From NCBI GenBank assembly GCA_000999095.1, contig LCFP01000007.1, positions 5,013 through 69,012 on the forward strand: 64,000 bases of DNA, read 5' to 3'. How positions within the stretch are numbered: position 1 is the first letter of the stretch; each line of letters opens with the position of its first letter. The position numbers and the translations under genes were made by a program. Below are positions 1 through 64,000 of the stretch, in pieces. The notes beneath the pieces were generated by a model that was given only the letters and a program-made list of their open reading frames with translations, had not been told where the DNA came from and did no database searches. Origin of the DNA: Candidatus Gottesmanbacteria bacterium GW2011_GWA2_43_14 (GTDB lineage Bacteria > Patescibacteriota > Microgenomatia > 2-02-FULL-39-11).

Positions 1-1755
1 TCCTTCCGACTGCTGGTCCAGCCTGAGTCAGGCTGGTTGAATTCCACCTGCCGGTATTCATAAAAGATTGATCCTACTTTAGTCCGGCCGACCTTAAGAC
101 CTGCTCCGTCAATTCTGACTTTCCAGCTATTTCCGTCAGCCTCAGGATAAGCATATGTCAATGACCCGCCGATTGTCAGAGTATATTCACGGCTTTCATC
201 CCCGTAGACGAACAAGGTTGGGGAGGAACCGGTTAATCTTAACGGGCAAAAATTAAAATCTTCCCATTCTTCCCGCAGCATTTTTAATTCCCTGACTTCA
301 TCCTGGCTGCCTTTTTCATCAATTACCAAAGAGTCAAATTCAGCTATGACTGCGTTTATCTCAGGCAGCGGCTCAACTGTTGCCGGGATCAGGAACCAGT
401 TGTTGGCGCGTTTTTGGTTCTGATTGTTGATGGTAAATTTTCCCACGTCGCCATAGCCGCTTAAAGTTATGATAGGCGCCAGCTGGCTTTCCGACGGGAC
501 ACATGGTGAAGCATTGGTGACGGTTCCTGCCTGGTCGGGATTAAAAGTGCCCAGTTTCAACGATTCATCATCCAGGGCAGGTGCCTCAGTAACCCCGGCT
601 ACCTCACCGGCAAAAACCTGGCGGTTATTAAGCGCCGGTACAGCCATAATAAAGGTTGTGTTGAATCCGCTTTTAGTCACAGCGTTGCCTTTTAGAACAT
701 ACATCGGCTCTATCATTTTATTGCTTGCCGGATTTTCCAGGTAAGTCAGGATATAATCAGTTACCTCAGCCCGGAGGTTGTCTGCCCTGTTTTCCGGAAA
801 TATCTCCTCCCAGGCGATGTTTTCCGTGTTATCAGGTACAATTATAGACAGGTTGGCCATCCCGGAAGTCATTTGCAGGTAAGCTTCATCGGGATTTATC
901 AGATTTTCCGCTCCATAACTCAATTCCGAATCTATTAATTTAAGATTGGAGGTGATTCTCATACCTTGTCCTCCACCCAGTGCCACGGTGACTGTATTGA
1001 AATCATCAGGTCTCATTCTGCCGTCTTCTCCTGTTGAGGTGTTGACGATTTCCGGCTGTTCCGGTGTCAGGCTGTCAGTCATCCCGGGTTGAAGCTGATT
1101 CAATCTGGTTTCATTGGAAACATTAAGAAGACCTGAAAAATTTAATATCGGCAATCCGGCTTTGACAAAATCGCGATGGCATTCCACAAATATATATCCG
1201 TTTATATCATTTCTGGAGTAGGTGACAGGGCATTCTACTGTTTCATCAATCAAACCTAAGTCAAGCAGGTAGTTTCTGACAAACTCTTTTTCAGAGCCGG
1301 CGCCTCCCGGCAGCGAATAATCACGGTAGGAAACCAGTTCATAATTGCCGCTGTTAGTTTGGAATTTCAGGTAACCTGCGTTTTCAGGATCTTCCGTATT
1401 ATAGAAAATCACCGTATTGCCCTCGCTTTTGTTCTGGTTCAGGTCGAATTTCTGGGCAACAGATGCTAGGTAAGGAATGGAGTAATTTGTTCTGAAATTA
1501 TAGACTTTCACACTGTTAGGAACTGCCGTTCCGCTGTAATTGCCGCTGAGTTCACTGAAAGTCATCACCGGAGATGTCAAACGGGTCTGCTGCCTGCTTG
1601 CTGTGTCCGATTCAGAATCCGTGAATAATTGCTCTGTCATGATGTCGGCGGGGTTTTGTTTCTGTTTAAAGAGGGAGAAAAGGAGAGCGACCAGAAGAAT
1701 TAGTACCAGTGAGAGCAGGATGTATAACTTTTTTTTGGGCAGCTTATCCATCATA
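1..1755 (-). CDS. Large exported or membrane-anchored hypothetical protein. The start is at 1755/1752 (MMDKLPKKKLYILLSLVLILLVALL...) and the 3' end runs past the window edge.
   Basis: Hand translation of the minus strand gives an open frame of more than 580 codons. The N-terminal KKK plus hydrophobic segment is a signal anchor. The ORF track omits it because no stop lies in the window. It abuts the downstream cluster genes. Confidence 0.55.
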
Positions 1756-1815
1756 GAGATTAAAATTACGTAAAATTAATAATTAAATTAAGCGTAAACG
1801 AGGCGGAATAATATG

Positions 1816-4269
1816 TCAATAGTCAGTCAATAAATTCGGGTCAACCGTTATTTGGCTTCCTTCCTTCAGCTTGCCGTCCAGAAGCCTCTTGGCGATATAG
1901 TCTTCCAGAGTTGTTTCAATCGTCCTGCGCATAGCGCGGGCTCCGAATTCCCGGGAATTGCCTGTTGAAGCCAGGTAGTTGACCAGCTCGTCGCTGGGGT
2001 TGACCCGGATGGCTTTTTGGGCAATTCTGGAGTTTAAATTTTCAAGCATCAGTCTGGCTACCTGCCTCAGATGTCCCTGGGACAGAGGCGTAAAAACCAC
2101 AGTCCCGTCAAAACGATTGAGAAATTCAGGGGAAAATATTTTTTCTCTCAAGACGTGATCAACAATTTGATCCTGCAGTTTTTGCGGACTTGCTTCTGCG
2201 GCGACCTGTTCCCGGATATATTCCGATCCGGCATTTGATGTGGCGATGATAATTGTCTGCCGGCAGTCAATTTTTTTGCCGGAGGCATCATGCAGATAAC
2301 CTTCGTCCAGAAGCGTTAAAAAAAGATGCTGGATTTCTTTGGGGGCTTTTTCAATTTCATCGAAAAGAAGCAGGCTGAAGGGGTTAACGCTCAATTTTGT
2401 AGTCAGCTCCCCGGCTTTTTGACCGGCGCTTGAACCTATCAGCCTGGCCATGCCTTCTTCGCCCTGGTACTGGCTCATGTCAAAACGCAGCATTTTATCT
2501 TCCCCTCCGTAATAGACGGAACTTAGGGCTTTAGCCGTTTCCGTCTTGCCGACTCCGGTCGGTCCCAGGAAAAGGAAGGAGCCGATGGGTTTCTCCGAGG
2601 AAGAGACATTCATTCTGGCTCTTCTTAAAGCGGAGGCGATCATCCTGATGGCCATTTGCTGGTTGATTATCCGGCGGTGCAGGTAGTCTTCCAGATTAGC
2701 CAGTTTTTCCTTTTCACCTTCAAGAAGTTTGCCTATGGGAATCTTCAGTTTCTCTGTCAGGTATTTATCGATATCATCGCTGCGGATAAATTTATTACGG
2801 TTAGAGGCGATAATGGCATTCTCCAGCAGTTCTATCGCTTTACCGGGAAAAGGCGTTGCTGTCAGATAACGGTCGGCATCCTCAACGGTTTTTTTAACGG
2901 CCGCAAGCGAAATGACAGTGTTATATCTTCGTTCCAGGACCGGCACAATGGATATTTCCAGTTCCGTGATGACGGTTTTTAAATCAGGGGCCAATAGGAA
3001 AATTTCCTCAAACAGGCCTCCCAGGAGGCTATTTTTTTCGAGGAATTGATGATAATCGTCAGGCGTCGTCAAACCGATTAACCCAATTGAGCTTCTGGCA
3101 AATTTCTCGATGACATCCGTCAGATTTAGCCTGCCTTCGCCTTCGGAGGCATACTTGTCGAAGTCGTCGATAAACAGGATGATATTGCCGGCTTTCTCGG
3201 ATTCCTCATATATTTGCGAAAAAACGGCTTTTATTTCCTGGAGGTTCTTTTTATCCGAGCAAAGTGCGTGCATATCAACTTTCATGATTCTCTTGTGGGA
3301 CAGTTCTTTTTCACTCATGCCAAGGTACAGGTGGCGGGCCAGAGTTTCAACCAGCATATGTCTGGCTATACCGGGAACGCCAATCAGCATGACATTTTTA
3401 TTTTCGCTTTTAAGCAAAGCCCTTTCCATTTTTTTTATTTCCGCATCCCGTCCTAAAAGGAAGGGGAATGGTGTCGGTTCGGCAGTTAAATCATGGGCAT
3501 ATTTATCCAACTCAACTGTATAACCGTACGACCAGTCAATGCCTATCCCCGGCAGGGCGCGTATTCTCTTCTTGTCTTCGAGCAGGGGCCGCAGAGTCAA
3601 TGATTCGAGGCGGCGGTACCAGTTCAGACAGGTGAAGAAATCATCTTTGCTGATTTTATTGGCTGAAATTTCCGGTAAAAAGGAAAGGTTTTCATAAATT
3701 TGATTATAGAGGTTTTCTGCATTATCCGGAGTTGTCATAGGCAAAATGGAGAAAGGAGGCAGTTTGGCGATGATGCTCCCAGGGTCCAGTCCAAGTCTTA
3801 TCAAGCAAAAACGGCCGGTTTGCGACAGGCAGAATTTTTTGAGGTATTGACCGTTTCCCAAGGCTTGCATGATTTCAGCAGTCTCCTCGTTGAAATTTTT
3901 TTTTCTTGAAACGTAAAAAGGCAGGGAAACAAAGGGCAGCAAGAGCCAGCCGATTAAAACCGGTAGGTAAAGAAAAGGCAAAAGCAGCATCATGGTCAGG
4001 CCGGTAAAAATTGCCGTCAGCCGCAGGAAAAAACCCATAAATCTTGACGTCAGATTGAATCCAACGACAGAGGCGTAATTCGACAGCTGGAAACCCCGGC
4101 CTTTAACAGCCCGGATGCGTTTCCAGGGCGCCAACAGGTTGGGCAGATGGTGGGGAATTCCCGAAAAATAGTAGGAAAATAAAACCAGATTGAAGAAATG
4201 GTCCGTGAGGCGGGGCCAAATCCGGGAATAATGCCAGTTGAGAAAGTCTTCCAGATTATTCATTTTCAA
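1816..4269 (-). CDS. Membrane-anchored ClpA/ClpB-like double AAA+ ATPase (817 aa). The first ATPase domain (NBD1) is degenerate and the second (NBD2) is intact.
   Basis: The N-terminal ~270 aa contain several hydrophobic helices (e.g. FFLRLTAIFTGLTMMLLLPFLYLPVLIGWLLLPFVSLPFYV). D1 aligns to ClpB D1, but its Walker A reads GVPGIARH where ClpB has GEPGVGKT, and its Walker B reads ILFIDDFD. D2 is canonical: FLFLGPTGVGKTE, LLFDEIEKA, TSNAGS, and the C-terminal GARAMRRTIE small domain. Confidence 0.8.
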   Translation of the reverse strand: MKMNNLEDFLNWHYSRIWPRLTDHFFNLVLFSYYFSGIPHHLPNLLAPWKRIRAVKGRGFQLSNYASVVGFNLTSRFMGFFLRLTAIFTGLTMMLLLPFLYLPVLIGWLLLPFVSLPFYVSRKKNFNEETAEIMQALGNGQYLKKFCLSQTGRFCLIRLGLDPGSIIAKLPPFSILPMTTPDNAENLYNQIYENLSFLPEISANKISKDDFFTCLNWYRRLESLTLRPLLEDKKRIRALPGIGIDWSYGYTVELDKYAHDLTAEPTPFPFLLGRDAEIKKMERALLKSENKNVMLIGVPGIARHMLVETLARHLYLGMSEKELSHKRIMKVDMHALCSDKKNLQEIKAVFSQIYEESEKAGNIILFIDDFDKYASEGEGRLNLTDVIEKFARSSIGLIGLTTPDDYHQFLEKNSLLGGLFEEIFLLAPDLKTVITELEISIVPVLERRYNTVISLAAVKKTVEDADRYLTATPFPGKAIELLENAIIASNRNKFIRSDDIDKYLTEKLKIPIGKLLEGEKEKLANLEDYLHRRIINQQMAIRMIASALRRARMNVSSSEKPIGSFLFLGPTGVGKTETAKALSSVYYGGEDKMLRFDMSQYQGEEGMARLIGSSAGQKAGELTTKLSVNPFSLLLFDEIEKAPKEIQHLFLTLLDEGYLHDASGKKIDCRQTIIIATSNAGSEYIREQVAAEASPQKLQDQIVDHVLREKIFSPEFLNRFDGTVVFTPLSQGHLRQVARLMLENLNSRIAQKAIRVNPSDELVNYLASTGNSREFGARAMRRTIETTLEDYIAKRLLDGKLKEGSQITVDPNLLTDY

Positions 4270-5189
4270 TAAAAATTACACTTTTCTTTTCTCGGATCGC
4301 AGATGGTTTTTTGTAACCCGGGCACGCGTACCAGATTTGAAATATAGTTAACAAGATTATTGTAACCGATAAGTCCCTTGAAAAAATCTTCTGTCATTTT
4401 GACGAAGGACGTATTGTTTGAGGCAGCATGGGAAAGGACGCATGACAGGTTGAAAACCGGTTCTCCGAAAACGGTTTTGTTGGGGTATTCACAACCGACG
4501 CTTTGCCTCATGCCTGGATTAACCGTCAGACAGCGGTTCAGGCAGAAGCGGTATGTTCCATTATCATTTGAGCGGCATTCAGCATTGTTTTCCATCATAA
4601 AACAATGGGTATATCCCTGAGGACCGGTAAACGTCCCGCTTTCGCAGAGGTCCCGGCAGCCGCCCGGCCCGTTAAGCGGCAAACTGCCGCATAATCCCTG
4701 ACCGCCGCCGATATTGCACCAGCATGAAGGGACTCCGGCTGTATACAGAATGCCGCATCCCCGGGGATTGGTTTTTTTGGTTACCGGTGCCGGCGGAGTT
4801 GGTGTGCGTGTCGCCGGACCGGGTGGCCGGGTCGGGAAAGTACAGGCAAAATCCGGTGACAAATTGCAGGCACCGTTGCGAAGTGCATTGCAGTCCGCTG
4901 TTGCCTGGGGGCTTAAACCGCCGTTGCAGTAATGGTTGATTATTTGCGTGTCTGAACACAAGTTGTGCTTGTAACTGTTGTAGATTGGGCGCAAATCAGT
5001 CCTGTATCGTAGAAGACAATCAACGCATTTGGCAGGAAACTGGGGATTTTGAAAATCAAGGTTACAGTTTTTGTCCGAACCCATAGGAACAGCCGGATAG
5101 GTCGGCAGCGGCGTTTGGGCAGAAGCCTGTTTTGCCGCTAAAATTACGGCTGAGACAAAAATGGAAAAAATAATTTTTATTTTGATCAC
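4266..5189 (-). CDS. Secreted Cys-rich protein (307 aa) with a Pro-rich linker and the conserved C-terminal tag ...VRVPGLQKTICDPRKEKC.
   Basis: It has a Sec signal peptide (MIKIKIIFSIFVSAVILAAKQASAQ), more than 25 Cys, and a PTRPPGPATRTPTPPAP linker. The C-terminal motif is shared with the two upstream paralogs. It overlaps its neighbours by 4 bp. Confidence 0.7.
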   Translation of the reverse strand: MIKIKIIFSIFVSAVILAAKQASAQTPLPTYPAVPMGSDKNCNLDFQNPQFPAKCVDCLLRYRTDLRPIYNSYKHNLCSDTQIINHYCNGGLSPQATADCNALRNGACNLSPDFACTFPTRPPGPATRTPTPPAPVTKKTNPRGCGILYTAGVPSCWCNIGGGQGLCGSLPLNGPGGCRDLCESGTFTGPQGYTHCFMMENNAECRSNDNGTYRFCLNRCLTVNPGMRQSVGCEYPNKTVFGEPVFNLSCVLSHAASNNTSFVKMTEDFFKGLIGYNNLVNYISNLVRVPGLQKTICDPRKEKCNFY

Positions 5190-5191
5190 TC

Positions 5192-6949
5192 TCAGGGAAT
5201 TGCACAGCCGTTAGTGACCTTCGGATCACAGGTGGCTTTTTGCAGTCCGGGTACGCGCTGAATTTGTTCGATTAACAGACTTAATTCAATGGCATCGATG
5301 GTGCCCTGTCGATACTGGTCAATATAGCTGCTGATGACTTCATTGGTTGATTGGCTGACGGAAGCGGTTCCCAGAGGATCAGGAAATTCAGCCGTAATAT
5401 CGACCTTAGCCGGCGGATTTACCTGGCAGACACTGGCCTGGCAGGAAGCCATATAATCAATATTTTCTATGACGACTCCCGCAGGTCCGTAAGCTTTGAC
5501 ATAGACGTCATATTTCCTGTCCGGAAAAAGATTGTTAAAGCGGTAGGGGAAAACTACCCCGCTTTGGATGCCTGCTTTGGGAATTTCTATTTTCCGTAAA
5601 TAGTTATCTCTGACATCATTGATCCAGACATAAACAGAATCAAATTGCGCTTTACTGGTAAAGTTCAGGATGACTTCCCCCGAGATTTCGGAATTAGGAG
5701 GCGTGCCGTAGCGGCACTCATACAAAATGTCAAAAGTATTTGGTGGGGAATAAGGCGAGGTGACATCGACACAGGCCTGGCTGTCATATCTCCAGTATGA
5801 GGCTATCTGGCGGTTGATTGGCTGTCCGGCTACCCGGAAACAGTGGCCGCTTCCGTCGGTTGAGCATTGTCCCTGGGGGTTGATACCGTCGACCGAAAAA
5901 GCCCTTTGGTCAGGATTTAAATTATTGCAGCTGACGTCCGTAAAATAAGAGATGTAGTTGGTATGGTTGCAGATTTCACCGTCGGGAGAATACCAGGCAG
6001 GTTTGGGAAGTGCAATCGGTGTTGCGCCGGGCGGAGGGGTAGAGCTTGGGGTTGGAGTATTTGCGGGTCTGTCAATGGTAAAGCTGACAACACAGGCCGG
6101 CTGCGGCGATGAGAATCCGGTATCATCAAGAATAAAATAACCGTTGACCTGGACTTTTAGAGGAAGTTTGTTCCCCCAGAGTTCATCGGGACGGTTCAGG
6201 TCATCGTAATAAACGGTAAATGTATGGCTGGTTGAGCCTGATTTAGGCACGATGACATTATAATGCTGGCCGCCGAAAATAATGGGTTTGGGGTTGCCGG
6301 GACCGTAGAGATTGTCCCTGTTATAAAAGAAAAGCTGGTAGTTGGTGATGGCGGTCCCTGCCGGGGGCAGACCGCTGATAGTGATTTGCAGGGATTGGCT
6401 GGGACTGAGGATGCCGCCTGAGATTGATGAACTCTGACAGACCGCGGGGCGGTATTCTTCCGTTTCTAAAAAACAGGCACTGTTGGTAGGCGACCAGCTG
6501 CCGCTGTCCTGGGCCATATAAGGCACGATTTGCACTCTTTTCAGTTTGCTTCCTAGAGGCAGATTCTGCTTCAGGTCGGTAATAAAAAGCTCAGCCGCGG
6601 AAACGGTTCTGGTACCCGTAGTTCTTTGGGTAGTGGTGGGATCTTTAAATATCAGCGGATACTGTCCGGCCGGACAATCAGTCGTCGGGATAACCACATC
6701 TCCGCCGACATTGGTACAGACCACCTGGCCGAGCGTCGGATCACCGGGTTCTTTAAAATCAAGATTACGGATCAGAAAATAAAAATTATTGACAGGGATG
6801 TCTGATGTGGACTTAAATGTTACGGTTTCATTGACTTTGAGGACAGCTTTGTCGATAGTTGCTCCCGTACAGGATTGGGCATATGTTTTTCCGGGCAAAA
6901 GATACAGAAAGAAGATACCCAGAAAAAGAACTGATAATATAGTTTTCAT
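5192..6949 (-). CDS. Secreted large protein (585 aa), paralog of the C-terminal part of the 7447-9750 product, ending ...IQRVPGLQKATCDPKVTNGCAIP.
   Basis: The signal peptide is MKTILSVLFLGIFFLYLLPGKTYAQ. Two internal regions align to the 767-aa neighbour (IDKAVLKVNETVTF.../IDKATIGPGESFTV... and ...YDVYVKAYGPAG.../...YELYVKAYDRQG...). A PTPSSTPPPGATP linker is present. Confidence 0.7.
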   Translation of the reverse strand: MKTILSVLFLGIFFLYLLPGKTYAQSCTGATIDKAVLKVNETVTFKSTSDIPVNNFYFLIRNLDFKEPGDPTLGQVVCTNVGGDVVIPTTDCPAGQYPLIFKDPTTTQRTTGTRTVSAAELFITDLKQNLPLGSKLKRVQIVPYMAQDSGSWSPTNSACFLETEEYRPAVCQSSSISGGILSPSQSLQITISGLPPAGTAITNYQLFFYNRDNLYGPGNPKPIIFGGQHYNVIVPKSGSTSHTFTVYYDDLNRPDELWGNKLPLKVQVNGYFILDDTGFSSPQPACVVSFTIDRPANTPTPSSTPPPGATPIALPKPAWYSPDGEICNHTNYISYFTDVSCNNLNPDQRAFSVDGINPQGQCSTDGSGHCFRVAGQPINRQIASYWRYDSQACVDVTSPYSPPNTFDILYECRYGTPPNSEISGEVILNFTSKAQFDSVYVWINDVRDNYLRKIEIPKAGIQSGVVFPYRFNNLFPDRKYDVYVKAYGPAGVVIENIDYMASCQASVCQVNPPAKVDITAEFPDPLGTASVSQSTNEVISSYIDQYRQGTIDAIELSLLIEQIQRVPGLQKATCDPKVTNGCAIP

Positions 6950-6952
6950 ATA

Positions 6953-7450
6953 TTATGGACTGATATCAATTTTGATTTCATGATTGCCGCTGATGAGATT
7001 TTTGCCCTGGGACATCAGCCGGCTTTGCTTTGAATCAAGAGAGATTATGGTAGGTCCGGTATTTTTTTTGGTGATAAAGCGGATAGTCACTGCAGGATTT
7101 TTTTCAGCCGCAAGTGCCGTTAAATGGAAAAGCCCCCGTATTCTTTCGGTTTTCACATCTCCCCAGAGGGACGGACTAGGGTCTACCTTTTCAACATCCA
7201 GATACTTAGGATCATAGGCAAGCCACAAATCAATCTCCTGTATCGGCTTCCGGCTTTCAAATGAGATACTCATTGGAAAAGTGGATTGAGTTTTGACTAT
7301 TTTTGCCGGTGTTTCTATCTTAATTTTTACTCCTATTGGAAGGATCAGCCGGATCGCGGCCAGGAATATAAAGACAGCCACGGCTGCCGTGAGATAGTAA
7401 ATGCGCCGGTTGTTTTTTTTATGGCGGATATTCCGGTTCTTTTTTTTCAT
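6953..7450 (-). CDS. Membrane-anchored cohesin-like domain protein (165 aa).
   Basis: A basic N-terminus is followed by one TM segment (YYLTAAVAVFIFLAAIRLIL). The extracytoplasmic domain carries an AYDPKYLDVEKV motif resembling the cohesin YDP-x-xL-x-V signature. It is a paralog of 10024-10575. Confidence 0.55.
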   Translation of the reverse strand: MKKKNRNIRHKKNNRRIYYLTAAVAVFIFLAAIRLILPIGVKIKIETPAKIVKTQSTFPMSISFESRKPIQEIDLWLAYDPKYLDVEKVDPSPSLWGDVKTERIRGLFHLTALAAEKNPAVTIRFITKKNTGPTIISLDSKQSRLMSQGKNLISGNHEIKIDISP

Positions 7451-9985
7451 GGGAGGTCACATCCTCCGGGAATTTTGGGATCACAAGTGGCTTTCTGCAG
7501 GCCCGGCACTCTTGTTATGCGGTGGATGAAGCGCGAAATTTCCAACGGGTCTGCCTGGTTATTGATCCATCTGTTGATCATGTCGTTAAAACGCTGGTTA
7601 ATTTGAGCGGGAGAGGCGTCAACCAGAGGATCGGGAAAAACCAATTTGAAATTGATGACCCCGTCAGGCATGCTTTGGCAGCTGTAACTGCCGCAGGAAC
7701 CTTCATTTATGACGCCGATATAATCAATGGCAGTACCCTGTCGGTCATAAGCTTTGACATAGAGCTCATACGTCTTGTCGTAGAAGAGGGGGGAAAAATT
7801 AAATCGGAATTTGGAATTGTTTTTAACATCTTCAGCTTTTTGTTCATGGAATGTCAGGTAGTTTTCGGCAGAGATGTCATGGAGGTAGACGATAATATTG
7901 CGGAACGGTTTGGCTCCCTCAAAGCTGACGCTGACTTCTCCCGTTATCCTGCCTTTGGGTTCGCTGGTGAAAGAACAGGTGAATAAGCGGTCAAAAATCG
8001 TAGCAGGAATGTCATCCCTGTCTGTAATCGGGGTGCAATCTTCAGAGCCCGAACGTATCAGATATTTCGGCGTGATTGCTTCATTGACGATGACACCGCC
8101 GGCTTTGTAGCAAAAACCTGTGCCGTCTTCATTGCAGCCGGTTTCTTCTTCACGATCGGATAAAGTGTCGCCTGACAGGTATCCTACCGGACTCAGGCAA
8201 AGTGAATCGTTATAGAGTTTGATAAAGTTCTTGTCTGTGCATTTTAGTCCGTCGGGAGCATACCATTCCAATGGATCGTTCGGATTGCCGACGCAGGTGG
8301 TTCCGTTCCAGCAGGCATTAGGGCCGCAATCACAGCCTGAGGTTAGAGCTTGGGTGCAGTTAATTTTAGGGTCTCCCGCCAGTTCACAACTGTCCACACA
8401 ACCGTTGGGGAAGACTTCCCATTTAAATCCCTGGTTTTCGCAGGCAAATTTTTCCGCATCGCTGCAGACAAGCTGGCATTCATTCTCGATGCATTTCGTT
8501 GAGCAATTTCCTCCAATTCCCGAACAAAAATCAGGGTCTTCGCACTGACCGGCAAGAAACTCTTTATTTTCGACGGTGCATTTACCGGTTTCTTTATCCA
8601 GGGCGCAGCCGCAGTCGAAATCAGTCTGGCAGAACAATTTTTCGGAAGCGGGGGTAGGTGTAATGGTGATATCGGGTTCGGGTGTGGGAACATCATCAGT
8701 TACCGATGACGAAACATGTCCGACACAGCCGATTTCAGCTACGGACAGCTGGCCGCCCGGACTCTGGAAAAAATAAGCATTGATCTGAATTTTTTGAACC
8801 GGCAAATTGCCGTTTCTGGCGTCAAGTTTGCCGAATATTTCCTCGTAGGAAATTGTTCTGCTGCCTGTTGTCCGCATCCCGGCCCAGTCAGGATCCTCGA
8901 ATATCAAATGGTGAGTGCCGGTAGGACAGTTGCCGACGATGCCGGTTACATCGCCGCCCTCGGCCACGCAGACCGATTTGGGATTTCCCGGACCGAAGAG
9001 ATTGTCCATGTTATAGAATTGGTACCAAAAACGGTTGATGGGAGTTTTGGAAAATGAGGTTACCGTAAAAGATTCTCCCGGACCGATGGTAGCCTTGTCT
9101 ATGGAGATACCCTGGCAGAGGTTTGGCCTGTCGGGACCGAGTGCCGATACAGGGGTTGCCGATGGTGCCGGTACTCCCGGATCGCCCGGGTCTTTACCCT
9201 GGCATACACAAATCGGCAAACCGTCCGATCCTTCGCCATCGGCCACACAAGTCCCGCCCGTGCCGCAGCTGGTTCCCTCGTCGTGGTTTTTGCAGTTGTT
9301 GTTCGATTCGGCTGAACAGGAGGTGCCTCCGCCCGGATAGCCGGGATCGCCTGGATCTCCGGGACCGCCGGGACCGCCGGGGTCACCCGGACCTGTAGAA
9401 GGCGCAGTGCAATTGCATATCGGATTCCCGCTGGTATCATTTGATCCGGTTATATTGCAGTTTTTGTCCGTAGCGCAGGCAAAGCCGAGATTTTTGCTTT
9501 TACAGACAGTTTCCGATGAAAGTGAAGAGCATTTCTGTTCACAGCAGGTGGATTGGATTCCGCAGTCTTTGACTCCTACGCTGTAATAGTTAGTATCGCA
9601 GGGAAGTTCCGCCAAAGGTGAACAGTATCCCTGGCAAAGCGGAGCTGTTGGGCAATTATCAGCAATATCGCCGCATTTTAAAATAGAGCCTACATAGCCG
9701 CATTTTCCAGGACAGTTTAAATCGGTTGTGCATGTCTGACCGGCGGACAATATCGCCGCATTTTAAAATAGAGCCTACATAGCCGCATTTTCCAGGACAG
9801 TTTAAATCGGTTGTGCATGTCTGACCGGCGGATGTACAAGAAGTTGAGGTCGCGGCCTGCTTTTGGGGGTTTTGGGGCTCAAGTGCGAGGCGGACAGCGG
9901 CGGCGACACCGACGACCATCGTCACCAGAAGCACCAATTCAATACCGGCAAACCCGGCCTGGCGGAATCTTCTAAATATTTTCAT
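7447..9985 (-). pseudogene. Giant type IV pilin-headed Cys-rich adhesin-like gene, about 830 aa if contiguous. An 85-bp tandem duplication splits it into ORFs 9659-9985 and 7447-9750.
   Basis: The N-terminus MKIFRRFRQAGFAGIELVLLVTMVVGVAAAV is a class III prepilin signal (G|F..E5). The 28-aa segment SAGQTCTTDLNCPGKCGYVGSILKCGDI is encoded twice, by the two repeat copies. The body has EGF-like Cys repeats, a collagen-like GPGDPGGPGGPGDPGDPGYPGGG run, and the C-terminal tag ...ITRVPGLQKATCDPKIPGGCDLP. Confidence 0.6.
9662..9831. repeat. Perfect tandem duplication of 2 x 85 bp (9662-9746 and 9747-9831).
   Basis: I checked base by base that the two 85-bp copies are identical. Because 85 is not a multiple of 3, the duplication shifts the reading frame of the pilin-like gene. 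Confidence 0.9.
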
Positions 9986-10023
9986 TATTTCTGATTTTTT
10001 ACAGTTTCCTAATCAACTGATCC

Positions 10024-10575
10024 CTAAAGAATATTCACGTCCAACTGGTCAATTCGTTTCGGATCGAGAATATTGATGCCGTTGGTGGCCACGATCGTTT
10101 TTGTCCGGTCAAAGTTAATTTCGGTTTTGCCTTTATTTTCGGTGGCCTGGAATACGATTTCAGCTACGGTTTCTTTGCCCTTTGGCAATATAATTTCTTT
10201 GCCGTCAAAGGTGGCCACTCCGGAAACCTTCACATAGCCGCTGCCGCTGACGTTGATAGGGTAATTGGCGAAAAAATTACCGGTTGAAACTGAAGTGACT
10301 TTCAGGTATTTCGGGTCGAATGCCACTACAAAGTCAGCCGCGGCCACTTCGGTTTTACCGGAATCAAGAATCAAGGTAACTTTGAAATCTTCCCCGGCCG
10401 GGATCCGGCTGTTTTCGGCAAGGAGATCCAGTTTGGCTTCCTGTTTGATTTCACCTTCCTTCGGCGCTCTTTTTTGCTGGATGATATAAGCAGCCAGAAG
10501 GCCGATTATAAAAAAAAGTGTAAGGATGAATAATTTGCTGGCAGATTTTCCGGTTGAAACTGGTTTTTCCTCCAT
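10024..10575 (-). CDS. Membrane-anchored cohesin-like domain protein (183 aa), paralog of 6953-7450.
   Basis: It has an N-terminal TM segment (LFILTLFFIIGLLAAYII) and an FVVAFDPKYLKVTSV motif. It is the first gene of the minus-strand cluster. Confidence 0.55.
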   Translation of the reverse strand: MEEKPVSTGKSASKLFILTLFFIIGLLAAYIIQQKRAPKEGEIKQEAKLDLLAENSRIPAGEDFKVTLILDSGKTEVAAADFVVAFDPKYLKVTSVSTGNFFANYPINVSGSGYVKVSGVATFDGKEIILPKGKETVAEIVFQATENKGKTEINFDRTKTIVATNGINILDPKRIDQLDVNIL

Positions 10576-10634
10576 AATTTTAAGTTAGAAGAAAAAGAAG
10601 CGTAAGTCAAGCAATTTTTTGCTATACTGTAAGC

Positions 10635-11207
10635 ATGATTCTCTCTGATAGGGATATAAAGAAGAATTTGATCACAGGCAAAATTAAAATCAGCCCGCCC
10701 CCGGATCTTACTTTGCAGCTGGGATCATGTTCCGTTGATTTAAGGTTGGGCAAAACATTCCGTATTTTCGAACACAGCAAACAGCCTTATATTGATCCGT
10801 TTAACACCAAATATTCAGCGGACGTGACGAAATTAGTGAATGTAATTGATACGGAACCGTTTATCTTGCATCCCGGTGATTTTGTCCTGGCCACGACAAT
10901 TGAGCATTTTGAGCTTTCTGATGATCTGGTGGCCAGGCTGGAAGGCCGTTCGTCTTTGGGACGTTTGGGGATCGTTGTTCATTCGACAGCCTCGATTTTT
11001 GAGCCGGGCTGGCAGGGACGGGTGGTTATGGAATTGGGCAATCTGGGACGGATGCCGGTAGCCCTTTACCCGGGGATGCGTGTCTGTGCCCTGACTTTCG
11101 AAGAATTATCAAGCCCTGCTGACGTGCCGTACCACAAAAAAAAGGGCGCCAAGTATGTCAATCAGAAGATGCCTGATGCTTCCAAAATCTCAGCCGATAA
11201 AAAGTAA
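10635..11207 (+). CDS. dcd: dCTP deaminase.
   Basis: The product is 190 aa with conserved ...ILHPGDFVLATTIE...GRSSLGRLGI...EPGWQGRVVMEL..., matching full-length Dcd. Confidence 0.85.
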   Translation: MILSDRDIKKNLITGKIKISPPPDLTLQLGSCSVDLRLGKTFRIFEHSKQPYIDPFNTKYSADVTKLVNVIDTEPFILHPGDFVLATTIEHFELSDDLVARLEGRSSLGRLGIVVHSTASIFEPGWQGRVVMELGNLGRMPVALYPGMRVCALTFEELSSPADVPYHKKKGAKYVNQKMPDASKISADKK

Positions 11208-11247
11208 TTTTCTTTCGCCCTCCTATACCTTTATAATATATATCCTT

Positions 11248-12441
11248 ATGAATTTAGCTTACCGGATGCGTCCCCGCAATTTTTCGGAATTTGTCGGCCA
11301 GCTTCATCTGGCCGGTCCCGAGGGAATCCTGCGTAAAACGGTAGCCTCCGGCAACCTTTTCTCCATGATTTTCTGGGGACCTCCAGGGAGCGGCAAGACA
11401 ACACTGGCCGGTCTGATTGCCGCAGAATCCGCAGCGGATTTCATACATTTGTCTGCCGTTGAGAGTGGCAAGGACGATTTAAGGAAATCCCTGGAAAAAG
11501 CCAGGCTCAATCAAAATTATGGCAAAAAGACCATTCTTTTCATTGATGAAATCCACCATTGGAACAAAGCCCAGCAGGACGGGCTCTTGCCTTATGTCGA
11601 GTCGGGCTTGTTAATCCTCATCGGTGCCACCACGGAAAACCCCTCTTTTGAGGTAATCAGCCCGCTTCTGTCCCGCTGCCGGGTTTTTGTTTTGAATCAA
11701 TTGGACCGTTCTGATTTGGAAAAAATTATTAAAAGGGCACTAACCGATAAAGATAGGGGTTTGGGCAAAGCCAAGATTTCCCTGGGTGTGGAAGAAAAAA
11801 AATTATTGATCAGTTTATCCGGAGGTGATGCCCGGGTAATGCTGATTGCATTGGAGATAGCCTCTCAGACTTCCGGAAAAATCAGCCGGGAAACGATAGA
11901 GGATGTTTTTCAGAAAAAATCTGCAGGACTATACGATAAGAAAGGCGAAGAACACTACAATATTATTTCCGCCTTTATCAAATCCGTCCGTGGCTCAGAT
12001 CCCGATGCCGCTTTATTTTATTTGGCCAAAATGCTGGAGGGCGGTGAGGATCCCAAGTTTATTGCCAGACGGATGATAATTCTGGCCTCAGAAGATATCG
12101 GACTGGCTGACCGGGGTGCTTTAATCCAGGCCAATGCCGCCTTTGAGGCGGTGACAAAGATCGGTATGCCGGAAGCACAACTGATTTTGGCACACATCGT
12201 TATTTATCTGGCTAAAGCTCCTAAATCCAGGTTGGTACCCAATGCTTTGGGCAGGGCTAAGCAGGCAGTCTATGAATTCCCAGAGGAAACCGTGCCTTTG
12301 CATCTCAGGAATGCCCCGACCAAACTCATGAAGGAATTGGGATACGCCAAAGACTACAAATGGAGCGAAAAGTATGTCGGCCCCCAAAAAGGCAAATCAT
12401 TTTTGCCTGAAAAACTTAAAGGCAGGAAATTCGTGGAATGA
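11248..12441 (+). CDS. rarA: Replication-associated recombination protein A (RarA/MgsA AAA+ ATPase).
   Basis: [53 protein letters not shown] and [14 protein letters not shown] all align to E. coli RarA. The ORF track starts at 11155, which overlaps dcd, so the ATG at 11248 is preferred. Confidence 0.85.
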
Positions 12442-12950
12442 CCACTTTCAAATTTTGTCCCGTCTGCCGGAGTGAATTGCGCTTTGCCGAAAAAGGGAAA
12501 GCCTCATATTGCCGTACATGCGGTTTTCATTATTACCATAACCCGGCTCCGGCCGTTGCCGCTGTTATCGAAAACAAAAAGCGGGAAATACTCCTGGTCG
12601 GGCGGAAATTCGAGCCGCAAAAGAATTTCTGGGATTTGCCCGGAGGTTTTGTCGACAATGATGAAAATTTGGAGGAGGGGATGGTCAGGGAAATCAGGGA
12701 GGAATTGGGAACGGATATTACCGGTATTAAATATATCGGTTCGGTCCCCGACGACTACCTTTATAAAGGTTACAGATACAAAGTTGTCACCGCCTTTTAT
12801 GCCGGCGAACTTGCCGGGAAAATTAAAGTCGCAGATGACGTTTCCTCTTTCGCCTGGTTTGTGGCGGGCAGTCTGCCGTTTCCCCGGATTGCCTTTAAGG
12901 GCACCAAAGCCATCCTGAAAAAATATACGGCCTCCTGGATTTCCCCTTGA
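12438..12950 (+). CDS. NUDIX hydrolase with an N-terminal zinc-ribbon (NudC-like).
   Basis: A CPVC...CRTC ribbon is followed by a Nudix box GGFVDNDENLEEGMVREIREELG. It overlaps rarA by 4 bp (ATGA). Confidence 0.75.
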   Translation: MTTFKFCPVCRSELRFAEKGKASYCRTCGFHYYHNPAPAVAAVIENKKREILLVGRKFEPQKNFWDLPGGFVDNDENLEEGMVREIREELGTDITGIKYIGSVPDDYLYKGYRYKVVTAFYAGELAGKIKVADDVSSFAWFVAGSLPFPRIAFKGTKAILKKYTASWISP

Positions 12951-12990
12951 CTGGGAATGTTAGCGGTAATACTCTTTTAATGAACCTAAT

Positions 12991-13617
12991 ATGGTTAAGC
13001 AAAAAAGCCTGTTTATTGTTTTTGAAGGACTTGAAGGCAGCGGCAAATCAACTCAGGCAGGACTTTTGGCCAGCCGGCTTATGGAAGCCGGTTATGACAT
13101 AAAAGCGACCAGGGAGCCCGGCGGCACCAGGATTGGGGAGCTGATCCGTCAGATTACCCATTCCAGGGACAATGTGGATCTGACAGCTGTTGCAGAAGGT
13201 TATTTAATGGCCGCTTCCCGTGCCCAGCATATCAGGGAGATTATCAGGCCTGCCTTAAGCGGGGGGAAAATAGTCATCTGCGACCGTTTTCTTGATTCAA
13301 GTCTGGCTTATCAGGGATACGGCCGGGAATTGGGGGAGGAGAAAATGGCGGAATTAAATAAATTAGCCCTGGATGGGATCAAACCCGATCTGGTAATTTT
13401 TTTGGACCTACAACCCGATCTCGGTTTCAGCCGCAGGAACGGCAGCGGTAAAATTGACAGGCTTGATTTGCAGCAAAGCGATTTTTACGCCAGGGTATAC
13501 CGGGGATATAAAAAGCTGGCCGAGAAAAACAGGGATAAATACTTTATTGTCGACAGTTCAAAACCGGTTGAGGAAGCGGCCGCAATTATCTGGAAAAAAG
13601 TAAAATCATTGTTATAA
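12991..13617 (+). CDS. tmk: Thymidylate kinase.
   Basis: P-loop FEGLEGSGKST, REPGGT, and a DRF..S lid region. Confidence 0.85.
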   Translation: MVKQKSLFIVFEGLEGSGKSTQAGLLASRLMEAGYDIKATREPGGTRIGELIRQITHSRDNVDLTAVAEGYLMAASRAQHIREIIRPALSGGKIVICDRFLDSSLAYQGYGRELGEEKMAELNKLALDGIKPDLVIFLDLQPDLGFSRRNGSGKIDRLDLQQSDFYARVYRGYKKLAEKNRDKYFIVDSSKPVEEAAAIIWKKVKSLL

Positions 13618-13621
13618 GCTG

Positions 13622-14719
13622 ATGCCCCCAGGAACAAAATGGTTATATCTGTCAGTAATGGCAGTCTGCCTGGTTTTTATACTGGAAATGTTTTTCCGCT
13701 TTCTTTTTTTCAGGACTTCTTTCCTGGATAAAAACTATGTTTTAAGCGACACTTGGTGGAAATTAAACTGGATGCGCTGGCAGGGGAGTGATCCGGATAA
13801 ACCTTTCTTTCCGGCAGGAGAGGCCAACTATCAGCCGGACAGGGAATTAGGTTGGAATTTGAAGGCCAATTTAAAAAATCACCGGACGGGAGAAGACACT
13901 TTACTTTCGACTAATTCCAGGGGGGTAAGAGGCAGCAGGGAATATCCGTTAGAGAGAAGCGGCGACACCGACAGGTTTGTTGTATTGGGAGATTCTTTTA
14001 CCTTCGGTGATGAAGTCTCGGATCAGGAGACCTATTCTGCCTTATTGGAAAACCGGGAGCAAAACAGGGAGGTTGTCAATTTGGGGATAATCGGATATGC
14101 GCATGACCAGATGCTTTTAAAACTGAAGACAGAAGGTGTTGCCTACAAGCCCGATCTGCTGATTTTGGGATTTTTAGGAATGGATATGGAGAGGAATATG
14201 CTTTCTTTCAAAGATTACCTCAAACCGTCATTTGAGTTAAAAGACGGACAGTTAATGCCAAAATACAGCGATATTCCCGGGGAAAAAGTGTTTTTACGGC
14301 GGGAAAAGTTCAAGCCGAAAACATTTGATTTTATTTCATTGATTGGGGGCAGGTTTTTTTCCGGAGATAGGACTTTGGAAACAGACAGGCTTACTGCCGC
14401 TTTGCTTGATGAAATTTTAAAAACCGCCGCAGGCATAAGATCGGATACGCTATTGGTATATCTGCCCGCAGGCCCGGAAATAAGCGGAGACGAGGCTTCT
14501 TTAGGGCAAGATTTTTTCAATCGTTACTGCAGGCAAACTGTTGCCAAAAATCAGTATAATATAAATTGTCTTGATCTGCGCAGCCGTTTCAGGGAAGAAG
14601 CAAAAAAGGGGGTAGTTTTCAGGGGAGGGCAGACAGAAGGCCATTATGACCGGCAGGCGCATGCTCTGGTGGCAGTGGAAATAGATGAATATTTAAAGGG
14701 AAAGGGGGTGTTAAAATGA
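13622..14719 (+). CDS. Membrane-anchored SGNH/GDSL-family hydrolase.
   Basis: An N-terminal TM segment, and FVVLGDSFTFGDEV (GDS block I). Confidence 0.55.
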   Translation: MPPGTKWLYLSVMAVCLVFILEMFFRFLFFRTSFLDKNYVLSDTWWKLNWMRWQGSDPDKPFFPAGEANYQPDRELGWNLKANLKNHRTGEDTLLSTNSRGVRGSREYPLERSGDTDRFVVLGDSFTFGDEVSDQETYSALLENREQNREVVNLGIIGYAHDQMLLKLKTEGVAYKPDLLILGFLGMDMERNMLSFKDYLKPSFELKDGQLMPKYSDIPGEKVFLRREKFKPKTFDFISLIGGRFFSGDRTLETDRLTAALLDEILKTAAGIRSDTLLVYLPAGPEISGDEASLGQDFFNRYCRQTVAKNQYNINCLDLRSRFREEAKKGVVFRGGQTEGHYDRQAHALVAVEIDEYLKGKGVLK

Positions 14720-15270
14720 ACAAATTATTATTGGGCATAATCGGAGTGGTAGTTCTTTTGGGGGCCATGTTTTTCGGGACCTACAATAATCTGGTTACCC
14801 AAACCACCAAAATAGACGGCCAGTGGGCTCAGGTTGAGACTCAGTATCAAAGAAGGTTTGATCTTATTCCCAATCTGGTTGCCTCAACCAAAGGATTTCT
14901 GGATCAGGAACAGGAAGTGTTCGGACAAATTGCCGAGGCCAGGACCAGGTATTCGGGAGCTTCTACTGTCGAAGAAAAAGTGGAATCAGCCAACCAGGTT
15001 GAATCGGCTTTGGGACGGTTGTTGGTGATTGTGGAAAATTATCCTCAGTTGAAATCCAATGAAACAGTTGCCAGGCTTATGGATGAATTGGCCGGCACCG
15101 AAAACCGGATCAGCGTCGAGCGCGGCCGCTTCAATGAAATGGTCAGGGATTATAATGTGAGCGTTAAAAGGATGCCGACAGCCCTCATTGCCGGACTTTT
15201 CGGTTTCCATGAGAGGCCGTATTTCCAAGCCGCCACCGGCGCGGAAACACCGCCGGAGGTTGAGTTATAA
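14716..15270 (+). CDS. lemA: LemA family protein.
   Basis: An N-terminal TM segment followed by a typical LemA core (...FDLIPNLV...RYSG...YPQLKSNE...). Confidence 0.8.
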   Translation: MNKLLLGIIGVVVLLGAMFFGTYNNLVTQTTKIDGQWAQVETQYQRRFDLIPNLVASTKGFLDQEQEVFGQIAEARTRYSGASTVEEKVESANQVESALGRLLVIVENYPQLKSNETVARLMDELAGTENRISVERGRFNEMVRDYNVSVKRMPTALIAGLFGFHERPYFQAATGAETPPEVEL

Positions 15271-15271
15271 A

Positions 15272-16156
15272 ATGTCCCGGTTCTGGGGTGCAATCAGTGC
15301 ATGTTTGTTTTTTCTGCTTTCAGCAGGAATAATTTTTGCGGTCAATTATCCCGATCCGACAGGCTACGTCAATGATTTTGCCGATATTTACGGCAGCGTA
15401 TTTGAAACTGAACTTGAGAAAAGGTTAGATGATTTTGAACAGGCTTCCGGAGTGGAAATTGCCGTGGTCACAGTTGAAAGCCTGGAAGGAGAACCGGTTG
15501 AAAATTATGCCGTAAAACTTTTTGAGAAATGGAAAATCGGCAAGGCCAAAGAAGATAACGGCCTGCTTCTCCTGATTTCCGAAAAAGACAGGGAAGTCAA
15601 GTTTGAAGTGGGTTACGGATTGGAGCCTTATATAACCGACGGCCGGGCAGGTGACATTATCAGAAATGACATGGTCCCTTCATTCAAAACGGAGAAATAC
15701 GAAGAGGGTACGGGAAAAGCAGTGGATCGGTCTATGAAGTACATATCCGACAAGGATATAGCCCCGAAGGAGGAGCCTGCGAAAGATGATGACGGACTGC
15801 CGGTGATCGGTATCATGCTGGGAATTTATTTTCTGGGTACTTATCTGGCCAGTTTCCTCGGCCGGACCAAAGAAATTTGGCCGGGAGGCGCGATCGGCGG
15901 ATTGATAGGAATACTTGCGGGACTTATTATTTCATCCCTGGCAGCGGCGGTTTTTTTCGGCCTTTTCGCCGGTTTGTTCGGACTGTTTCTGGATTTTATC
16001 CTTTCGAAAAATTATAAAGTCCGCAAAAGCAAAGGCCTGCCGACCAATTTCTGGTCTTCAGGCGGAGGGTTCAGGTCTGGCGGGGGAGGCGGCGGTTCTT
16101 TCGGAGGTTTCGGCGGCGGTTCATCCGGCGGCGGAGGTGCTTCCGGCAGGTGGTAA
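15272..16156 (+). CDS. TPM-domain (TLP18.3/YgcG-like) membrane protein with a Gly-rich C-terminal tail.
   Basis: YVNDFADI..., EIAVVTVESLEG and NGLLLLIS are TPM-domain motifs. The LemA-TPM gene pairing is conserved. The preferred start is the ATG at 15272, directly after the lemA stop. Confidence 0.7.
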   Translation: MSRFWGAISACLFFLLSAGIIFAVNYPDPTGYVNDFADIYGSVFETELEKRLDDFEQASGVEIAVVTVESLEGEPVENYAVKLFEKWKIGKAKEDNGLLLLISEKDREVKFEVGYGLEPYITDGRAGDIIRNDMVPSFKTEKYEEGTGKAVDRSMKYISDKDIAPKEEPAKDDDGLPVIGIMLGIYFLGTYLASFLGRTKEIWPGGAIGGLIGILAGLIISSLAAAVFFGLFAGLFGLFLDFILSKNYKVRKSKGLPTNFWSSGGGFRSGGGGGGSFGGFGGGSSGGGGASGRW

Positions 16157-16391
16157 GTAGGCTTTCGGTTCATATAGAATTGGTACGAATATATCGATAT
16201 AAAGAATTTCGATATCCGCTGGAGCACCGGTCAGGGAAATATCAATTCCAGCCGGCGGTCTGCCGGGAAAATCAAAGTGCCATTGATTCTCCACGCTGAA
16301 AATAGCTGTTTCTTTTAAAACCATAGGCGGTATTAAATCAGACAAATATATGCAAAATATAAGAATTCGATGAGATTTTGATATTCCGCTC

Positions 16392-16467
16392 TTGACAAAG
16401 CCGGTACATATCAGTAAAAAATATAAAAGGGAATTGCCCCCCAGAGAATCCGGGGGGGATTTTTTTT
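16392..16467 (+). promoter_or_regulatory. Putative sigma70 promoter and a leader hairpin with an 8-T tract, ending 5 nt upstream of the purA ATG.
   Basis: TTGACA at 16392-16397 and an A/T-rich -10 near 16415-16427. The stem CCCCCC (16437-16442) pairs with GGGGGGG (16452-16458) and is followed by TTTTTTTT (16460-16467). Confidence 0.45.
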
Positions 16468-16472
16468 GGCAG

Positions 16473-17717
16473 ATGAATTTATCTAAAACCACGGTCGTGA
16501 TAGGCTCGCAATGGGGTGATGAGGGCAAAGGCAAGATCGTAGATTTCCTGTCGGCCAAATCGGATTTTATCGTCAGGTTTCACGGCGGAAATAATGCCGG
16601 ACATACGGTCGTAAACAGCCTCGGTACTTTCAAAATGCATCTTATTCCGTGCGGCGTCTTTTACCCGGGTACTAAACTGGTTATTACTCACGGAGTAGTC
16701 ATCGATCCGCTGACACTTATCAAAGAAATTAAGACTTTGGAAAAATCTGGCGTTTCCCTGGAAAATAGGCTTTTCATTTCACCCCGCGCCCACATTATTA
16801 TGCCTTACCACCGTTTGCTTGATTCCCTTTATGAAAAAAATAAGGGAAAAAATAAGACCGGTACGACCGGCCGGGGGATAGGGCCTGTTTATGCCGACAA
16901 AGTAAGTTACATGGGTATTCGCCTGGAAGATCTGGTTTCGCCAGCTGTTTTTAAGGAAAAAATTGCCCTCTATCTGCCTATCAAGAACAAAATCATCAAA
17001 GCTCTCGGCGGCAAACCTCTTTCTTTTTCCAAAATATTGAAGGAATATACCCTTTATGCCCGCGCCCTGAAAAAATACGTCACTGAACCGTATTTCGTTC
17101 TTGCGGAGGCAGCCGGAAAAGGCAAGCGTATTCTTTATGAAGGTGCCCACGGAATTCTGCTTGACAATGATTGGGGGACGTACCCTTTTGTGACAGCTTC
17201 TTCAGTCCTGCCGGATATTTCCGGTAAAAGCTCAGTCATCGGCATTGTCAAAGCCTATTCGACAAGAGTCGGTGAAGGGCCGCTGCCTACCGAACAGGCA
17301 AACGGCATCGGCGAGAAATTAAGAAAAATAGGGGATGAGTACGGTTCAACCACGGGACGCCCGCGGCGATGCGGTTGGTTTGACGCCGCTCTGGTCAGGT
17401 TTGCCGCGAGAGTCGGGGGTTTTACCGGAATTGCCTTGACCAAACTTGATGTTCTCTCGGATTTTAAAACCATAAAAGTGTCAGTCGGTTACCGCGGCAA
17501 CGGCAAAAATCAGGGCATTTCGGGTTTGGATTTGAAAAAAGCCAAACCCGTTTACCGGACTTTTAAAGGATGGGGGAAGTCCCTTGATAATATTACTTCA
17601 TACAAAAACCTGCCAACTGAAGCGAAAAAATACATAGAATTTATTGAAAGTTTTGTTCAAGTTCCGGTCAAATACATATCAACCGGGCCATCCAGGTCCG
17701 CCTTAATAAATCGATGA
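16473..17717 (+). CDS. purA: Adenylosuccinate synthetase.
   Basis: GSQWGDEGKGK, GHTV, GIGPVYADK and TTGRPRRCGW. The real start is the ATG at 16473 (MNLSKTTVVIG...). Confidence 0.9.
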   Translation: MNLSKTTVVIGSQWGDEGKGKIVDFLSAKSDFIVRFHGGNNAGHTVVNSLGTFKMHLIPCGVFYPGTKLVITHGVVIDPLTLIKEIKTLEKSGVSLENRLFISPRAHIIMPYHRLLDSLYEKNKGKNKTGTTGRGIGPVYADKVSYMGIRLEDLVSPAVFKEKIALYLPIKNKIIKALGGKPLSFSKILKEYTLYARALKKYVTEPYFVLAEAAGKGKRILYEGAHGILLDNDWGTYPFVTASSVLPDISGKSSVIGIVKAYSTRVGEGPLPTEQANGIGEKLRKIGDEYGSTTGRPRRCGWFDAALVRFAARVGGFTGIALTKLDVLSDFKTIKVSVGYRGNGKNQGISGLDLKKAKPVYRTFKGWGKSLDNITSYKNLPTEAKKYIEFIESFVQVPVKYISTGPSRSALINR

Positions 17718-18799
17718 TCAGAACAATCAGACTGGCATTAACTTATGATGATGTTCTTTTGGTGCCCAAACGTTCTTCTTTAAGGTCGCGCAAAGACGTT
17801 GATACTTCCACTTTTCTGACAAGGGAAATAGAATTGAAAATTCCCGTTGTCTCCGCCAACATGGACACGGTGACGGAAGTGCAGATGGCGGTCTCCATGG
17901 CAACATTGGGGGGCATAGGCTTTATCCACCGTTTTTTAACCGTAAACGAGCAGGCCAACCAGATAGCCAAAGTGAAAAAAGCGAAAGTCAGCGATAAAAA
18001 TTTGCGGGCGACGGTTGGCAAGAACGGTAAACTGGCGGTTGGTGCTGCCGTCGGGGTCAAACCCGATGCCCTTGACCGGGCAAAGGCAGCGATTAGCGCC
18101 GGTTGCGATGCTTTGGTCTTGGATATCGCCCACGCTCATGCTGATTCCGCCCTTGAAATCCTGGCTAAATTGAAAAAAAATTTCCCCAAAATCCCGGTAG
18201 TCGCCGGCAATGTGGCAACAGCCGAGGGCACCCGCGACTTAATTAAAGCCGGGGCTGACTGTATAAAAGTCGGCATTGGTCCCGGATCGATGTGCACCAC
18301 CAGGATTATTGCCGGGGCAGGCATACCGCAACTTACGGCTGTTATGGATTGCAGCAAAGTGGCACGTCCTTTGAAAATTCCGATAATCGCCGACGGCGGC
18401 ATCCGCATTCCGTCTGATCTGTCAAAAGCCATCGGAGCCGGAGCCTCGACTGTCATGATCGGCGGTCTTTTTGCCGGCACGACGGAAAGTCCGGGCATGA
18501 CGGTCAACCGTCAGGGCAAGAAATATAAAATATCCCGCGGCATGGCCTCGGTCGGTGCCAATACAGAGAGGATGGAAATGGAAGAACTGCATGAGTATGT
18601 GGCCGAAGGGGTCGAAGCCTTCGTGCCTTTCAGGGGGGAAGTCGAAGAGGTTGTCTCCCATTTGATCGGAGGTTTAAGGTCGGGCATGAGCTATTCCGGC
18701 GCCAGAAATATCAGGGAATTCTGGAAGAAAGCCGAGTTTATCCGCATAACTCCCGCCGGCCGCCAGGAAAGCCTGCCCCATGACGTGGAATTAATGTAA
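17714..18799 (+). CDS. IMP dehydrogenase / GMP reductase family enzyme without CBS domains (361 aa).
   Basis: Catalytic loop GIGPGSMCTTR and a TIM-barrel. It overlaps purA by 4 bp. Its size fits GuaC or a CBS-less GuaB. Confidence 0.75.
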   Translation: MIRTIRLALTYDDVLLVPKRSSLRSRKDVDTSTFLTREIELKIPVVSANMDTVTEVQMAVSMATLGGIGFIHRFLTVNEQANQIAKVKKAKVSDKNLRATVGKNGKLAVGAAVGVKPDALDRAKAAISAGCDALVLDIAHAHADSALEILAKLKKNFPKIPVVAGNVATAEGTRDLIKAGADCIKVGIGPGSMCTTRIIAGAGIPQLTAVMDCSKVARPLKIPIIADGGIRIPSDLSKAIGAGASTVMIGGLFAGTTESPGMTVNRQGKKYKISRGMASVGANTERMEMEELHEYVAEGVEAFVPFRGEVEEVVSHLIGGLRSGMSYSGARNIREFWKKAEFIRITPAGRQESLPHDVELM

Positions 18800-18819
18800 T
18801 TTTTTATTATTATATATTC

Positions 18820-18860
18820 TTGACATATTTAATGTAAATGTTAAAATTTAATGTAAATGA
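18820..18860 (+). promoter_or_regulatory. Promoter with a direct-repeat operator for the vapBC module.
   Basis: TTGACA at 18820-18825 and TAAAAT at 18842-18847. Direct repeats TTTAATGTAAATG at 18828-18840 and 18848-18860 overlap the promoter. Confidence 0.45.
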
Positions 18861-19108
18861 TTCACTACGTTACCATTACTTCCCAGGGACAAATTACCAT
18901 ACCCGCAAAACTCAGACGCAAATTTAATTTCGGGAAAAATAAAAAAGCGATTGTTTCCTATACTGAAAATGGAATTTTGGTTGAACCGGTAAAGGATATC
19001 TTGGAGTTTGAAGGGATCTTTAAGACTGATAAAAAAATTCCTTTTAAAAAAGCCAGGAAGGCATTCGTCGAGTATTTGGCTAGCAGAAGTTCGAGAATTA
19101 GTAAATGA
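18857..19108 (+). CDS. vapB: AbrB/MazE-type antitoxin (VapB-like).
   Basis: VTITSQGQITIPAKLRRKF is a swapped-hairpin barrel motif. It is coupled to the downstream PIN gene through an ATGA overlap. Confidence 0.7.
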   Translation: MIHYVTITSQGQITIPAKLRRKFNFGKNKKAIVSYTENGILVEPVKDILEFEGIFKTDKKIPFKKARKAFVEYLASRSSRISK

Positions 19109-19491
19109 AGCAATATTTGATAGACACGAACTATCTTCTAAGATTTCTGCTATCAGATGTACCTCAACAAACAAAAATCGTCAGACAGTATTTTATACAG
19201 GCAAAACTTGGCGAAACTGAAATAACCATTCCTTATTTGGCAATAATTGAATTGGATTTTAATTTAAGCAAGCTATATAGATTTTCCAAAACGGAAGTCG
19301 TAGAAAAATTATTTACCCTAATTTCAATTCCATATTTAAACTTTGAGAAGAGAGAATTATTGATAAAAGCTATCCCATTATATAGACAGGTAAATTTTGA
19401 CCTTGTTGATATTTTATTCTTCTGTGAAGCCAAATTGACGGGAAAAGAGCTCCTTACTTTTGACCGCAAGTTGAAAAAGCTGAAAGATTAA
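19105..19491 (+). CDS. vapC: PIN-domain toxin (VapC-like).
   Basis: YLIDTNYLLRFLL is the N-terminal PIN motif. The product is 128 aa. Confidence 0.65.
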   Translation: MKQYLIDTNYLLRFLLSDVPQQTKIVRQYFIQAKLGETEITIPYLAIIELDFNLSKLYRFSKTEVVEKLFTLISIPYLNFEKRELLIKAIPLYRQVNFDLVDILFFCEAKLTGKELLTFDRKLKKLKD

Positions 19492-19515
19492 GAAGAAATG
19501 GTCCTGCCTAACGCT

Positions 19516-20949
19516 TTACTGGTTTCGAAAAACGACGCCTTCTCTTTCAGGACTAAAAGAAGTGAAGGTAACTGGGACTTCAGCAATTTCACTGATACGG
19601 TCCAAATAATTCTGCGCGTTTTCAGGCAACTGTTCCCAGTCTTTGATTCCGGGTTGAATTTCTTCCCATCCCGGTAATGTTTCGTATTTCAGATCTTCCG
19701 GTTCCCAATATTTTGTATCATCAACCCTGTGAATGGTTTCAACCCATTGACCGTCAATTTTATAAGCCACGCATATTTGCGGTTCCAGTCCCGATAAAAT
19801 ATCTAGCTTTGTGACTGCTATTTCAGTCATTCCAGACGATTTTGCTGCGTACTTAAGCAATACTCCGTCAAGCCAGCCTACTCTTCTTGGCCGGCCGGTA
19901 GTTGTCCCATATTCATCCCAGGGATTAGCACCAGTTCCGCGGAGTTTCCAGGCAATTTCGTCCGATAATTCTGTCGGAAAAGGCCCTCCACCGACTCTTG
20001 TCTGGAAAGCTTTGGTTACTCCGATTACTCGGTCAAATCTGGAAGAAGGAATATTAAACGATTCTTCCATACCGATCGGACCTGGGTGACTCGAGGTTAC
20101 AAAAGGATATGTACCCCCTGTTAAATCAAGTAGATGGCCTTGAGCACCTTCTCCAAGTCCATCCTTTCCATGATTTAGTAGATTATGAGCTCTCGTAATA
20201 GTATCACCCATATATGGTTTAATTTGCCCCAATTGTTTTCTTAGGGTTTCAGTTTCTTTTTTTATATCCAATGGCTCGTCTGAAGTTGCTGCCTGTAATA
20301 AATTCAGATATCTTTGTTCAGACGCACTTAGATTTTGTGATGAAGCTTTATCAGTCAATATTTCAATAGTCTCAGCAACTCCGGGGTGTTGAGCCATCGC
20401 TCTAATTAATGGGATTCTCTCTTCAAAATAATTTTTTAGGTCAGTATCGAAATTTGCATTTTCAAACCAACCCATTTCCGGCCCTCGGCGGGATGTTCTT
20501 TGGGTATAAGCAGGTCCGATGCCCCTTAATGTTGTTCCAATTTTTCCTCCCTGCACGGCTTCTTTAAGGGCATCTTCCATTAACATGTCCTTTGTAATGA
20601 TTCTGGTATGGTTATCAATTAAGTACCTGTCAGGGTCCACGTCAATATTTCTATTATGTAGCATATTCAATTCATCAAGTAAGGTAGTTGGATTTACAAC
20701 CACTCCTCTTCCGATCATGACAGCCAATTCCGGTCTGACAATAGCAGATGGAGTTAAATGCAATTTAAATATTTCTTTTCCGACAGTGACAGTATGGCCG
20801 GCATTATCACCGCCCCCGTATCTTGCTACCCAATCGGCGTTTTGTGAAAGTAGATCTACCATTCTTCCTTTACCCTCATCACCCCATTGAGTACCTACAA
20901 TGACATCTAATTTTCCTTGTCCTGGCAGTCGATCTGGATTTACCGGCAT
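19516..20949 (-). CDS. Divergent second adenylosuccinate synthetase paralog (477 aa).
   Basis: GTQWGDEGKGR, GHTV and TTGRPRRVGW are purA motifs. There are long insertions relative to the purA at 16473, and the local sequence is AT-rich. Confidence 0.75.
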   Translation of the reverse strand: MPVNPDRLPGQGKLDVIVGTQWGDEGKGRMVDLLSQNADWVARYGGGDNAGHTVTVGKEIFKLHLTPSAIVRPELAVMIGRGVVVNPTTLLDELNMLHNRNIDVDPDRYLIDNHTRIITKDMLMEDALKEAVQGGKIGTTLRGIGPAYTQRTSRRGPEMGWFENANFDTDLKNYFEERIPLIRAMAQHPGVAETIEILTDKASSQNLSASEQRYLNLLQAATSDEPLDIKKETETLRKQLGQIKPYMGDTITRAHNLLNHGKDGLGEGAQGHLLDLTGGTYPFVTSSHPGPIGMEESFNIPSSRFDRVIGVTKAFQTRVGGGPFPTELSDEIAWKLRGTGANPWDEYGTTTGRPRRVGWLDGVLLKYAAKSSGMTEIAVTKLDILSGLEPQICVAYKIDGQWVETIHRVDDTKYWEPEDLKYETLPGWEEIQPGIKDWEQLPENAQNYLDRISEIAEVPVTFTSFSPEREGVVFRNQ

Positions 20950-21131
20950 AAAATATATCTCCTGTTAAATTTTAAGCGTTATGAAATATAGGGGGCAGAA
21001 TTAGAACTATATATAAACTTTTATGATTGTTACGTCAATAGTCTTGTATGATTGGAAAGAACGGATTAGGCGATCAGGGTAATCAGCAGAGACATGTTTT
21101 GATCCTGTTGCATCCAGATGTTATGGATTGA

Positions 21132-21201
21132 CAAAAGTAATTGATATTTTGATTGGAGGTTTAAGGTCGGGCGTGAGCTATTCAGGCACCCGCATTACAT
21201 G
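21132..21201 (+). pseudogene. Fragment of about 22 codons duplicating the 3' end of the IMPDH-family gene at 17714-18799.
   Basis: 21153-21193 is about 90% identical to 18661-18700 (LIGGLRSGVSYSG versus LIGGLRSGMSYSG). An upstream in-frame TGA sits at 21129-21131, and there is no start codon. Confidence 0.6.
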
Positions 21202-21304
21202 AAAACTTCCGTAGATTTTGAATTATTGACTTCCGTTCTCACGTTTTCTATTATATCTTAGTTTATCTTTCCTGCTTGTTTTAATTTCACCTTAAACTTT
21301 ATAT

Positions 21305-22069
21305 ATGACTGTTATCGCAGAGACACTTACTCCAAGAATAGAATTAAATGTTGTTTCTCCTGATAAAAATAATTTACCACTTCACGGTTTAGAAGTAATT
21401 ATCGGAAATCACGATTTTATATTGCCTTATATTGATGTGGCAAAAAAGGGGGAAGGTCATACTTTAATTCCCTTTTTTGATCCCAGACCGGCAGTTAATC
21501 ATGATTTAATGTTGGCTGGTGCAAGGGAGTTGGCCATCGGATTAGTTAATTCAGGAGCAGATGTTGTTTTTACTCCAAAATCAAAAAAATCCGTACCTAT
21601 GATAATAGAAACAGTAAAAATTGCGGGTGAGATATCCGGTAAAAAGATAAAGTTATTTGTAATAAAAAGGGGACTGCTTTCTGATTTTGATGAAACAGAT
21701 GAAAAACCGATAGATTTTGAAACTATTACTCCTCCATATAAGAAATATATGGCTTTAAGTAAAGTTCAGACTTTAGAGATACAACAAATGCAGAAAGAAT
21801 TTATAAATCAGGGAAGAAAAATAAATGCAGTCATAGCTGATGATGTTATCAGTCGTGGGGGTACGGTTAGGGCATTAAGAAAGGTAGTTGGTAAGGTGTT
21901 AAATTATGAAGATTTTGAAATTCCTGCTTATGCTGTAATCCAGGAATTTCCGATTACTTGGGGATTGGGGCAGATACCCGGTGGGCCCAAAATTGATGGA
22001 GGAATATGGACTCCTGAACCGCAGGAATATAATTATCCCGCCATTATGACTCCGGTCATCATAGGATAA
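21305..22069 (+). CDS. Type I phosphoribosyltransferase-fold protein (254 aa).
   Basis: AVIADDVISRGGTVRAL matches the PRPP-binding motif (hhhhDDhhxxGGT). It lies in a purine context. Confidence 0.5.
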   Translation: MTVIAETLTPRIELNVVSPDKNNLPLHGLEVIIGNHDFILPYIDVAKKGEGHTLIPFFDPRPAVNHDLMLAGARELAIGLVNSGADVVFTPKSKKSVPMIIETVKIAGEISGKKIKLFVIKRGLLSDFDETDEKPIDFETITPPYKKYMALSKVQTLEIQQMQKEFINQGRKINAVIADDVISRGGTVRALRKVVGKVLNYEDFEIPAYAVIQEFPITWGLGQIPGGPKIDGGIWTPEPQEYNYPAIMTPVIIG

Positions 22070-22071
22070 AT

Positions 22072-22296
22072 ATGCCTAATACGAGTGAATTTCCTTCATC
22101 TTTATATAAAATTTACGGAAGTGAAATTCCAGGGGGTGTAGTTGCTCCATGTGGATCATGCGGCCAACCGGATGCGCAACTTGCGGCGACCAGAATAATT
22201 TATCAACCAACTGAAGCCGGGAAATTTTTTGGAGCGGAACTAAAATCAGAAATTATTTCCGGCGGACATTCAGGTTGCAAAGGGAACGGTGGGTAG
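22072..22296 (+). CDS. Small hypothetical protein (74 aa).
   Basis: It is tightly coupled, starting 2 nt after the PRTase stop. There is no homology evidence. Confidence 0.25.
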   Translation: MPNTSEFPSSLYKIYGSEIPGGVVAPCGSCGQPDAQLAATRIIYQPTEAGKFFGAELKSEIISGGHSGCKGNGG

Positions 22297-22353
22297 AGTG
22301 AATAAAAAATTAATTGACATAGGTTATTTTATAGGCTAGAAGTAATAGCAATT

Positions 22354-23634
22354 ATGCAGGTTGAATTAACTTCTTTTAATTTAGAGAAAGCTATAGGATT
22401 GCCTCCGGAAGGAATAATTTTCACCCGACCTGAAGTGGCAACTATTAATCCGTTTCTGTTTTCGTCGGATGAATTCAGGACCCGTTTGGTTTTAAAAGAT
22501 GATCAAGTCGCATTTGACCCGGTATTTTTGTATGACTTGTTCGTTATTTCCCAAGCTATTGATGAAACAATAAATCAGAATGCCTCAGTTTTTCCGGATA
22601 TAAAGGACCAGGTGGGGAAGGGAGAATTCCGAGAACTGGTCAGACTGCATGATTCTGAAAAAATGAAGCAGGTGCAGAAAAATTTCATACGCACTCTTAA
22701 AACAGCCCGGGAAGACGTTGAAGAACAGGGACGAAAAGTGGTCATGGCTTTTCCTATATGGGGGTCACTGGCTATCATGAGGGCCATGGAGCGGGAACAA
22801 ATACCTCAGGAAGTTCTTCAACCTGCGGATATATCAGGATCACTGGGTACTGAAACAGGACACGCCAAAGCGGAAAAACTTGCTCCTGAATTGTTGGATC
22901 CTGAGAAAGTCGTTTTTTTCCCGGATGATATCTTTGACACCTGCGTAACTTTAATTGAATTAGGTATTGAAAGAGCAAAAGTAAAAGTAGCAAGAAATGG
23001 GTTAAAAATAAATCACGATATTTTTCAGGACGTTGAAGCTTTCGAGGATAAAATGAGATTAGCCAGAAAAGGTTTATTATCGCAAGAAGAGACGGTCAAA
23101 GTCTGGAAGGATTTGGCAGAATTGTTATGGGAAGTAGATATAATTTCTGCCCCTTTTTCAATTAAAAATCCGCCTTTTGCTGATGCGGTTATTACACTTT
23201 CAACTAAAGTTTGGAAGGATCCTGATTCTTCGGATTGGGACAGAAAGAAAGCAGCAATTCAAGGACAACTGATGTTTCAAACTCATTACATTAATCCGGA
23301 CAACTGGATCATCGGCGGGCGATGGGAAGGAATTCCTTTATTGGATACGAAAGTTAGCGGAAAGACTGTCATGGATTTACTTGCCCGAGATCAGGAAAAG
23401 TATTTGATCACAGAAAAACAATTAAGAAACCTTCAGCAAGCCGGGCTAGACATTCTGAGCTTCAGGGCATTTTCCGGATTGGACGGTTTGTGGGTATTTA
23501 ATCCGGATGGTTTAAACGTAGATAAAGTTAGTGATAATTTCGACAGGGATCTGCTTCCTGAAAATCAGTTGGTTCAGCTTTATGCGGGGTATATTTCAGC
23601 CTATGCTCAAAAACGCTGGCCTGAAATAAATTAA
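22354..23634 (+). CDS. Hypothetical protein (426 aa).
   Basis: A long ORF in the cluster with no recognisable domains. There is a weak PRTase-like patch, VVFFPDDIFDTCVTL. Confidence 0.5.
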   Translation: MQVELTSFNLEKAIGLPPEGIIFTRPEVATINPFLFSSDEFRTRLVLKDDQVAFDPVFLYDLFVISQAIDETINQNASVFPDIKDQVGKGEFRELVRLHDSEKMKQVQKNFIRTLKTAREDVEEQGRKVVMAFPIWGSLAIMRAMEREQIPQEVLQPADISGSLGTETGHAKAEKLAPELLDPEKVVFFPDDIFDTCVTLIELGIERAKVKVARNGLKINHDIFQDVEAFEDKMRLARKGLLSQEETVKVWKDLAELLWEVDIISAPFSIKNPPFADAVITLSTKVWKDPDSSDWDRKKAAIQGQLMFQTHYINPDNWIIGGRWEGIPLLDTKVSGKTVMDLLARDQEKYLITEKQLRNLQQAGLDILSFRAFSGLDGLWVFNPDGLNVDKVSDNFDRDLLPENQLVQLYAGYISAYAQKRWPEIN

Positions 23635-23717
23635 CGGAAGATTTTTTGCCATTAAAGATCTGATTGTTTATACTTTCGTATTAAAAGTTTAATAGATTAC
23701 TTAAATCATTAAATAAT

Positions 23718-25262
23718 ATGCCTCAAGAGGCAGTTAAACCTTTTTATAAACGCCATGACGAATATCTTCGGAATCAGCATGAAACCGGTCTGCCTCCGGT
23801 CGGTTTAACCTTTGAGGATACTCTTATTTTGCCCGCACATTCAACAATTCCTTCAAGAAAGGACGGAAGCATCAGTTTACTTTCACATATTGCCGTAGAT
23901 GTTTATGTGAATTCTCCTATCATGACATCAAATATGGATACGATTACGGAGTGGCGGATGGCTGAAAGAGTGGCATTGTTGGGAGGAGTGGGAGTGATAC
24001 ACCGCTATTTAACATCAGATGAACAGGCGAGACAGGTTAAGCTGGTAAAGGACAGGACGCGTACTTTTCAGGACCGACCTTTTTCCGTTTATCCAGAAGC
24101 AACCATAAAAGATATGAGGAAATTGCAGAAAGATCATAAAACCGGATATTTTTTGGTTCAGGATTTGGAAAATAACCTTTTAGGAATTGTGACTGACAGG
24201 GATTTGGAAAGTACCGATGACCATCATACCCAGGCATTTAATATAATGACACCCCGTGATCAGTTGGTTACAGTTCCGGAAGGTACAACTCCTGAAGAGG
24301 CTGAAAATGTGATGAAAGTGTATAGAAAACAGAAAGTGCCGGTTTTGTCTGCTGACGGAAAAGTCGTGGGAGTATATACCAGAAAAGATTTTGAATTGGC
24401 AAAGAAATACCCGAGCGCTTCCAGGGACAAAAAAGGTAAGTTAATTGTTGGGGCAGCTGTCGGAGTAAAAGACGCAGATGCTGAAACTGAAAGGGCTTAT
24501 AAATTGGTGGATGCGGGCGTTGATTTTCTTATCATCGATATCGCGCACGGTGACAGTGAAAACATGATGAAAATGCTTAAAAGATTAACCAAAGATAAAT
24601 ATATTAATGTCCCTGTTATTGCCGGTAATATCGCTACCGGTGAAGCGGCAGAGGCATTAATCGGGGAGGGAGCTGATGGATTAAAGGTAGGAATAGGGCC
24701 TGGTTGGGCTTGTGATACCAGAGTTGTTGCAGGTGTGGGAAGGGCTCAGTTATCAGCTATAGCCAGTGTTGCGGCCGTGGCTGTTGGTAAAAATATTGCA
24801 GTTATTGCCGATGGGGGAATGCGGAACCCGGGGGATCTGGTTAAAGCGCTGGTTGCCGGAGCTGATATCGGCATGTTTGGAGGAATGTTCGCGGGTACGG
24901 AAGAAACCCCGGGTATAATAATAAAAAGAGGCAATAAAAAATATAAAAGATACGTAGGAATGGCATCAAGGGAAGCTAGAAAGAGGGCTAAATACGCACA
25001 ACAACCTGTTCAAACAATCGGACTGTATGAAGATCGTTTTTCTGATCAGGATGCAGAGGATGAAGAGCCTGCTCCCGAAGGAAGGGAAAAAGAAATACCT
25101 TTCCGCGGACCTGCAACTGATGTCTTTAAATTTATTGAAGGTGGTGTCAGATCGGGCATGAGCTATATTGATGCAAAAACTATCCCTGAAATAAGGGAAA
25201 AAGGAGAATTGGAAAGAATTACTCAAGCGGGTGCGACAGAACAATACGGTGATATAAGTTAG
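23718..25262 (+). CDS. Divergent IMP dehydrogenase-like protein with a CBS pair (514 aa).
   Basis: GGVGVIHRY and a CBS segment GIVTDRDL. The catalytic loop is GIGPGWACDTR, with the Cys retained. There is a large acidic insertion near the C-terminus. Confidence 0.7.
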   Translation: MPQEAVKPFYKRHDEYLRNQHETGLPPVGLTFEDTLILPAHSTIPSRKDGSISLLSHIAVDVYVNSPIMTSNMDTITEWRMAERVALLGGVGVIHRYLTSDEQARQVKLVKDRTRTFQDRPFSVYPEATIKDMRKLQKDHKTGYFLVQDLENNLLGIVTDRDLESTDDHHTQAFNIMTPRDQLVTVPEGTTPEEAENVMKVYRKQKVPVLSADGKVVGVYTRKDFELAKKYPSASRDKKGKLIVGAAVGVKDADAETERAYKLVDAGVDFLIIDIAHGDSENMMKMLKRLTKDKYINVPVIAGNIATGEAAEALIGEGADGLKVGIGPGWACDTRVVAGVGRAQLSAIASVAAVAVGKNIAVIADGGMRNPGDLVKALVAGADIGMFGGMFAGTEETPGIIIKRGNKKYKRYVGMASREARKRAKYAQQPVQTIGLYEDRFSDQDAEDEEPAPEGREKEIPFRGPATDVFKFIEGGVRSGMSYIDAKTIPEIREKGELERITQAGATEQYGDIS

Positions 25263-25292
25263 ATATGAAAGTTGCCAAGTCACAGAGTTTTT

Positions 25293-25420
25293 GGTAAGAT
25301 AATCTCTACTTTCAGAAACCGGGAAGCTCCTGTCCCGACTTAGTCGGGACTCCGGTTTTCAGATAAAGGAGATGAACTTGATTTTGCGGCAGAGTATACC
25401 TCTGTCGTTTTTTTAATAAA
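25293..25420 (+). repeat. Copy A of a ~128-bp structured direct repeat.
   Basis: It is about 93% identical to 25859-25990. It contains the hairpin GTCCCGA..TCGGGAC, an AAGGAG-ATG mini-ORF, and the hairpin CAGAG..CTCTG followed by T7. Confidence 0.85.
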
Positions 25421-25473
25421 AGTAGAGTAGGGTTGATCAGAAATTTACGTCAAATTTCGTGATATAATGTCTG

Positions 25474-25854
25474 TTGATGGGAATTACAAAAGTAAAATTA
25501 ATAATTAAGAATCCGCAGAATCTGAGGCTTAAAATGGAAGGTGATTTTATGGTTGATTCGGGTGCTCATTATACCGTATTGACCGAGAATTTTGTTAAGA
25601 AACTTAATCTCAAGCCGTCTTTTGAACAAGAGTTTGTGTTGGCCGACGGCAATACGGTAAAAAGACCGGTTGGATCAGCGGTGATCAGGTATGGGGACCG
25701 GGAGTTGTACGTACCGGTTGTTTTGGGAGAAAAACAGGACGAGTCGCTTTTAGGGGTGACTACACTGGAAGCTTTTGGTTTGATGCTTGATCCTTTCCGC
25801 CGGAAAATCTATCCAAGCAAATTAATGCTGGGACAGTTGCGGTATATTAGGTAA
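25474..25854 (+). CDS. Retropepsin-like (clan AA) aspartic protease (126 aa).
   Basis: DSGA active-site motif (FMVDSGAHYTVL) and GVTTLEAFG near the C-terminus. It is flanked by direct repeats. Confidence 0.6.
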   Translation: MMGITKVKLIIKNPQNLRLKMEGDFMVDSGAHYTVLTENFVKKLNLKPSFEQEFVLADGNTVKRPVGSAVIRYGDRELYVPVVLGEKQDESLLGVTTLEAFGLMLDPFRRKIYPSKLMLGQLRYIR

Positions 25855-25858
25855 TCTG

Positions 25859-25990
25859 GTAAGATAATCTTTACTTTCAGAAACCGGGAAGCTCCTGTCC
25901 CGACTTAGTCGGGACTCCGGTTTTCAGATAAAGGAGATGAACTTAAATTTTACGGCAGAGTTTATCTCTGTCGTTTTTTTATTAAAAATA
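25859..25990 (+). repeat. Copy B of the ~128-bp structured repeat, sitting in the rpsB leader.
   Basis: See copy A. It ends 18 nt before the rpsB ATG. Its mini-ORF runs into the rpsB start. Confidence 0.85.
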
Positions 25991-26007
25991 GCCGTGGAGG
26001 ATTTATC

Positions 26008-26901
26008 ATGAAAGAAATATCTTTGACAGAACTCCTGGAAGCAGGCTGCCATTTCGGGCACAAAGTCACCCGCTGGCACCCGAAGGCATCTGTATTTATC
26101 TATCAGCCGCGTGAAGGCGTCCATATTATCGATCTGGTCAAAACCAAACAGGGATTGCAGAAGGCAGCCGAGTTTGTCTATGAACTGGGCAAATCAGGCA
26201 AAATTTTACTTTTGGTCGGCTCAAAAAGACAGGCAAAGGGAGTTGTCTCCGAAGCGGCCAAAAGGGTCGGCCTTCCCTTTATGACCAACCGTTGGATCGG
26301 CGGCTTCATCACCAATTGGGAAGAGGTGAAAAAAAACATCGACAAGATGAATAACTGGCGCAAAGACAGGGATTCAAAAGTCTGGGACCAGTATCCGAAG
26401 CATGAGGTGGTCAAGTTGGGCAAACTCCTACGCCAGGTGGAATCAGTTTACAGCGGAGTCGAAAGCCTGACCCGCGTTCCCGACGCTGTTTTTATCGTCG
26501 ACATCAACAAGGAAGTGGCCGCTCTAAGGGAAGCAACCAGGCGCAAGGTCGATGTGGTGGCTATCGTTGACACCAATGCCAATCCGACCCTGGTCGACTA
26601 CCCGGTTCCGGCCAATGACGATGCCGTAGGCTCGATCCAGTTTCTGGTTAATTATCTGGTTGAAGCATACGATGAGGGCAGGAAATTGAGTCAGAAAGCG
26701 GAAGCTAAAAAAGCCGGAGTCAAAGAGCCGGAAAAGGAGCTTAATGCGGAAGAAAAAAAAGCAGTGGTAGAGGAGGTAAAACCGAAAGAGGATATAAAAG
26801 CCAAACCTGAAAAAAAAGAGCTTAAAAAAGAACCTCCAGCCAAAATAAAGAAGGCGAAAAAACCGGTAAAAAAAGCTGCCGTAAAGAAGGGAGCCAAATA
26901 A
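26008..26901 (+). CDS. rpsB: 30S ribosomal protein S2 with a ~60-aa Lys-rich C-terminal extension.
   Basis: CHFGHKVTRWHPK and related S2 core motifs, plus a KKAKKPVKKAAVKK tail. Confidence 0.9.
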   Translation: MKEISLTELLEAGCHFGHKVTRWHPKASVFIYQPREGVHIIDLVKTKQGLQKAAEFVYELGKSGKILLLVGSKRQAKGVVSEAAKRVGLPFMTNRWIGGFITNWEEVKKNIDKMNNWRKDRDSKVWDQYPKHEVVKLGKLLRQVESVYSGVESLTRVPDAVFIVDINKEVAALREATRRKVDVVAIVDTNANPTLVDYPVPANDDAVGSIQFLVNYLVEAYDEGRKLSQKAEAKKAGVKEPEKELNAEEKKAVVEEVKPKEDIKAKPEKKELKKEPPAKIKKAKKPVKKAAVKKGAK

Positions 26902-26957
26902 TACCTGTTTCAATTGACGACATCAAAAAACTGCGGGAAAAGACCGGCGGAGGAGTC

Positions 26958-27362
26958 ATGGAATGCCGCAAAGCCCTTGAAGAAACCAAAGGAGATTTTA
27001 AAAAAGCCGAGGCGCTTCTGACCAAATGGGGGATAGAACGGTCTGAAAAAAAGGTTGACCGCGAAACCAAAGCCGGGCACATCGATTCCTATATCCATGC
27101 CGGAGGCAAGGTCGGGGTTCTTCTGGAACTTCTTTGCGAGACGGATTTTGTGGCCAGGACCGATGATTTTAAGAGACTTTCACACGAATTGTGTCTGCAA
27201 ATTTCCAGCATGGAACCAAAAGACGTAAAGACACTTCTAAAGCAGGAATATATCCGTGACCCGAAAATAAAAATTGAGGATTTGGTAAAGGCGGTAATCG
27301 GTAAACTTGGAGAAAACATTACCATTGCCCGTTTCACCCGCTTCAAACTCGGCGAAAAATAA
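26958..27362 (+). CDS. tsf: Elongation factor Ts, short form.
   Basis: MECRKALEETKGDFKKAEALL is the EF-Ts N-terminal domain, and TDFVAR is present. The in-frame upstream codons (SIDDIKKLREKTGGGV, 26910-26957) also look like EF-Ts but contain no canonical start. Confidence 0.7.
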   Translation: MECRKALEETKGDFKKAEALLTKWGIERSEKKVDRETKAGHIDSYIHAGGKVGVLLELLCETDFVARTDDFKRLSHELCLQISSMEPKDVKTLLKQEYIRDPKIKIEDLVKAVIGKLGENITIARFTRFKLGEK

Positions 27363-27365
27363 ATC

Positions 27366-27400
27366 AACCTGGGAGGTAGCGCAGATACGCAACCTAGGGG
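27366..27400 (+). repeat. REP-like palindromic element, copy 1.
   Basis: AACCTGGGAGGTAGCGCAGATACGCAACCTAGGGG, located between the convergent genes tsf and the TraD-like gene. Confidence 0.7.
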
Positions 27401-29604
27401 GTAGTGACCATTTTTTCATCCTTACTTTTGGCCTTTTTGGTGTAGCGTTCTTTGGAAAGGCGCATCACTTTTTCCCTGTTCTGGTTAATGGATTTGGGCA
27501 AAGGCAAAGTGACGGCATGGAAGGGCAGGGATGTCAGGTTGTCGATGGCCAGCTTGATTATTATCTGGAAAGTGCCCAGGTTGACCAAATCTTCTTCTTT
27601 GTACCACTGGCCGAATTCCCTGGCCAGGTGGTGCGCATCCTGGGCGCCGATGATAAAGGAGATCAGTGTGCCGGCATTGCCGAAAATTGCCTTCTGGACG
27701 TCTTCCTCGACCTGGCCGACATACTGGTTGGCTAAAACGAGATTGAGCCGGTATTTCCGCGCCTCTGACAGGATTTTTATAAATGAGGTTGTAGCAAAAT
27801 TCTGGAACTCGTCGACATACATATAGAAATCCTTGCGTTCAGCTTCGGGCACATTGACCCGGTTCATGGCTGCCAGCTGGATTTTGGTGATGAACATGGC
27901 GCCGAGAAGTGCGGCATTGTCCTCTCCCAGTTTTCCCTGGGACAGATTGAGGATCAGTATTTTCCGGTTGTTCATGATGTCTTCCAGGTCGATGGTTGAG
28001 GTCGGATGCTCGAGGATCTGCCTGATTGTCGGCGACATGACAAACTGGCCGACTTTGTTCTGGATGGGGGCGATGGCCTCGCTTTTCAGGCGGGGATGCA
28101 TTTTGTCGTATTCATTCCTCCAGAAATTCTGCAGTATTTTGTCCTGGACTTTATTAAGGACCCGGGCGCGGAAATTCGCATCGGCCAGAAGGTCCGGCAC
28201 CATGACCAGAGTGGAATTGGGGTATTCCAGAAGAGTCAAAATGACGTTTCTCAGGATATATTCAAGCCTCGGCCCCCAGGAATAGGAATAGAGTTTGGAA
28301 AAAATGGAGACAATCCCGGAAGATATAAGTTCTTTATGCACGGGATTTTTAACTTCCAGGGGATTCATCCAGAAAGGCTGTTCCTGGTCATAAGGCTCGA
28401 GGTAGACCACATCATTCAGGCGGTAGGAAGGTACATAATCCAGTAAAATTTCCGACAGGTCCCCGTGCGGATCGATGACGCAGACTCCTTCCCGGTTGCG
28501 CATGTCATTGATGGCCATGTTGGCGATCAAAGTTGATTTGCCTGTGCCGGTTTTTCCGATTATATACATGTGTTTCCGGCGGTCATACTTTTTGACGCCG
28601 AAAGTGGTCAGGGTGTTTTTGTACTCGGCTTTGGCAAAAAAATTAATTTCCTGCTTTTCCTCATCGGACAGGTCGGTGGCGACAGGCAGATTGGGCGGCG
28701 GCTCGCCGGCCAATGATCTGCCCCAGGAAATATTTTTGATGCCGGCCAGAAGAATGGTAGGCGGGTGCCAAAGGGTAGCCAGCTCCATAGTATTTAAAAT
28801 CTGGTGGCGGGGAAAATGGCTTTTCTCCCTTTTTAATATTTTTTGGTAGGTTATATCCTTGAAAAACCAGCGTGGGCGCTTGAGAATAAAGCGGTTGCCT
28901 TCCCCCAGGGCAAAGGCGCCGAAAGCCCCGGCCAGATTGTACATCTGGGCATAAGCCTGTTGTCGGGTGGGGGCTCCGATCAGTATCCTGATATAAGTGC
29001 GGTAGCCGGTATGGTTGACTTTTTCTTCGATCAGTCGGGCCAGCGGAAACGGCCGGGTTTTGTCGGGCGCCCGGGGGCTCGGATCAGGCATGCCTTTTTG
29101 CAGCATCGATGCCACCATCCTCTGCCAGTTGAAATGCGGCGGTTCGATAACGATCTGGATCAGCCCCGATTCATCTTTGGAAAATTTGGAAAAGACGCCG
29201 ATTATGGAAGAGAGGGGATCGAGCTCCTTGAAATCTTTATAGGTGCGGATCGGGTAATAGAAATAGCTGGCAAGCATCAGATTGCCGATGGCCAGATACT
29301 TGCTTTTGATGATGTTTGACAGATAATCGGGTACTTTGCTGATGAGGATTTTGGGATACTGGCTGGTTATCTGGCTTTCCAGAAAAGTCTGGAATGACTT
29401 CGGTATGACGGAATAAAAATGAACACTTTGATTATAGGAAGCAATTTCAAAAGAGAGAGTCCTGACTTTTATCCAGAGCCTTTTCCAGTGGGGGATATGC
29501 CCGCCCGGAAAAAGTGAGGAAAAGACCTGGGTCATCATCTCCGGAGACTCTTCGCCTGTTTTGGATGATTTAATTTCCAGGACGACTTTAGATTCGGCTG
29601 CCAT
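27394..29604 (-). CDS. TraD/VirD4/HerA-FtsK-superfamily P-loop ATPase (about 736 aa).
   Basis: Walker A GKTGTGKST, Walker B FYMYVDEFQNF, and ARKYRLNLVLANQ. The start is taken at the ATG at 29604 (MAAESK...), because the longer ORF overlaps the divergent gene's promoter. Confidence 0.55.
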   Translation of the reverse strand: MAAESKVVLEIKSSKTGEESPEMMTQVFSSLFPGGHIPHWKRLWIKVRTLSFEIASYNQSVHFYSVIPKSFQTFLESQITSQYPKILISKVPDYLSNIIKSKYLAIGNLMLASYFYYPIRTYKDFKELDPLSSIIGVFSKFSKDESGLIQIVIEPPHFNWQRMVASMLQKGMPDPSPRAPDKTRPFPLARLIEEKVNHTGYRTYIRILIGAPTRQQAYAQMYNLAGAFGAFALGEGNRFILKRPRWFFKDITYQKILKREKSHFPRHQILNTMELATLWHPPTILLAGIKNISWGRSLAGEPPPNLPVATDLSDEEKQEINFFAKAEYKNTLTTFGVKKYDRRKHMYIIGKTGTGKSTLIANMAINDMRNREGVCVIDPHGDLSEILLDYVPSYRLNDVVYLEPYDQEQPFWMNPLEVKNPVHKELISSGIVSIFSKLYSYSWGPRLEYILRNVILTLLEYPNSTLVMVPDLLADANFRARVLNKVQDKILQNFWRNEYDKMHPRLKSEAIAPIQNKVGQFVMSPTIRQILEHPTSTIDLEDIMNNRKILILNLSQGKLGEDNAALLGAMFITKIQLAAMNRVNVPEAERKDFYMYVDEFQNFATTSFIKILSEARKYRLNLVLANQYVGQVEEDVQKAIFGNAGTLISFIIGAQDAHHLAREFGQWYKEEDLVNLGTFQIIIKLAIDNLTSLPFHAVTLPLPKSINQNREKVMRLSKERYTKKAKSKDEKMVTTP

Positions 29605-29673
29605 GTGGTTTAAGTATAGATTTTCCCTGTGCAAATTAAAAGTTGTATAATCACGCGAATCCGAAGGTCTTAT

Positions 29674-31464
29674 ATGGAAAATGAAGCCAGGAATCAATTG
29701 ATATTAAAACTAAGCCATAATTTTGAATTTGCCACTGCCAGTCTAGATCAATTTTATACAGACTTTTTGGAAAATAATTTGGAGATAAAAGACAAAGTAG
29801 ATACTTTTGCAAAAAGAGTAAATGCTTTATATGGCGGGCAGGAAGCAAGCTATATCGAACACGCATTGAAATTGGCAGTTATAAGTTATCAGTATAATTG
29901 GGATTCTTTAAAACATTACCGAAAATCTCCAACACCGGAAGGGAAAAAAGTTCCAACGCTTTTCCATTCATTGGAAATGGCAGACAAACTGCTTGACGGG
30001 GACGGCCGTGATGATAAGCCCTTCCGCTGGGAAGCTGTAGCCGCCATTTTAATGCATGATATTCCTGAGGATGTGGAAATGGTATTTGTAGAAAACGGGG
30101 GTGAATTTCAGGTAAAAGGAGAAAAATGGTTCGATTTAATTCGTGATTCTTTTGAAACGACCGGTAAAGCTGATTTAATAGTTGATCTGATAAAAGGGGT
30201 AACAGAGAGAAAAATTCCTGATAGGTATAGCGAAGAAGGGAGGGATATCAGAGAAAAAATAAAGGCAACATCAATTTTTAAGATGATTAAAGCCTATGTT
30301 GTTAACGGTCGGATAAAAGGCAGAAAAGTCTTAATGGATGTTCCGGACGTAGAATTAGAGTCGGTTTATGAGGTTGTCTTTAACTTGAATCATTTATTTG
30401 ACAGCGCACTGAGGTCTCCGGAACATCTTCAAATACTGTTATTAAAGATTACGGACATCTGGCATAACTTTCAGACACCGGATTGGGTAAAATCTTCCAA
30501 AGTACTGCGGGGCCGTCTGGCCGCTAGTTTAGCAGAATGGTTTGGTTGGTATTCTATGAGATCAGATTTAGTTACCTTATTAGGTAATGTTGCTGATACT
30601 ACCACGGCATATGCGCCGGAATTGGAATATGAGTTACTTCCCCATAGTGAATTAATGGATAAAATGCTTAAGATGGAGGAATTTGGAAATCAGTTTATTG
30701 AAACACTTAAGAAAAAAGGCATTATACCCGGGACAGCAGAATTTATTTCATCAATAGGTTTTCCGGTCGTAAACAGTGAATATGAATTGGGGAAATTTGA
30801 CGGATCAACCCTGCCAAAACCAGAATTTATAGTATCTTTTGAAAACGAGGCTTTTACGATTTTAGAGGGCGACATAAAGCAAAACTATACCACTATAAGG
30901 TTATTATTACAGAATCAGGAGGTTGCTGCAGGTGAGTCTATAGCCGGTTTAAAAATAAAAAATTACCAGGACAGCATATATTACAGAAAACTAATGGGAC
31001 GATATAGAATTGACGGAGTTTTAAAATTAGGAAACAATGAAGGATTTTTATTTAGAATGGAGAGCAATGAGCCTTATATGACTGATTACTTTAAGGAAAG
31101 ATCGGATGTAAATTATACGGAAATACCCGAATATAAGGGGTTATTTCATAATAAACTCAGGGATAAAGAAGGATGGAGGATTCATTTAAATGCACTAATA
31201 GGTTTTTTCTACGAACCAAATATGCCTTCTTCTCTGTCCAGATTGATATCTCCAGTATTTTACGACGGTTCACTTTATTTTGTTGATGGGGAGCAGACAT
31301 TTTCAGAATTAAAAGATCTATTAAATTTAAAAGCGGATATTTTGATTGATAATCCCGTAAGTTATAAAAATAAAAGAATCACCGGTAAAACTAAAGTTCG
31401 TGATTTATTTCCATCTGCAGCCAGATCTCACGTTATCAAGAGGAGAATGATTACCGTTCAATAA
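29674..31464 (+). CDS. HD-domain protein with a RelA/SpoT-type hydrolase fold and a ~350-aa unknown C-terminal region.
   Basis: YIEHALKLAVISY, AAILMHDIPEDV and KITDIWHNFQT align to SpoT HD motifs (PYITHPVAVA, ALLHDVIEDT, KLADRTHNMRT). The -10 box TGTATAAT at 29645 supports the start at 29674. Confidence 0.5.
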   Translation: MENEARNQLILKLSHNFEFATASLDQFYTDFLENNLEIKDKVDTFAKRVNALYGGQEASYIEHALKLAVISYQYNWDSLKHYRKSPTPEGKKVPTLFHSLEMADKLLDGDGRDDKPFRWEAVAAILMHDIPEDVEMVFVENGGEFQVKGEKWFDLIRDSFETTGKADLIVDLIKGVTERKIPDRYSEEGRDIREKIKATSIFKMIKAYVVNGRIKGRKVLMDVPDVELESVYEVVFNLNHLFDSALRSPEHLQILLLKITDIWHNFQTPDWVKSSKVLRGRLAASLAEWFGWYSMRSDLVTLLGNVADTTTAYAPELEYELLPHSELMDKMLKMEEFGNQFIETLKKKGIIPGTAEFISSIGFPVVNSEYELGKFDGSTLPKPEFIVSFENEAFTILEGDIKQNYTTIRLLLQNQEVAAGESIAGLKIKNYQDSIYYRKLMGRYRIDGVLKLGNNEGFLFRMESNEPYMTDYFKERSDVNYTEIPEYKGLFHNKLRDKEGWRIHLNALIGFFYEPNMPSSLSRLISPVFYDGSLYFVDGEQTFSELKDLLNLKADILIDNPVSYKNKRITGKTKVRDLFPSAARSHVIKRRMITVQ

Positions 31465-31681
31465 CATGAATATTACGTTATTTTTACAGTCCGGGTATTG
31501 GCTTCATATTTTTGTATTACCGGGGCAGCCCGTCATTCTTATGAGGTAATTTTTGATCTGCAACCGGGTGAATCGCCGCCGGAAAAAGATCAATGTATAG
31601 TACATCATAACCCGGCTACTTTATTTTTAGTTAAGCCTCTATAATCTTCTTGTCAAAAAAAATACTTCCTGTTATCCTTTA

Positions 31682-32251
31682 ATGCGTATGGAAGAGCCGT
31701 TAATTACTGAAACAAGAGCCCGGATGCAGAAAGCCCTCCAGGTTTTGGCCGATGATTTGGGCACGATCAGGACAGGCAGGGCAACGCCCGCCCTGGTTGA
31801 AAATGTGGTTATTTCAGCCTATGAGGGGACGCAGAATCTTAAACTGCGGGAAATGGCGACCATAACAACAGAAGGTCCGCGGACGGTTCTTATAGCACCG
31901 TTTGATCCGTCAGTTATTAGAGATATCGAAAAAGGCATTAACAGTGCCAATTTAGGATTTACTGCCGCTCCCGACGGCAATATTCTCAGAATTAATATAC
32001 CGGCATTGACATCTGACAGGCGGGTTGAGTTTATTAAATTGGCGGGAACTAAAATCGAAGGCGGCCGGGTTTTAGTCAGGCAGGTCAGGCATGACGTCAT
32101 GTCCAATATCAAAAGAAGTTTTGAAGCTAAAGAATTATCCGAAGATGATAAAAAAAGGCTCGAAAAAGAAATTCAGGATCTGACTGACAATATGATGGAG
32201 GAAATCGAAGCTATGCGGCATAAAAAAGAAGAGGAACTGCAGCAGGTTTAA
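31682..32251 (+). CDS. frr: Ribosome recycling factor.
   Basis: Full-length RRF (189 aa). Confidence 0.9.
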   Translation: MRMEEPLITETRARMQKALQVLADDLGTIRTGRATPALVENVVISAYEGTQNLKLREMATITTEGPRTVLIAPFDPSVIRDIEKGINSANLGFTAAPDGNILRINIPALTSDRRVEFIKLAGTKIEGGRVLVRQVRHDVMSNIKRSFEAKELSEDDKKRLEKEIQDLTDNMMEEIEAMRHKKEEELQQV

Positions 32252-32253
32252 TT

Positions 32254-32715
32254 ATGACGGATAATACTGACAATCCCGATTTGCCGGAAAGCGTATCACC
32301 TGATGAAATACCCGGCCAGGATGCTTCGGTCATGCTCAATCTGGAGCAACTGGTCAAAAACCACCTGACGCAAATAGAGCAGACAAAAGATAAGCTTAAA
32401 AAGCACCGGGAAATGCTGGATGACATTTTTCTTAACGATCCGACCTATCAGGAACACGATAAGAAAGCCAAAGAAGCGGTTAAAGTCAAAAGCGCCACCA
32501 GAAGCGAACTTCTGAAAAGGACTGATGTTGCCGATTTAAACAACAAAGTAAAGGAGATGAAAATTTCCGTCAAGGAATTGCAGGAAGCCTTGAATGAATA
32601 TGTTCGCGAATATCAGAGACTGTCCGGAGTCAACGAAATTACCGATGATAAGGGGAATGTGATGGAAATAGTCTATACCGTCAAGCTTGTCCGCAAATCT
32701 TCAAAGAAAAGTTGA
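32254..32715 (+). CDS. Hypothetical coiled-coil protein (153 aa).
   Basis: It starts 2 nt after frr. It is acidic and K/E-rich, with no known motifs. Confidence 0.45.
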   Translation: MTDNTDNPDLPESVSPDEIPGQDASVMLNLEQLVKNHLTQIEQTKDKLKKHREMLDDIFLNDPTYQEHDKKAKEAVKVKSATRSELLKRTDVADLNNKVKEMKISVKELQEALNEYVREYQRLSGVNEITDDKGNVMEIVYTVKLVRKSSKKS

Positions 32716-32729
32716 TTTTTCGCTCCGAC

Positions 32730-34379
32730 TTATTTTAACAGTGTCATTTCCCGCTCGACGATTTTTTTCAGGATTGCCTGGGAAACCGCATAGGTAGATT
32801 CCACACCTTCATATGAAAGATTTCTGACGCCCAAATTTTTGGCTTTCGAATAGGGTGTGTCCGAAGCATAATGGGCTATGCCCAGTTCAAAGGGTGTGGG
32901 GGAGAGGTTGATGAATTCATTTTCCTCATAGCGGTTATAGTAGATGAATTCATATGCGGCGTTAAGATACGGTCCTCCCTCCATCTCTATATCGGTATAG
33001 CCTTGCCGAAACCAGTTTTCGATCATTTTGGCTGATTCCAAATAGGTGCCTTTGGTAGTTACGGTTTTTTGATTTTCCAGAATAAGCCCTGAACTGTAGA
33101 TGTTCTTAAAGTCTGCGGCCCGGAAGCAATTGCTGATGGCATAGGTGTTTTTGGTATGAACGTCAAAAACTGTGTTTGGCAAAAGTATATCTCCGACCTG
33201 GCCGGTTAAAGTCGCCGCTTTGCCCATGATATAAATTCCCAGCATTTGTCCTACATTTTGACCTATCTCCGTCAGGATCTGGTAAGCAGCCCAGCCCAGC
33301 GGATAATCAATATTGATGATAATGGATTTGCTTTTTGAAAGCGCTTTCAGGTCCAGATTGAGAAGCTGCGGCAACCCTGATAAGGGCAGGCGGGCAACCG
33401 GGATTATTTGGGCATCGATATCAAGAAAATGTTTTGCCCGGATGGTGGTAATACCCAGTTTTTTTTCAGATAAATTTTTAAGCTCAGTCAGATGTCCGGA
33501 TTTTCGCAGCGACTTTTTTGAAAGGTAATTCAGAAAATATTCGCGGGAGACATCCGCTGATTCTTTTTCTTTTTCCCGCCACAGATTGATAAGATTGTCA
33601 TCACCGCTTTTATAGAGATCTGCCACTATTTCTTTTTCATAATTTTTGGCAAACCTGGTTATAAGATTAACGACAGAATGGGTATTGGAAGAGATAAAGT
33701 ATACCGGCCTGTCCAAAAACTTAATTTCAGGGAGGGATTTGTCGATGTGGTCCCACCAATGCTGGGTAGCCCGGGCATATTCCATATATGAGCCGGAGAG
33801 TAAATGTACCGTAAAATCTATTTTGCGGTATTTAACCGCAGTCAGGAATTTATGGTAGTCATCTCCCCAGATTTTCTGGATCTTGGCGATATCTTCCTGA
33901 TCCAGTAAAATTTCCATGCTCTTTTTAACATCCCGGCTTTTTGCGAGTTTGGCATGCAGTTTGTTCCATTCAATCTGGAAAGCGGTCGATAACGTGATTA
34001 AATCATCAACATCTGTCACTGAAGCGATATAAACTGCCAGTGTATCCCTGCCGTTAAAATACATTTTACGCCTCCTGCCGGGAGCTGTGACTTCCGTCCA
34101 GTCATCTATATGTCCGAAACGGTTATTTTTAAAAACACGGATAGACTGTCCCAGGATGATTTTTTTAACCATGGACATGGTCGGCGGAAGGCGCAGCAGG
34201 GAATAGATAAAAGCTGCGGTATCTATTTTGTCGGAACCGGCCTTTTCATGAAGGATGGAGTCAGCATCCTTATGTGCTTCAATCAGTTTTTCTACCCGGA
34301 CAAAACCGGCTGATTTGAGAAGGGTACGGTAGTTTCTTATATATATTTCAATCTGTTCAATTCCGCCGTTACTATTCAT
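32730..34379 (-). CDS. Hypothetical protein with a PNP_UDP-like (nucleosidase/phosphorylase) C-terminal domain, possibly AMP-nucleosidase-like (549 aa).
   Basis: The C-terminal ...YTDIEMEGGPYLNAAYEF resembles the D-x-EME-x-AA active-site region of PNP/MTAN-family enzymes. The N-terminal region is of unknown function. Confidence 0.35.
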   Translation of the reverse strand: MNSNGGIEQIEIYIRNYRTLLKSAGFVRVEKLIEAHKDADSILHEKAGSDKIDTAAFIYSLLRLPPTMSMVKKIILGQSIRVFKNNRFGHIDDWTEVTAPGRRRKMYFNGRDTLAVYIASVTDVDDLITLSTAFQIEWNKLHAKLAKSRDVKKSMEILLDQEDIAKIQKIWGDDYHKFLTAVKYRKIDFTVHLLSGSYMEYARATQHWWDHIDKSLPEIKFLDRPVYFISSNTHSVVNLITRFAKNYEKEIVADLYKSGDDNLINLWREKEKESADVSREYFLNYLSKKSLRKSGHLTELKNLSEKKLGITTIRAKHFLDIDAQIIPVARLPLSGLPQLLNLDLKALSKSKSIIINIDYPLGWAAYQILTEIGQNVGQMLGIYIMGKAATLTGQVGDILLPNTVFDVHTKNTYAISNCFRAADFKNIYSSGLILENQKTVTTKGTYLESAKMIENWFRQGYTDIEMEGGPYLNAAYEFIYYNRYEENEFINLSPTPFELGIAHYASDTPYSKAKNLGVRNLSYEGVESTYAVSQAILKKIVEREMTLLK

Positions 34380-34470
34380 AGTCAGCCTATTATAACGTTT
34401 TTGGCTGTTTCTTTAAACGAGAATCATTGATTTATGTATTGAGGTTTTATACAATTGAAAAATTCTTATC

Positions 34471-35550
34471 ATGCTGGTTACACTGATTGTTTTTCTGTTA
34501 ATATTGTCGGTTTTGGTCATGGTCCATGAATTAGGGCATTTCCTGGCCGCTAAAAAATTCGGAATTTTTGTTGAAGAATTCGGTATCGGACTGCCGCCGC
34601 GGATATTCGGAATCAGAATTGGCGAGACTGTATATTCCGTCAACTGGCTTCCAATCGGCGGTTTCGTCAAACTCTACGGTGAAGAAGGGGATATGCCGGC
34701 CGCGAAAAAACAAAAAATTCCCAAAAACAGGGCTTTTTATGCCAGGCCCGTATGGCAAAGAGTCATCGTCATCTCAGCCGGGGTGGTCATGAATTTTCTC
34801 CTGGCCATAACCGTTATTTCCTATATTTTTACCCAGGGGGTGATGGTTCCTTCAGACCGGGTGCATATTGAAAAAATTGTGGAGGATTCACCGGCTGAAA
34901 GTGCGGGTTTGGAACAGGGGGATATTATTAAAACTATGATAGTAGACGGCCGGCAAATTACCGTTAAAACAGGCGATGATTTGATTAAAACAACTTCACA
35001 GAATCTGGGTCGGGAATTGACAATAGTCATTGAAAGAGAAGGCCGGGAGATGCAGGTATCCATAACCCCCAGGAAGGAATATCCTGAAGACCAGGGACCC
35101 ATGGGAGTAGTCATTTCGGCCTTTGAGGAAAAGAAATACAGCCTCAGCGAAGCGCCGATTGCCGGACTGCAACAGTCTTTGATGTTGTCATGGGTACTGG
35201 TCAAGGGCATAGCTCTGACTTTATGGAAAGTTATTACCTTCCAGTCCGTATCCAAAGATGTCGCCGGTCCGATCGGCATAGCCCAAATGACGGGCGAGGC
35301 CATCAAATTCGGGAGAAATGCAGTTCTGGAAATGCTGGGGCTTTTGTCATTAAATTTGGCTATCGTCAATATCCTACCGTTTCCGGCATTGGACGGCGGA
35401 CGGCTTCTTTTTATCCTGATCGAAGGCGCAACCGGCAGACGGGTAAAAACCAATTGGGAAAGGTATATTCACCAGGCGGGCATGGCCATTCTGCTATTTT
35501 TGATTCTGATGGTTACCGTCAACGACCTTGTCCGCATCTTCTCCAAATAG
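34471..35550 (+). CDS. rseP: RseP-like site-2 protease (M50 zinc metalloprotease with a PDZ domain).
   Basis: HELGH near the N-terminus within a TM segment, a PDZ region, and LPFPALDGGRL. Confidence 0.85.
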   Translation: MLVTLIVFLLILSVLVMVHELGHFLAAKKFGIFVEEFGIGLPPRIFGIRIGETVYSVNWLPIGGFVKLYGEEGDMPAAKKQKIPKNRAFYARPVWQRVIVISAGVVMNFLLAITVISYIFTQGVMVPSDRVHIEKIVEDSPAESAGLEQGDIIKTMIVDGRQITVKTGDDLIKTTSQNLGRELTIVIEREGREMQVSITPRKEYPEDQGPMGVVISAFEEKKYSLSEAPIAGLQQSLMLSWVLVKGIALTLWKVITFQSVSKDVAGPIGIAQMTGEAIKFGRNAVLEMLGLLSLNLAIVNILPFPALDGGRLLFILIEGATGRRVKTNWERYIHQAGMAILLFLILMVTVNDLVRIFSK

Positions 35551-35617
35551 TTCCAACCAACCTGGGAAAAATCCGGCTAACTGATAAAATGATTATGCAA
35601 ATATAGTAAAATAAACT

Positions 35618-37054
35618 ATGGCCAAATTTGAAAAGAAGGAACTCAAGAAAAAAAGCGGGAATTTCTCCGACTGGTATACGGACGTGATTTTAAAATCAGA
35701 GATGGCCGATTATGCTCCTGTAAAAGGCTGCATGGTAATAAGACCATACGGATATGCCATTTGGGAAAATATCCAGGCCTATATGGACCGGCTGATAAAA
35801 GAGAAGGGTGTAGACAATGCCTATTTCCCTTTACTTATTCCGGAAAAATTCCTTAATCTGGAAAAAGAGCATGTTGAAGGATTTTCACCCCACTTGGCGG
35901 TAGTGACAATAGCCGGCGGCGAGAAATTATCGGAAAAACTGATAGTCCGCCCGACCTCGGAAACAGTCATGTACCAGATGTATAAAGAATGGTTTCATTC
36001 CTGGCGCGATCTGCCGGTTTTGATCAACCAATGGAATAACATAATCCGCTGGGAGAAAAGGACCTATCTGTTTTTAAGAACTTCCGAATTTCTCTGGCAG
36101 GAAGGACATTGCGCTCATGCGACACATTCCGAAAGCAATGATTTTATTCTATGGGCGCTTGAAATGTACGCCAAAACATACCGGGATCTTTTGGGGATGC
36201 ACGGGATTACGGGGATAAAAAGTGAGACGGAAAAATTCGCCGGGGCAGACAAAACGTATTCGGTGGAACTGCTCATGCCGGACGGAAAAGCTTTACAGGG
36301 CGGAACATCGCATGATTTAGGCCAGAATTTTGCCAAAGCTTTGGATTGGACCGTTCTGGATAAAGAGGGTAAAAAACTGAATCCCTGGCAGAACAGCTGG
36401 GGATTTTCCACCAGGTCAATCGGAGGTTTGGTTATGGTCAACGGAGATGACAACGGTTTGTCACTGCCTCCCAATGTTGCACCTTACCAGGCAGTCATTC
36501 TGCCGATTTCAGCTGAAGACAAATCTCTGGATATATATGTTCAAAAATTAAAGGATCAACTTTTAAAGTCGGGTGTAAGGGTTGCGGTTGATAATGATAC
36601 AAACTCTTCCGTCGGCCGCCGTTTTAACTTTTGGGAGGTTAAAGGCGTACCGGCGAGGCTGGAGATCGGCAAGCGGGAAATGGAAAATAAAAAAGTTACC
36701 ATAGCCAGACGGGATAATTTTGAAAAAGAAACAGTCGACATAGATCAAATTACCGCACATCTACAAATAATCCTTAAAGAAATGCAGGAACAGGCTTTAG
36801 CCAGGCACCGGAAATTTACCCAAGACAATACTCATATGACCGATGATTATTCGCAATTTAAAAAAATTATGTCGGAAAAGCGCGGTTTTATCAGATCCTT
36901 ATGGTGTGAAAGTAAGGAATGCGAAGCCAAAATAAAAGCGGAAACCAAAGCCACCACCAGAGTTTTGCCTTTGGATGCTCCGGAAGAGAAGGGGAAATGC
37001 ATCTATTGCCAAAAAGAAGCCTTTCACCGCTGGTACTTCGCCCAGGCTTACTGA
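35618..37054 (+). CDS. proS: Prolyl-tRNA synthetase, archaeal/eukaryotic-type architecture.
   Basis: The product is 478 aa. It has class II aaRS motifs (RPTSET, GGTSH) and a C-terminal zinc-binding CxxC tail. Confidence 0.85.
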   Translation: MAKFEKKELKKKSGNFSDWYTDVILKSEMADYAPVKGCMVIRPYGYAIWENIQAYMDRLIKEKGVDNAYFPLLIPEKFLNLEKEHVEGFSPHLAVVTIAGGEKLSEKLIVRPTSETVMYQMYKEWFHSWRDLPVLINQWNNIIRWEKRTYLFLRTSEFLWQEGHCAHATHSESNDFILWALEMYAKTYRDLLGMHGITGIKSETEKFAGADKTYSVELLMPDGKALQGGTSHDLGQNFAKALDWTVLDKEGKKLNPWQNSWGFSTRSIGGLVMVNGDDNGLSLPPNVAPYQAVILPISAEDKSLDIYVQKLKDQLLKSGVRVAVDNDTNSSVGRRFNFWEVKGVPARLEIGKREMENKKVTIARRDNFEKETVDIDQITAHLQIILKEMQEQALARHRKFTQDNTHMTDDYSQFKKIMSEKRGFIRSLWCESKECEAKIKAETKATTRVLPLDAPEEKGKCIYCQKEAFHRWYFAQAY

Positions 37055-37110
37055 AAAATAACTTTCTTCTTTACGGTTTTGCCCGTATTCTTCCGCTGAA
37101 ACGACCCATT

Positions 37111-38502
37111 ATGCTACAATCCGGGATTAATTCCATGAACAGTGAGATTGATAGCGTCAGATTAGGCAGATTTGTTAAAACAATGACCATACAGCCCGGT
37201 ATCTATCCGGGACTTCTGGAGGGGAATTTTATTCCTGAAGATGCATTTACTGACTATAAGGATAATAAAATTGACAGAAATGTCCTCAAGGGACTCCTTT
37301 TCTTAAATTGCAATTCGTATGAAGAGATGAAGTCAGGTGTATATGAGCAAATTAAAGAATTGGATGATTCATTTGCCGTAGGAAAACCCGATATTGGATT
37401 TAAGGCGATATACGAAATGTTTAAATTTTCGGATTTGATTCCGGTGATGAATCTGGTAGAAAAAGCTATGACCGGAAATTACCGCCGGACGAGGGAACCG
37501 TATTTTGCCCATACAGTCAGGGTAGTTAAAAGATGTCTGGATTTTCTTGACGAGAATAGAAAAGTCTCGGAAAGAGGCGGGAATGTCATGAATTTTACCG
37601 CAGAAACTGCCAAAGCCTTTTTATTAATGGCCATTCTACATGACTTTCACGAGGATAAAGTTATGGATTATGATTCAGGCAAAGAAAATCAAATCGGAAG
37701 TTTTTATCTTGAGGAATTAACTGTTGAAAACGTAAATTCAGCCAAATTTGTCATAAAGTGTTTGCCCCGTCCTGAAATAAACGAAGAAGAATTAAATCTT
37801 ACTATATTAGGATCACAGGGAGTTCATTTACTGAGGGGATTGAGGACATTGAAATATCTCGGCAGGGAATCTGCGGATCAATTTAGGCAATTGGATGAAG
37901 CTACTGACATACTTCGCGAAATCAGAACTGTTTCAGCAGAAGTTGCCATTTGGGCGTATTTGCCTTTTCTGGTAAAACTTTTTGACCGAAAAGACAATCT
38001 CGACACCTATTTATTTTCACCGAAAGAAAAGCGTGATCATTTACCCGTATTGACGGTATTATCGGATATGACTGATTTAACTCAATATGATTATCGGACA
38101 CCAACCAGGGAGGAAATAATTGAAAAAATGTCTGAAGTGAAATATCTCTATTCAGCTGAGGTAAAACTCATCCGGACAATGGAGAAACTGCCGTTTTGGT
38201 ACAGAAATCTCAGGATGGTCAATGATGAATACAGGGAATTTTTACACATTTTTTCTAAAAAGTCCGCTAAATACCTCAAAAGAAGAGAATTCAGGCTTTC
38301 GCAGGATGAATATTCAGATGCCTTGACCGAAGTTTATGACAATAGGGATTTACGGATCAGAAAATTGGCGGGAGATGAGAATATAATTAAATTGCTGCCT
38401 TCATATACGGCAATTTTAATTTTATTAGGCAAAAATCCGAATGAAATTTATAAAGAGAATCCCTGGTCATTAAAAGGTCCATGGGTACCTGTCCCGCTTT
38501 AA
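37111..38502 (+). CDS. Second HD-domain (RelA/SpoT-type hydrolase fold) protein with an unknown C-terminal region.
   Basis: REPYFAHTVRVVKRCL, MAILHDFHEDK and KLFDRKDNLDT align to SpoT HD motifs. The ATG at 37111 is preferred, because the 36919 start overlaps proS by 136 nt. Confidence 0.5.
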   Translation: MLQSGINSMNSEIDSVRLGRFVKTMTIQPGIYPGLLEGNFIPEDAFTDYKDNKIDRNVLKGLLFLNCNSYEEMKSGVYEQIKELDDSFAVGKPDIGFKAIYEMFKFSDLIPVMNLVEKAMTGNYRRTREPYFAHTVRVVKRCLDFLDENRKVSERGGNVMNFTAETAKAFLLMAILHDFHEDKVMDYDSGKENQIGSFYLEELTVENVNSAKFVIKCLPRPEINEEELNLTILGSQGVHLLRGLRTLKYLGRESADQFRQLDEATDILREIRTVSAEVAIWAYLPFLVKLFDRKDNLDTYLFSPKEKRDHLPVLTVLSDMTDLTQYDYRTPTREEIIEKMSEVKYLYSAEVKLIRTMEKLPFWYRNLRMVNDEYREFLHIFSKKSAKYLKRREFRLSQDEYSDALTEVYDNRDLRIRKLAGDENIIKLLPSYTAILILLGKNPNEIYKENPWSLKGPWVPVPL

Positions 38503-38561
38503 AACAAAACTCAGCGGATATTTTTCTTGTGCAGGACGGCCGGTTGAGATAAAATAAACGG

Positions 38562-39425
38562 GTGAAAACCATCGTTACCCACTTTGCTCCGGATGTAGAT
38601 GCTGTCACCTCAGTTTGGCTTCTGAAAAGATTTTTACCTGCCTGGCATGAAGCGGAAGTGAAATATGTCCCGGCCGGCAAAACTTTGGACAATGACATCG
38701 TCGACAGCGATGAGGATATTCTGCACGTTGATACCGGCATGGGCTTTTTGGACCATCACCAGACGGACGAAGATACCTGCGCTGCCAAAAGAGTGCTGGA
38801 ATACCTTATCAAAGTGGAAGCCAAAAACAACAGAGCAAGACAGGTCGTAACTGGGGATATAGCTTTGGAAAGACTGGTCGAAGTAGTTAATGATATTGAC
38901 CATTTCCGCGAGGTTTACCTGCCGAATCCTATGTCCGATTTTTACGATTTCGGTTTGGTGTCCATTTTTGACGGTTGGAAACTGATATTCGGTGACGACT
39001 ATAACAGGATTGTGGATTTGGGTTTGCTGCAGCTTGACGGCATCTACCGCAATTTTCAGAATAAAGTATGGGCCGAAGGAGAGATTAAAAAAAACGGCAT
39101 TGAATTCAAAACAATTTGGGGCAAGGGTCTGGCCGCTGAGACAATCAATGATGAGGTGGTCAGGATAGCCCAGAGAATGGGGTATACAGTGGCTGTTCGC
39201 AAGGATCCCAAGAAGGATTATGTCCGGATTAAAGCCTTGCCGGCATCAAAAGCTGATTTAACGGCATGTTACAATATCTTAAGGATTAAAGACCCGAAAG
39301 CGACCTGGTTTTTGCATGCGTCAAAAAAAATGCTCTTAAACGGCTCAATTAAAAATCCGGAAAGCAAGCCGACATCTTTGACGTTAAGGGAAATAGTGGA
39401 CGTTTTGATAAAAACAAAAAAATGA
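38562..39425 (+). CDS. DHH-family phosphoesterase (NrnA-like).
   Basis: HFAPDVDAVTS and LDHHQ motifs. Confidence 0.55.
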   Translation: MKTIVTHFAPDVDAVTSVWLLKRFLPAWHEAEVKYVPAGKTLDNDIVDSDEDILHVDTGMGFLDHHQTDEDTCAAKRVLEYLIKVEAKNNRARQVVTGDIALERLVEVVNDIDHFREVYLPNPMSDFYDFGLVSIFDGWKLIFGDDYNRIVDLGLLQLDGIYRNFQNKVWAEGEIKKNGIEFKTIWGKGLAAETINDEVVRIAQRMGYTVAVRKDPKKDYVRIKALPASKADLTACYNILRIKDPKATWFLHASKKMLLNGSIKNPESKPTSLTLREIVDVLIKTKK

Positions 39426-39769
39426 ACGGATGCGTTTTCTGTAAAATAGTAAAAAAAGAAATTCCGGCCAAGGAAGTCTATCGTGACGGGGAGATTGTCG
39501 CTTTCCGCGATATCAACCCCAAGGCTCCGGTACATATTTTGGTCATTCCCGTAAAACATTTGGAAGATTTATCAAAAGCCGGACCGAAGGACAGGGAACT
39601 GTTGGGCAAGCTGCTTTATTCCGTAAAAGAGATAGCTGCCGGGGCAGGTTTGGAAAAATCCGGTTATAAACTGATATCCAATAACGGTATAGGTAGCGGC
39701 CAGCTGGTTTTTCATCTGCATTTCCACATTTTGGGAGGCTGGCAGAAAAAACCGGAGTGGCAGGTTTGA
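39422..39769 (+). CDS. HIT-family (histidine triad) protein.
   Basis: CVFCKI near the N-terminus and the HLHFHILGG triad. Confidence 0.85.
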   Translation: MNGCVFCKIVKKEIPAKEVYRDGEIVAFRDINPKAPVHILVIPVKHLEDLSKAGPKDRELLGKLLYSVKEIAAGAGLEKSGYKLISNNGIGSGQLVFHLHFHILGGWQKKPEWQV

Positions 39770-39791
39770 AGGGAGGTGTTTTTTTAAACAA

Positions 39792-39992
39792 ATGGTATAT
39801 GTTAAAGCGTCACCGGGTGATACATCTGATTCGCTGATCCGTAAATTTACCAAAAAGGTTATCGCGGAAGGGCTCCTTTTGGAATTCAAACGCAAAGAAT
39901 TTTATCAAAAACCGGCGGAGATCCGTAAGGAAGCAAAAAAAGAAATTCAGCGAAGGATGAAAGCACGCCGCCGCAATAAAATCAGGAAATAA
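39792..39992 (+). CDS. rpsU: 30S ribosomal protein S21.
   Basis: The product is 66 aa. It has a basic C-terminus and a KRKEFYQKP motif similar to S21 RREFYEKP. Confidence 0.75.
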   Translation: MVYVKASPGDTSDSLIRKFTKKVIAEGLLLEFKRKEFYQKPAEIRKEAKKEIQRRMKARRRNKIRK

Positions 39993-40009
39993 AATCTCGA
40001 TCGACGATA

Positions 40010-40402
40010 ATGGCAGATATTCTCATAAAGACAGATTCTCATTATAAAGTAAACCGGGGAAGAATCAGGAAACTGATTGAAAATTTTTTGGGAGAAAGAA
40101 AAGTCAGGCACAAAGTGGAAGTCAGCTTGTCCGTGGTAGGCGACAGGCAGATGAAAAAACTGAACAATGATTACCGTAAGCTCGATATGACGACAGACGT
40201 CCTATCTTTTCCTTTGAGCCCTATGGAGAGCGGGACTGTTTTTGTCGATGCTCCGGATAATATTTTGAGACTGGGTGATATCGTCATTTCATACCCGCAG
40301 GTGATAGAGTCTGCTTCGGAAGAGGATAAGCTGGTAGATGATAAAATAGATGAACTGATTATCCATGGATTGAAACATCTGCTGGGTCAGCACCACGAGT
40401 AA
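40010..40402 (+). CDS. ybeY: rRNA maturation endoribonuclease YbeY.
   Basis: HGLKHLLGQHH matches the H-x3-H-x5-H zinc motif. The product is 130 aa. Confidence 0.8.
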   Translation: MADILIKTDSHYKVNRGRIRKLIENFLGERKVRHKVEVSLSVVGDRQMKKLNNDYRKLDMTTDVLSFPLSPMESGTVFVDAPDNILRLGDIVISYPQVIESASEEDKLVDDKIDELIIHGLKHLLGQHHE

Positions 40403-40408
40403 CTATTT

Positions 40409-41455
40409 ATGGTTTTATACCGCAAGTACCGTCCGCAGAAAATAGCCGATTTGGATATCAAAGAGGTTCGGGAAAAACTGGAAAAAACATTAGCCTCCAA
40501 TTACCGTCCCCATGCCTATTTGTTTGCCGGACCTAAAGGTACAGGAAAGACTTCCGCTGCCAGGATTATCGCCAAAATTCTTAACTGCGAAAAATTGGAC
40601 GGTAAGTCAAAAGAATACGAGCCCTGCAACAACTGCGATTCCTGTCAGGCCATAACAGACGGCCGGCATTTTGACATCTTGGAAATCGACGCTGCTTCCA
40701 ACCGCGGAATCGAGGAAATCCGTGATTTGCGTGAAAAGATCAAACTGGCTCCTGTTTCGGGAAAGTTCAAAACTTACATCATTGATGAAGTTCACATGCT
40801 GACGACAGAGGCATTTAATGCCCTTCTGAAAACACTGGAGGAGCCTCCTCTTCATGCTGTATTCGTACTGGCTACCACGGAACCCGACAGGATGCCGGGG
40901 ACAATCAAATCCAGATGCGTTACTTTTCCCTTCCGCAAGGCCACCCGGGAAGAAGTGGTCCATTCTTTAAACCGGGTTATCAGGGGTGAAGGAGTCAAGC
41001 TGGATACAAAAATCATCAATGAAATTGCAGAGGTTGCCGACGGTTCATTTCGTGATGCCACCAAAATCCTGGAGCAGGTATTAAGCGAAAAAATCGACAG
41101 CATCGAAAAACTCCATATGTCTTTGGGTAGGCTGGTTGTTTCACCGGAAGTATTTTTATGGAAACTGAAAGAAAAAAAAGTCAGGGAGCTTTTGCAGATG
41201 ATCGTGGAGATGGGCAGTCAGGGCGCTGATTTCCGTTTTTTTGTGACATCCCTGCTTAATCTTTTACATGCTCTGCTGTTGGCTGCCAATGGCCTTCCGC
41301 AAACCGATGTTTCAGAAAAAATGAAAGGCGCATATACTTCAAAAGAGATCAGTGAGCTGATCAGGCATTTTTCCGACGTTTACCAGGAATTGCGTTTTAT
41401 CAGCAGGCCGGAATTGCCGCTTGAGACAGCGGTTGTAGCCTGGTGCGAAAAATAA
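40409..41455 (+). CDS. dnaX: DNA polymerase III gamma/tau subunit, short form (348 aa).
   Basis: YRPQKIADL, GPKGTGKTS, CNNCDSC, IIDEVHML and TIKSRC. Confidence 0.9.
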   Translation: MVLYRKYRPQKIADLDIKEVREKLEKTLASNYRPHAYLFAGPKGTGKTSAARIIAKILNCEKLDGKSKEYEPCNNCDSCQAITDGRHFDILEIDAASNRGIEEIRDLREKIKLAPVSGKFKTYIIDEVHMLTTEAFNALLKTLEEPPLHAVFVLATTEPDRMPGTIKSRCVTFPFRKATREEVVHSLNRVIRGEGVKLDTKIINEIAEVADGSFRDATKILEQVLSEKIDSIEKLHMSLGRLVVSPEVFLWKLKEKKVRELLQMIVEMGSQGADFRFFVTSLLNLLHALLLAANGLPQTDVSEKMKGAYTSKEISELIRHFSDVYQELRFISRPELPLETAVVAWCEK

Positions 41456-41466
41456 TTAACCCAATT

Positions 41467-41499
41467 AACCTGGGAGGTTGCGTAGATACGCAACCTGGG
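41467..41499 (+). repeat. REP-like palindromic element, copy 2.
   Basis: AACCTGGGAGGTTGCGTAGATACGCAACCTGGG. The stem GGTTGCGTA pairs with TACGCAACC. Confidence 0.75.
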
Positions 41500-41550
41500 A
41501 AATTAGACTATAAATAATTATTAATATTTTAGGGAAGGAGGTAGATAAAT

Positions 41551-41844
41551 ATGTTTAATCCGTTTAAAACATTTGGTGACTTGAAATCGATGCGGGACCA
41601 GGCCATTAAAATGCAGCAGGCTTTAGCGCAGGAAGAGGTTGTAGTTGAGAAAAACGGCGTCAAGGTAGTTATGTCCGGGGACCAGAAGATCAAGGAATTG
41701 ACGATAGACGGTCAGGAACATCACCGCGCCAAAGATGCCATAGCCGAGGCTATTAAAAAATCACAGGAGATTGCAGCCAAAAAACTGACGGAAATTTCCG
41801 GCGGGCTCCAGGGATTGATGGGCGGCGGCGGCTCCGGCCAATAA
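41551..41844 (+). CDS. ybaB: Nucleoid-associated protein YbaB/EbfC.
   Basis: The product is 97 aa, lies in the conserved position after dnaX, and has a Gly-rich tail. Confidence 0.8.
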   Translation: MFNPFKTFGDLKSMRDQAIKMQQALAQEEVVVEKNGVKVVMSGDQKIKELTIDGQEHHRAKDAIAEAIKKSQEIAAKKLTEISGGLQGLMGGGGSGQ

Positions 41845-41903
41845 ATAGTAAATTTTCCGATCCAGGATCGTTACAGGTAGGACGATCCGGGAAAAATTGC
41901 TAA

Positions 41904-42845
41904 ATGATTATAATTTCCGGTTCCCTGGCTTACGACCAGATCATGGATTTTCCGGGCAGGTTTTCCGAGCACATCATGCCGGAAAAACTGCATATCCTTA
42001 ACCTTTCTTTTCTGGTGGATACGTTAAGAAAAGGCTTCGGAGGCACAGCCGGGAATATTGCTTATTCTTTATCCCTTCTGGGAAATGAAATTGCGCTTTG
42101 TGGCACTGTCGGCCGTGATTTTGCGCCATATCGTAAATTTTTAAACAGTCATAAGATCTCAACCGGGTATGTTAAAGAAGTGGAAGGATTGCATACTTCT
42201 TCTGCTTTCGGCATTACTGATTCTACAGACAATCAGATTTGGGGGTTTTACACCGGAGCTGATGCGGCAAGTGATAATTTGTCCGTAACAGACATTAAAG
42301 AGAAAATCGATTTTGCCGTTATAGCCCCGCATAATCCCAAGGCGATGGTCAAGTTTGCCCGTGAATATACAGCCAAAAAAATTCCTTATCTGTTTGATCC
42401 TGGTATGCAACTCAGATGGTTGGGTAAAGATGATTTGCGTATCGGATTTAAAGGGGCTGAGGTTATTATCGGCAATGATTATGAAATTGAAATTATGCAA
42501 CAGAAAACCGGTATAACAGAACTGCACCGTTATTATCCGGAAAAAGTTATCATAACGACTTTAGGTGAAAAAGGTTCCAGATTGTCCCTAAAGGGTGAGA
42601 CAGTAAATGTTCAAAGGGCGAAAGTGAAGAGTGCTCTCGACCCGGCCGGTGCAGGTGATGCCTATCGCTCGGGTTTTCTGGCGGGATTTTTACGAAAATT
42701 ACCTCTTAAAACCTGTGGTCAGATGGGTTCAGTTGCTGCCGCTTACACCGTCGAAAAATACGGCACGACTACCCATACATTCACACTGGCCGGATTCAAA
42801 AAGCGCTATCGCGAAAATTTTTCTGTTGACCTGAAATTTCCCTGA
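41904..42845 (+). CDS. PfkB-family carbohydrate/nucleoside kinase (ribokinase/adenosine kinase-like).
   Basis: DPAGAGDAYRSGF is the PfkB signature 2, and there is an N-terminal GG motif. Confidence 0.7.
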   Translation: MIIISGSLAYDQIMDFPGRFSEHIMPEKLHILNLSFLVDTLRKGFGGTAGNIAYSLSLLGNEIALCGTVGRDFAPYRKFLNSHKISTGYVKEVEGLHTSSAFGITDSTDNQIWGFYTGADAASDNLSVTDIKEKIDFAVIAPHNPKAMVKFAREYTAKKIPYLFDPGMQLRWLGKDDLRIGFKGAEVIIGNDYEIEIMQQKTGITELHRYYPEKVIITTLGEKGSRLSLKGETVNVQRAKVKSALDPAGAGDAYRSGFLAGFLRKLPLKTCGQMGSVAAAYTVEKYGTTTHTFTLAGFKKRYRENFSVDLKFP

Positions 42846-43845
42846 CAAAATTATAAACTTCCTCTTTTTTTTCTCCTGTTAAAATTTCCGGCTGGTTGTA
42901 GCCGCTTATAAAAATAGGAATGACTTCGGCATCGGCAATTTGACTGCCGACCAGATAAGTTTTAACGAGCATACCGGTTTTGGTTTCCTCGCTCCATTCC
43001 TGGTCAAAGATAAAATTGCCATGGGCATAGACAATCAGTTTATCCCTGTAAACTTCAAGCGGTTGAATCCAGTGGGGATGGTTGCCATTGATGAAATCTG
43101 CACCGTTATCAATTGCTTCACGGGCTAGCCGAATGGTTTGGTTCGCAGGGTATCTTACGTATTCGGCACCCCAGTGAAAGGATACCATCAGGAAATCGAC
43201 CTGCGCTTTTGCCGCTCTGATTTCCCCCAATATGATTTGCCTGTCGGGATTATCAAGAATGTTGTAAGCCAGAATTCCGATGCGTAATCCCTTAATTTCA
43301 TTTACAGCCAAATTACTCAGGGCTGAAGTTACGGCGGTCGGCCCGGCAAAGAGAATATTATTTTGTTCCAAAAGTCTTTTTGACTGGCTTAATCCCTCCC
43401 GGCCGTGGTTGAGGGAATGGTTATTGCCCAAAGTGGCTGCATCAATTCCTGCAAACAACAGCCCATCAATAAACCGCTGATCGCCGCAAAAAACCATGCC
43501 TTCCGTTGTCAGGGGACAGTCTGCAATCAGTGGAGCTTCCAAATTAATTATCGTCATGTCGCTGTTTTTCAAAAAATCGGCAGTTTTATGAAAAGGCAGT
43601 GTGAAGTCGTTGTTCTGACTCATTTTAAAATTTACTGTCCTGGCCGGAATCACATCGCCGGTGGTTATTATGCTGATGGACTGGTTTAAAGTACGGTTAT
43701 CAACGTAACGATCAAAAATTTTTTCCAGAGTGATCGGAGCAAGAATCGGGGAGGGATTGACAGCAGGAGTAGGCGGAATATTGGGACCGGCGGTAATATT
43801 AAAAAAAGACAGGATAAAAGTTGAGATAAGGCGCAACAGTTGCAT
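42796..43845 (-). CDS. CapA/PgsA-family metallophosphatase-like protein, exported.
   Basis: A signal peptide, FHWGAEY and GNHPH motifs. Confidence 0.65.
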   Translation of the reverse strand: MQLLRLISTFILSFFNITAGPNIPPTPAVNPSPILAPITLEKIFDRYVDNRTLNQSISIITTGDVIPARTVNFKMSQNNDFTLPFHKTADFLKNSDMTIINLEAPLIADCPLTTEGMVFCGDQRFIDGLLFAGIDAATLGNNHSLNHGREGLSQSKRLLEQNNILFAGPTAVTSALSNLAVNEIKGLRIGILAYNILDNPDRQIILGEIRAAKAQVDFLMVSFHWGAEYVRYPANQTIRLAREAIDNGADFINGNHPHWIQPLEVYRDKLIVYAHGNFIFDQEWSEETKTGMLVKTYLVGSQIADAEVIPIFISGYNQPEILTGEKKEEVYNFVREISGQQKNFRDSAF

Positions 43846-43874
43846 AGAATCTCCTAAAAGATTATATATTATAT

Positions 43875-45134
43875 ATGAATTCTTATGATGTAGCGGATAT
43901 TAAAAAGGCAAAAGAGGGGAAACTGAAAATTGAATGGGCGGAAAAACACATGCCCGTTCTAAATTTAATCAGAGAAGAATTTTCCCGAACCAAACCTCTT
44001 AAAGGATTAACCATAGGTGCTTGTTTACATGTGACTACCGCGACAGCCAATCTGATGCTGGCTTTGACGGCCGGCGGGGCGCGAGTCGCCCTGTGCGCCT
44101 GCAACCCGCTGTCTACCCAGGATGATATCGCGGCTTCCCTGGCGGTTGATTTTGGTTTAAATATTTATGCCATCCGCGGAGAGGACAACAAAACTTATTA
44201 CCGGCATATTGATGCTGTTTTGGATATGCATCCCAATATAACTTTGGATGACGGCGGGGATTTGATTTTTATCCTGCATAAAAAACGGACCAAACAACTC
44301 AGGGAAATCATCGGTTCCAATGAAGAAACAACCACCGGCGTTATAAGGCTCAAAGCCATGGCCAGGGATAATGCTTTGAAAGTGCCGGCATTGGCTGTTA
44401 ATTACAGCAAAACCAAACATATGTTTGATAACCGCTACGGTACGGGCCAGTCAACCATTGACGGCATTTTGAGAGCGACCAATATTTTATTGGCAGGTAA
44501 AAAATTTGTGGTTGCCGGATACGGTTGGTGCGGCCGGGGATTGGCAGCGCGGGCGAGGGGTATGGGCGCTCATGTAGTTGTCACAGAAGTGGATCCGGTC
44601 AAAGCCCTTGAGGCGATCATGGACGGTTTTGAAGTTATGCCGATAGCGAAAGCTGCGGTAATCGGAGATATTTTTGTGACGGTTACAGGCAACAAAAGCG
44701 TCATTACATATAATCATATAAAGAAAATGAAGGACGGAGCCATTTTGGCCAACAGCGGCCATTTCAACGCCGAAATCGAAATCGAGCAGTTGGAAAAAAA
44801 TACCGTCCGTAAAAGAAAAATGCGCCCATCGGCAGACGAATTTACCTTAAAAGACAAAAGCAGGCGTTACGTTTTAGCTGAAGGCAGGCTGGTCAATTTA
44901 GCCGCTGCCGAAGGCCATCCTGATGAAGTGATGGACATGTCCTTTGCCAATCAGGCTTTGGCCTGTCAGTGGCTGTTAGAGCATAAAGGTAAACTGGAAA
45001 ACAGAGTTTACCAGCTTCCTGATTCTGTCGATTGGCGGATCGCCTCCCTGAAATTGAAGGCAATGGGTGTTGGGATCGATAAACTGACCGCCGAGCAGCA
45101 GAAATACCTTTCCAGCTGGCAGGAAGGCACCTGA
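43875..45134 (+). CDS. ahcY: Adenosylhomocysteinase.
   Basis: The product is 419 aa, has an NAD-binding VAGYGWCGRG, and matches SAHH throughout. Confidence 0.9.
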   Translation: MNSYDVADIKKAKEGKLKIEWAEKHMPVLNLIREEFSRTKPLKGLTIGACLHVTTATANLMLALTAGGARVALCACNPLSTQDDIAASLAVDFGLNIYAIRGEDNKTYYRHIDAVLDMHPNITLDDGGDLIFILHKKRTKQLREIIGSNEETTTGVIRLKAMARDNALKVPALAVNYSKTKHMFDNRYGTGQSTIDGILRATNILLAGKKFVVAGYGWCGRGLAARARGMGAHVVVTEVDPVKALEAIMDGFEVMPIAKAAVIGDIFVTVTGNKSVITYNHIKKMKDGAILANSGHFNAEIEIEQLEKNTVRKRKMRPSADEFTLKDKSRRYVLAEGRLVNLAAAEGHPDEVMDMSFANQALACQWLLEHKGKLENRVYQLPDSVDWRIASLKLKAMGVGIDKLTAEQQKYLSSWQEGT

Positions 45135-45187
45135 TCTTGATATTTTATTATTATTCGTTTATTCTGAGGTCTCTGATCCCTTAATAT

Positions 45188-46063
45188 ATGGTTGATGACA
45201 AACTAAGTAAATGGACCTACCGGGCTCCGGATAAAATCGAAAAGGGCAGCCTGCATGTTGAAGTCATCGCCGATTATGCCGGCATCCATGCCACCGATCA
45301 CGCTTTTTCCGAAGTCCGCAATCACTTTTTCCGTTTTGACAAAAAAGAAGTAATCAGAACCATTACCGATCATCCTGTTTACGCCTTTTCCACCATAGAA
45401 ACCGGTTTCTGGATTGCCCAGGAGGCCCTTCACAGCGAACACCGCAATCTGGTTATTTTTTCCAATACCGCGCCCCGGGGAGATATTAAGTGGGAAGGGG
45501 AGCAGCGGCAGGCTTTTGCCGCCGGTATATTAAATAACGGCATGCCGGTTTTTGCCGTTCATGCAGGCTACAATTTATCTTTTATCAAAAACGATTTAAA
45601 TGGACTTTGGGAAGTCAAAGTACCTAATCAGGGTACACAGTTCAGATCACGTGACTATTACCCGAAAGCAACCATGGAAATTTTAAACGGGGATTTGTCC
45701 AGGTTAGGCAGGGAAATTGATATTAAAACCATTCCTGAAATTCCCAAATTTGCCGTGGCTTCGGTTGACGGTTACGGAAATTTAAAAACAACCATCCGCA
45801 AAAGCTATTTATCTCCAGCTGTTTTAGATTCCCCGCTTGTCAGAATTGCTTTGAATAAACATTATCATTTTGCCTTAAATACACTTGGCCGGGGCATTAA
45901 GGGGAAAGTCGGTGATTTATGCATGGTTTCCGGCTCCTCGGGAGGCAAAGGCAGAAATTTTCTGGAAGTCATAAAACTGCAGATGAGAGCGGCAGATGAA
46001 TTTGCTGTTGATGGCCCGCGTGACGATTTAGGCAAGATTGAAATCACCCCTGCCAGAATCTGA
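45188..46063 (+). CDS. Probable DUF62-family SAM hydroxide adenosyltransferase-like protein (SAM hydrolase).
   Basis: FRSRDYYPKATMEILNG resembles F-x-GRD-x-FAP-x-AA, and VASVDGYGNLKTTI resembles iDrFGNlitN. The context is ahcY plus transsulfuration. Confidence 0.4.
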   Translation: MVDDKLSKWTYRAPDKIEKGSLHVEVIADYAGIHATDHAFSEVRNHFFRFDKKEVIRTITDHPVYAFSTIETGFWIAQEALHSEHRNLVIFSNTAPRGDIKWEGEQRQAFAAGILNNGMPVFAVHAGYNLSFIKNDLNGLWEVKVPNQGTQFRSRDYYPKATMEILNGDLSRLGREIDIKTIPEIPKFAVASVDGYGNLKTTIRKSYLSPAVLDSPLVRIALNKHYHFALNTLGRGIKGKVGDLCMVSGSSGGKGRNFLEVIKLQMRAADEFAVDGPRDDLGKIEITPARI

Positions 46064-46154
46064 ACCCTCTTGACAGTTTGTTTCATTTAGGATATCTTTC
46101 TTGACAATAATTATGAAAATCTTCTCTATCTGTTTCATTTGTACTTCCTGTTTT

Positions 46155-46224
46155 GGGAGGCGCTTGTAACGAGCGAGAAGATTTTATATAAAAGCCTCCC
46201 TTAAGATCCGGGGAGGTTTTTTTT
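46155..46224 (+). promoter_or_regulatory. Leader with mutually exclusive hairpins (antiterminator/terminator) plus a T8 tract, 5 nt upstream of the ATG.
   Basis: GGGAGGC (46155-46161) can pair with GCCTCCC (46194-46200), or CCTCCC can pair with CCGGGGAGG (46208-46216), which is followed by TTTTTTTT. Two TTGACA boxes lie upstream at 46067 and 46100. Confidence 0.45.
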
Positions 46225-46229
46225 AATCT

Positions 46230-47576
46230 ATGTACTATAAAAATATTCTGGAAGCAATCGGTAATACTCCTTTGGTTAAGATCAACAAACTTAACCCCAA
46301 TACCAGAGTGACAATGCTGGCTAAACTGGAATTTATGAATCCTGGAGGCTCAATAAAAGACCGGATCGGTCTGCCGATGGTGGAGAGGGCGGAAAAAATG
46401 GGCAAGCTGAAAAAGGGCGGCACGATCGTCGAACCGACCAGCGGTAATACCGGAGTCGGACTGGCCATGGCAGCTGCCGTAAAAGGATATAAGACGGTCT
46501 TCGTCATGCCGGATAAAATGAGCGAGGAAAAAAGAAATTTGTTAAGGGCATACGGTTCCAAAGTAGTGGTCACTCCCACAGCTGTTACACCGTCCGATGA
46601 AAGAAGTTATTACCGCGTTTCTGATCAGTTGACGAACGAAAACCCGAATTCCTATAAACCCGACCAGTATAGTAATCCGGCCAATCCGGAAACTCATTAC
46701 CGGACAACCGGACCGGAAATTTGGCGCCAGACAGAAGGCAAGGTCACCCATGTCGTTATCGGTATGGGTACAGGCGGCACAATTACCGGAGTCGGAAAAT
46801 ATTTAAAGGAGAAAAATCCGAAAATCAAAATCATCGGCGTTGATCCGGTTGGCAGCGGCTATTTCCACTTTTATAAAACCGGCAAAATGCCTGAGGTTTT
46901 CAAAACCTACAAAGTGGAAGGAATTGGGGAAGATTTTTTACCGGGAACCATGGATTTTTCCATAGTTGATGATGTTATTGTTGTTTCCGACAAAGAAAGC
47001 TTTATGACAGCCAGGTCACTGGCTTATGAAGAGGGGATACTGGCCGGAGGATCTTCAGGACTGGCCTTGGCTGCTGCCAGGAAAGTTTCCAGGAAAATTA
47101 AAGAGGGGATGATGGTGGTTATTTTGCCTGATTCCGGCAAGAACTATCTGACGAAATTTTACAATGACGACTGGATGAGGGATTTCGGTTTCCTTGATGA
47201 TGAGAGCGAAACCATCAAGAAACTCCTCAAGAAAAAACTGCATTTTATTACCATAGAATCCGGCGCTACACCGGCAGAAGCAATTAAGCTTATGCGCAGG
47301 TATATGATTTCCCAACTTCCGGTTGTGGAAAATAAAAAAGTAGTCGGCACCCTGACGGAGACTATTCTCATCAGGAGTTTATTCGGCAATTCCAAAATCC
47401 CGATAAGTGTGGCGGAGATTATGGACAAAGAATTTATTATGCTGCCTGAGACTTCTTCCGAAACCCAGCTTGCTCAGGCCCTCAAGAAAAAGGAAATGGT
47501 CATCATCTCCGATAAGAAGGGGAAACCGATTGATGTCCTGACCCGGATTGACTTTCTGGGTTTCTTTTCAGTTTAA
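46230..47576 (+). CDS. Cystathionine beta-synthase: a cysteine-synthase-fold PLP domain plus a C-terminal CBS pair.
   Basis: GGSIKDR (PLP Lys), GNTG, and a C-terminal tandem CBS domain. Confidence 0.7.
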   Translation: MYYKNILEAIGNTPLVKINKLNPNTRVTMLAKLEFMNPGGSIKDRIGLPMVERAEKMGKLKKGGTIVEPTSGNTGVGLAMAAAVKGYKTVFVMPDKMSEEKRNLLRAYGSKVVVTPTAVTPSDERSYYRVSDQLTNENPNSYKPDQYSNPANPETHYRTTGPEIWRQTEGKVTHVVIGMGTGGTITGVGKYLKEKNPKIKIIGVDPVGSGYFHFYKTGKMPEVFKTYKVEGIGEDFLPGTMDFSIVDDVIVVSDKESFMTARSLAYEEGILAGGSSGLALAAARKVSRKIKEGMMVVILPDSGKNYLTKFYNDDWMRDFGFLDDESETIKKLLKKKLHFITIESGATPAEAIKLMRRYMISQLPVVENKKVVGTLTETILIRSLFGNSKIPISVAEIMDKEFIMLPETSSETQLAQALKKKEMVIISDKKGKPIDVLTRIDFLGFFSV

Positions 47577-49556
47577 GCTGAAGGAAACGGAGTCGGTTAC
47601 TTTTTTCCAGTGGATAAGCTCTTTTTTTATTTTTTCAACTTTTTCATCAGATAATGATTCGACTCCAAGGGCAAATCTGACGTATTTCGGTCCCTTCCTT
47701 TTGCAGTTCAGATAAAAAGTACCTTCATTATTGACGTAGAAGCGGGTTCGAAACGGAATATCAAGCGGGTCAACTCCGTCCTGAATTTGGACATATACGT
47801 AAAAGGCAGCCAGATCATCTTCGGATTTTTTTAATACTCCATTGATTTCCTGCATTTCTTTATCGTCTTCCTTACCGCTTAAAATATATTCATCAAGATT
47901 AAAGATATCAGGCCTGACGCTTAGTATTTCCAATAATTTTTTCTGCCGGTGGTGAAGCATATCAAAATATCTCAGTTGGTCTTCAAAACTGACATAGTCC
48001 CATATAGCCATAGCCTCAGCCATCATGGCATATGATACTGAAGGTGTCAGCAGTTTGGTAATTGCCGGAATATGCCTGGCCAGTGTTTCATCAGGAGTAC
48101 CTACAAAGCCGCTCCGGAGTGAAGGTCTGCCGAAAATTTTTGTCATCGGCAGGACATCGATTCTTCTTTTGAAGCTGTTAATGATTGCCCCGGTTTTTTT
48201 CAGTTGTTCCTGACTGCCCATTCCCAGATAAGCACAATCATTGATGACGATAACTTTGGCATCATTTCTTCCGCGGTGATTTTCTAGGACTTCCAAGACT
48301 TGCCTTAATTGTTCAGGAGGTACAATGGTTGATGAGGGATTATTGATAATTGATAAATCAACAATCAGTACATCCTGGTTTTCATCTTTTTCCAAAAATT
48401 CTTTCAATTTTTGAGGGTTTAAAAAGAAATTATATTCTTTAGCGGTGACCATTTCCACAGTTTGCATCCCCAATTCACGTGGTAATTTGCCCAACATGGT
48501 AAATCCCGGAGTTGGAAAGAGAATCTTTGGACTGTATTCATATTTTCGGGGTGTGTTGCCGTAAAGTTCCTGGTGCAAAGTATATCTGGCCAGCATATAA
48601 GCTCTGGCAATTCCGTCTGTGGCACCGTAACTGACGAATGCACCGCGTTCAGGAATATAGCCGTTCAGATTATACCTGTTTAAATAACCGATGTGGCGGT
48701 CTATCAGTCCTTGCCAGCCGATTCCCAAAGCTTGGTATCCGGTAGGATTCATGTCGGTTTTTTCCAGAATTTCCATGTATGCATCAGCTCTTCTGTCAAT
48801 CCGTTTCCTTTTAGCGCCCCTAAAGCCCATTCTTTCGGGAACATCATGATATTGGGGTTCCATATCGCCTTTTAATGAAATATTGCCGATAATAAAATCT
48901 TTTAAAGATTCGGGATCAATGCCATTTTTCTCGCAGAAATTTATGGCCGCTTTCCTTATATTTATCCATTCCCTGATTTCTGCCGGCCGTTTTTCACTTT
49001 TTAATAGTGTCTTAAAATCCGATCCCATTTCATGGAGTTTTTTTGCCAGCAGAATATTTTTATCGGTAATCTCCTCTTCAACTGCGGAAGTTGATGTCAT
49101 TTTTACAGCAGTAGTTGCGGACATTTCCGGTTTTTTGTCGGGGGTATAAGCCCCCCTGTTCATCAGCCTCCAAGTCCGGTCAGTTGCGGTTGTCTCACTT
49201 TCGATTTCCGGTCTTTTAATAAATTCAAAAAGGGTTCTGGCGGCTGTACTGACCGCCTGAGTTTTTTCTTCGTCAGTAAACGGCATACCCATTGATTCCA
49301 ATCCGTCTACCAATTCCCGGCTGGTTATAGTGAGATAAAATATAAAAGCTTCCTGTTGTTCATATGTCATACCATTAAGCATTTCTTTAAACTGACTGTC
49401 AAACACAGAATCTTCTCTTTTCAGTCCCTCTATCTCTTTTTTCACAAAACCATTAAAAGAATTCTTCTCTCCTTTAGGATCAAAATCTTTACCCATGGGG
49501 TCAATCGGGGCGATAGTTATGGCTTCATATATAGCTTTCGGGATTTCGGGCACCAT
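47568..49556 (-). CDS. Protein with a class I/II PLP aminotransferase-like C-terminal domain and a ~280-aa unknown N-terminal region (662 aa).
   Basis: NPSSTIV (compare NPTG), VINDCAY, and PMTKIFGRPSLRSGF, which gives a PLP-Lys context. Confidence 0.5.
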   Translation of the reverse strand: MVPEIPKAIYEAITIAPIDPMGKDFDPKGEKNSFNGFVKKEIEGLKREDSVFDSQFKEMLNGMTYEQQEAFIFYLTITSRELVDGLESMGMPFTDEEKTQAVSTAARTLFEFIKRPEIESETTATDRTWRLMNRGAYTPDKKPEMSATTAVKMTSTSAVEEEITDKNILLAKKLHEMGSDFKTLLKSEKRPAEIREWINIRKAAINFCEKNGIDPESLKDFIIGNISLKGDMEPQYHDVPERMGFRGAKRKRIDRRADAYMEILEKTDMNPTGYQALGIGWQGLIDRHIGYLNRYNLNGYIPERGAFVSYGATDGIARAYMLARYTLHQELYGNTPRKYEYSPKILFPTPGFTMLGKLPRELGMQTVEMVTAKEYNFFLNPQKLKEFLEKDENQDVLIVDLSIINNPSSTIVPPEQLRQVLEVLENHRGRNDAKVIVINDCAYLGMGSQEQLKKTGAIINSFKRRIDVLPMTKIFGRPSLRSGFVGTPDETLARHIPAITKLLTPSVSYAMMAEAMAIWDYVSFEDQLRYFDMLHHRQKKLLEILSVRPDIFNLDEYILSGKEDDKEMQEINGVLKKSEDDLAAFYVYVQIQDGVDPLDIPFRTRFYVNNEGTFYLNCKRKGPKYVRFALGVESLSDEKVEKIKKELIHWKKVTDSVSFSLN

Positions 49557-49649
49557 ATTGGGCCATACTTTATCACAGGGGCCCGTTATGTCAAGAAAAA
49601 CATACTTGACGGCCGGAAACTAGTACTGCTATAGTAACTATTTAAACAC

Positions 49650-50465
49650 ATGATTCCGTCTTTTTTGATCACTTTCCGGGAAGTCATCGAAGCATCACTG
49701 ATCGTGGCAACTATCCTGGGTATTCTGGCCAAATTGGGCGATAAAAAAGGGATCAGGACTGTCTGGCTAGCAACAGGAGCCGCCACCACCACCAGTTTGC
49801 TTTTGTTATTGTTGGGTAGCCTATTCGGCCTCAGCATGCAAAAACTGTATTCCGGCAGGACAGAGGAGGTTATTGAAGGCTCGCTTATGGTGATATCTGC
49901 TGTCTTTATAACCTGGGCTGTTTTTTTCCTTCATAATTACTTCGGCAAATATAAAACCAAACTTATCCAAAAGATAAAAAAAACAGTGGAAAACCAGGAG
50001 CACAGAGGTTTGTTTATACTGGCTTTCACGGCTGTCTTCCGGGAAGGCTTCGAGATAGTACTGTTTCTGTCCACCATCTTTTTCTCGGTAAGTCCGCAAA
50101 ATATTTTCACCGGTTTTGCCGCAGGTTTTGTTTTGGCTTTGCTGGTTTCTTTGGGATTATTTACCGCCACTCTGAGACTGCCGGTTTTTTATGCTTTCCG
50201 TATGACCAGTATTCTTTTAATTCTGTTTGCTGCAGGGTTGCTGGCAAGGGGAGTTCATGAATTTGCCGAAGCCGGGTTTGTACCGGAAATCGGCAGGATG
50301 ACCATTCATTTTCTGCCGGAAAAGGTAACTTTCGTTTCCGATATGGTAAAAGCGGTTTTCGGCCTTACCAGACATATGGACTATGTCCAATTGTCGATGT
50401 ACCTGGTTTATACAATTCTCATGACCTGGTGGGTCTTCTTCCGCAAAAGAAATAGGACTAGCTAG
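49650..50465 (+). CDS. FTR1/EfeU-family iron permease.
   Basis: Two RExxE motifs (REVIE and REGFE) within TM helices. The product is 271 aa. Confidence 0.7.
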   Translation: MIPSFLITFREVIEASLIVATILGILAKLGDKKGIRTVWLATGAATTTSLLLLLLGSLFGLSMQKLYSGRTEEVIEGSLMVISAVFITWAVFFLHNYFGKYKTKLIQKIKKTVENQEHRGLFILAFTAVFREGFEIVLFLSTIFFSVSPQNIFTGFAAGFVLALLVSLGLFTATLRLPVFYAFRMTSILLILFAAGLLARGVHEFAEAGFVPEIGRMTIHFLPEKVTFVSDMVKAVFGLTRHMDYVQLSMYLVYTILMTWWVFFRKRNRTS

Positions 50466-51726
50466 TTTTCCAGGACTCTTCTTTAGGATTACGGTGAATG
50501 GCAAAAACGCGCATGTCTTGCGGATTAACCCCGCCGGGGATGAGGATTTCCGGATTTACATAACATGTTTCTTCTTCTCGCAATAAGGAATATTCCGAAT
50601 ATCTCATCGCAGAGCGCCAATAATCATATGTATGAGAGTCTGGGTCATCTCCATCATATATTCTGGAAATATTATCCGCATCGGCAATGTAAACTTTTTC
50701 CCTGGGAATCCGGACTTCTAGAATAATATCTCCCTGCCCCATTAATTTGGCGGGATCAACACAACTGTCAAAATCCGGAAAGGCAAAAACAGAGTCATGC
50801 CTGCTCAGATCAGGATATTTTTGCCTGACATCTTCCGGTATAAGAGCTTCGATTTCTTCATCGAACTTAAATTTTGTCCTTTCAGAGGAAATTCCGGGAA
50901 TTTGTTCAGGCTTGCCCGGAATAGGTTTCAGACCTTCCTGTCCGATGGCGTCTAATTTATCCTCAGGCACACGGCAGTATACGGTTAAATAATTGCGCGG
51001 AACTTCCGATAAATTATTGGAAAACAACGGATTATCGGGATGTCTTTTGCGCAGTGCAATCAACTGTTTAATGTGATCCGGAGTGCATGATTCTATTACC
51101 GGATCAAGAAACCCCAAAATATCCTGTGTTAATTGTATGGAGTCAATGGGATCTGTTTGTTTTTCGGCCGGTTCCTTGGATACACGGATCACATCAATAT
51201 GCTGATTTTTATCACCTGAATTTTTAAGATTTGGAATTTTGACGGTGATTCTTTCATGTTCACCGATCAGTGAAATCAACGCTCTTTCATTCGACAGAAC
51301 ATAATGAGCTCTTAAAGATTGACCACTGCTGCCGGATATGAATTTTTTAAGGGAGTCTGGAAGCTGGTTTCCAGCGAGTCTCATTGAGAAACCTATCCTT
51401 TCCTCACTTACCGGACCACTGCGGTTGTCGGCGTTGATCAGCATCATGATTTTTAATTGTTCTTCAATTTTACTGATCATTTCAGTTATGCGGATTTGTT
51501 CCAGCTGGTGTTCTATTTTTTCCGGAGCATCAGGCTGATCAAACAACGATTCCGTATTCAGTTCATCTTTGGGAGGAAGTCCTTTTATTCTTGATAAAAG
51601 ACCATGTTTTTTTAATCTTGTGAGAAATCCGGCTGTTATTTCCCGATCGCTATTCCCGTTGGAAGGGGGTGTTATTTCGGGTGGAGATGGGACAGCCGGT
51701 TTTTCAAAAGGTTTTCTTAATTTCAT
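50458..51726 (-). CDS. Hypothetical protein (422 aa).
   Basis: A long ORF with no recognisable motifs. It overlaps the upstream small gene by 4 bp. Confidence 0.5.
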   Translation of the reverse strand: MKLRKPFEKPAVPSPPEITPPSNGNSDREITAGFLTRLKKHGLLSRIKGLPPKDELNTESLFDQPDAPEKIEHQLEQIRITEMISKIEEQLKIMMLINADNRSGPVSEERIGFSMRLAGNQLPDSLKKFISGSSGQSLRAHYVLSNERALISLIGEHERITVKIPNLKNSGDKNQHIDVIRVSKEPAEKQTDPIDSIQLTQDILGFLDPVIESCTPDHIKQLIALRKRHPDNPLFSNNLSEVPRNYLTVYCRVPEDKLDAIGQEGLKPIPGKPEQIPGISSERTKFKFDEEIEALIPEDVRQKYPDLSRHDSVFAFPDFDSCVDPAKLMGQGDIILEVRIPREKVYIADADNISRIYDGDDPDSHTYDYWRSAMRYSEYSLLREEETCYVNPEILIPGGVNPQDMRVFAIHRNPKEESWKTS

Positions 51727-52064
51727 TTCAACTTTTGATCGAAAAATTTTTTCATCAGTACGGAAGCCTTGTCCATTTGTCCTTGGTGGATCAATTCAAC
51801 TGCTTCATTCTTTATTATCTCCCGTTGATGTTCTTCATATTCGCTCAGATGTTTGTGAACCACCGCGGCCAGTTCATAAAAATTATCATCCAGTTTAGGG
51901 ATGACGGTAGTTATTTGTTCTTCAGTCAGTGAGTCGGGCAGGACTGACAGGGCAAATTTGGCTATTTGCGAAGCCCGGACCGGAGTTATCTCCAAATGCT
52001 CCAATTTATCCAAAATTAAGTCAGCAATTTCTTTTTCCAGGTTTACCAGGCTGAGTATCGGCAT
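51723..52064 (-). CDS. Small hypothetical protein (about 113 aa).
   Basis: The ORF-track version (to 52382) would overlap prs by 230 nt on the opposite strand, so the internal ATG at 52064 (MPILSLVNLEK...) is preferred. Confidence 0.35.
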   Translation of the reverse strand: MPILSLVNLEKEIADLILDKLEHLEITPVRASQIAKFALSVLPDSLTEEQITTVIPKLDDNFYELAAVVHKHLSEYEEHQREIIKNEAVELIHQGQMDKASVLMKKFFDQKLK

Positions 52065-52152
52065 CAAAATTATTGTATTGGATTGATATTTATATAGCAA
52101 TATTAATCGGGGTTGAATATCGCAACTTAAAGTCCGATAATAGATTCCATTA

Positions 52153-53061
52153 ATGGATTCCATAATTTTTTCCGGCAATTCCAATCCGGAACTGACTGCC
52201 CAAATCACCTCTGAATTGAAAATTCCTCTGGGTAAAGCAGAAATCATCAGGTTTGCCGATTCGGAATGCCGCGTCAGGATCGAAGAAGACGTTGAGGGTA
52301 AAAACATCTTTGTCATCCAGTCGTTGTCCAATCCTGTTGACGAGCATTTGATGGAATTTTTGCTGATGGGCGACGCCGTCAAAAGGGGAGAACCGAGAAA
52401 AATGATTGCTGTCCTGCCTTACCACAGTTATGCCCGGCAGGACCGCATACACCGTCCGGGGGAATGCCTGTCAGCCCAGGTTGTGGCCAAGATGATTGAG
52501 TCAGTCGGATTCGATAAACTTATAACTTTGGAGCTTCACAACGAATCAATCGTCGGCTTTTTCAAAATACCGGTAGTCCATGTTTCCGGTTTGGAAGTTT
52601 TCCGCAAAAGGGTTACGGATTTGAAAGAAGATGTGGTAATAATTACGCCTGATGCTGGCGCTTTAAAAAGGTCTCAGAAATTTGCCGAAAGCCTTGATTT
52701 GCCGCTGGCCCTGATTGAAAAAAAGCGGGATTTGGAACGGCCCCATAAAATCCTCTCCATGCGGGTGGTCGGCGACGTCAAAAACAGGACAGCCGTTATT
52801 GTCGACGACGTGATTGTTACCGGCGGGACTCTGATAAACGCCGCTTTTCTTTTGAAAGAAAAGGGGGCTAAAAAAGTCATTGCTGCCGCGACCCATGCTG
52901 ATTTTGTCGGCGGGGCGGATAAAATTCTTCAGGATTCTCCTTTGGACCAGGTTTGGGTCACTGATACCATTTTTATACCCCCATCCAAAAACTTCCCCAA
53001 ACTGAAAATTTCCTCAATCGCTTCAACCCTGTCCGGGACCATGGCGAAAATGGTAAAATAA
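52153..53061 (+). CDS. prs: Ribose-phosphate pyrophosphokinase (PRPP synthetase).
   Basis: A PRPP-binding loop VDDVIVTGGTL and the N-terminal domain motifs. Confidence 0.9.
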   Translation: MDSIIFSGNSNPELTAQITSELKIPLGKAEIIRFADSECRVRIEEDVEGKNIFVIQSLSNPVDEHLMEFLLMGDAVKRGEPRKMIAVLPYHSYARQDRIHRPGECLSAQVVAKMIESVGFDKLITLELHNESIVGFFKIPVVHVSGLEVFRKRVTDLKEDVVIITPDAGALKRSQKFAESLDLPLALIEKKRDLERPHKILSMRVVGDVKNRTAVIVDDVIVTGGTLINAAFLLKEKGAKKVIAAATHADFVGGADKILQDSPLDQVWVTDTIFIPPSKNFPKLKISSIASTLSGTMAKMVK

Positions 53062-53069
53062 GATAATTC

Positions 53070-53702
53070 ATGTCAGTTCTACCCAAATCAATTGTCCGGC
53101 TGATCGAACATTTCCAGCGATTGCCGGGGATAGGTCCCAAGACCGCCAGCCGGCTGTCTTTATATCTGTTAAATATGCCCCAGCCGCATTTGGAAGCCTT
53201 AGCCTCATCAATTGCCGGATTGAAAAAATCAATTGTCTTTTGTTCAGTCTGTTTTAATATAGCTGAGGCAGATCCCTGCCCTGTCTGCAGTGATACTCAA
53301 AGGATACAGGAGCTGATCTGCGTGGTGGAAAGCCCGGTTGATGTCTTCCAGGTTGAAAAAACGGGTAAGTACAAGGGCAGCTATCATGTGCTTCACGGGG
53401 CTATAAATCCTTTAAATAATATCGGTCCCGATGAGATCAGGATCAATGAACTTCTGCAAAGGATAAAAAAAGGCGGCATAAAGGAAATTATTCTGGCCAC
53501 GAATCCGAATATGGAAGGGGAGGCCACATCCATGTATATCAAACGGGAAATTTACAGGCTTCAGCATGCCAACGGACAAAAAGAAAATTTAAACGGACTG
53601 CTGGTAACCAGACTGGCTCACGGCTTGCCGGTAGGAGCTGATTTGGAATATGCCGATGAAGTCACGCTGTCAAGGGCGTTTGAAGGCAGGAGGGAATATT
53701 AA
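53070..53702 (+). CDS. recR: Recombination protein RecR.
   Basis: HhH, a C4 zinc finger CSVC...CPVC, and a Toprim domain. Confidence 0.9.
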   Translation: MSVLPKSIVRLIEHFQRLPGIGPKTASRLSLYLLNMPQPHLEALASSIAGLKKSIVFCSVCFNIAEADPCPVCSDTQRIQELICVVESPVDVFQVEKTGKYKGSYHVLHGAINPLNNIGPDEIRINELLQRIKKGGIKEIILATNPNMEGEATSMYIKREIYRLQHANGQKENLNGLLVTRLAHGLPVGADLEYADEVTLSRAFEGRREY

Positions 53703-54012
53703 AAAGTCAAAAGCAACCCGCGAGAAGCTTCTTAAGGCATTAAAAAACGTGCCTGATCCGGAACTGGGGATCTCCATTGTCGATCTGGGTTTGGTTTATG
53801 ATGTCAAAATAAATCAACAGGGACAGGTTGAGGTGCTGATGACTTTGACAACCATGGGTTGTCCCTTATTTGATTTAATCAGGGATCCCGTCGAAGCCAC
53901 CTTGATGAAAATTAAGGGCGTTAAAAATGTGACTGTCAATCTGACCTTTGAGCCCCCATGGTCAGTCGAGCGGATGACGGAAGAAGCCAAAGTTAAATTG
54001 GGTTTTTTCTGA
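53650..54012 (+). CDS. DUF59/MIP18-family Fe-S cluster assembly protein (SufT-like).
   Basis: DPELGISIVDLGLVYDV. The start is uncertain: ATG at 53650 or 53656, or TTG at 53680. It overlaps the recR 3' end. Confidence 0.65.
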   Translation: MPMKSRCQGRLKAGGNIKKSKATREKLLKALKNVPDPELGISIVDLGLVYDVKINQQGQVEVLMTLTTMGCPLFDLIRDPVEATLMKIKGVKNVTVNLTFEPPWSVERMTEEAKVKLGFF

Positions 54013-54017
54013 AAATT

Positions 54018-54515
54018 ATGTCCAAAGCTAAAAAAATAATCGGTGCCCTGATAGAAGGCGGAGCCGAAATTGTCAAAGATTCCGCCAGGCAGTTGTCCGA
54101 TACCGTCAGCCCCGTAAAGATGGTCGAACAGGCTCTCGGAACTCCGCAGTCCGGAAAGGAAGATGAATTTAGCAAATATCTTAAAAATTTAGGCGGGGAG
54201 CTGACACCTGCTGAAATGGAGAAGAAGAGGCAGGAATTTGCCGAAAAACAGGCCGGTGAGATGGACCAGGCGAGACAGGTAATAAAAGCAGCTTTGCCTG
54301 ACCATCTGAAACCGCCGTCCGGTCCGCCCGAAGCATCAGTTTTTGAGAAGATGAAGCAGGAAGAAGAACATAAGAAAGCCATGCAGGTTGAAGCCCAAAA
54401 AAAGCAAAAAGGAGCAATAGCCGCCCCCGCCGGCAAGAAAACAGGCGTACTTGGCAAACGCAAGAAACCGGCATCCTCGGACTTCGAAACAGGCAAGAAT
54501 AAAAAAATTGGGTAA
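54018..54515 (+). CDS. Hypothetical K/E-rich low-complexity protein.
   Basis: A 165-aa ORF between the DUF59 gene and cysS. Confidence 0.4.
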   Translation: MSKAKKIIGALIEGGAEIVKDSARQLSDTVSPVKMVEQALGTPQSGKEDEFSKYLKNLGGELTPAEMEKKRQEFAEKQAGEMDQARQVIKAALPDHLKPPSGPPEASVFEKMKQEEEHKKAMQVEAQKKQKGAIAAPAGKKTGVLGKRKKPASSDFETGKNKKIG

Positions 54516-54518
54516 ATA

Positions 54519-55943
54519 ATGAAACTCTACAACACACTTTCCGGAAAAAACGAAGAGTTCCGGCCGTTAAATCCGGCTGTGGTCACCTATTATTCCTGCG
54601 GTCCGACGGTTTATGACTATGCCCATATCGGCCATGCGAGGACATATATCTTTGCCGATATCCTGGAGAGGGTGTTAAGGTTTAACGGATTCAAAGTTAA
54701 GAGAGTCATGAATATCACCGATGTCGGACATCTGACATCGGATGCGGACAGCGGGGAAGACAAAATGGAGAAAGGGGCAAAGAGGGAGAAAAAATCAGTT
54801 TGGCAGATTGCCGAATTCTACACCAACGATTTTTATGAAATGCTCAAGCTTCTAAATATCCGCCGGCCGGAAAATATCACCAAAGCTACCGAATATATTC
54901 CGCAGATGATAAGTCTTATAAAGGAATTGGAAAAGAAAGGCTTTACTTATAAAACCGGTGACGGTCTCTATTTTGACACTTCCCGTTTGACCGACTACGG
55001 CAAATTAACCGGCAAATCGTTCAAGGACTTGGTAAGTTCATTAAAAGCCGGCATAAGGGTGGAACAAGTAGAGGGTAAGAAAAATATTACCGATTTTGCC
55101 TTGTGGAAATTTACTCCATTTCGGGTAATCAGGCAAATGGAGTGGGAGAGTCCCTGGGGCAAAGGCTTTCCCGGCTGGCATATTGAATGTTCGGCTATGG
55201 CTATGGCCATATTGGGTGAGACTATCGATATCCATACAGGAGGTGTAGACCATATTCCCATACACCACACAAATGAAATTGCCCAAAGCGAGGCGGCGAC
55301 AGGCAAGCCGTTTGTCAGATTTTGGCTTCATGCGGGACATCTGACCGTCGAGGGCGAAAAAATGAGCAAATCCCTTGGTAATTTCATCAGGGTTGCCGAA
55401 CTGGCGGCCAAAGGTTATCAGCCGTTGGCCTTGAGATATCTTTTTTTGACAGCCTCATACCGCCGGGAGATGAATTTTACCCTGGCTGCCTTTGAGGGAG
55501 CCCAAGCAGCTTATCTGAATCTCAGAGAAATTATGGCTATCTTAAAAGACAGCTCCCGGAAGGCTGGAAGAGAAAACTTATCGGTCGGGAAAGCGGTTAA
55601 AGCCGGCAATTTCCGGCAGGCTTTTACTGAGGCGGTCAGCGACGATCTGAATTTGGCCAAAGCCTTGGCTGTAACTTGGGAAACGGTTAAAAGCAATTTG
55701 TCACCCGGGGATAAATACGAGCTCCTATTAAGCTTTGATGAAGTTTTGGGCCTGGATCTGAAATCGGCAGAAAACGACTTGCAAAAGGCAATTCCTGACA
55801 ATATCAGGGAGCTTGTTATGAAGAGGCAAAAGTTGAGAGCGGAGAAAAAATTTGCCGAAGCTGACGAAGTCAGGGAAAAAATTGAAAAATCCGGCTTTGA
55901 AGTAATTGACACGGAGAAAGGGACAAGCGTTAAAAAGAAGTGA
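54519..55943 (+). CDS. cysS: Cysteinyl-tRNA synthetase.
   Basis: HIGH as HIGHARTY, KMSKS, and a TGA stop. Confidence 0.9.
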   Translation: MKLYNTLSGKNEEFRPLNPAVVTYYSCGPTVYDYAHIGHARTYIFADILERVLRFNGFKVKRVMNITDVGHLTSDADSGEDKMEKGAKREKKSVWQIAEFYTNDFYEMLKLLNIRRPENITKATEYIPQMISLIKELEKKGFTYKTGDGLYFDTSRLTDYGKLTGKSFKDLVSSLKAGIRVEQVEGKKNITDFALWKFTPFRVIRQMEWESPWGKGFPGWHIECSAMAMAILGETIDIHTGGVDHIPIHHTNEIAQSEAATGKPFVRFWLHAGHLTVEGEKMSKSLGNFIRVAELAAKGYQPLALRYLFLTASYRREMNFTLAAFEGAQAAYLNLREIMAILKDSSRKAGRENLSVGKAVKAGNFRQAFTEAVSDDLNLAKALAVTWETVKSNLSPGDKYELLLSFDEVLGLDLKSAENDLQKAIPDNIRELVMKRQKLRAEKKFAEADEVREKIEKSGFEVIDTEKGTSVKKK

Positions 55944-56557
55944 AAAAGCCGCTGTATGCCACTATCGGTATTGATATAGACAATACCATCTGCGATTCCT
56001 ATCCGGCCTATCTGGAAAAGTATAACATCAAATACCGGAAACAGGTCCAACTGACTGAAATCCTTGATTTCTATTACCTGAATAATCTGGCCAATCAGGA
56101 AGGTGCCGGTTTATCCGGTTTTATCGACGAACTGGTTTTAAGTGAGGAGTTCCAAATTTCCCTAAGACCTGTCATTGACGCTCCGGAAGCAATACATGCC
56201 TGGTCCCGTGAAGGCCACCGGATACATTATGTGACCGCCCGTCCGATCCAAATGTACAAAGTAACTAAAAAATGGCTGGAAAAGCACGGTTTTTGGTTTA
56301 CAAATACCCGCCTGGATCTTTTTAACCCAAAAAAAGGTTATCAAAGCGATATAGATTATAAAATTACTGTTGCGGAAAAATCCGGCATCAAAGTTTTTAT
56401 CGAGGATGCGGGAGAAATCGCCAGCGCTTTGAAAATCCCCGTTTTTTTATTTGACCGGCCGTGGAACAGGGGGAAAATGCCTGATAATGTCCAACGGGTG
56501 ACAACCTGGGAAGAAATAGGGGAAAATTTACCCGACGTTTTACAAAGGCAGCCTTAA
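55940..56557 (+). CDS. HAD-superfamily hydrolase, possibly a nucleotidase.
   Basis: A GTG start overlaps the cysS stop. The DIDNT motif is HAD motif I. Confidence 0.5.
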   Translation: MKKPLYATIGIDIDNTICDSYPAYLEKYNIKYRKQVQLTEILDFYYLNNLANQEGAGLSGFIDELVLSEEFQISLRPVIDAPEAIHAWSREGHRIHYVTARPIQMYKVTKKWLEKHGFWFTNTRLDLFNPKKGYQSDIDYKITVAEKSGIKVFIEDAGEIASALKIPVFLFDRPWNRGKMPDNVQRVTTWEEIGENLPDVLQRQP

Positions 56558-57570
56558 AAGTGCTGCCTATAGAAATCGAGGCTTCTGGTATAAGCCGAAT
56601 CCCAGGCTCCTTGTTGGAAATTATGGTTTTCGCCCGGGTAGGTAAAATATTCGATGTCTTTATTCTTGTCATTTAATGATTGATAAAACTCATCAGACCA
56701 ATACTTCGGAACTTCCCAATCAGCTTCACCCTGGTGCAGTTGGATGGGAGCTTCTATCGAATCCCAAAATCCACTGATTGAATATTGACTGCTGTCATAC
56801 CGGCTTTCAAAATCAGCCACCAGTTTTCTTAAAGCCCGTCCCTGGTCATCGAATTCGTCAGTATAAAAAAGGATAGAATAGGGAAAAGAGCGGGAAACAG
56901 GCGCCCAGAGCACAGTAGGATAACCGGCTCCGGTTATTTCCAATACAGCCAGAGCAATATGACCGCCGTTGGAATGCCCCCAGATGCCGATTTTATCTGC
57001 TTTGGCCCGGTTGATCAGACCTGCCATAATGAGAGAGTCATTTAAATTATGGACTGATTTTATCAGGTTGATGGCTGTTGTGTAGGTTTCAAACCTCTCT
57101 TCAAGCGGGTAAGCCGAAGGCGATGCGGATTGTCCGTATCCTAAAAAATCCGGCGCCAGGGTGATAATACCTGCCGAAGCCAGAGCTTCTCCCATCCTTT
57201 GACTGCCTACTCCGGGTGAATAAATTGACCGGTCCACATACCCCCGCAAAAGTATGACTACCGGGTTGAGTATTTCAGTTTTCGGCAGATTAATCAGGCC
57301 GCTTACTTTTTTGCCGTCTGAGAGGAAATTAAAACTTCTGGATTGAAAATTGAGGCTGTCGTTTACGATTTCACCCAGTGAAATTTTTTGGGCGGGGAAA
57401 TTCCGCAGTCTTAAAGATCCGATTGAATATTTGTCCAAAATCCTGGGGTCTTCAACAGTATCTTTTACCGGGTTAAAAAGAGGGGGCAGTTGATAGTTTA
57501 TAAGACTTGCAGTGATGACTATAATCAGAAGTGTTACGGCCAGGGCACTTGTCAAAATAGCCTTTTTCAT
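56554..57570 (-). CDS. Exported alpha/beta hydrolase (S9/dienelactone hydrolase-like).
   Basis: An N-terminal signal/TM segment and the nucleophile elbow GHSNG. Confidence 0.7.
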   Translation of the reverse strand: MKKAILTSALAVTLLIIVITASLINYQLPPLFNPVKDTVEDPRILDKYSIGSLRLRNFPAQKISLGEIVNDSLNFQSRSFNFLSDGKKVSGLINLPKTEILNPVVILLRGYVDRSIYSPGVGSQRMGEALASAGIITLAPDFLGYGQSASPSAYPLEERFETYTTAINLIKSVHNLNDSLIMAGLINRAKADKIGIWGHSNGGHIALAVLEITGAGYPTVLWAPVSRSFPYSILFYTDEFDDQGRALRKLVADFESRYDSSQYSISGFWDSIEAPIQLHQGEADWEVPKYWSDEFYQSLNDKNKDIEYFTYPGENHNFQQGAWDSAYTRSLDFYRQHF

Positions 57571-57630
57571 TTTATGGTTTGGGACTTATTTTAATTTACT
57601 ATTATATTTGTTATACTACCGGAAACAGTT

Positions 57631-57975
57631 ATGGACAATCTTTACGAATTGATGCTCGTCGGCAACAGCAAACTCTCCGAGGCTGAAGAAAAGAAGCTTG
57701 AAGGAAAAATTGCCGATTTTCTGAAGAATAAGGGAAAAATTCTGAAAAAAAGCCTGTTCGGCAAAAAAGAGCTCGCCTTTCCGATTAAAAAGGAAGCATC
57801 GGGAAATTTCTGGCTGTACAATTTGCAGTTAATCTCAACCGAAGTAAACCCTTTTTCGCAAAAGTTGCGTATGGAAGAATCAGTATTGCGATTTTTACTG
57901 ATAAAAAATCCGGAGGTCAAAACCAAAAATAAAACAGAGCCGGTAGTTAAAGTGAAAAAGGAGAAAAAAGCATAA
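57631..57975 (+). CDS. rpsF: 30S ribosomal protein S6.
   Basis: YELMLV and ELAFPI resemble S6 motifs. The rpsF-ssb-rpsR gene order is conserved. Confidence 0.75.
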   Translation: MDNLYELMLVGNSKLSEAEEKKLEGKIADFLKNKGKILKKSLFGKKELAFPIKKEASGNFWLYNLQLISTEVNPFSQKLRMEESVLRFLLIKNPEVKTKNKTEPVVKVKKEKKA

Positions 57976-58514
57976 TGTCGGCCAGATCTCTTAATAAAGT
58001 CACTCTTATAGGCAATCTGACCCGGGATCCGGAATTGAGATTTACACCCTCCGGAACGGCCGTGTGTACATTAGGGCTGGCAACTAACCGTTCCTGGACT
58101 ACGCAAACCGGCGAAACACGGGAGGAAACAGAATTTCACCGTATCGTGGCCTGGAATAAACTGGCGGAATTATGTTCCCAGCTTCTTGCCAAAGGCCGGA
58201 AAATTTATGTCGAAGGCAGGCTGGCAACCCATTCCTGGACCGCCCAGGACGGCAGTCAAAGAACTACTACGGAAATTGTTATTGACGATATGATTATTCT
58301 GGATTCAAAGAAAGTCGTTAAAGAATCTCAGACTGATGAAACTGAGGCGGCGGCGGAATCCGTTCCTTATGAGGAAACAGCGGAAGCTGATAAAGCCAAG
58401 GAAATTAAAGCAAAACCGGTAGCTAAAAAAACAGCGGTAGTTAAAGAAGAAAAGAAGGAGGCAGAGGAAACATCAGGCAGTGAAGACATCACCCCTGACG
58501 ATATTCCTTTTTAA
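57975..58514 (+). CDS. ssb: Single-stranded DNA-binding protein.
   Basis: OB-fold motifs and the C-terminal DDIPF tail. Confidence 0.9.
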
Positions 58515-58519
58515 AAATT

Positions 58520-58765
58520 ATGCGCCGAAAAATGATGAGACGTCCAAGACGAATAATACGTATTAAGGATTGCCCCTATTGTAAAAACTTAATTGAACCG
58601 GATTATAAGGAAGTCGACAATCTGAAACATTATATATCGGAAAGGGGTAAAATATTACCCAAATCTCTCAGCGGGATTTGCCAAAAGCATCAGCTGAGAC
58701 TGACCAAATCAATCAAACAAGCCAGATATCTCGCTCTCCTTCCTTTTTTAGTAAGGCCCTCATAG
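58520..58765 (+). CDS. rpsR: 30S ribosomal protein S18.
   Basis: CPYC, plus the conserved S18 core. Confidence 0.85.
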
Positions 58766-58778
58766 AGGTATTTAGCCG

Positions 58779-59507
58779 ATGCTATCACATATAAGAATTG
58801 CCCTTCCTCCTCAAGTCCACCTGACTGTAGAAGAAGGCGATCAGATTAGCGAGAATACGGTAATTTACAAGACAGGAGAAGAAGCGCTTGTTTCAGAGAT
58901 ACCTGTTGCTCAACTGTTAAAAGTCAAACCGGACCTGACAGTGAAATATCTGCGCAGAAGACCCGGAGAAGCAGTGGTAAAAGGTGATATTTTAGCCGAA
59001 AAAAAGGGCATCCTGGCTACACTAAGTGTCCGTTCACCCCATGATGGCGTGATAAGGGAACTGGATTTAAAAAAAGGACATATTATCCTGGCCGGGAAAG
59101 AGGATACACAGAAAACAAAAGTCAGCTTGCCGATTAACGGGAAAATTAAAAAGATCAGCCGTGCATATTTGGAAATAGAAGTTAAAGGTGAAGTTCTGGA
59201 AGGCAGGAAAGGCGCGGGCAATGACCGCTTCGCTCAATTGATGCTTATTCCGGACGACCGTTTCAATATTACGGATTTTGATGCTGACGTTGAAGATAAA
59301 ATCGTATATATTAAAAAAGCACCGCGCGAAGTCGTACTTAAACTCGATGTCCTTGGTGCTAAAGGATTAATCTCGGCAGAAATGGCGGAAGCAGGGGATT
59401 TTTCAGCGGTTGAGGTTGATATCGCAGAGGCAGGAAAATTACACAAAGCCGCAAATAAATGGATCTGGTTAAAACCCAGTGAAAAATTGATATTAATTAT
59501 CGATTAA
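58779..59507 (+). CDS. Hypothetical protein (242 aa) occupying the position where rplI usually sits.
   Basis: It does not resemble L9. It has a possible barrel-sandwich hybrid motif, KGDILAE...SPHDGVI. Confidence 0.5.
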   Translation: MLSHIRIALPPQVHLTVEEGDQISENTVIYKTGEEALVSEIPVAQLLKVKPDLTVKYLRRRPGEAVVKGDILAEKKGILATLSVRSPHDGVIRELDLKKGHIILAGKEDTQKTKVSLPINGKIKKISRAYLEIEVKGEVLEGRKGAGNDRFAQLMLIPDDRFNITDFDADVEDKIVYIKKAPREVVLKLDVLGAKGLISAEMAEAGDFSAVEVDIAEAGKLHKAANKWIWLKPSEKLILIID

Positions 59508-59513
59508 ATAAGC

Positions 59514-60767
59514 ATGATAAAAATTAGAAATACCGTTTTTATACTGATTTTGCTGGTTTTGACTTACGGAACCGGCTACAATTTCGGCCGGAACAGCATT
59601 CCTCCTTTTAAAAGAAACACGGTTGAAAGCCGTACACCTGATTTGCGCGGTTATGATTTTTCACTGTTCTGGGATGTTTGGGACAGGCTGAAATATTACT
59701 ATATAGATAAGGAAAAGTTGGACCCGGCAAAACTGATTTACGGTGCTATCAGCGGTATGGTGGCGTCTCTTGACGACCCTTATACGGTTTTTCTGTCTCC
59801 GGAACAAAACCAGGAAGCCAAAGATGATTTGGGCGGCAAGTTTGAAGGTATAGGCGCACAGCTGGGTGTTAAAGATAAGAAAATTGTTATTGTGGCACCA
59901 TTGAAAAAATCGCCGGCAGAAACAGCCGGTCTTAAAGCCGGTGACTGGATTATTAAAGTCGACGGCGAGGATACCGTCAATTGGACATTGCCCGAAGCAG
60001 TGTCCAAAATCAGAGGGCCTAAAGGCAGCCAGGTTATGTTGAATATCCTCCACGCAGAAGCGGATAAAAGTGAAGATGTCAGCGTATTTCGCGATGAAAT
60101 AAAAGTGGCTTCGGTTGAGCTGGATGTCATTTATCTGGATTGTACTTCAGACCCGGGAGCAGGCTGCCAAAAGGCAGATGCCAATGCTGCTTCCGGCCTC
60201 AAATTTTACCATTTGAAATTAGGCCGTTTCGGCGATAATACCAACAGTGAATGGAATAAAATTGTCAGCCAGATAAAAGCCCAATATAATCCCGGGACGG
60301 ATGCCGGGATTATCTTTGATCTGCGCAACAATCCGGGGGGTTACTTAAGCAGCTCTGTTTTTATTGCTTCGGAGTTCATAGACCAGGGTGCTGTGGTGAT
60401 TCAGGAAAATGCCGACGGCAGCAAAAAAACCTATAATGTAGAACGGCCGGGAAAGCTCCTGGAAATTCCTTTAATAGTCTTAATCAATAAAGGCAGCGCT
60501 TCGGCATCGGAAATTGTGGCCGGCAGCTTAAGGGTCAGGAACAAAACGAAATTAGCCGGTGAGACTTCTTTCGGCAAAGGCACGATCCAGGAAGCACAGG
60601 AATTGTCCAAAGGCGCCGGTATCCATATCACCACCGCCAAATGGCTTCTGCCGGACGGGACATGGATAAACGGAGAGGGTTTAAAGCCTGATGTTGAGGT
60701 TGAATCCGATTTAGAATCCGAAGATGACAACCAGCTACTTCAGGCGGCAAAAATATTGTCAAAATAA
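59514..60767 (+). CDS. ctpA: Carboxyl-terminal processing protease (S41).
   Basis: A PDZ domain and the catalytic GSASASE. Confidence 0.85.
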   Translation: MIKIRNTVFILILLVLTYGTGYNFGRNSIPPFKRNTVESRTPDLRGYDFSLFWDVWDRLKYYYIDKEKLDPAKLIYGAISGMVASLDDPYTVFLSPEQNQEAKDDLGGKFEGIGAQLGVKDKKIVIVAPLKKSPAETAGLKAGDWIIKVDGEDTVNWTLPEAVSKIRGPKGSQVMLNILHAEADKSEDVSVFRDEIKVASVELDVIYLDCTSDPGAGCQKADANAASGLKFYHLKLGRFGDNTNSEWNKIVSQIKAQYNPGTDAGIIFDLRNNPGGYLSSSVFIASEFIDQGAVVIQENADGSKKTYNVERPGKLLEIPLIVLINKGSASASEIVAGSLRVRNKTKLAGETSFGKGTIQEAQELSKGAGIHITTAKWLLPDGTWINGEGLKPDVEVESDLESEDDNQLLQAAKILSK

Positions 60768-60834
60768 TATTTTTGTTATAATACAATTGTATTTTTCAGC
60801 AAAATCTCAGTTAAATTAAATATAAATTAAGACC

Positions 60835-61998
60835 GTGATGAAAAGATTATTAGTTCTAATAGCCCTTTTCCTGCTACTGATTTTTATCGGTTCCTCAGGC
60901 AGGAATCTTGATTTTTCATTCGGCACAATCGGCAATCTTTTTAAATCCCAGGAATCGCAAATAGGTACGGATTCGGAAAAAATCAGGATTATTACTGAAG
61001 AATCGGTAATTACTTCGGTGGTCGACAAGGTTTCACCTTCGGTTGTCACCGTGTCAGTTGTCAGTAACCGCTCCTTGGGCCGCATTTTTGACGATAATCC
61101 GTTTGACCCTTTTGATATGTTCCGCCAGGGGCAGAGCCAGCAGCAGCGGGTGGAACAGGATATCGGTACGGGCTTCATCGTTTCAGAGGATGGATTGATA
61201 GTTACCAATAAGCATGTAGTTTCCGATACGGATGCCAAATACCGTGTTATCACCCATGATGATAAAAGCCACGATGTGGAAAAAGTATACCGGGACCCGA
61301 CCAATGATCTGGCTATAATCAAAATTGCCGACGGGGATTTAAGTCCGGTAGAAATCGGAGACTCATCCAAAATTAAAGTCGGCCAGCTGGCCATTGCCAT
61401 CGGGACTGCTTTGGGAGAATTCAGAAATACGGTCACCGTCGGTGTCATATCGGGGCTCGGCAGGGGAATAACCGCCGGCAGCCCCTTCGAGGGTTTTGTC
61501 GAAAGGCTGGATAATGTTATCCAGACTGATGCGGCAATAAACCCGGGAAATTCCGGAGGGCCGCTTCTCAACAGTGCGGGACAGGTGGTGGGTATGAATG
61601 TGGCTGTCTCGGCTGAAGGGCAGAATATCGGGTTTGCCCTGCCGATTGGTACGGTTAAAGAAGTACTGGACCAGTTTCAAAAGTCCGGAGGCCGTTTCGA
61701 AAGGCCTTATTTGGGGGTCAGGTATAAAATGATCACCCGGGATCTGGCTCTTTTAAACGAAGTCCCGGAAGGGGCTTATATACAGGAAGTCATTGAAGAC
61801 TCACCGGCAGATAATGCCGGAGTCCGGGTCGAGGACATAATCACCAAAATCGATAATCAGAAAGTGACGGAAAATGACGGCGGCTTGGCCAGGATTATCG
61901 CCGCTAAAAAAATCGGAGACAGGACAGCCCTGGAAGTCTGGCGCAACGGTGACTCCATCAATATCAGCGTCACTATCGGTGAATCCTCCGGCGAATAA
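60835..61998 (+). CDS. htrA: HtrA/DegP-family serine protease with a PDZ domain.
   Basis: GTGFIV (His region) and GNSGGPLL (Ser), a PDZ domain, and an N-terminal signal/TM segment. Confidence 0.9.
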   Translation: MMKRLLVLIALFLLLIFIGSSGRNLDFSFGTIGNLFKSQESQIGTDSEKIRIITEESVITSVVDKVSPSVVTVSVVSNRSLGRIFDDNPFDPFDMFRQGQSQQQRVEQDIGTGFIVSEDGLIVTNKHVVSDTDAKYRVITHDDKSHDVEKVYRDPTNDLAIIKIADGDLSPVEIGDSSKIKVGQLAIAIGTALGEFRNTVTVGVISGLGRGITAGSPFEGFVERLDNVIQTDAAINPGNSGGPLLNSAGQVVGMNVAVSAEGQNIGFALPIGTVKEVLDQFQKSGGRFERPYLGVRYKMITRDLALLNEVPEGAYIQEVIEDSPADNAGVRVEDIITKIDNQKVTENDGGLARIIAAKKIGDRTALEVWRNGDSINISVTIGESSGE

Positions 61999-62029
61999 CC
62001 TGGGAGGTTGCGTAGATACGCAACCTAGG
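61997..62029 (+). repeat. REP-like palindromic element, copy 3, forming the left flank of the RAYT gene.
   Basis: AACCTGGGAGGTTGCGTAGATACGCAACCTAGG, nearly identical to copy 2. Confidence 0.8.
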
Positions 62030-62043
62030 AAATTTTTACAGGA

Positions 62044-62715
62044 TTACTCAAGAAGTAAATGTTCAATCCTCTTTAATCCTCGTTGATAATCTGCTTGGTT
62101 TAAAATAAACTCTTTGTATTTTTCAGAATCTTTAAAAAATGACAAAATTTTTGTAGTATTTACGATATTGTTGTTACTTTTTAACAGATAAGATTGAAAA
62201 GATGACCATGGATAGGATTCAACATCAGAAATTCTTTTTATTAAATATGAAGTGTAGGGGTTTAAATGAATATAGCGTGAAACATGAATGAATTGATTTT
62301 CAGTTTCGATTCTTATCGCTTTAAATTGATTTAAAAAAATAGCACCGTCCTTTTTATTAAGACTGTTAAAAAACCGTGTATAACTATTTTGGAAATTGCT
62401 TAAAAATTTCGATATTCCATTGTCAAATTCTTGTTCGAGGAGGAAATGGAAATGATTTGGCATTAAGCAATAGCAATAAATTTGGATCATTTTCCGATCC
62501 TTTTTAAGGTCTTTTAGTATCTTTTGTCGCTTTTGTCGTTCCAAACTTAGAATTTTTGACAAGCTAAATGGGGGATTAAGATATTGGTATAATTCAAGTG
62601 CAAGAAGTGCTCTTTCATATTCCCGTTTCGAGGTAAATGTTGGTCGACGATCAATTCCTCGATTAAATACATGATAGATTTCATGATTGACTAAGGGTAC
62701 CAGTCGTCCGGGCAT
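62044..62715 (-). mobile_element. REP-associated tyrosine transposase (RAYT, IS200/IS605 TnpA-like HuH Y1 transposase).
   Basis: HuH motif LMPNHFHFLL and catalytic Tyr region SRYIHLNP. The product is 223 aa and is flanked by inverted REP copies. Confidence 0.75.
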
Positions 62716-62782
62716 ATGCTATATAAGATTATTATTCCTCTTTAAACAAGTCAAGTAAAGTTAACCTGCTTGTATACGGAAT

Positions 62783-62815
62783 TCCCAGGTGTGAAGCTAA
62801 TCAACCTCCCAGGTT
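62783..62815 (-). repeat. Diverged inverted REP-like copy, forming the right flank of the RAYT gene.
   Basis: The reverse complement reads AACCTGGGAGGTTG...ACCTGGG. Fourteen of fourteen 5' bases match the REP consensus. Confidence 0.6.
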
Positions 62816-62823
62816 GACTGGAA

Positions 62824-63525
62824 TCAAGCGGGGAGTAAGGTTTTCAGGGTTTCCGCAATTTTTTCCATTTTGCCTTCCATGATATCTTCCAGATTGTGCC
62901 ACGATTTGCCGATGCGGTGATCCGTGACCCGGTTCTGCGCGAAATTGTAAGTTCTGATTTTTTCAGCCCGCATACCCCGGCCGACTTTGGATCTGGCCGT
63001 GCCCAAAGCTTTTTCTTTCTTTTCTTCCTCCAATTCCCATAATTTTGAACGCAAAAGCGACAGGGCAATTCTTCGGTTTTGCTCCTGGAATCTCTCTGTT
63101 TGGGCTGTCGTCACAATACCTGTCGGTTTATGTTTCAGTCTGACGGCGGTTGAGACTTTATTGACATTTTGGCCTCCTTTGCCGCCGGCGCGGTAGAATT
63201 CCCATTCCAGATCTGAGGGATTGATGTATATTTGTGTTTCTTCAATTTCCGGGACAACAATCACGGTGGCGGTTGAAGTATGGATCCGGCCGTATCTTTC
63301 GGTCTTGGGAATCCTTTGCACCCGGTGGACTCCAGTTTCGGGCAAAAAGGTAAGATAGGCTGACGGGCCTGAGATCCGCAGGACATTTTCATCAACCAGT
63401 TCAGCTTTAAAACCCTTTGACTGGGAGAAGCGGCCGTACATTCTGGATAAGTCGGCAGCCCATATTTTAGCTTCATCTCCGCCTGTTCCGCCGCGGACCT
63501 CAATAATGGCTACATTTTGATTCAT
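62824..63525 (-). CDS. prfA: Class I peptide chain release factor of RF1 type, N-terminally truncated (233 aa, domains 2-4 only).
   Basis: A PKT tripeptide (RF1-type PxT), GGQ, and IHTSTATV. The protein begins at the point equivalent to ...[12 protein letters not shown], so domain 1 is missing. Confidence 0.65.
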
Positions 63526-63540
63526 GAAAGTATATTGAAG

Positions 63541-63867
63541 CTAAGAAGAGCCAAGTAGCATTTCACGCAGGGATTTTGGCCGACGGTCTTCTTTTTCACT
63601 GACCTCTTTTTTCTTTTTTTTCTCCTGGAGTATTTTCAGTGAGACTTTTGCCTTTTCCTGTTTCTTCTGGAATCTTTCTACCCTGCCCAGCGTATCGACA
63701 AATTTCATTTCGCCGGTGTAAAAGGGATGGCATTTATGGCAAAGCTCGACTTTGATAAGCTGTTTGGTCGAGCCGACTTTAAACATATTTCCGCAGGCAC
63801 AGACGACCTCGGCTTCGGGATACCATTTCGGATGAAGATCGGCTTTCATAATCCACGTATTATACAT
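63541..63867 (-). CDS. rpmE: 50S ribosomal protein L31 with a K/E-rich C-terminal extension.
   Basis: [10 protein letters not shown] and CxCG...[10 protein letters not shown]. The product is 108 aa. Confidence 0.8.
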
Positions 63868-64000
63868 TATTTCATTTCCAAGACAAAGAAGGTTAGGTAG
63901 ACGAGGAATAACAGAATTCCTTCCAATCTGGAAATGTCATTTTTACTTCTGGTGAAACGGTAAAAAAAGAAAAGGCCGAGTGTCATCAGCATAAAAGTCA

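Follow-up and report, generated by a model that had tools for sequence, protein, structure and literature searches.

A duplicated leader region flanking a retropepsin-like protease gene in a Gottesmanbacteria genome is probably an rpsB feedback element doubled by insertion

Two direct repeats bracket a retropepsin-like protease gene in the window, the whole 64,000-nt stretch of Gottesmanbacteria DNA analyzed here, and each repeat is probably a complete 5' control region of rpsB-tsf, in which a sigma-70-type promoter is followed by a leader RNA of ~65 nt and then by an intrinsic terminator (Table 1). The arrangement is best explained as an S2-feedback element that was doubled when the protease gene was inserted. 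With similar confidence, we regard the repeat as a lineage-specific form of a ribosomal-protein feedback element already known, and not as a new kind of system.

Table 1. Features of the duplicated leader region and its flanks (positions are those of the window).
Feature	Position	Strand	Basis
IMP dehydrogenase (IMPDH) gene	23718..25262	+	Pfam PF00478, E 4e-107
Promoter A: -35 TTGCCA, 17-nt spacer, extended -10 TGgTAAGAT	25272..25300	+	Promoter scan, 9/12 matches, with TG
Repeat copy A, read as an orphan leader: P1 25315-25323/25351-25359; CUCCU 25327-25331; P3 25332-25350; AAGGAG 25366-25371	25292..25425	+	Repeat families, alignment, folding, covariance model R1
Terminator A: 9-bp stem, derived loop UAUAC, T7; antiterminator pairing lost	25386..25414	+	Terminator scan; -13 kcal/mol
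Degenerate relic of the rpsB Shine-Dalgarno (SD)/start region: GTAGGGTTGATCA-G in A vs. GGAGGATTTATCATG in B	25426..25445	+	Alignments
Extended -10 box of the protease cassette, TGATATAAT, 8 nt before ATG, no SD	25460..25468	+	Direct sequence reading
Retropepsin-like clan AA aspartic protease gene, 125 aa, catalytic DSGA	25477..25854	+	Pfam PF13975/PF13650; ends set by alignment with 12 homologs
Promoter B: -35-like TTGCGG, 17-nt spacer, TGgTAAGAT	25837..25865	+	Alignment with copy A and orthologs
Repeat copy B, probable working rpsB leader: P1 25880-25888/25916-25924; CUCCU 25892-25896; P3 25897-25915; AAGGAG 25931-25936	25857..25991	+	Repeat families, alignment, folding, covariance model R1; orthologous to single-copy leaders of relatives
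Predicted antiterminator, copy B: GAU..GGAGAUGAACUU (25927-25944) pairs with GAGUUUAUCUCUGUC (25958-25972)	25927..25972	+	Alternative-structure energies
Terminator B (attenuator): 9-bp stem, loop UUUAU, T7	25952..25980	+	Terminator scan; ~-13 kcal/mol
rpsB: SD GGAGGA 25996-26001, ATG 26008, 297 aa	25996..26901	+	Pfam PF00318, E 3e-72
tsf (EF-Ts), co-transcribed with rpsB	26901..27362	+	PF00889 in the L001 gene call; N-terminal comparison with relatives

Results

The repeat cores, delimited from repeat families D1 and D2 and by pairwise alignment, measure 134 nt in copy A and 135 nt in copy B. They differ by seven substitutions and one indel (~94% identity), in agreement with the first-pass annotation, which had placed direct repeats of ~93% identity on either side of the protease gene. 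The longest identical run between them spans 73 nt (25307-25379 = 25872-25944), and a 19-nt palindrome, GTCCCGACTTAGTCGGGAC, was found by pattern search at the two repeat sites only, with 0 expected by chance. The hairpin GUCCCGAC-UUA-GUCGGGAC described for both copies was recovered as part of a longer stem (z -3.2 and -3.9 vs. shuffles). Weaker similarity extends to ~25445 in copy A and ~26010 in copy B, where alignments place the rpsB SD and start codon, degenerate in A. The two copies scored 91.9 bits (A) and 93.9 bits (B) with covariance model R1. The search for additional copies proposed in the first-pass annotation gave no third one in the 64 kb by nhmmer, pattern search, or covariance model with filters off. 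Within the repeat, the aptamer part differs between A and B at 1/88 positions and the terminator part at 7/46 (Fisher p 0.002), a contrast that could reflect continued selection on the aptamer of copy A, or its recent gene conversion, as opposed to a neutral relic. The duplication is not an assembly artefact, given that the copies differ, that the leader-protease-leader arrangement is recorded on 5 contigs, and that the 73-nt identical run is where the independent Logan contig L002 (run SRR29904086) begins, exactly 30 nt in, which is what a k=31 assembly graph broken by a true repeat would give.

The end of copy B lies 17 nt before the rpsB ATG, and its orthologs are directly 5' of rpsB, which bears out its assignment as the rpsB leader; the exact rpsB protein is annotated as a Gottesmanbacteria S2. 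The IMPDH gene is the ancestral left neighbor of this leader, since in the relative L089 a single leader and then rpsB come directly after the 3' end of IMPDH. Among 7 aligned leaders, the TTG at -35 and the T-TG-TA--AT of the -10 element (TG-TAAGAT in most) are invariant. Promoter A is the nearer of the two to consensus, while promoter B falls under the promoter-scan threshold and its -35-like TTGCGG overlaps the 3' end of the protease ORF. The -35 sequence AGTTGC is common to both copies, which could be attributed alike to duplication, chance, or convergence. The space between IMPDH and rpsB holds other accessory genes in relatives, AbiEii being an example.

Ten further distinct versions of the element were found in related Gottesmanbacteria and Microgenomates contigs, each at a single-copy locus directly 5' of rpsB (L010, L083, L084, L085-88, L089, L098, L102, L103, L104, and L106). 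Of the 14 hits of the metagenome pattern scan, L097 and L101 were dropped as chance matches inside coding sequence. The first-pass view of the repeat as a structured RNA resembling an autoregulatory leader was supported by this comparison: both sides changed in 12 of the 16 pairs of P1 (9 bp) and P3 (7-8 bp), and 96% of cells were paired, in 12 sequences that represent few independent lineages and on an alignment (A7, used for the P3 pair counts) fitted to the model structure. Sliding the P1 or P3 partners by 1-3 columns was far worse in every case, and RNAalifold predicted the same two helices. P3 was counted on A7, as MAFFT alignments lost the registers of variable P3 and of the pseudoknot and antiterminator; the antiterminator and the pseudoknot of canonical leaders (see Discussion) were assessed by scripts. 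In this fold, hairpin P3 and a pyrimidine junction strand (GCUCCU) lie within P1, and AGAUAAAGGAG after P1 can pair with the junction as a pseudoknot. CUCCU in the junction and AGGAG 3' of P1 are invariant and perfectly complementary in 12/12 sequences, and hence do not covary. Invariant blocks of this window-type element are UUUCAGA and AGAUWAAGGAGA, and in the Type I leaders L085, L098, L102, and L104, AAGGAG lies 5 nt before the rpsB ATG.

It is this covariation among orthologs, and not the differences between copies A and B, that indicates selection on structure. The first-pass annotation had taken the A/B differences in the second hairpin as a sign of such selection, a reading that did not hold: they amount to two loop substitutions and one G.U to A-U change, and the loop changes, derived in copy A by outgroup comparison, break an antiterminator pairing conserved in orthologs.

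The hairpin followed by T7 noted in each copy scores as an intrinsic terminator (-13 kcal/mol). A G+C-rich hairpin with a U tract lies between promoter and gene in both copies and in L083, L084, L089, L010, and L106; L083, L084, and L089 have almost the stem and loop of terminator B, and L010 and L106 share the design with a different sequence. Among relatives, the terminators come in three different sequence versions. The predicted antiterminator of copy B is incompatible with both the pseudoknot and the terminator. Its energy is -13.9 kcal/mol vs. -14.1 kcal/mol for the terminator (z -4.4; 0/400 shuffles as stable). The same design occurs in L083, L084, L089, and L010; copy B, L083, and L010 have the two structures at nearly equal energy, and in L089 and L084 they come within 2-4 kcal/mol of each other. 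Across copy B and these four orthologs, the alternative hairpin ranges from -10.7 to -14.2 kcal/mol (z -2.8 to -5.3 vs. a shuffled upstream segment), and L010 carries compensating changes (AUAAUA:UAUUAU vs. AUAAA:UUUAU). A mutually exclusive helix sharing the sensor strand is thus found in copy B and four orthologs and not in L106, which has no significant antiterminator (z -1.0), or in copy A, where the alternative hairpin is at shuffle level (-5.6 kcal/mol, z -0.2). Given that the antiterminator is nearly isoenergetic with the terminator and that the AAGGAG strand is shared, we infer that rpsB-tsf in the window's clade may be subject to S2-controlled transcription attenuation. An earlier antiterminator candidate, CUCCUGUC with the terminator 5' arm, was dropped, as it is not conserved in L083 or L010.

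The gene between the repeats was confirmed as a PF13975/PF13650 aspartic protease, with 40.6 bits for PF13975 (cutoff 28.2) and 58.5 bits for NCBIfam TIGR03698 (cutoff 57.35). In the DSGA motif, D28 and G30 are invariant and S29 and A31 nearly so among 13 aligned sequences. Alignment with homologs sets the start at the ATG at 25477, while gene callers choose a later one. The first-pass annotation had regarded such a protease as unusual for bacteria, which the passing of the TIGR03698 cutoff and the 131 homologs at E<=1e-3 contradict; the few with a taxon name are Gottesmanbacteria, Roizmanbacteria, or Patescibacteria, and the family is common in CPR. Homologs are ~119 aa long, start with MGxTKVKL, and end in ...SKLMLG; the window protein has a 6-aa C-terminal extension, QLRYIR, which runs 6 codons into the right junction, as the stop codon usual in the family did not survive the insertion there. 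DNA homology to the L095 protease cassette spans 25444-25832. Homologous cassettes sit in unrelated, variable contexts, with toxin-antitoxin (TA) genes and Y1 transposase, and at homolog loci a -10-like box lies 6-12 nt before the ATG, likewise without an SD. The protease is the sole ORF between the repeats, where no recombinase or transposase was found. It is absent from the rpsB-leader locus of all relatives examined, as expected if the duplication was tied to this gene, which the first-pass annotation had suggested.

By analogy with the rpsB motif, excess free S2 would bind the leader and stabilize the pseudoknot. In relatives without a terminator, AAGGAG is the rpsB SD, so that bound S2 would keep rpsB from being translated; in the window's clade, it seems to have turned into a switch strand. 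Free AAGGAG and its linker would pair with the terminator loop and 3' arm, forming the antiterminator and letting RNA polymerase read into rpsB-tsf, and the terminator would form when AAGGAG is held in the pseudoknot. Copy B would be the working leader, and copy A would have arisen when a protease cassette of ~390-410 bp, with a promoter of its own, was inserted downstream of the leader and ahead of the rpsB start. This could have happened by duplication of a ~135-155 bp target or by single-crossover integration of a leader-bearing circle. In copy A, the promoter, P1, P3, the two pseudoknot strands, and the stem of the terminator have all survived; by outgroup comparison, the decay of its SD and ATG, like the two loop changes, is derived. 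Most likely, copy A is an orphan by-product of the insertion, and it is best read as an orphan leader predicted to terminate constitutively.

Discussion

The rpsB motif, or S2-interacting leader RNA (Aseev et al., 2008; Meyer et al., 2009, PMC2704228; Fu et al., 2013, PMC3616713; Rfam t44, RF00127), has a published consensus with CRCAC at the 5' base of P1 and YRYG-GAGG 3' of P1. The window-type element shares with it the place in the 5' UTR of rpsB-tsf and the order of P1 5' strand, junction strand, P3, P1 3' strand, and a 3' extension that could form the pseudoknot, with P1 capped by P3 and P2 absent as in Firmicutes, Cyanobacteria, and most Gammaproteobacteria. Copy B and all orthologs occupy this place, while copy A precedes the protease gene instead. 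In contrast to the published motif, the window-type element lacks CRCAC and YRYG-GAGG and has UUUCAGA and UUUYAGAU there, the 3' strand of its putative pseudoknot is an SD or SD-like AAGGAG, and the output in the window's clade is a terminator/antiterminator pair, not control of the ribosome binding site (RBS). A match to the S2 leader models of Rfam, envisaged in the first-pass annotation, did not materialize: Rfam 15 gave nothing at gathering score in the window and 20 related loci, and at E<=10 only chance-level sRNA and leader matches (Hrs12, Esr41, rpsL_pseudo), t44 not among them. Many other CPR genomes carry a canonical motif, CACAC...GUGG(C/A)GG, upstream of rpsB that matches CRCAC ... 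YRYG-GAGG, and its junction strand pairs with the SD in 5-9 nt duplexes of >10 different sequences, that is, it covaries. These canonical leaders are widespread in CPR yet missed by Rfam, which points to an annotation gap. The canonical-CPR covariance model R2 gave 0 matches at E<=10 on the window or any window-type locus. Common descent of the window-type element and the published motif is therefore no more than possible.

Transcription-attenuating ribosomal-protein leaders include the L4-dependent S10 leader in Escherichia coli and the L20-dependent infC leader in Bacillus subtilis. L10 leaders with terminators occur in Firmicutes, and for L10 one aptamer acts by RBS occlusion or through a terminator depending on the species (Fu et al., PMC3616713), and both mechanisms are listed by Eckert & Weinberg. 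As in these systems, the window's leader has an aptamer followed by an intrinsic terminator and a strand of the putative protein-bound structure that is shared with the antiterminator; the difference is that the switch strand here would be a relic SD. We found no description in the literature of an S2 leader with a terminator platform, and none in CPR. Our results would extend ribosomal-protein autoregulation to a CPR lineage with a concrete element in which one S2-leader fold appears to serve two output modules in close relatives, SD occlusion and terminator/antiterminator switching. The terminator form, with the former SD reused as switch strand, would be an example of expression-platform evolution.

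Could copy A have been retained for a function of its own? A short S2-binding RNA running from promoter A to terminator A might act as a decoy or buffer, or S2 and ribosome status might control the protease via read-through. We consider this unlikely. Promoter A is nearer to consensus than promoter B, the aptamer has diverged less than the terminator part, and P1, P3, the pseudoknot strands, and the stem of the terminator remain intact, but gene conversion accounts just as well for the 73-nt run, the repeats lying 565 bp apart. Loss of the antiterminator makes regulated read-through into the protease improbable, the cassette has its own -10 box, as homologs do elsewhere, and no other genome has a second leader copy among ~12 distinct leaders. 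We also give little credence to the proposal that either copy A is kept by selection as a stand-alone S2-sponging small RNA or the rpsB leader is a homologous-recombination landing pad for accessory cassettes among CPR genomes. If copy A were selected, duplication would have converted a cis-regulatory leader into a trans-acting decoy.

A mobile cassette that uses the repeats for recombination, excising as a circle and integrating by homology at the rpsB leaders of other genomes, is very improbable. The leader-cassette-leader order is what a single-crossover integration would produce, the protease family is found in highly variable neighborhoods, and the IMPDH-rpsB space accommodates accessory genes such as AbiEii in relatives. 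However, a leader copy was found at 0/7 protease-homolog loci and no cassette at other rpsB leaders, and the unit, known from one occurrence only, encodes no integrase or transposase.

More improbable still is regulation by a leader peptide, in which translation of the mini-ORF across the terminator would control read-through or couple to rpsB. The AAGGAG-ATG mini-ORFs of the first-pass annotation do exist, with 14 and 24 codons in the two copies; the copy B stop codon TGA overlaps the rpsB ATG (ATGA), and in all terminator-bearing leaders the terminator 5' arm lies 10-17 nt after AAGGAG, within the footprint of a ribosome. Nevertheless, they are not conserved and do not offer a usable start: the ATG abuts the SD with 0-nt spacing, and, owing to the 1-nt indel, copies A and B are read in different frames and give unrelated peptides. 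At the ancestral start position we found AUG (L089), UUG (L084 and copy A), UUU (L083), and UUA (copy B), and no start in L010 and L106, and the L084 ORF is fused in frame to rpsB. A neutral segmental duplication or assembly artefact in which neither copy functions as RNA, to which the presence of two copies only and the lack of an Rfam match might point, can practically be dismissed in view of the strong covariation across orthologs, the position 5' of rpsB conserved in every lineage, the conserved terminator/antiterminator design, the differences between the copies, and the independent assembly break at the repeat.

Under the preferred reading, an rpsB leader doubled by protease insertion, the locus would be a natural experiment in which the control region of an essential gene was split by an insertion and regenerated, leaving one copy with the full switch and the other with promoter, aptamer, and terminator only. 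As in Campbell-type single-crossover integration or duplication-insertion, the insert has a copy of the host target on each side, with the ancestral IMPDH and rpsB flanks outside; unlike in such cases, the locus has neither a recombinase nor an att-like core, and a second example was not found. We rejected a target-site duplication of the transposon type because the repeat, at ~135-155 bp, greatly exceeds the length of such duplications and because a transposase is absent. The ortholog of the repeat in relatives is a single-copy host leader, and the repeat does not have the character of a transposable element or integron cassette. The protease resembles other clan AA members of TIGR03698, PF13975, and PF13650 in passing the curated cutoffs and in its catalytic DSGA, and differs from them in its C-terminal extension and its site inside an rpsB control region. 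At the right junction, 24 nt (25833-25856) lie between the cassette homology and the core of copy B.

The repeat pair is genuine

The first-pass annotation's observation of direct repeats around a clan-AA aspartic protease gene was confirmed by pairwise alignment, which shows 7 substitutions and a single 1-nt indel between the cores of copy A and copy B (~94% identity); the cores share an identical run of at most 73 nt and continue into weaker similarity. This weaker stretch holds the rpsB Shine-Dalgarno (SD) sequence and start codon in copy B, and their counterpart in copy A is degenerate. The gene order, on a scaffold assigned to Gottesmanbacteria (CPR/Microgenomates), is IMPDH, copy A, protease, copy B and rpsB-tsf. 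The duplication is real, given that the copies differ, that five contigs record the same gene arrangement, and that an independent Logan contig begins exactly k-1 = 30 nt into the 73-nt run, as happens where an assembly graph breaks at a genuine repeat. Further copies, which the annotation had proposed to look for in the genome, were absent from the 64 kb (pattern search, nhmmer, and a covariance model with filters off).

Both copies contain a sigma-70-like promoter (TTGCCA or TTGCGG, 17-nt spacer, TGgTAAGAT), a long hairpin (z = -3.2 and -3.9 in the two copies) whose stem P1 (GAAACCGGG/UCCGGUUUU) encloses the hairpin GUCCCGAC-UUA-GUCGGGAC and an asymmetric loop, AAGCUCCU, then AGAUAAAGGAGAUG, and finally a 9-bp hairpin followed by T7, scored as an intrinsic terminator (~-13 kcal/mol). 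AGTTGC occurs at the -35 position of both copies, followed by 16-nt spacers that are unrelated between them (4/16 matches); in copy B this stretch doubles as coding sequence for the protease's abnormal C-terminal extension.

Coordinates of features in the window and at related loci (L-numbers)
Feature	Position	Remark
Two ORFs	21305-23634	254 and 426 aa
AGTTGC stretch, copy A	25269-25291	
Copy A core	25292-25425	weaker similarity to ~25445
DNA similarity to L095 cassette	25444-25832	
Protease -10-like box and ATG	25460-25479	also L095:600-633; L090:1700-1744; L096:950-986
Protease start	25477	from homolog termini
AGTTGC stretch, copy B	25833-25856	
Copy B core	25857-25991	weaker similarity to ~26010
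rpsB SD, GGAGGA	25996-26001	
rpsB ATG	26008	
tsf start region	26899-26960	
In-frame ATA	26901-26903	overlaps rpsB stop TAA
First tsf ATG	26958	
Coupling ATPase gene	27394-29697 (-)	
AbiEii toxin gene and small ORFs	L085-L088:1163-2500	
Canonical leader, example	L007:2882-2950	
S2 gene as called	L084:1300-2193	

A predicted leader with two output modules

The annotation's main idea was right: the repeat is a leader of the rpsB autoregulatory type, and its duplication is linked to the protease gene. Several of the arguments offered for it were wrong. The closest S2 relatives were gathered from genome contigs, from protein homologs with their encoding contigs, and from a metagenome scan with a degenerate element pattern, giving 12 distinct versions of the element including the two window copies. 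In every other genome of the set the element is single-copy and directly 5' of rpsB, and the order IMPDH-leader-rpsB in L089 is the window order minus the insertion. Across the 12 sequences, P1 and P3 comprise 16 pairs, 12 of them changed on both sides, with 96% of cells paired; partner-slid controls were all far worse, and RNAalifold independently predicted the same two helices. CUCCU in the loop and AGGAG further downstream are complementary, and neither varies in this set; in an alignment of seven leaders the promoter TTG and -10 positions T-TG-TA--AT are invariant.

In four relatives (L085, L098, L102 and L104) the rpsB ATG follows AAGGAG at a distance of 5 nt, and a pseudoknot formed there would block the ribosome-binding site. 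The window and five others (L083, L084, L089, L010 and L106) have a terminator separating AAGGAG from rpsB, and their rpsB SD is new or absent. Where the old start codon stood, the relatives carry AUG, UUG, UUU or UUA; the AAGGAG-ATG mini-ORF reported in each copy is therefore the remnant of a start region in decay, not a leader peptide under conservation. Beyond the 1-nt indel, the mini-ORF peptides of A and B are unrelated. At L084 the gene caller set the S2 start at the relic UUG after AAGGAG, yielding a 297-aa product whose reading frame crosses the terminator and continues into rpsB; the true start is probably an internal ATG after GGAAGGA.

Given that no other promoter-like site lies between the terminator and the rpsB ATG, the terminator must be read through. 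An alternative hairpin, in which GAU..GGAGAU(G/A)AACUU (pseudoknot 3' strand plus linker) pairs with GAGUUUAUCUCUGUC, the loop and 3' arm of the terminator, has a predicted helix of 12-15 bp. In L010 the terminator sequence is different, with compensating changes (AUAAUA:UAUUAU vs AUAAA:UUUAU), and in L106 the alternative hairpin was not significant in the shuffle test.

Predicted energies of the alternative hairpin and terminator (kcal/mol), with z against the shuffled upstream segment; enforced-helix energies were similar
Leader	Alternative hairpin	Terminator	z
Copy B	-13.9	-14.1	-4.4
L083	-13.4	-15.9	-5.3
L084	-14.2	-17.9	-4.6
L089	-10.7	-13.3	-2.8
L010	-12.7	-14.0	-3.8
L106	-10.4	-17.4	-1.0
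Copy A	-5.6	-13.5	-0.2

These elements point to a probable three-way competition among pseudoknot, terminator and antiterminator. Free S2, presumed by analogy to bind the leader, would stabilise the pseudoknot and the terminator would form; without an S2-held pseudoknot, the antiterminator would form and transcription would run on into rpsB-tsf.

Relation to the published rpsB motif

The rpsB motif has a long P1, an optional P2, a junction strand 5' of P3 that pairs with a 3' extension after P1, and the consensus CRCAC ... YRYG-GAGG (Meyer 2009, PMC2704228; Fu 2013, PMC3616713). The window-type element shares its element order and has a pyrimidine junction strand that could likewise pair with an SD, but neither the CRCAC nor the GAGG block is present in it. 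When canonical CPR leaders were built into a covariance model, it recovered its 16 seed sequences and three canonical leaders outside the seed and missed every window-type leader; the window-type model matched no canonical leader. Because the blocks are absent and the models do not cross-detect, we file the window-type element, on sequence comparison, as a lineage-specific variant that would work like an S2 leader, not as a demonstrated family member. The Rfam scan that the annotation had suggested detected neither class in the window and related loci. The element adds nothing that departs from known principles; it holds some specialist interest as a putative S2 leader with a terminator platform in a CPR host, with a natural duplicate lacking the switch.

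Canonical leaders (CACAC...GUGG(C/A)GG with junction strand:SD pairing) occur in ~20 CPR genomes (L003-L028), ~70-170 nt upstream of rpsB, e.g., CACACACUCGA...UAUCUCU...hairpin...UCGAGUGGCGG..AAGAGAUA-AUG. Their junction strand:SD-region duplexes span 5-9 nt in more than 10 different sequences. Rfam 15 gave no match to them at gathering score, and t44 was absent even at E<=10 in L007, the sole locus scanned at that threshold; this silence looks like an annotation gap.

Divergence of copies A and B

Polarised with outgroups L083, L084 and L089, the changes derived in copy A are one near the 5' end, both in the terminator loop (UUUAU became UAUAC), and the degeneration of the relic SD/ATG; those derived in copy B are two in the linker and G.U to A-U at the terminator stem base. 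The first-pass annotation had read the A/B differences in the second hairpin as selection on RNA structure, an inference that does not hold; the same loop changes that leave copy A's terminator stem intact drop its antiterminator to shuffle level. On these folding predictions, copy A resembles a promoter and aptamer followed by a terminator that is always on. Between the copies, 1/88 positions differ in the aptamer portion and 7/46 in the terminator portion (Fisher p 0.002), which counts against copy A as a mere relic; either constraint still acts on its aptamer, or gene conversion has homogenised the 5' part.

The protease cassette and neighbouring genes

The protease belongs to TIGR03698/PF13975. 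At E<=1e-3 it finds 131 homologs, most of them unnamed and with a typical length of 119 aa, the few taxon names being Gottesmanbacteria, Roizmanbacteria or Patescibacteria. Homologs begin with MGxTKVKL and end with ...SKLMLG, which places the window start and indicates that the stop codon was lost, with 6 codons read into the junction. At the loci given in the table, TIGR03698 protease genes have no SD but carry a -10-like box that precedes the ATG by 6-12 nt, which suggests leaderless or near-leaderless mRNAs. The surroundings of homologous cassettes vary and consist of small genes, among them DUF433/DUF5615 pairs and a Y1 (IS200-like) transposase; at the loci compared these cassettes are never beside rpsB or a leader copy, and the protease gene, whose presence in relatives the annotation had wished to check, is absent from every other rpsB leader locus compared. 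The left edge of similarity to the L095 cassette coincides with the end of copy A's rpsB-start-region similarity. The resulting layout (ancestral left flank, leader, cassette, leader, ancestral right flank) fits either duplication-insertion or the integration, by a single crossover, of a circle that already contained a leader copy.

In L085-L088, whose S2 is 73% identical, small ORFs and a gene for an AbiEii toxin precede the leader, and accessory genes seem to have landed repeatedly in the IMPDH-rpsB space. Window S2 has a long Lys/Glu-rich C-terminal tail up to the tsf start region, where tsf has no canonical start codon at the position where homologs begin (MTVTVTDIKKLRE...); the in-frame codon there is ATA, and the first ATG follows 19 codons downstream. 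Convergent to tsf is a VirD4/TraG-like coupling ATPase gene (TrwB_AAD_bind, DUF87; DUF8128 in relatives), syntenic in L085-L088 and in L002, a Logan contig from run SRR29904086. Two further ORFs upstream had no Pfam match, and the shorter one shows, by eye, a phosphoribosyltransferase-like ADDVISRGGT motif.

Follow-up and report, generated by a model that had tools for sequence, protein, structure and literature searches.

Most described RAYTs, the Y1 HUH nucleases that lie outside insertion sequences (ISs), come from Proteobacteria, Cyanobacteria and Bacteroidetes, and they reportedly favour large genomes (PMC6006769). A Y---NP motif defines class 2 TnpAY1 (PMC6006769), and within this class two kinds of system invite comparison with the locus considered here. 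The first are the REPtrons, exemplified by those of E. coli (group 2, or subclass 2.2) and of Pseudomonas and Stenotrophomonas (group 3, or subclass 2.5). The second is subclass 2.1 (Quentin et al., 2018), which corresponds to RAYT group 1 (Bertels et al., 2017) and to TIRYT/TIRtron (Di Nocera et al., 2013); it is reported as not REP-associated (PMC6006769, Table 1), and the 16-mers that flank group 1 genes number about 12 per replicon. The IS200/IS605 TnpA proteins (IS608, ISDra2) likewise have the Y1 HUH fold, and the hairpin ends of these ISs are recognised as ssDNA, with short sequences beside the hairpin defining the cleavage sites.

The window (the whole 64-kb stretch of DNA analysed) comes from Candidatus Gottesmanbacteria GW2011_GWA2_4x, a groundwater CPR lineage, and holds one copy of a Y1 nuclease gene, enclosed by two inverted copies of a short element:

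61997 to 62029, plus strand: cassette element downstream of the nuclease gene, 33 nt, 0 mismatches to the 33-mer
62044 to 62715, minus strand: RAYT/TnpAREP-like Y1 HUH nuclease gene, 223 aa
62716 to 62783, minus strand: spacer between the upstream element copy and the ATG, 68 nt
62784 to 62815, minus strand: cassette element upstream of the nuclease gene, 32 nt, AACCTGGGAGGTTGATTAGCTTCACACCTGGG, diverged

As in the REPtrons, the flanks are inverted hairpins, the flanking element is dispersed in intergenic DNA, mostly after genes, and the Y1 HUH gene has a Y---NP motif; it is possibly also single-copy and inherited with its neighbourhood. The hairpin has a bulge, like those of group 2, and a CT dinucleotide, the site at which E. 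coli TnpAREP cuts, flanks both of its sides (PMC8266576). In contrast to the REPtrons, there is no GT[AG]G tag: neither GTAG nor GTGG stands ahead of the hairpin, the conserved 5' sequence being an 8-nt box, xACCTNGG, that is found on both hairpin sides. Copy number runs from units to about a dozen, whereas REPtron elements number hundreds, and the upstream copy carries the nuclease gene's promoter-like match. The window also lacks REPIN doublets, with no inverted partner near either of the copies at 27366 and 41467. The first-pass annotation had described a canonical REPIN-RAYT arrangement; the cassette of inverted copies stands, but 'canonical' does not suit a system with no doublets in the window, no such tag and few copies.

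This is a known kind of system, in a lineage and a form without description in the literature searched. No literature linking RAYT or TnpAREP with Patescibacteria or Microgenomates was found, although coverage was incomplete and this is weak evidence of novelty. The significance of the locus is that a full-length RAYT-like family occurs in ultra-small CPR genomes, with the same cassette at every locus examined.

The nuclease

The 223-aa protein carries the motifs MPNHFHFLL and SRYIHLNP, in which H88-F-H90 forms the HUH motif and Y148, within YIHLNP, is the predicted catalytic tyrosine of a class 2 Y---NP motif. All 34 homologs keep H88, H90 and Y148 unchanged, together with the two longer motifs, and the family comprises about 300 clusters at 50% identity (E up to 1e-30). 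The Pfam match is to Y1_Tnp (E 9e-8), which bears out the earlier reading of a HuH Y1 gene with HFHFLL and SRYIH motifs between the last two element copies; at E up to 0.1 Pfam gave nothing besides Y1_Tnp, and no Bac_DnaA_C or HTH tail. The only NCBIfam match is REP_Tyr_transpos (NF047646), at 50.2 bits and below the equivalog cutoff of 80. When PDB sequences were searched with phmmer, 4ER8 alone was returned at E < 0.01 (E 0.002), and IS200/IS605 TnpA went unmatched. With the AF2 model (pLDDT 86.6) as query, Foldseek again placed 4ER8 first (E 6e-6, TM 0.68 on target, 17% identity over the structural alignment), with IS608 and ISDra2 at about 1e-3. Taken together, sequence, profile and predicted fold put the protein closer to TnpAREP/RAYT than to IS200/IS605 TnpA, similarity to which would have counted against the first-pass annotation.

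The further identification as a RAYT needs qualification. The protein differs from those of REPtrons in having, in the model, an extra helical C-terminal region (residues 160-223), as well as in its sub-cutoff NCBIfam score, and its motifs point to the subclass that reportedly lacks REPs. The subclass 2.1 signature, NH[YF]H with Y[IV]HLNP, is matched exactly by NHFH and YIHLNP. In length, too, the protein is close to that subclass (223 aa; subclass median 238), and the gene is flanked, as in group 1, by inverted repeats of a moderately abundant family. Unlike subclass 2.1, however, the protein has no Pfam-detectable C-terminal HTH (Bac_DnaA_C/HTH_23/HTH_28-like), its flanks read CCTGGGAGGT and do not fit the GGGGWSAS of TIRYT, and the dispersed copies fold as hairpins, whereas subclass 2.1 is reportedly without REP-like structures. 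Flanks without GTAG and copies elsewhere in the genome also recall subclass 2.6 (class 3, 'atypical secondary structures'). One Pirellula staleyi REP from that subclass (CCCAGGTTGC..GCAACCTGGG) has an AGGTTGC/GCAACCTGGG core in common with the element, which may be coincidence. Subclass 2.6 proteins differ in carrying NH[LIV]H and YIH[QN]NP rather than NHFH and YIHLNP, are shorter (median 179 aa) and come mostly from Bacteroidetes.

Element copies in the window

The window was searched with the 33-mer pattern, using 100 dinucleotide-preserving shuffles as control. Three full plus-strand copies were found, confirming the repeat previously noticed at 27366, 41467 and 61997 (2, 0 and 0 mismatches), whereas none of the 100 shuffled windows held any match. 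With the inverted cassette copy, the total in the 64 kb is four full copies, two solo and two in the cassette, where none would be expected; a relaxed scan (up to 3+1 substitutions) detected no others. The solo copies and one fragment are:

27366 to 27398, plus strand: solo element, 33 nt, AACCTGGGAGGTAGCGCAGATACGCAACCTAGG, 2 mismatches to the 33-mer
35558 to 35572, plus strand: possible relic or target, CAACCTGGGAAAAAT, matching the element 3' end; a weak assignment
41467 to 41499, plus strand: solo element, 33 nt, 0 mismatches, identical to the consensus sequence

The placement of the plus-strand copies after tsf, dnaX and htrA also held. The first begins 3 nt past the tsf stop, and its CCTAGG includes the TAG stop (27394-27396, minus strand) of a convergent TraG/TrwB-like gene; as ssDNA it folds at -6.2 kcal/mol (z -2.3). 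At the tsf site of a sister species (L108) there is a 361-aa UPF0259 gene and no element, and this extra gene rules out the site as a clean insertion.

The copy at 41467 lies 11 nt past the dnaX stop and 52 nt ahead of the ybaB start, and forms a bulged ssDNA hairpin (-10.9 kcal/mol, z -5.2). Two relatives lack it at the orthologous dnaX-ybaB junction, which is tight. The dnaX-ybaB spacer measures 95 nt in the window, against 6 nt in L102 and L108 and 3 nt in L103, so that this copy is a lineage-specific gain. Within the species no polymorphism was found at the site: all the contigs compared carry the copy, which is identical in four others. A comparison of orthologous sites with L002, L062 and L082 gave no insertion sites in common with the window.

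The downstream cassette copy at 61997 is inverted relative to the nuclease gene, 14 nt past its stop, and has 2 nt in common with the TAA stop of htrA. It folds at -11.1 kcal/mol (z -5.0), and an element of the same type and position is present at the sister locus L053. The upstream copy is in the orientation of the nuclease gene, 8 nt from the stop of a release-factor-like gene. The inverted, diverged copy previously placed at 62783-62815 is real, but is 32 nt long and starts at 62784. Its first 14 nt, AACCTGGGAGGTTG, and its terminal ACCTGGG are those of the other copies, but its interior is different, and it folds only as a box-1 mini-hairpin (z -0.9, not significant). It is homologous to upstream-type copies at 20 other loci.

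A partial copy had also been noted at 35555. The sequence exists, 8 nt past the rseP stop, but it is short: CAACCTGGGAAA (35558-35569), identical to the 41467 copy's 3' end and, taken alone, not beyond chance. The orthologous rseP-proS spacer holds a full second-type cassette in L102 and L108; in L103 it has what may be a diverged solo copy.

Architecture and folding

The element consists of a 5' box, xACCT-NGG-AGGTy, a variable interior of 10-14 nt and a 3' box, xACCT-NGG. These termini, xACCTNGGAGGTy...xACCTNGG, are kept and covary across lineages, with 12+7 nt conserved over the superphylum. On one strand, copies of the dispersed or downstream type form a bulged hairpin composed of CCT/AGG, a GGG bulge and AGGTTG...CAACCT, and in the window the stem of this type is lengthened to 9+3 bp. 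Position 13 has as its partner the base that precedes the 3' ACCT (T-A in 39 and G-C in 18 of 75 copies), and the 5' and 3' boxes shift in parallel across lineages, from GGG/AGG to CGG/CGG. A further variant, CACCTGGGGGGTG...CACCTAGG, is found in the Daviesbacteria genome CP066688.1 (820 kb).

Pairing past position 13 in the 33-nt copies reaches only 50-61%, and the upstream-type copies have no significant fold (z -0.9 to -1.2), so the hairpin is well supported only for the dispersed type. RNAalifold, run on the pattern-selected alignment, returned only the CCTGGG/CCTAGG pairing and no covariation; this result is uninformative because those columns were already fixed by the search pattern. The SD-like GGAGGT to which attention had been drawn is half of the palindromic box ACCT-GGG-AGGT, and nothing points to a ribosome-binding function; the gene after the 41467 copy has a separate SD some 40 nt downstream.

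The cassette in other Microgenomates

The order element, gene, inverted element was found at 20 of 20 homologous Microgenomates loci examined. Twelve of these had been found by the element pattern and seven fetched by protein identity alone; all of the latter (7/7) have the cassette, and their upstream copy spans -55 to -24, ending 23 nt before the ATG. The second-type cassette of L102 has this order as well. A promoter-like match, TTGACA-17-TAnnnT, lies 6-9 nt from the ATG at 17 of 21 loci. Most other lineages have a 23-nt spacer and a -35 box inside the upstream element; the longer spacer of the window has a weak promoter-like TTTACT-17-AATAAT (62759-62731). The system thereby offers a compact comparative model, combining termini conserved over long range, three covarying boxes and a putative promoter inside the upstream copy. 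Questions that it could address are how the enzyme chooses its sites, why hosts retain it and whether proteins with a subclass 2.1-like signature truly lack REPs.

Dispersal and inheritance

A genome scan gave 90 matching loci, with about 78 expected by chance for the pattern. About 52 of the 90 are non-CPR, some of them in a conserved coding region of Bacteroidales, and were set aside as fitting the chance estimate. The CPR matches are concentrated in few genomes and flank homologous nuclease genes. Chance similarity or assembly artefact, for which the expectation of about 78 might speak, is refuted by this clustering, by the empty shuffles of the window and by copies that are identical in independent assemblies; we regard it as extremely improbable. 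The family is dispersed in other Microgenomates genomes, rather than confined to the loci first noted. Solo copies lie between genes and are more numerous than the nuclease gene: strict matches number 13 in JBGTMH01, the most in any genome, 8 in QZIP01 and 5 in CAZDTO01, with one nuclease gene locus seen in each. QZIP01 is the only genome with head-to-head doubles sharing a central palindrome. A metagenome scan with a window-specific pattern gave three loci, two sister-species cassettes and one solo copy, none from the species of the window.

The synteny ctpA-htrA-element-gene-element-prf-rpmE is kept at L053, where the nuclease is 77% identical, within the 75-88% of its neighbours. The sister species L102 has a second-type cassette, 51% identical, at another site. 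In a trio of Daviesbacteria loci the neighbourhood PseudoU-NaH...YebC-RuvC is common to all, with the nuclease gene before YebC in two and after it in one. In distant lineages the cassette stands in differing gene neighbourhoods, and movement of the whole unit may therefore have occurred.

These observations bear on whether the cassette could be an autonomous IS200/IS605-like IS, with the elements as its ends and the solo copies as end remnants or PATE/MITE-like miniatures. Its compactness (about 820 nt here), the differing neighbourhoods, the shifted position in the Daviesbacteria trio and the rseP-proS spacer, which holds a second-type cassette in sister species and only a fragment in the window, would all suit such an IS. 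However, the fetched loci show one gene copy per genome, and synteny is preserved at 77% protein identity. The ends are inverted, whereas those of IS200/IS605 lie on the same strand (PMC8266576). The remaining hallmarks of that family, namely Y---Q, a protein of about 150 aa, multiple copies and, often, tnpB, are likewise absent from the cassette, which has Y---NP, 223 aa and no tnpB, and the protein is closer in sequence and fold to 4ER8 than to any IS200/IS605 TnpA. We consider an autonomous IS quite improbable.

Elements at gene ends

Many copies start no more than about 25 nt from a stop codon on the same strand, and in the window two of them overlap one. This placement would suit a primarily host-regulatory role for the elements, as 3' stem-loops, terminators or binding sites, with a domesticated, non-mobilising Y1 protein and a spread that is ancient or otherwise caused. 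The termini are, moreover, held superphylum-wide while the proteins stand at 50-60% identity, suggesting constraint beyond selfish spread, and genomes of about 1 Mb retain the system although non-IS Y1 genes reportedly favour large ones (PMC6006769). Against such a role, for a sizeable minority of the solo copies the feature on the 5' side is the start of a divergent gene and not a stop; related species differ in presence and absence of copies; and the invariant catalytic HUH and Tyr residues argue for retained cleavage chemistry. No copy was called by an intrinsic terminator scan of 61800-63000, which led us to reject termination as the primary function, and an Rfam scan of the window had no matches. 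Overall, host regulation as the primary role seems improbable. A tRNA scan of the window also had no matches.

Proposed mechanism

The cassette and the solo copies probably form a REPtron-like unit, in which a largely vertically inherited, single-copy gene of the RAYT kind is accompanied by cognate 32-33-nt elements. By analogy with characterised relatives, we infer that the nuclease mobilises these elements. As for E. coli TnpAREP and IS608, the protein would bind the folded top strand whenever this becomes single-stranded, as on the lagging-strand template. All three plus-strand copies are on the G-rich strand, with a GC skew that is positive over nearly the whole window, a placement consistent with activity on the lagging-strand template (n = 3). 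Cleavage would occur at equivalent positions in the xACCTNGG boxes flanking the hairpin, plausibly at the shared CT, and would pass through a 5'-phosphotyrosine intermediate before the ends are rejoined. A short element could thereby be excised, copied or inserted downstream of genes.

With the -35 box inside the upstream copy in most lineages, the -10 box 17 nt on and the ATG 6-9 nt after that, binding of the protein to this copy may allow autoregulation of a leaderless transcript. The position of solo copies at or over stop codons suggests that they may also serve as 3' stem-loops on mRNAs.

A related but unlikely reading, to which we give a modest chance, is that these domesticated Y1 HUH nucleases make up a separate lineage found throughout Microgenomates, kept in genomes of about 1 Mb for a service to the host rather than for the spread of REPs. 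Their recognition site would have stayed near-constant as the proteins diverged to 50-60% identity, and two systems with different site variants could coexist in one lineage. Examples of such a service would be ssDNA processing at gene ends and self-regulation via the promoter-bearing copy.

Element copies and nuclease gene in the window

The REP-like palindromic repeat has four copies in the window, and the last two enclose a gene for a Y1 HUH nuclease that resembles the REP-associated tyrosine transposases (RAYTs).

Element copies and nuclease gene (window positions)
27366-27398, + strand, element copy, 33-mer match with 2 mismatches
41467-41499, + strand, element copy, 33-mer match
61997-62029, + strand, element copy, 33-mer match
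62044-62715, − strand, nuclease ORF, 223 aa, between the last two copies, motifs MPNHFHFLL and SRYIHLNP
62784-62815, − strand, inverted element copy, 32 nt, beginning with the same 14 nt as the others (AACCTGGGAGGTTG) and likewise ending in ACCTGGG

The first-pass annotation had described the same repeats and gene, and its account was borne out except that the inverted copy lay one base away from the position given. The 33-mer had 0 matches in 100 dinucleotide-preserving shuffles of the window, and a relaxed scan of the 64 kb found no full copy beyond the four. The TAA stop codon of htrA overlaps the 61997 element by 2 nt, and the TAG stop of a convergent TraG-like gene falls within the 27366 copy. 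This TraG/TrwB-like gene (27394-29697, −) has a longer and different C-terminal end compared with a 91%-identical relative in a sister species (L108:10001-12220), where a 361-aa UPF0259 gene that the window lacks lies between it and tsf. GC skew is positive over nearly the whole window and all three + copies are on the G-rich strand, a placement that, at n = 3, is consistent with activity on the lagging-strand template.

The nuclease

An identical protein is on record from Candidatus Gottesmanbacteria GW2011_GWA2_4x. The nuclease matches Pfam Y1_Tnp (E 9e-8), its only NCBIfam match is REP_Tyr_transpos (50 bits, under the cutoff of 80), and in a PDB sequence search E. coli TnpAREP (4ER8) was the sole match at E <0.01 (E 0.002). 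For the fold predicted by AlphaFold from an alignment of 34 homologs (pLDDT 86.6), the best solved structure was again 4ER8 (E 6e-6, TM 0.68 on target), with the IS608 and ISDra2 transposases ranking behind it, weaker by about two orders of magnitude. An IS200/IS605 element was rejected by motif, length, copy number, end orientation and this fold ranking. H88, H90 and Y148 are invariant across the 34 homologs and, to judge from the sequence, the Y1 HUH chemistry is intact. A Y---NP motif denotes class 2 (RAYT-like) and Y---Q denotes IS200 (Quentin et al., PMC6006769). The NHFH/YIHLNP pair of the nuclease is, by motif comparison only, the listed signature of subclass 2.1, which corresponds to Bertels group 1, is reported to be without REPs and in the view of Quentin et al. 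is probably Di Nocera's TIRYT (PMC6006769). Full-length family members form 297 clusters (50% identity, E up to 1e-30), the named records coming from Gottesman-, Levy-, Davies- and Woykebacteria and 'Patescibacteria group', with one labelled Parcubacteria.

Conservation of the cassette

Scanning one genome per species with the pattern AACCTGGGAGGT-N10-18-ACCTRGG gave 90 loci, against about 78 matches expected by chance on our estimate. Other phyla account for about 52 of these, in line with that estimate, and the remaining 38 come from a few CPR genomes; in 12 CPR loci a nuclease homolog (51-77% identical) lies between a + copy and a − copy. The ascertainment bias of a pattern scan was removed by taking seven homologs by protein identity alone, and in all seven the upstream copy ends 23 nt 5′ of the ATG and the inverted copy lies 2-22 nt 3′ of the stop. 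The linkage of gene and repeat is strict in the loci examined. Some CPR scan loci (L002, L005, L009, L013, L017, L026, L043, L049, L062, L068, L074, L077, L082) are titled 'uncultured Gammaproteobacteria'; because their housekeeping gene or nuclease homolog, wherever comparable, matches the Gottesmanbacteria window, these titles were treated as mislabels, and the labels of those MAGs are probably wrong.

The ctpA-htrA ... prf-rpmE neighbourhood is kept in a syntenic relative, L053 (nuclease 77% identical, neighbours 75-88%), three Daviesbacteria-type loci have another neighbourhood in common, and those of distant lineages differ. Class-I release factors are expected to be longer than 233 aa, the length of a release-factor-like ORF with a GGQ motif at 62824-63525 (−); its L053 counterpart has the same length and 86% identity.

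Structure of the element and a possible mechanism

An alignment of 75 copies has three conserved boxes, in the arrangement 5′ xACCT-NGG-AGGTy, variable interior, 3′ xACCT-NGG. The window has the variant AACCTGGGAGGTT..AACCTAGG, and other lineage variants are CACCTGGGAGGTG..CACCTAGG, CACCTGGGGGGTG and CACCTCGGAGGTG..CACCTCGG. Position 13 and the base 5′ of the 3′ ACCT are T-A in 39/75 copies and G-C in 18/75, positions 1 and 13 vary together (A-T in 47 of the 75, C-G in 13), and the 5′ and 3′ boxes show parallel changes in the base 3′ of ACCT. These counts, inflated by the kinship of the copies, support conserved and covarying termini and fall short of proof. Folded as single-stranded DNA, the consensus copies of the window give a hairpin with a GGG bulge, CCT/AGG coming before the bulge and a 9-bp stem after it (-10.9 to -11.1 kcal/mol, z about -5); folding is weaker for the 27366 copy (z -2.3), and upstream-type copies form only a box-1 mini-hairpin, which is not significant. 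Pairing past position 13 reaches 50-61% in 33-nt copies and at most 32% in 32-nt copies. The QZIP01 genome has head-to-head double elements (L033:686-737, L056:1894-1945, L040:3590-3660) with the central palindrome AACCTGGGAGGTT in common; they read CCTAGGTTTAAACGTAATC-AACCTGGGAGGTT-GCCCAGCTAGGC-AACCTAGG, a 'double-foot'-like form absent from the window.

In 17/21 loci the upstream copy has TTGACA, or a sequence 1-2 mismatches away from it, towards its 3′ end; after a gap of 17 nt comes a TAnnnT hexamer (starting with G or A in 2 of the 17), and the ATG lies 6-9 nt beyond that. The upstream copy thus has a promoter-like match embedded in it, with the spacing of a sigma-70-type promoter whose mRNA would have little or no leader. 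Exceptions are the window and L053, with a spacer of 68-91 nt and a weaker promoter-like match further downstream.

TnpAREP cuts at CT on either side of the REP, and in IS608 the cleavage sites are defined adjoining the hairpin (PMC8266576). By analogy with both, the nuclease would bind the folded top strand, cleave within the xACC|T box repeated on either side of the hairpin and rejoin the ends, so that the short element is moved or copied; bound to the upstream copy, it might also repress its own promoter.

Gain and loss of copies

Solo copies, those away from the nuclease gene, are intergenic, and many start at most about 25 nt from a same-strand stop codon. They are few: genomes have 13, 8, 5, 4 and 3 strict-pattern matches, each with one gene locus. 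The single clean presence/absence difference between relatives is the dnaX-ybaB spacer, which measures 95 nt including the element in the window; the sister species, whose DnaX is 75% identical, has a spacer of 6 nt and the outgroup one of 3 nt. One copy was gained in the lineage of the window. Same-species contigs compared at the 41467 site all have the copy. One 543-nt same-species contig (L106:1-60) differs upstream of the AAAAATAATTAACCC that precedes this element, which may reflect a rearrangement or an assembly chimera.

Between rseP and proS the sister species has a second Y1 nuclease cassette (L102:5575-6337, L108:5300-6062; 51% identical) with CACCTCGGGGGTG-type copies and a tandem extra box 1 downstream, where the window's spacer (35551-35617) has only a 15-nt fragment, CAACCTGGGAAAAAT. 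The outgroup spacer (L103:2345-2418) reads CACACCCGTCGGGTG-atatgaggcta-CACCCCTCGG and may be a diverged solo element, with ACCT/AGGT changed to ACCC/GGGT in all three boxes. Other bacteria are known in which several RAYTs are each paired with a repeat of their own (PMC6006769).

Relationship to known systems

The first-pass annotation had proposed a canonical REPIN-RAYT arrangement. The nuclease and its repeats do form a REPtron-like system (a RAYT with cognate REPs), but a non-canonical one, because the elements have no GTAG tag, REPIN doublets are absent within the window, copy number is low, the protein scores under the curated RAYT cutoff and its motif signature is that of the subclass said to lack REPs. 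A search of the searchable library found no paper joining RAYTs with CPR bacteria. The main value of the system lies in its being a compact, conserved RAYT-repeat pair within reduced genomes.

Other repeats in the window

At 9663-9832, where ORFs 7447-9750 and 9659-9985 meet (− strand), an 85-nt unit is perfectly duplicated in tandem; this could be a genuine duplication that breaks the reading frame or an artefact of assembly. Two direct copies of a repeat of about 134 nt (25292-25425 and 25857-25991; 97% over 94 nt plus 89% over 45 nt) lie on either side of an ORF of 126 aa immediately upstream of rpsB. Both have a GC-rich hairpin, as well as a terminator-like stem with a run of T after it.
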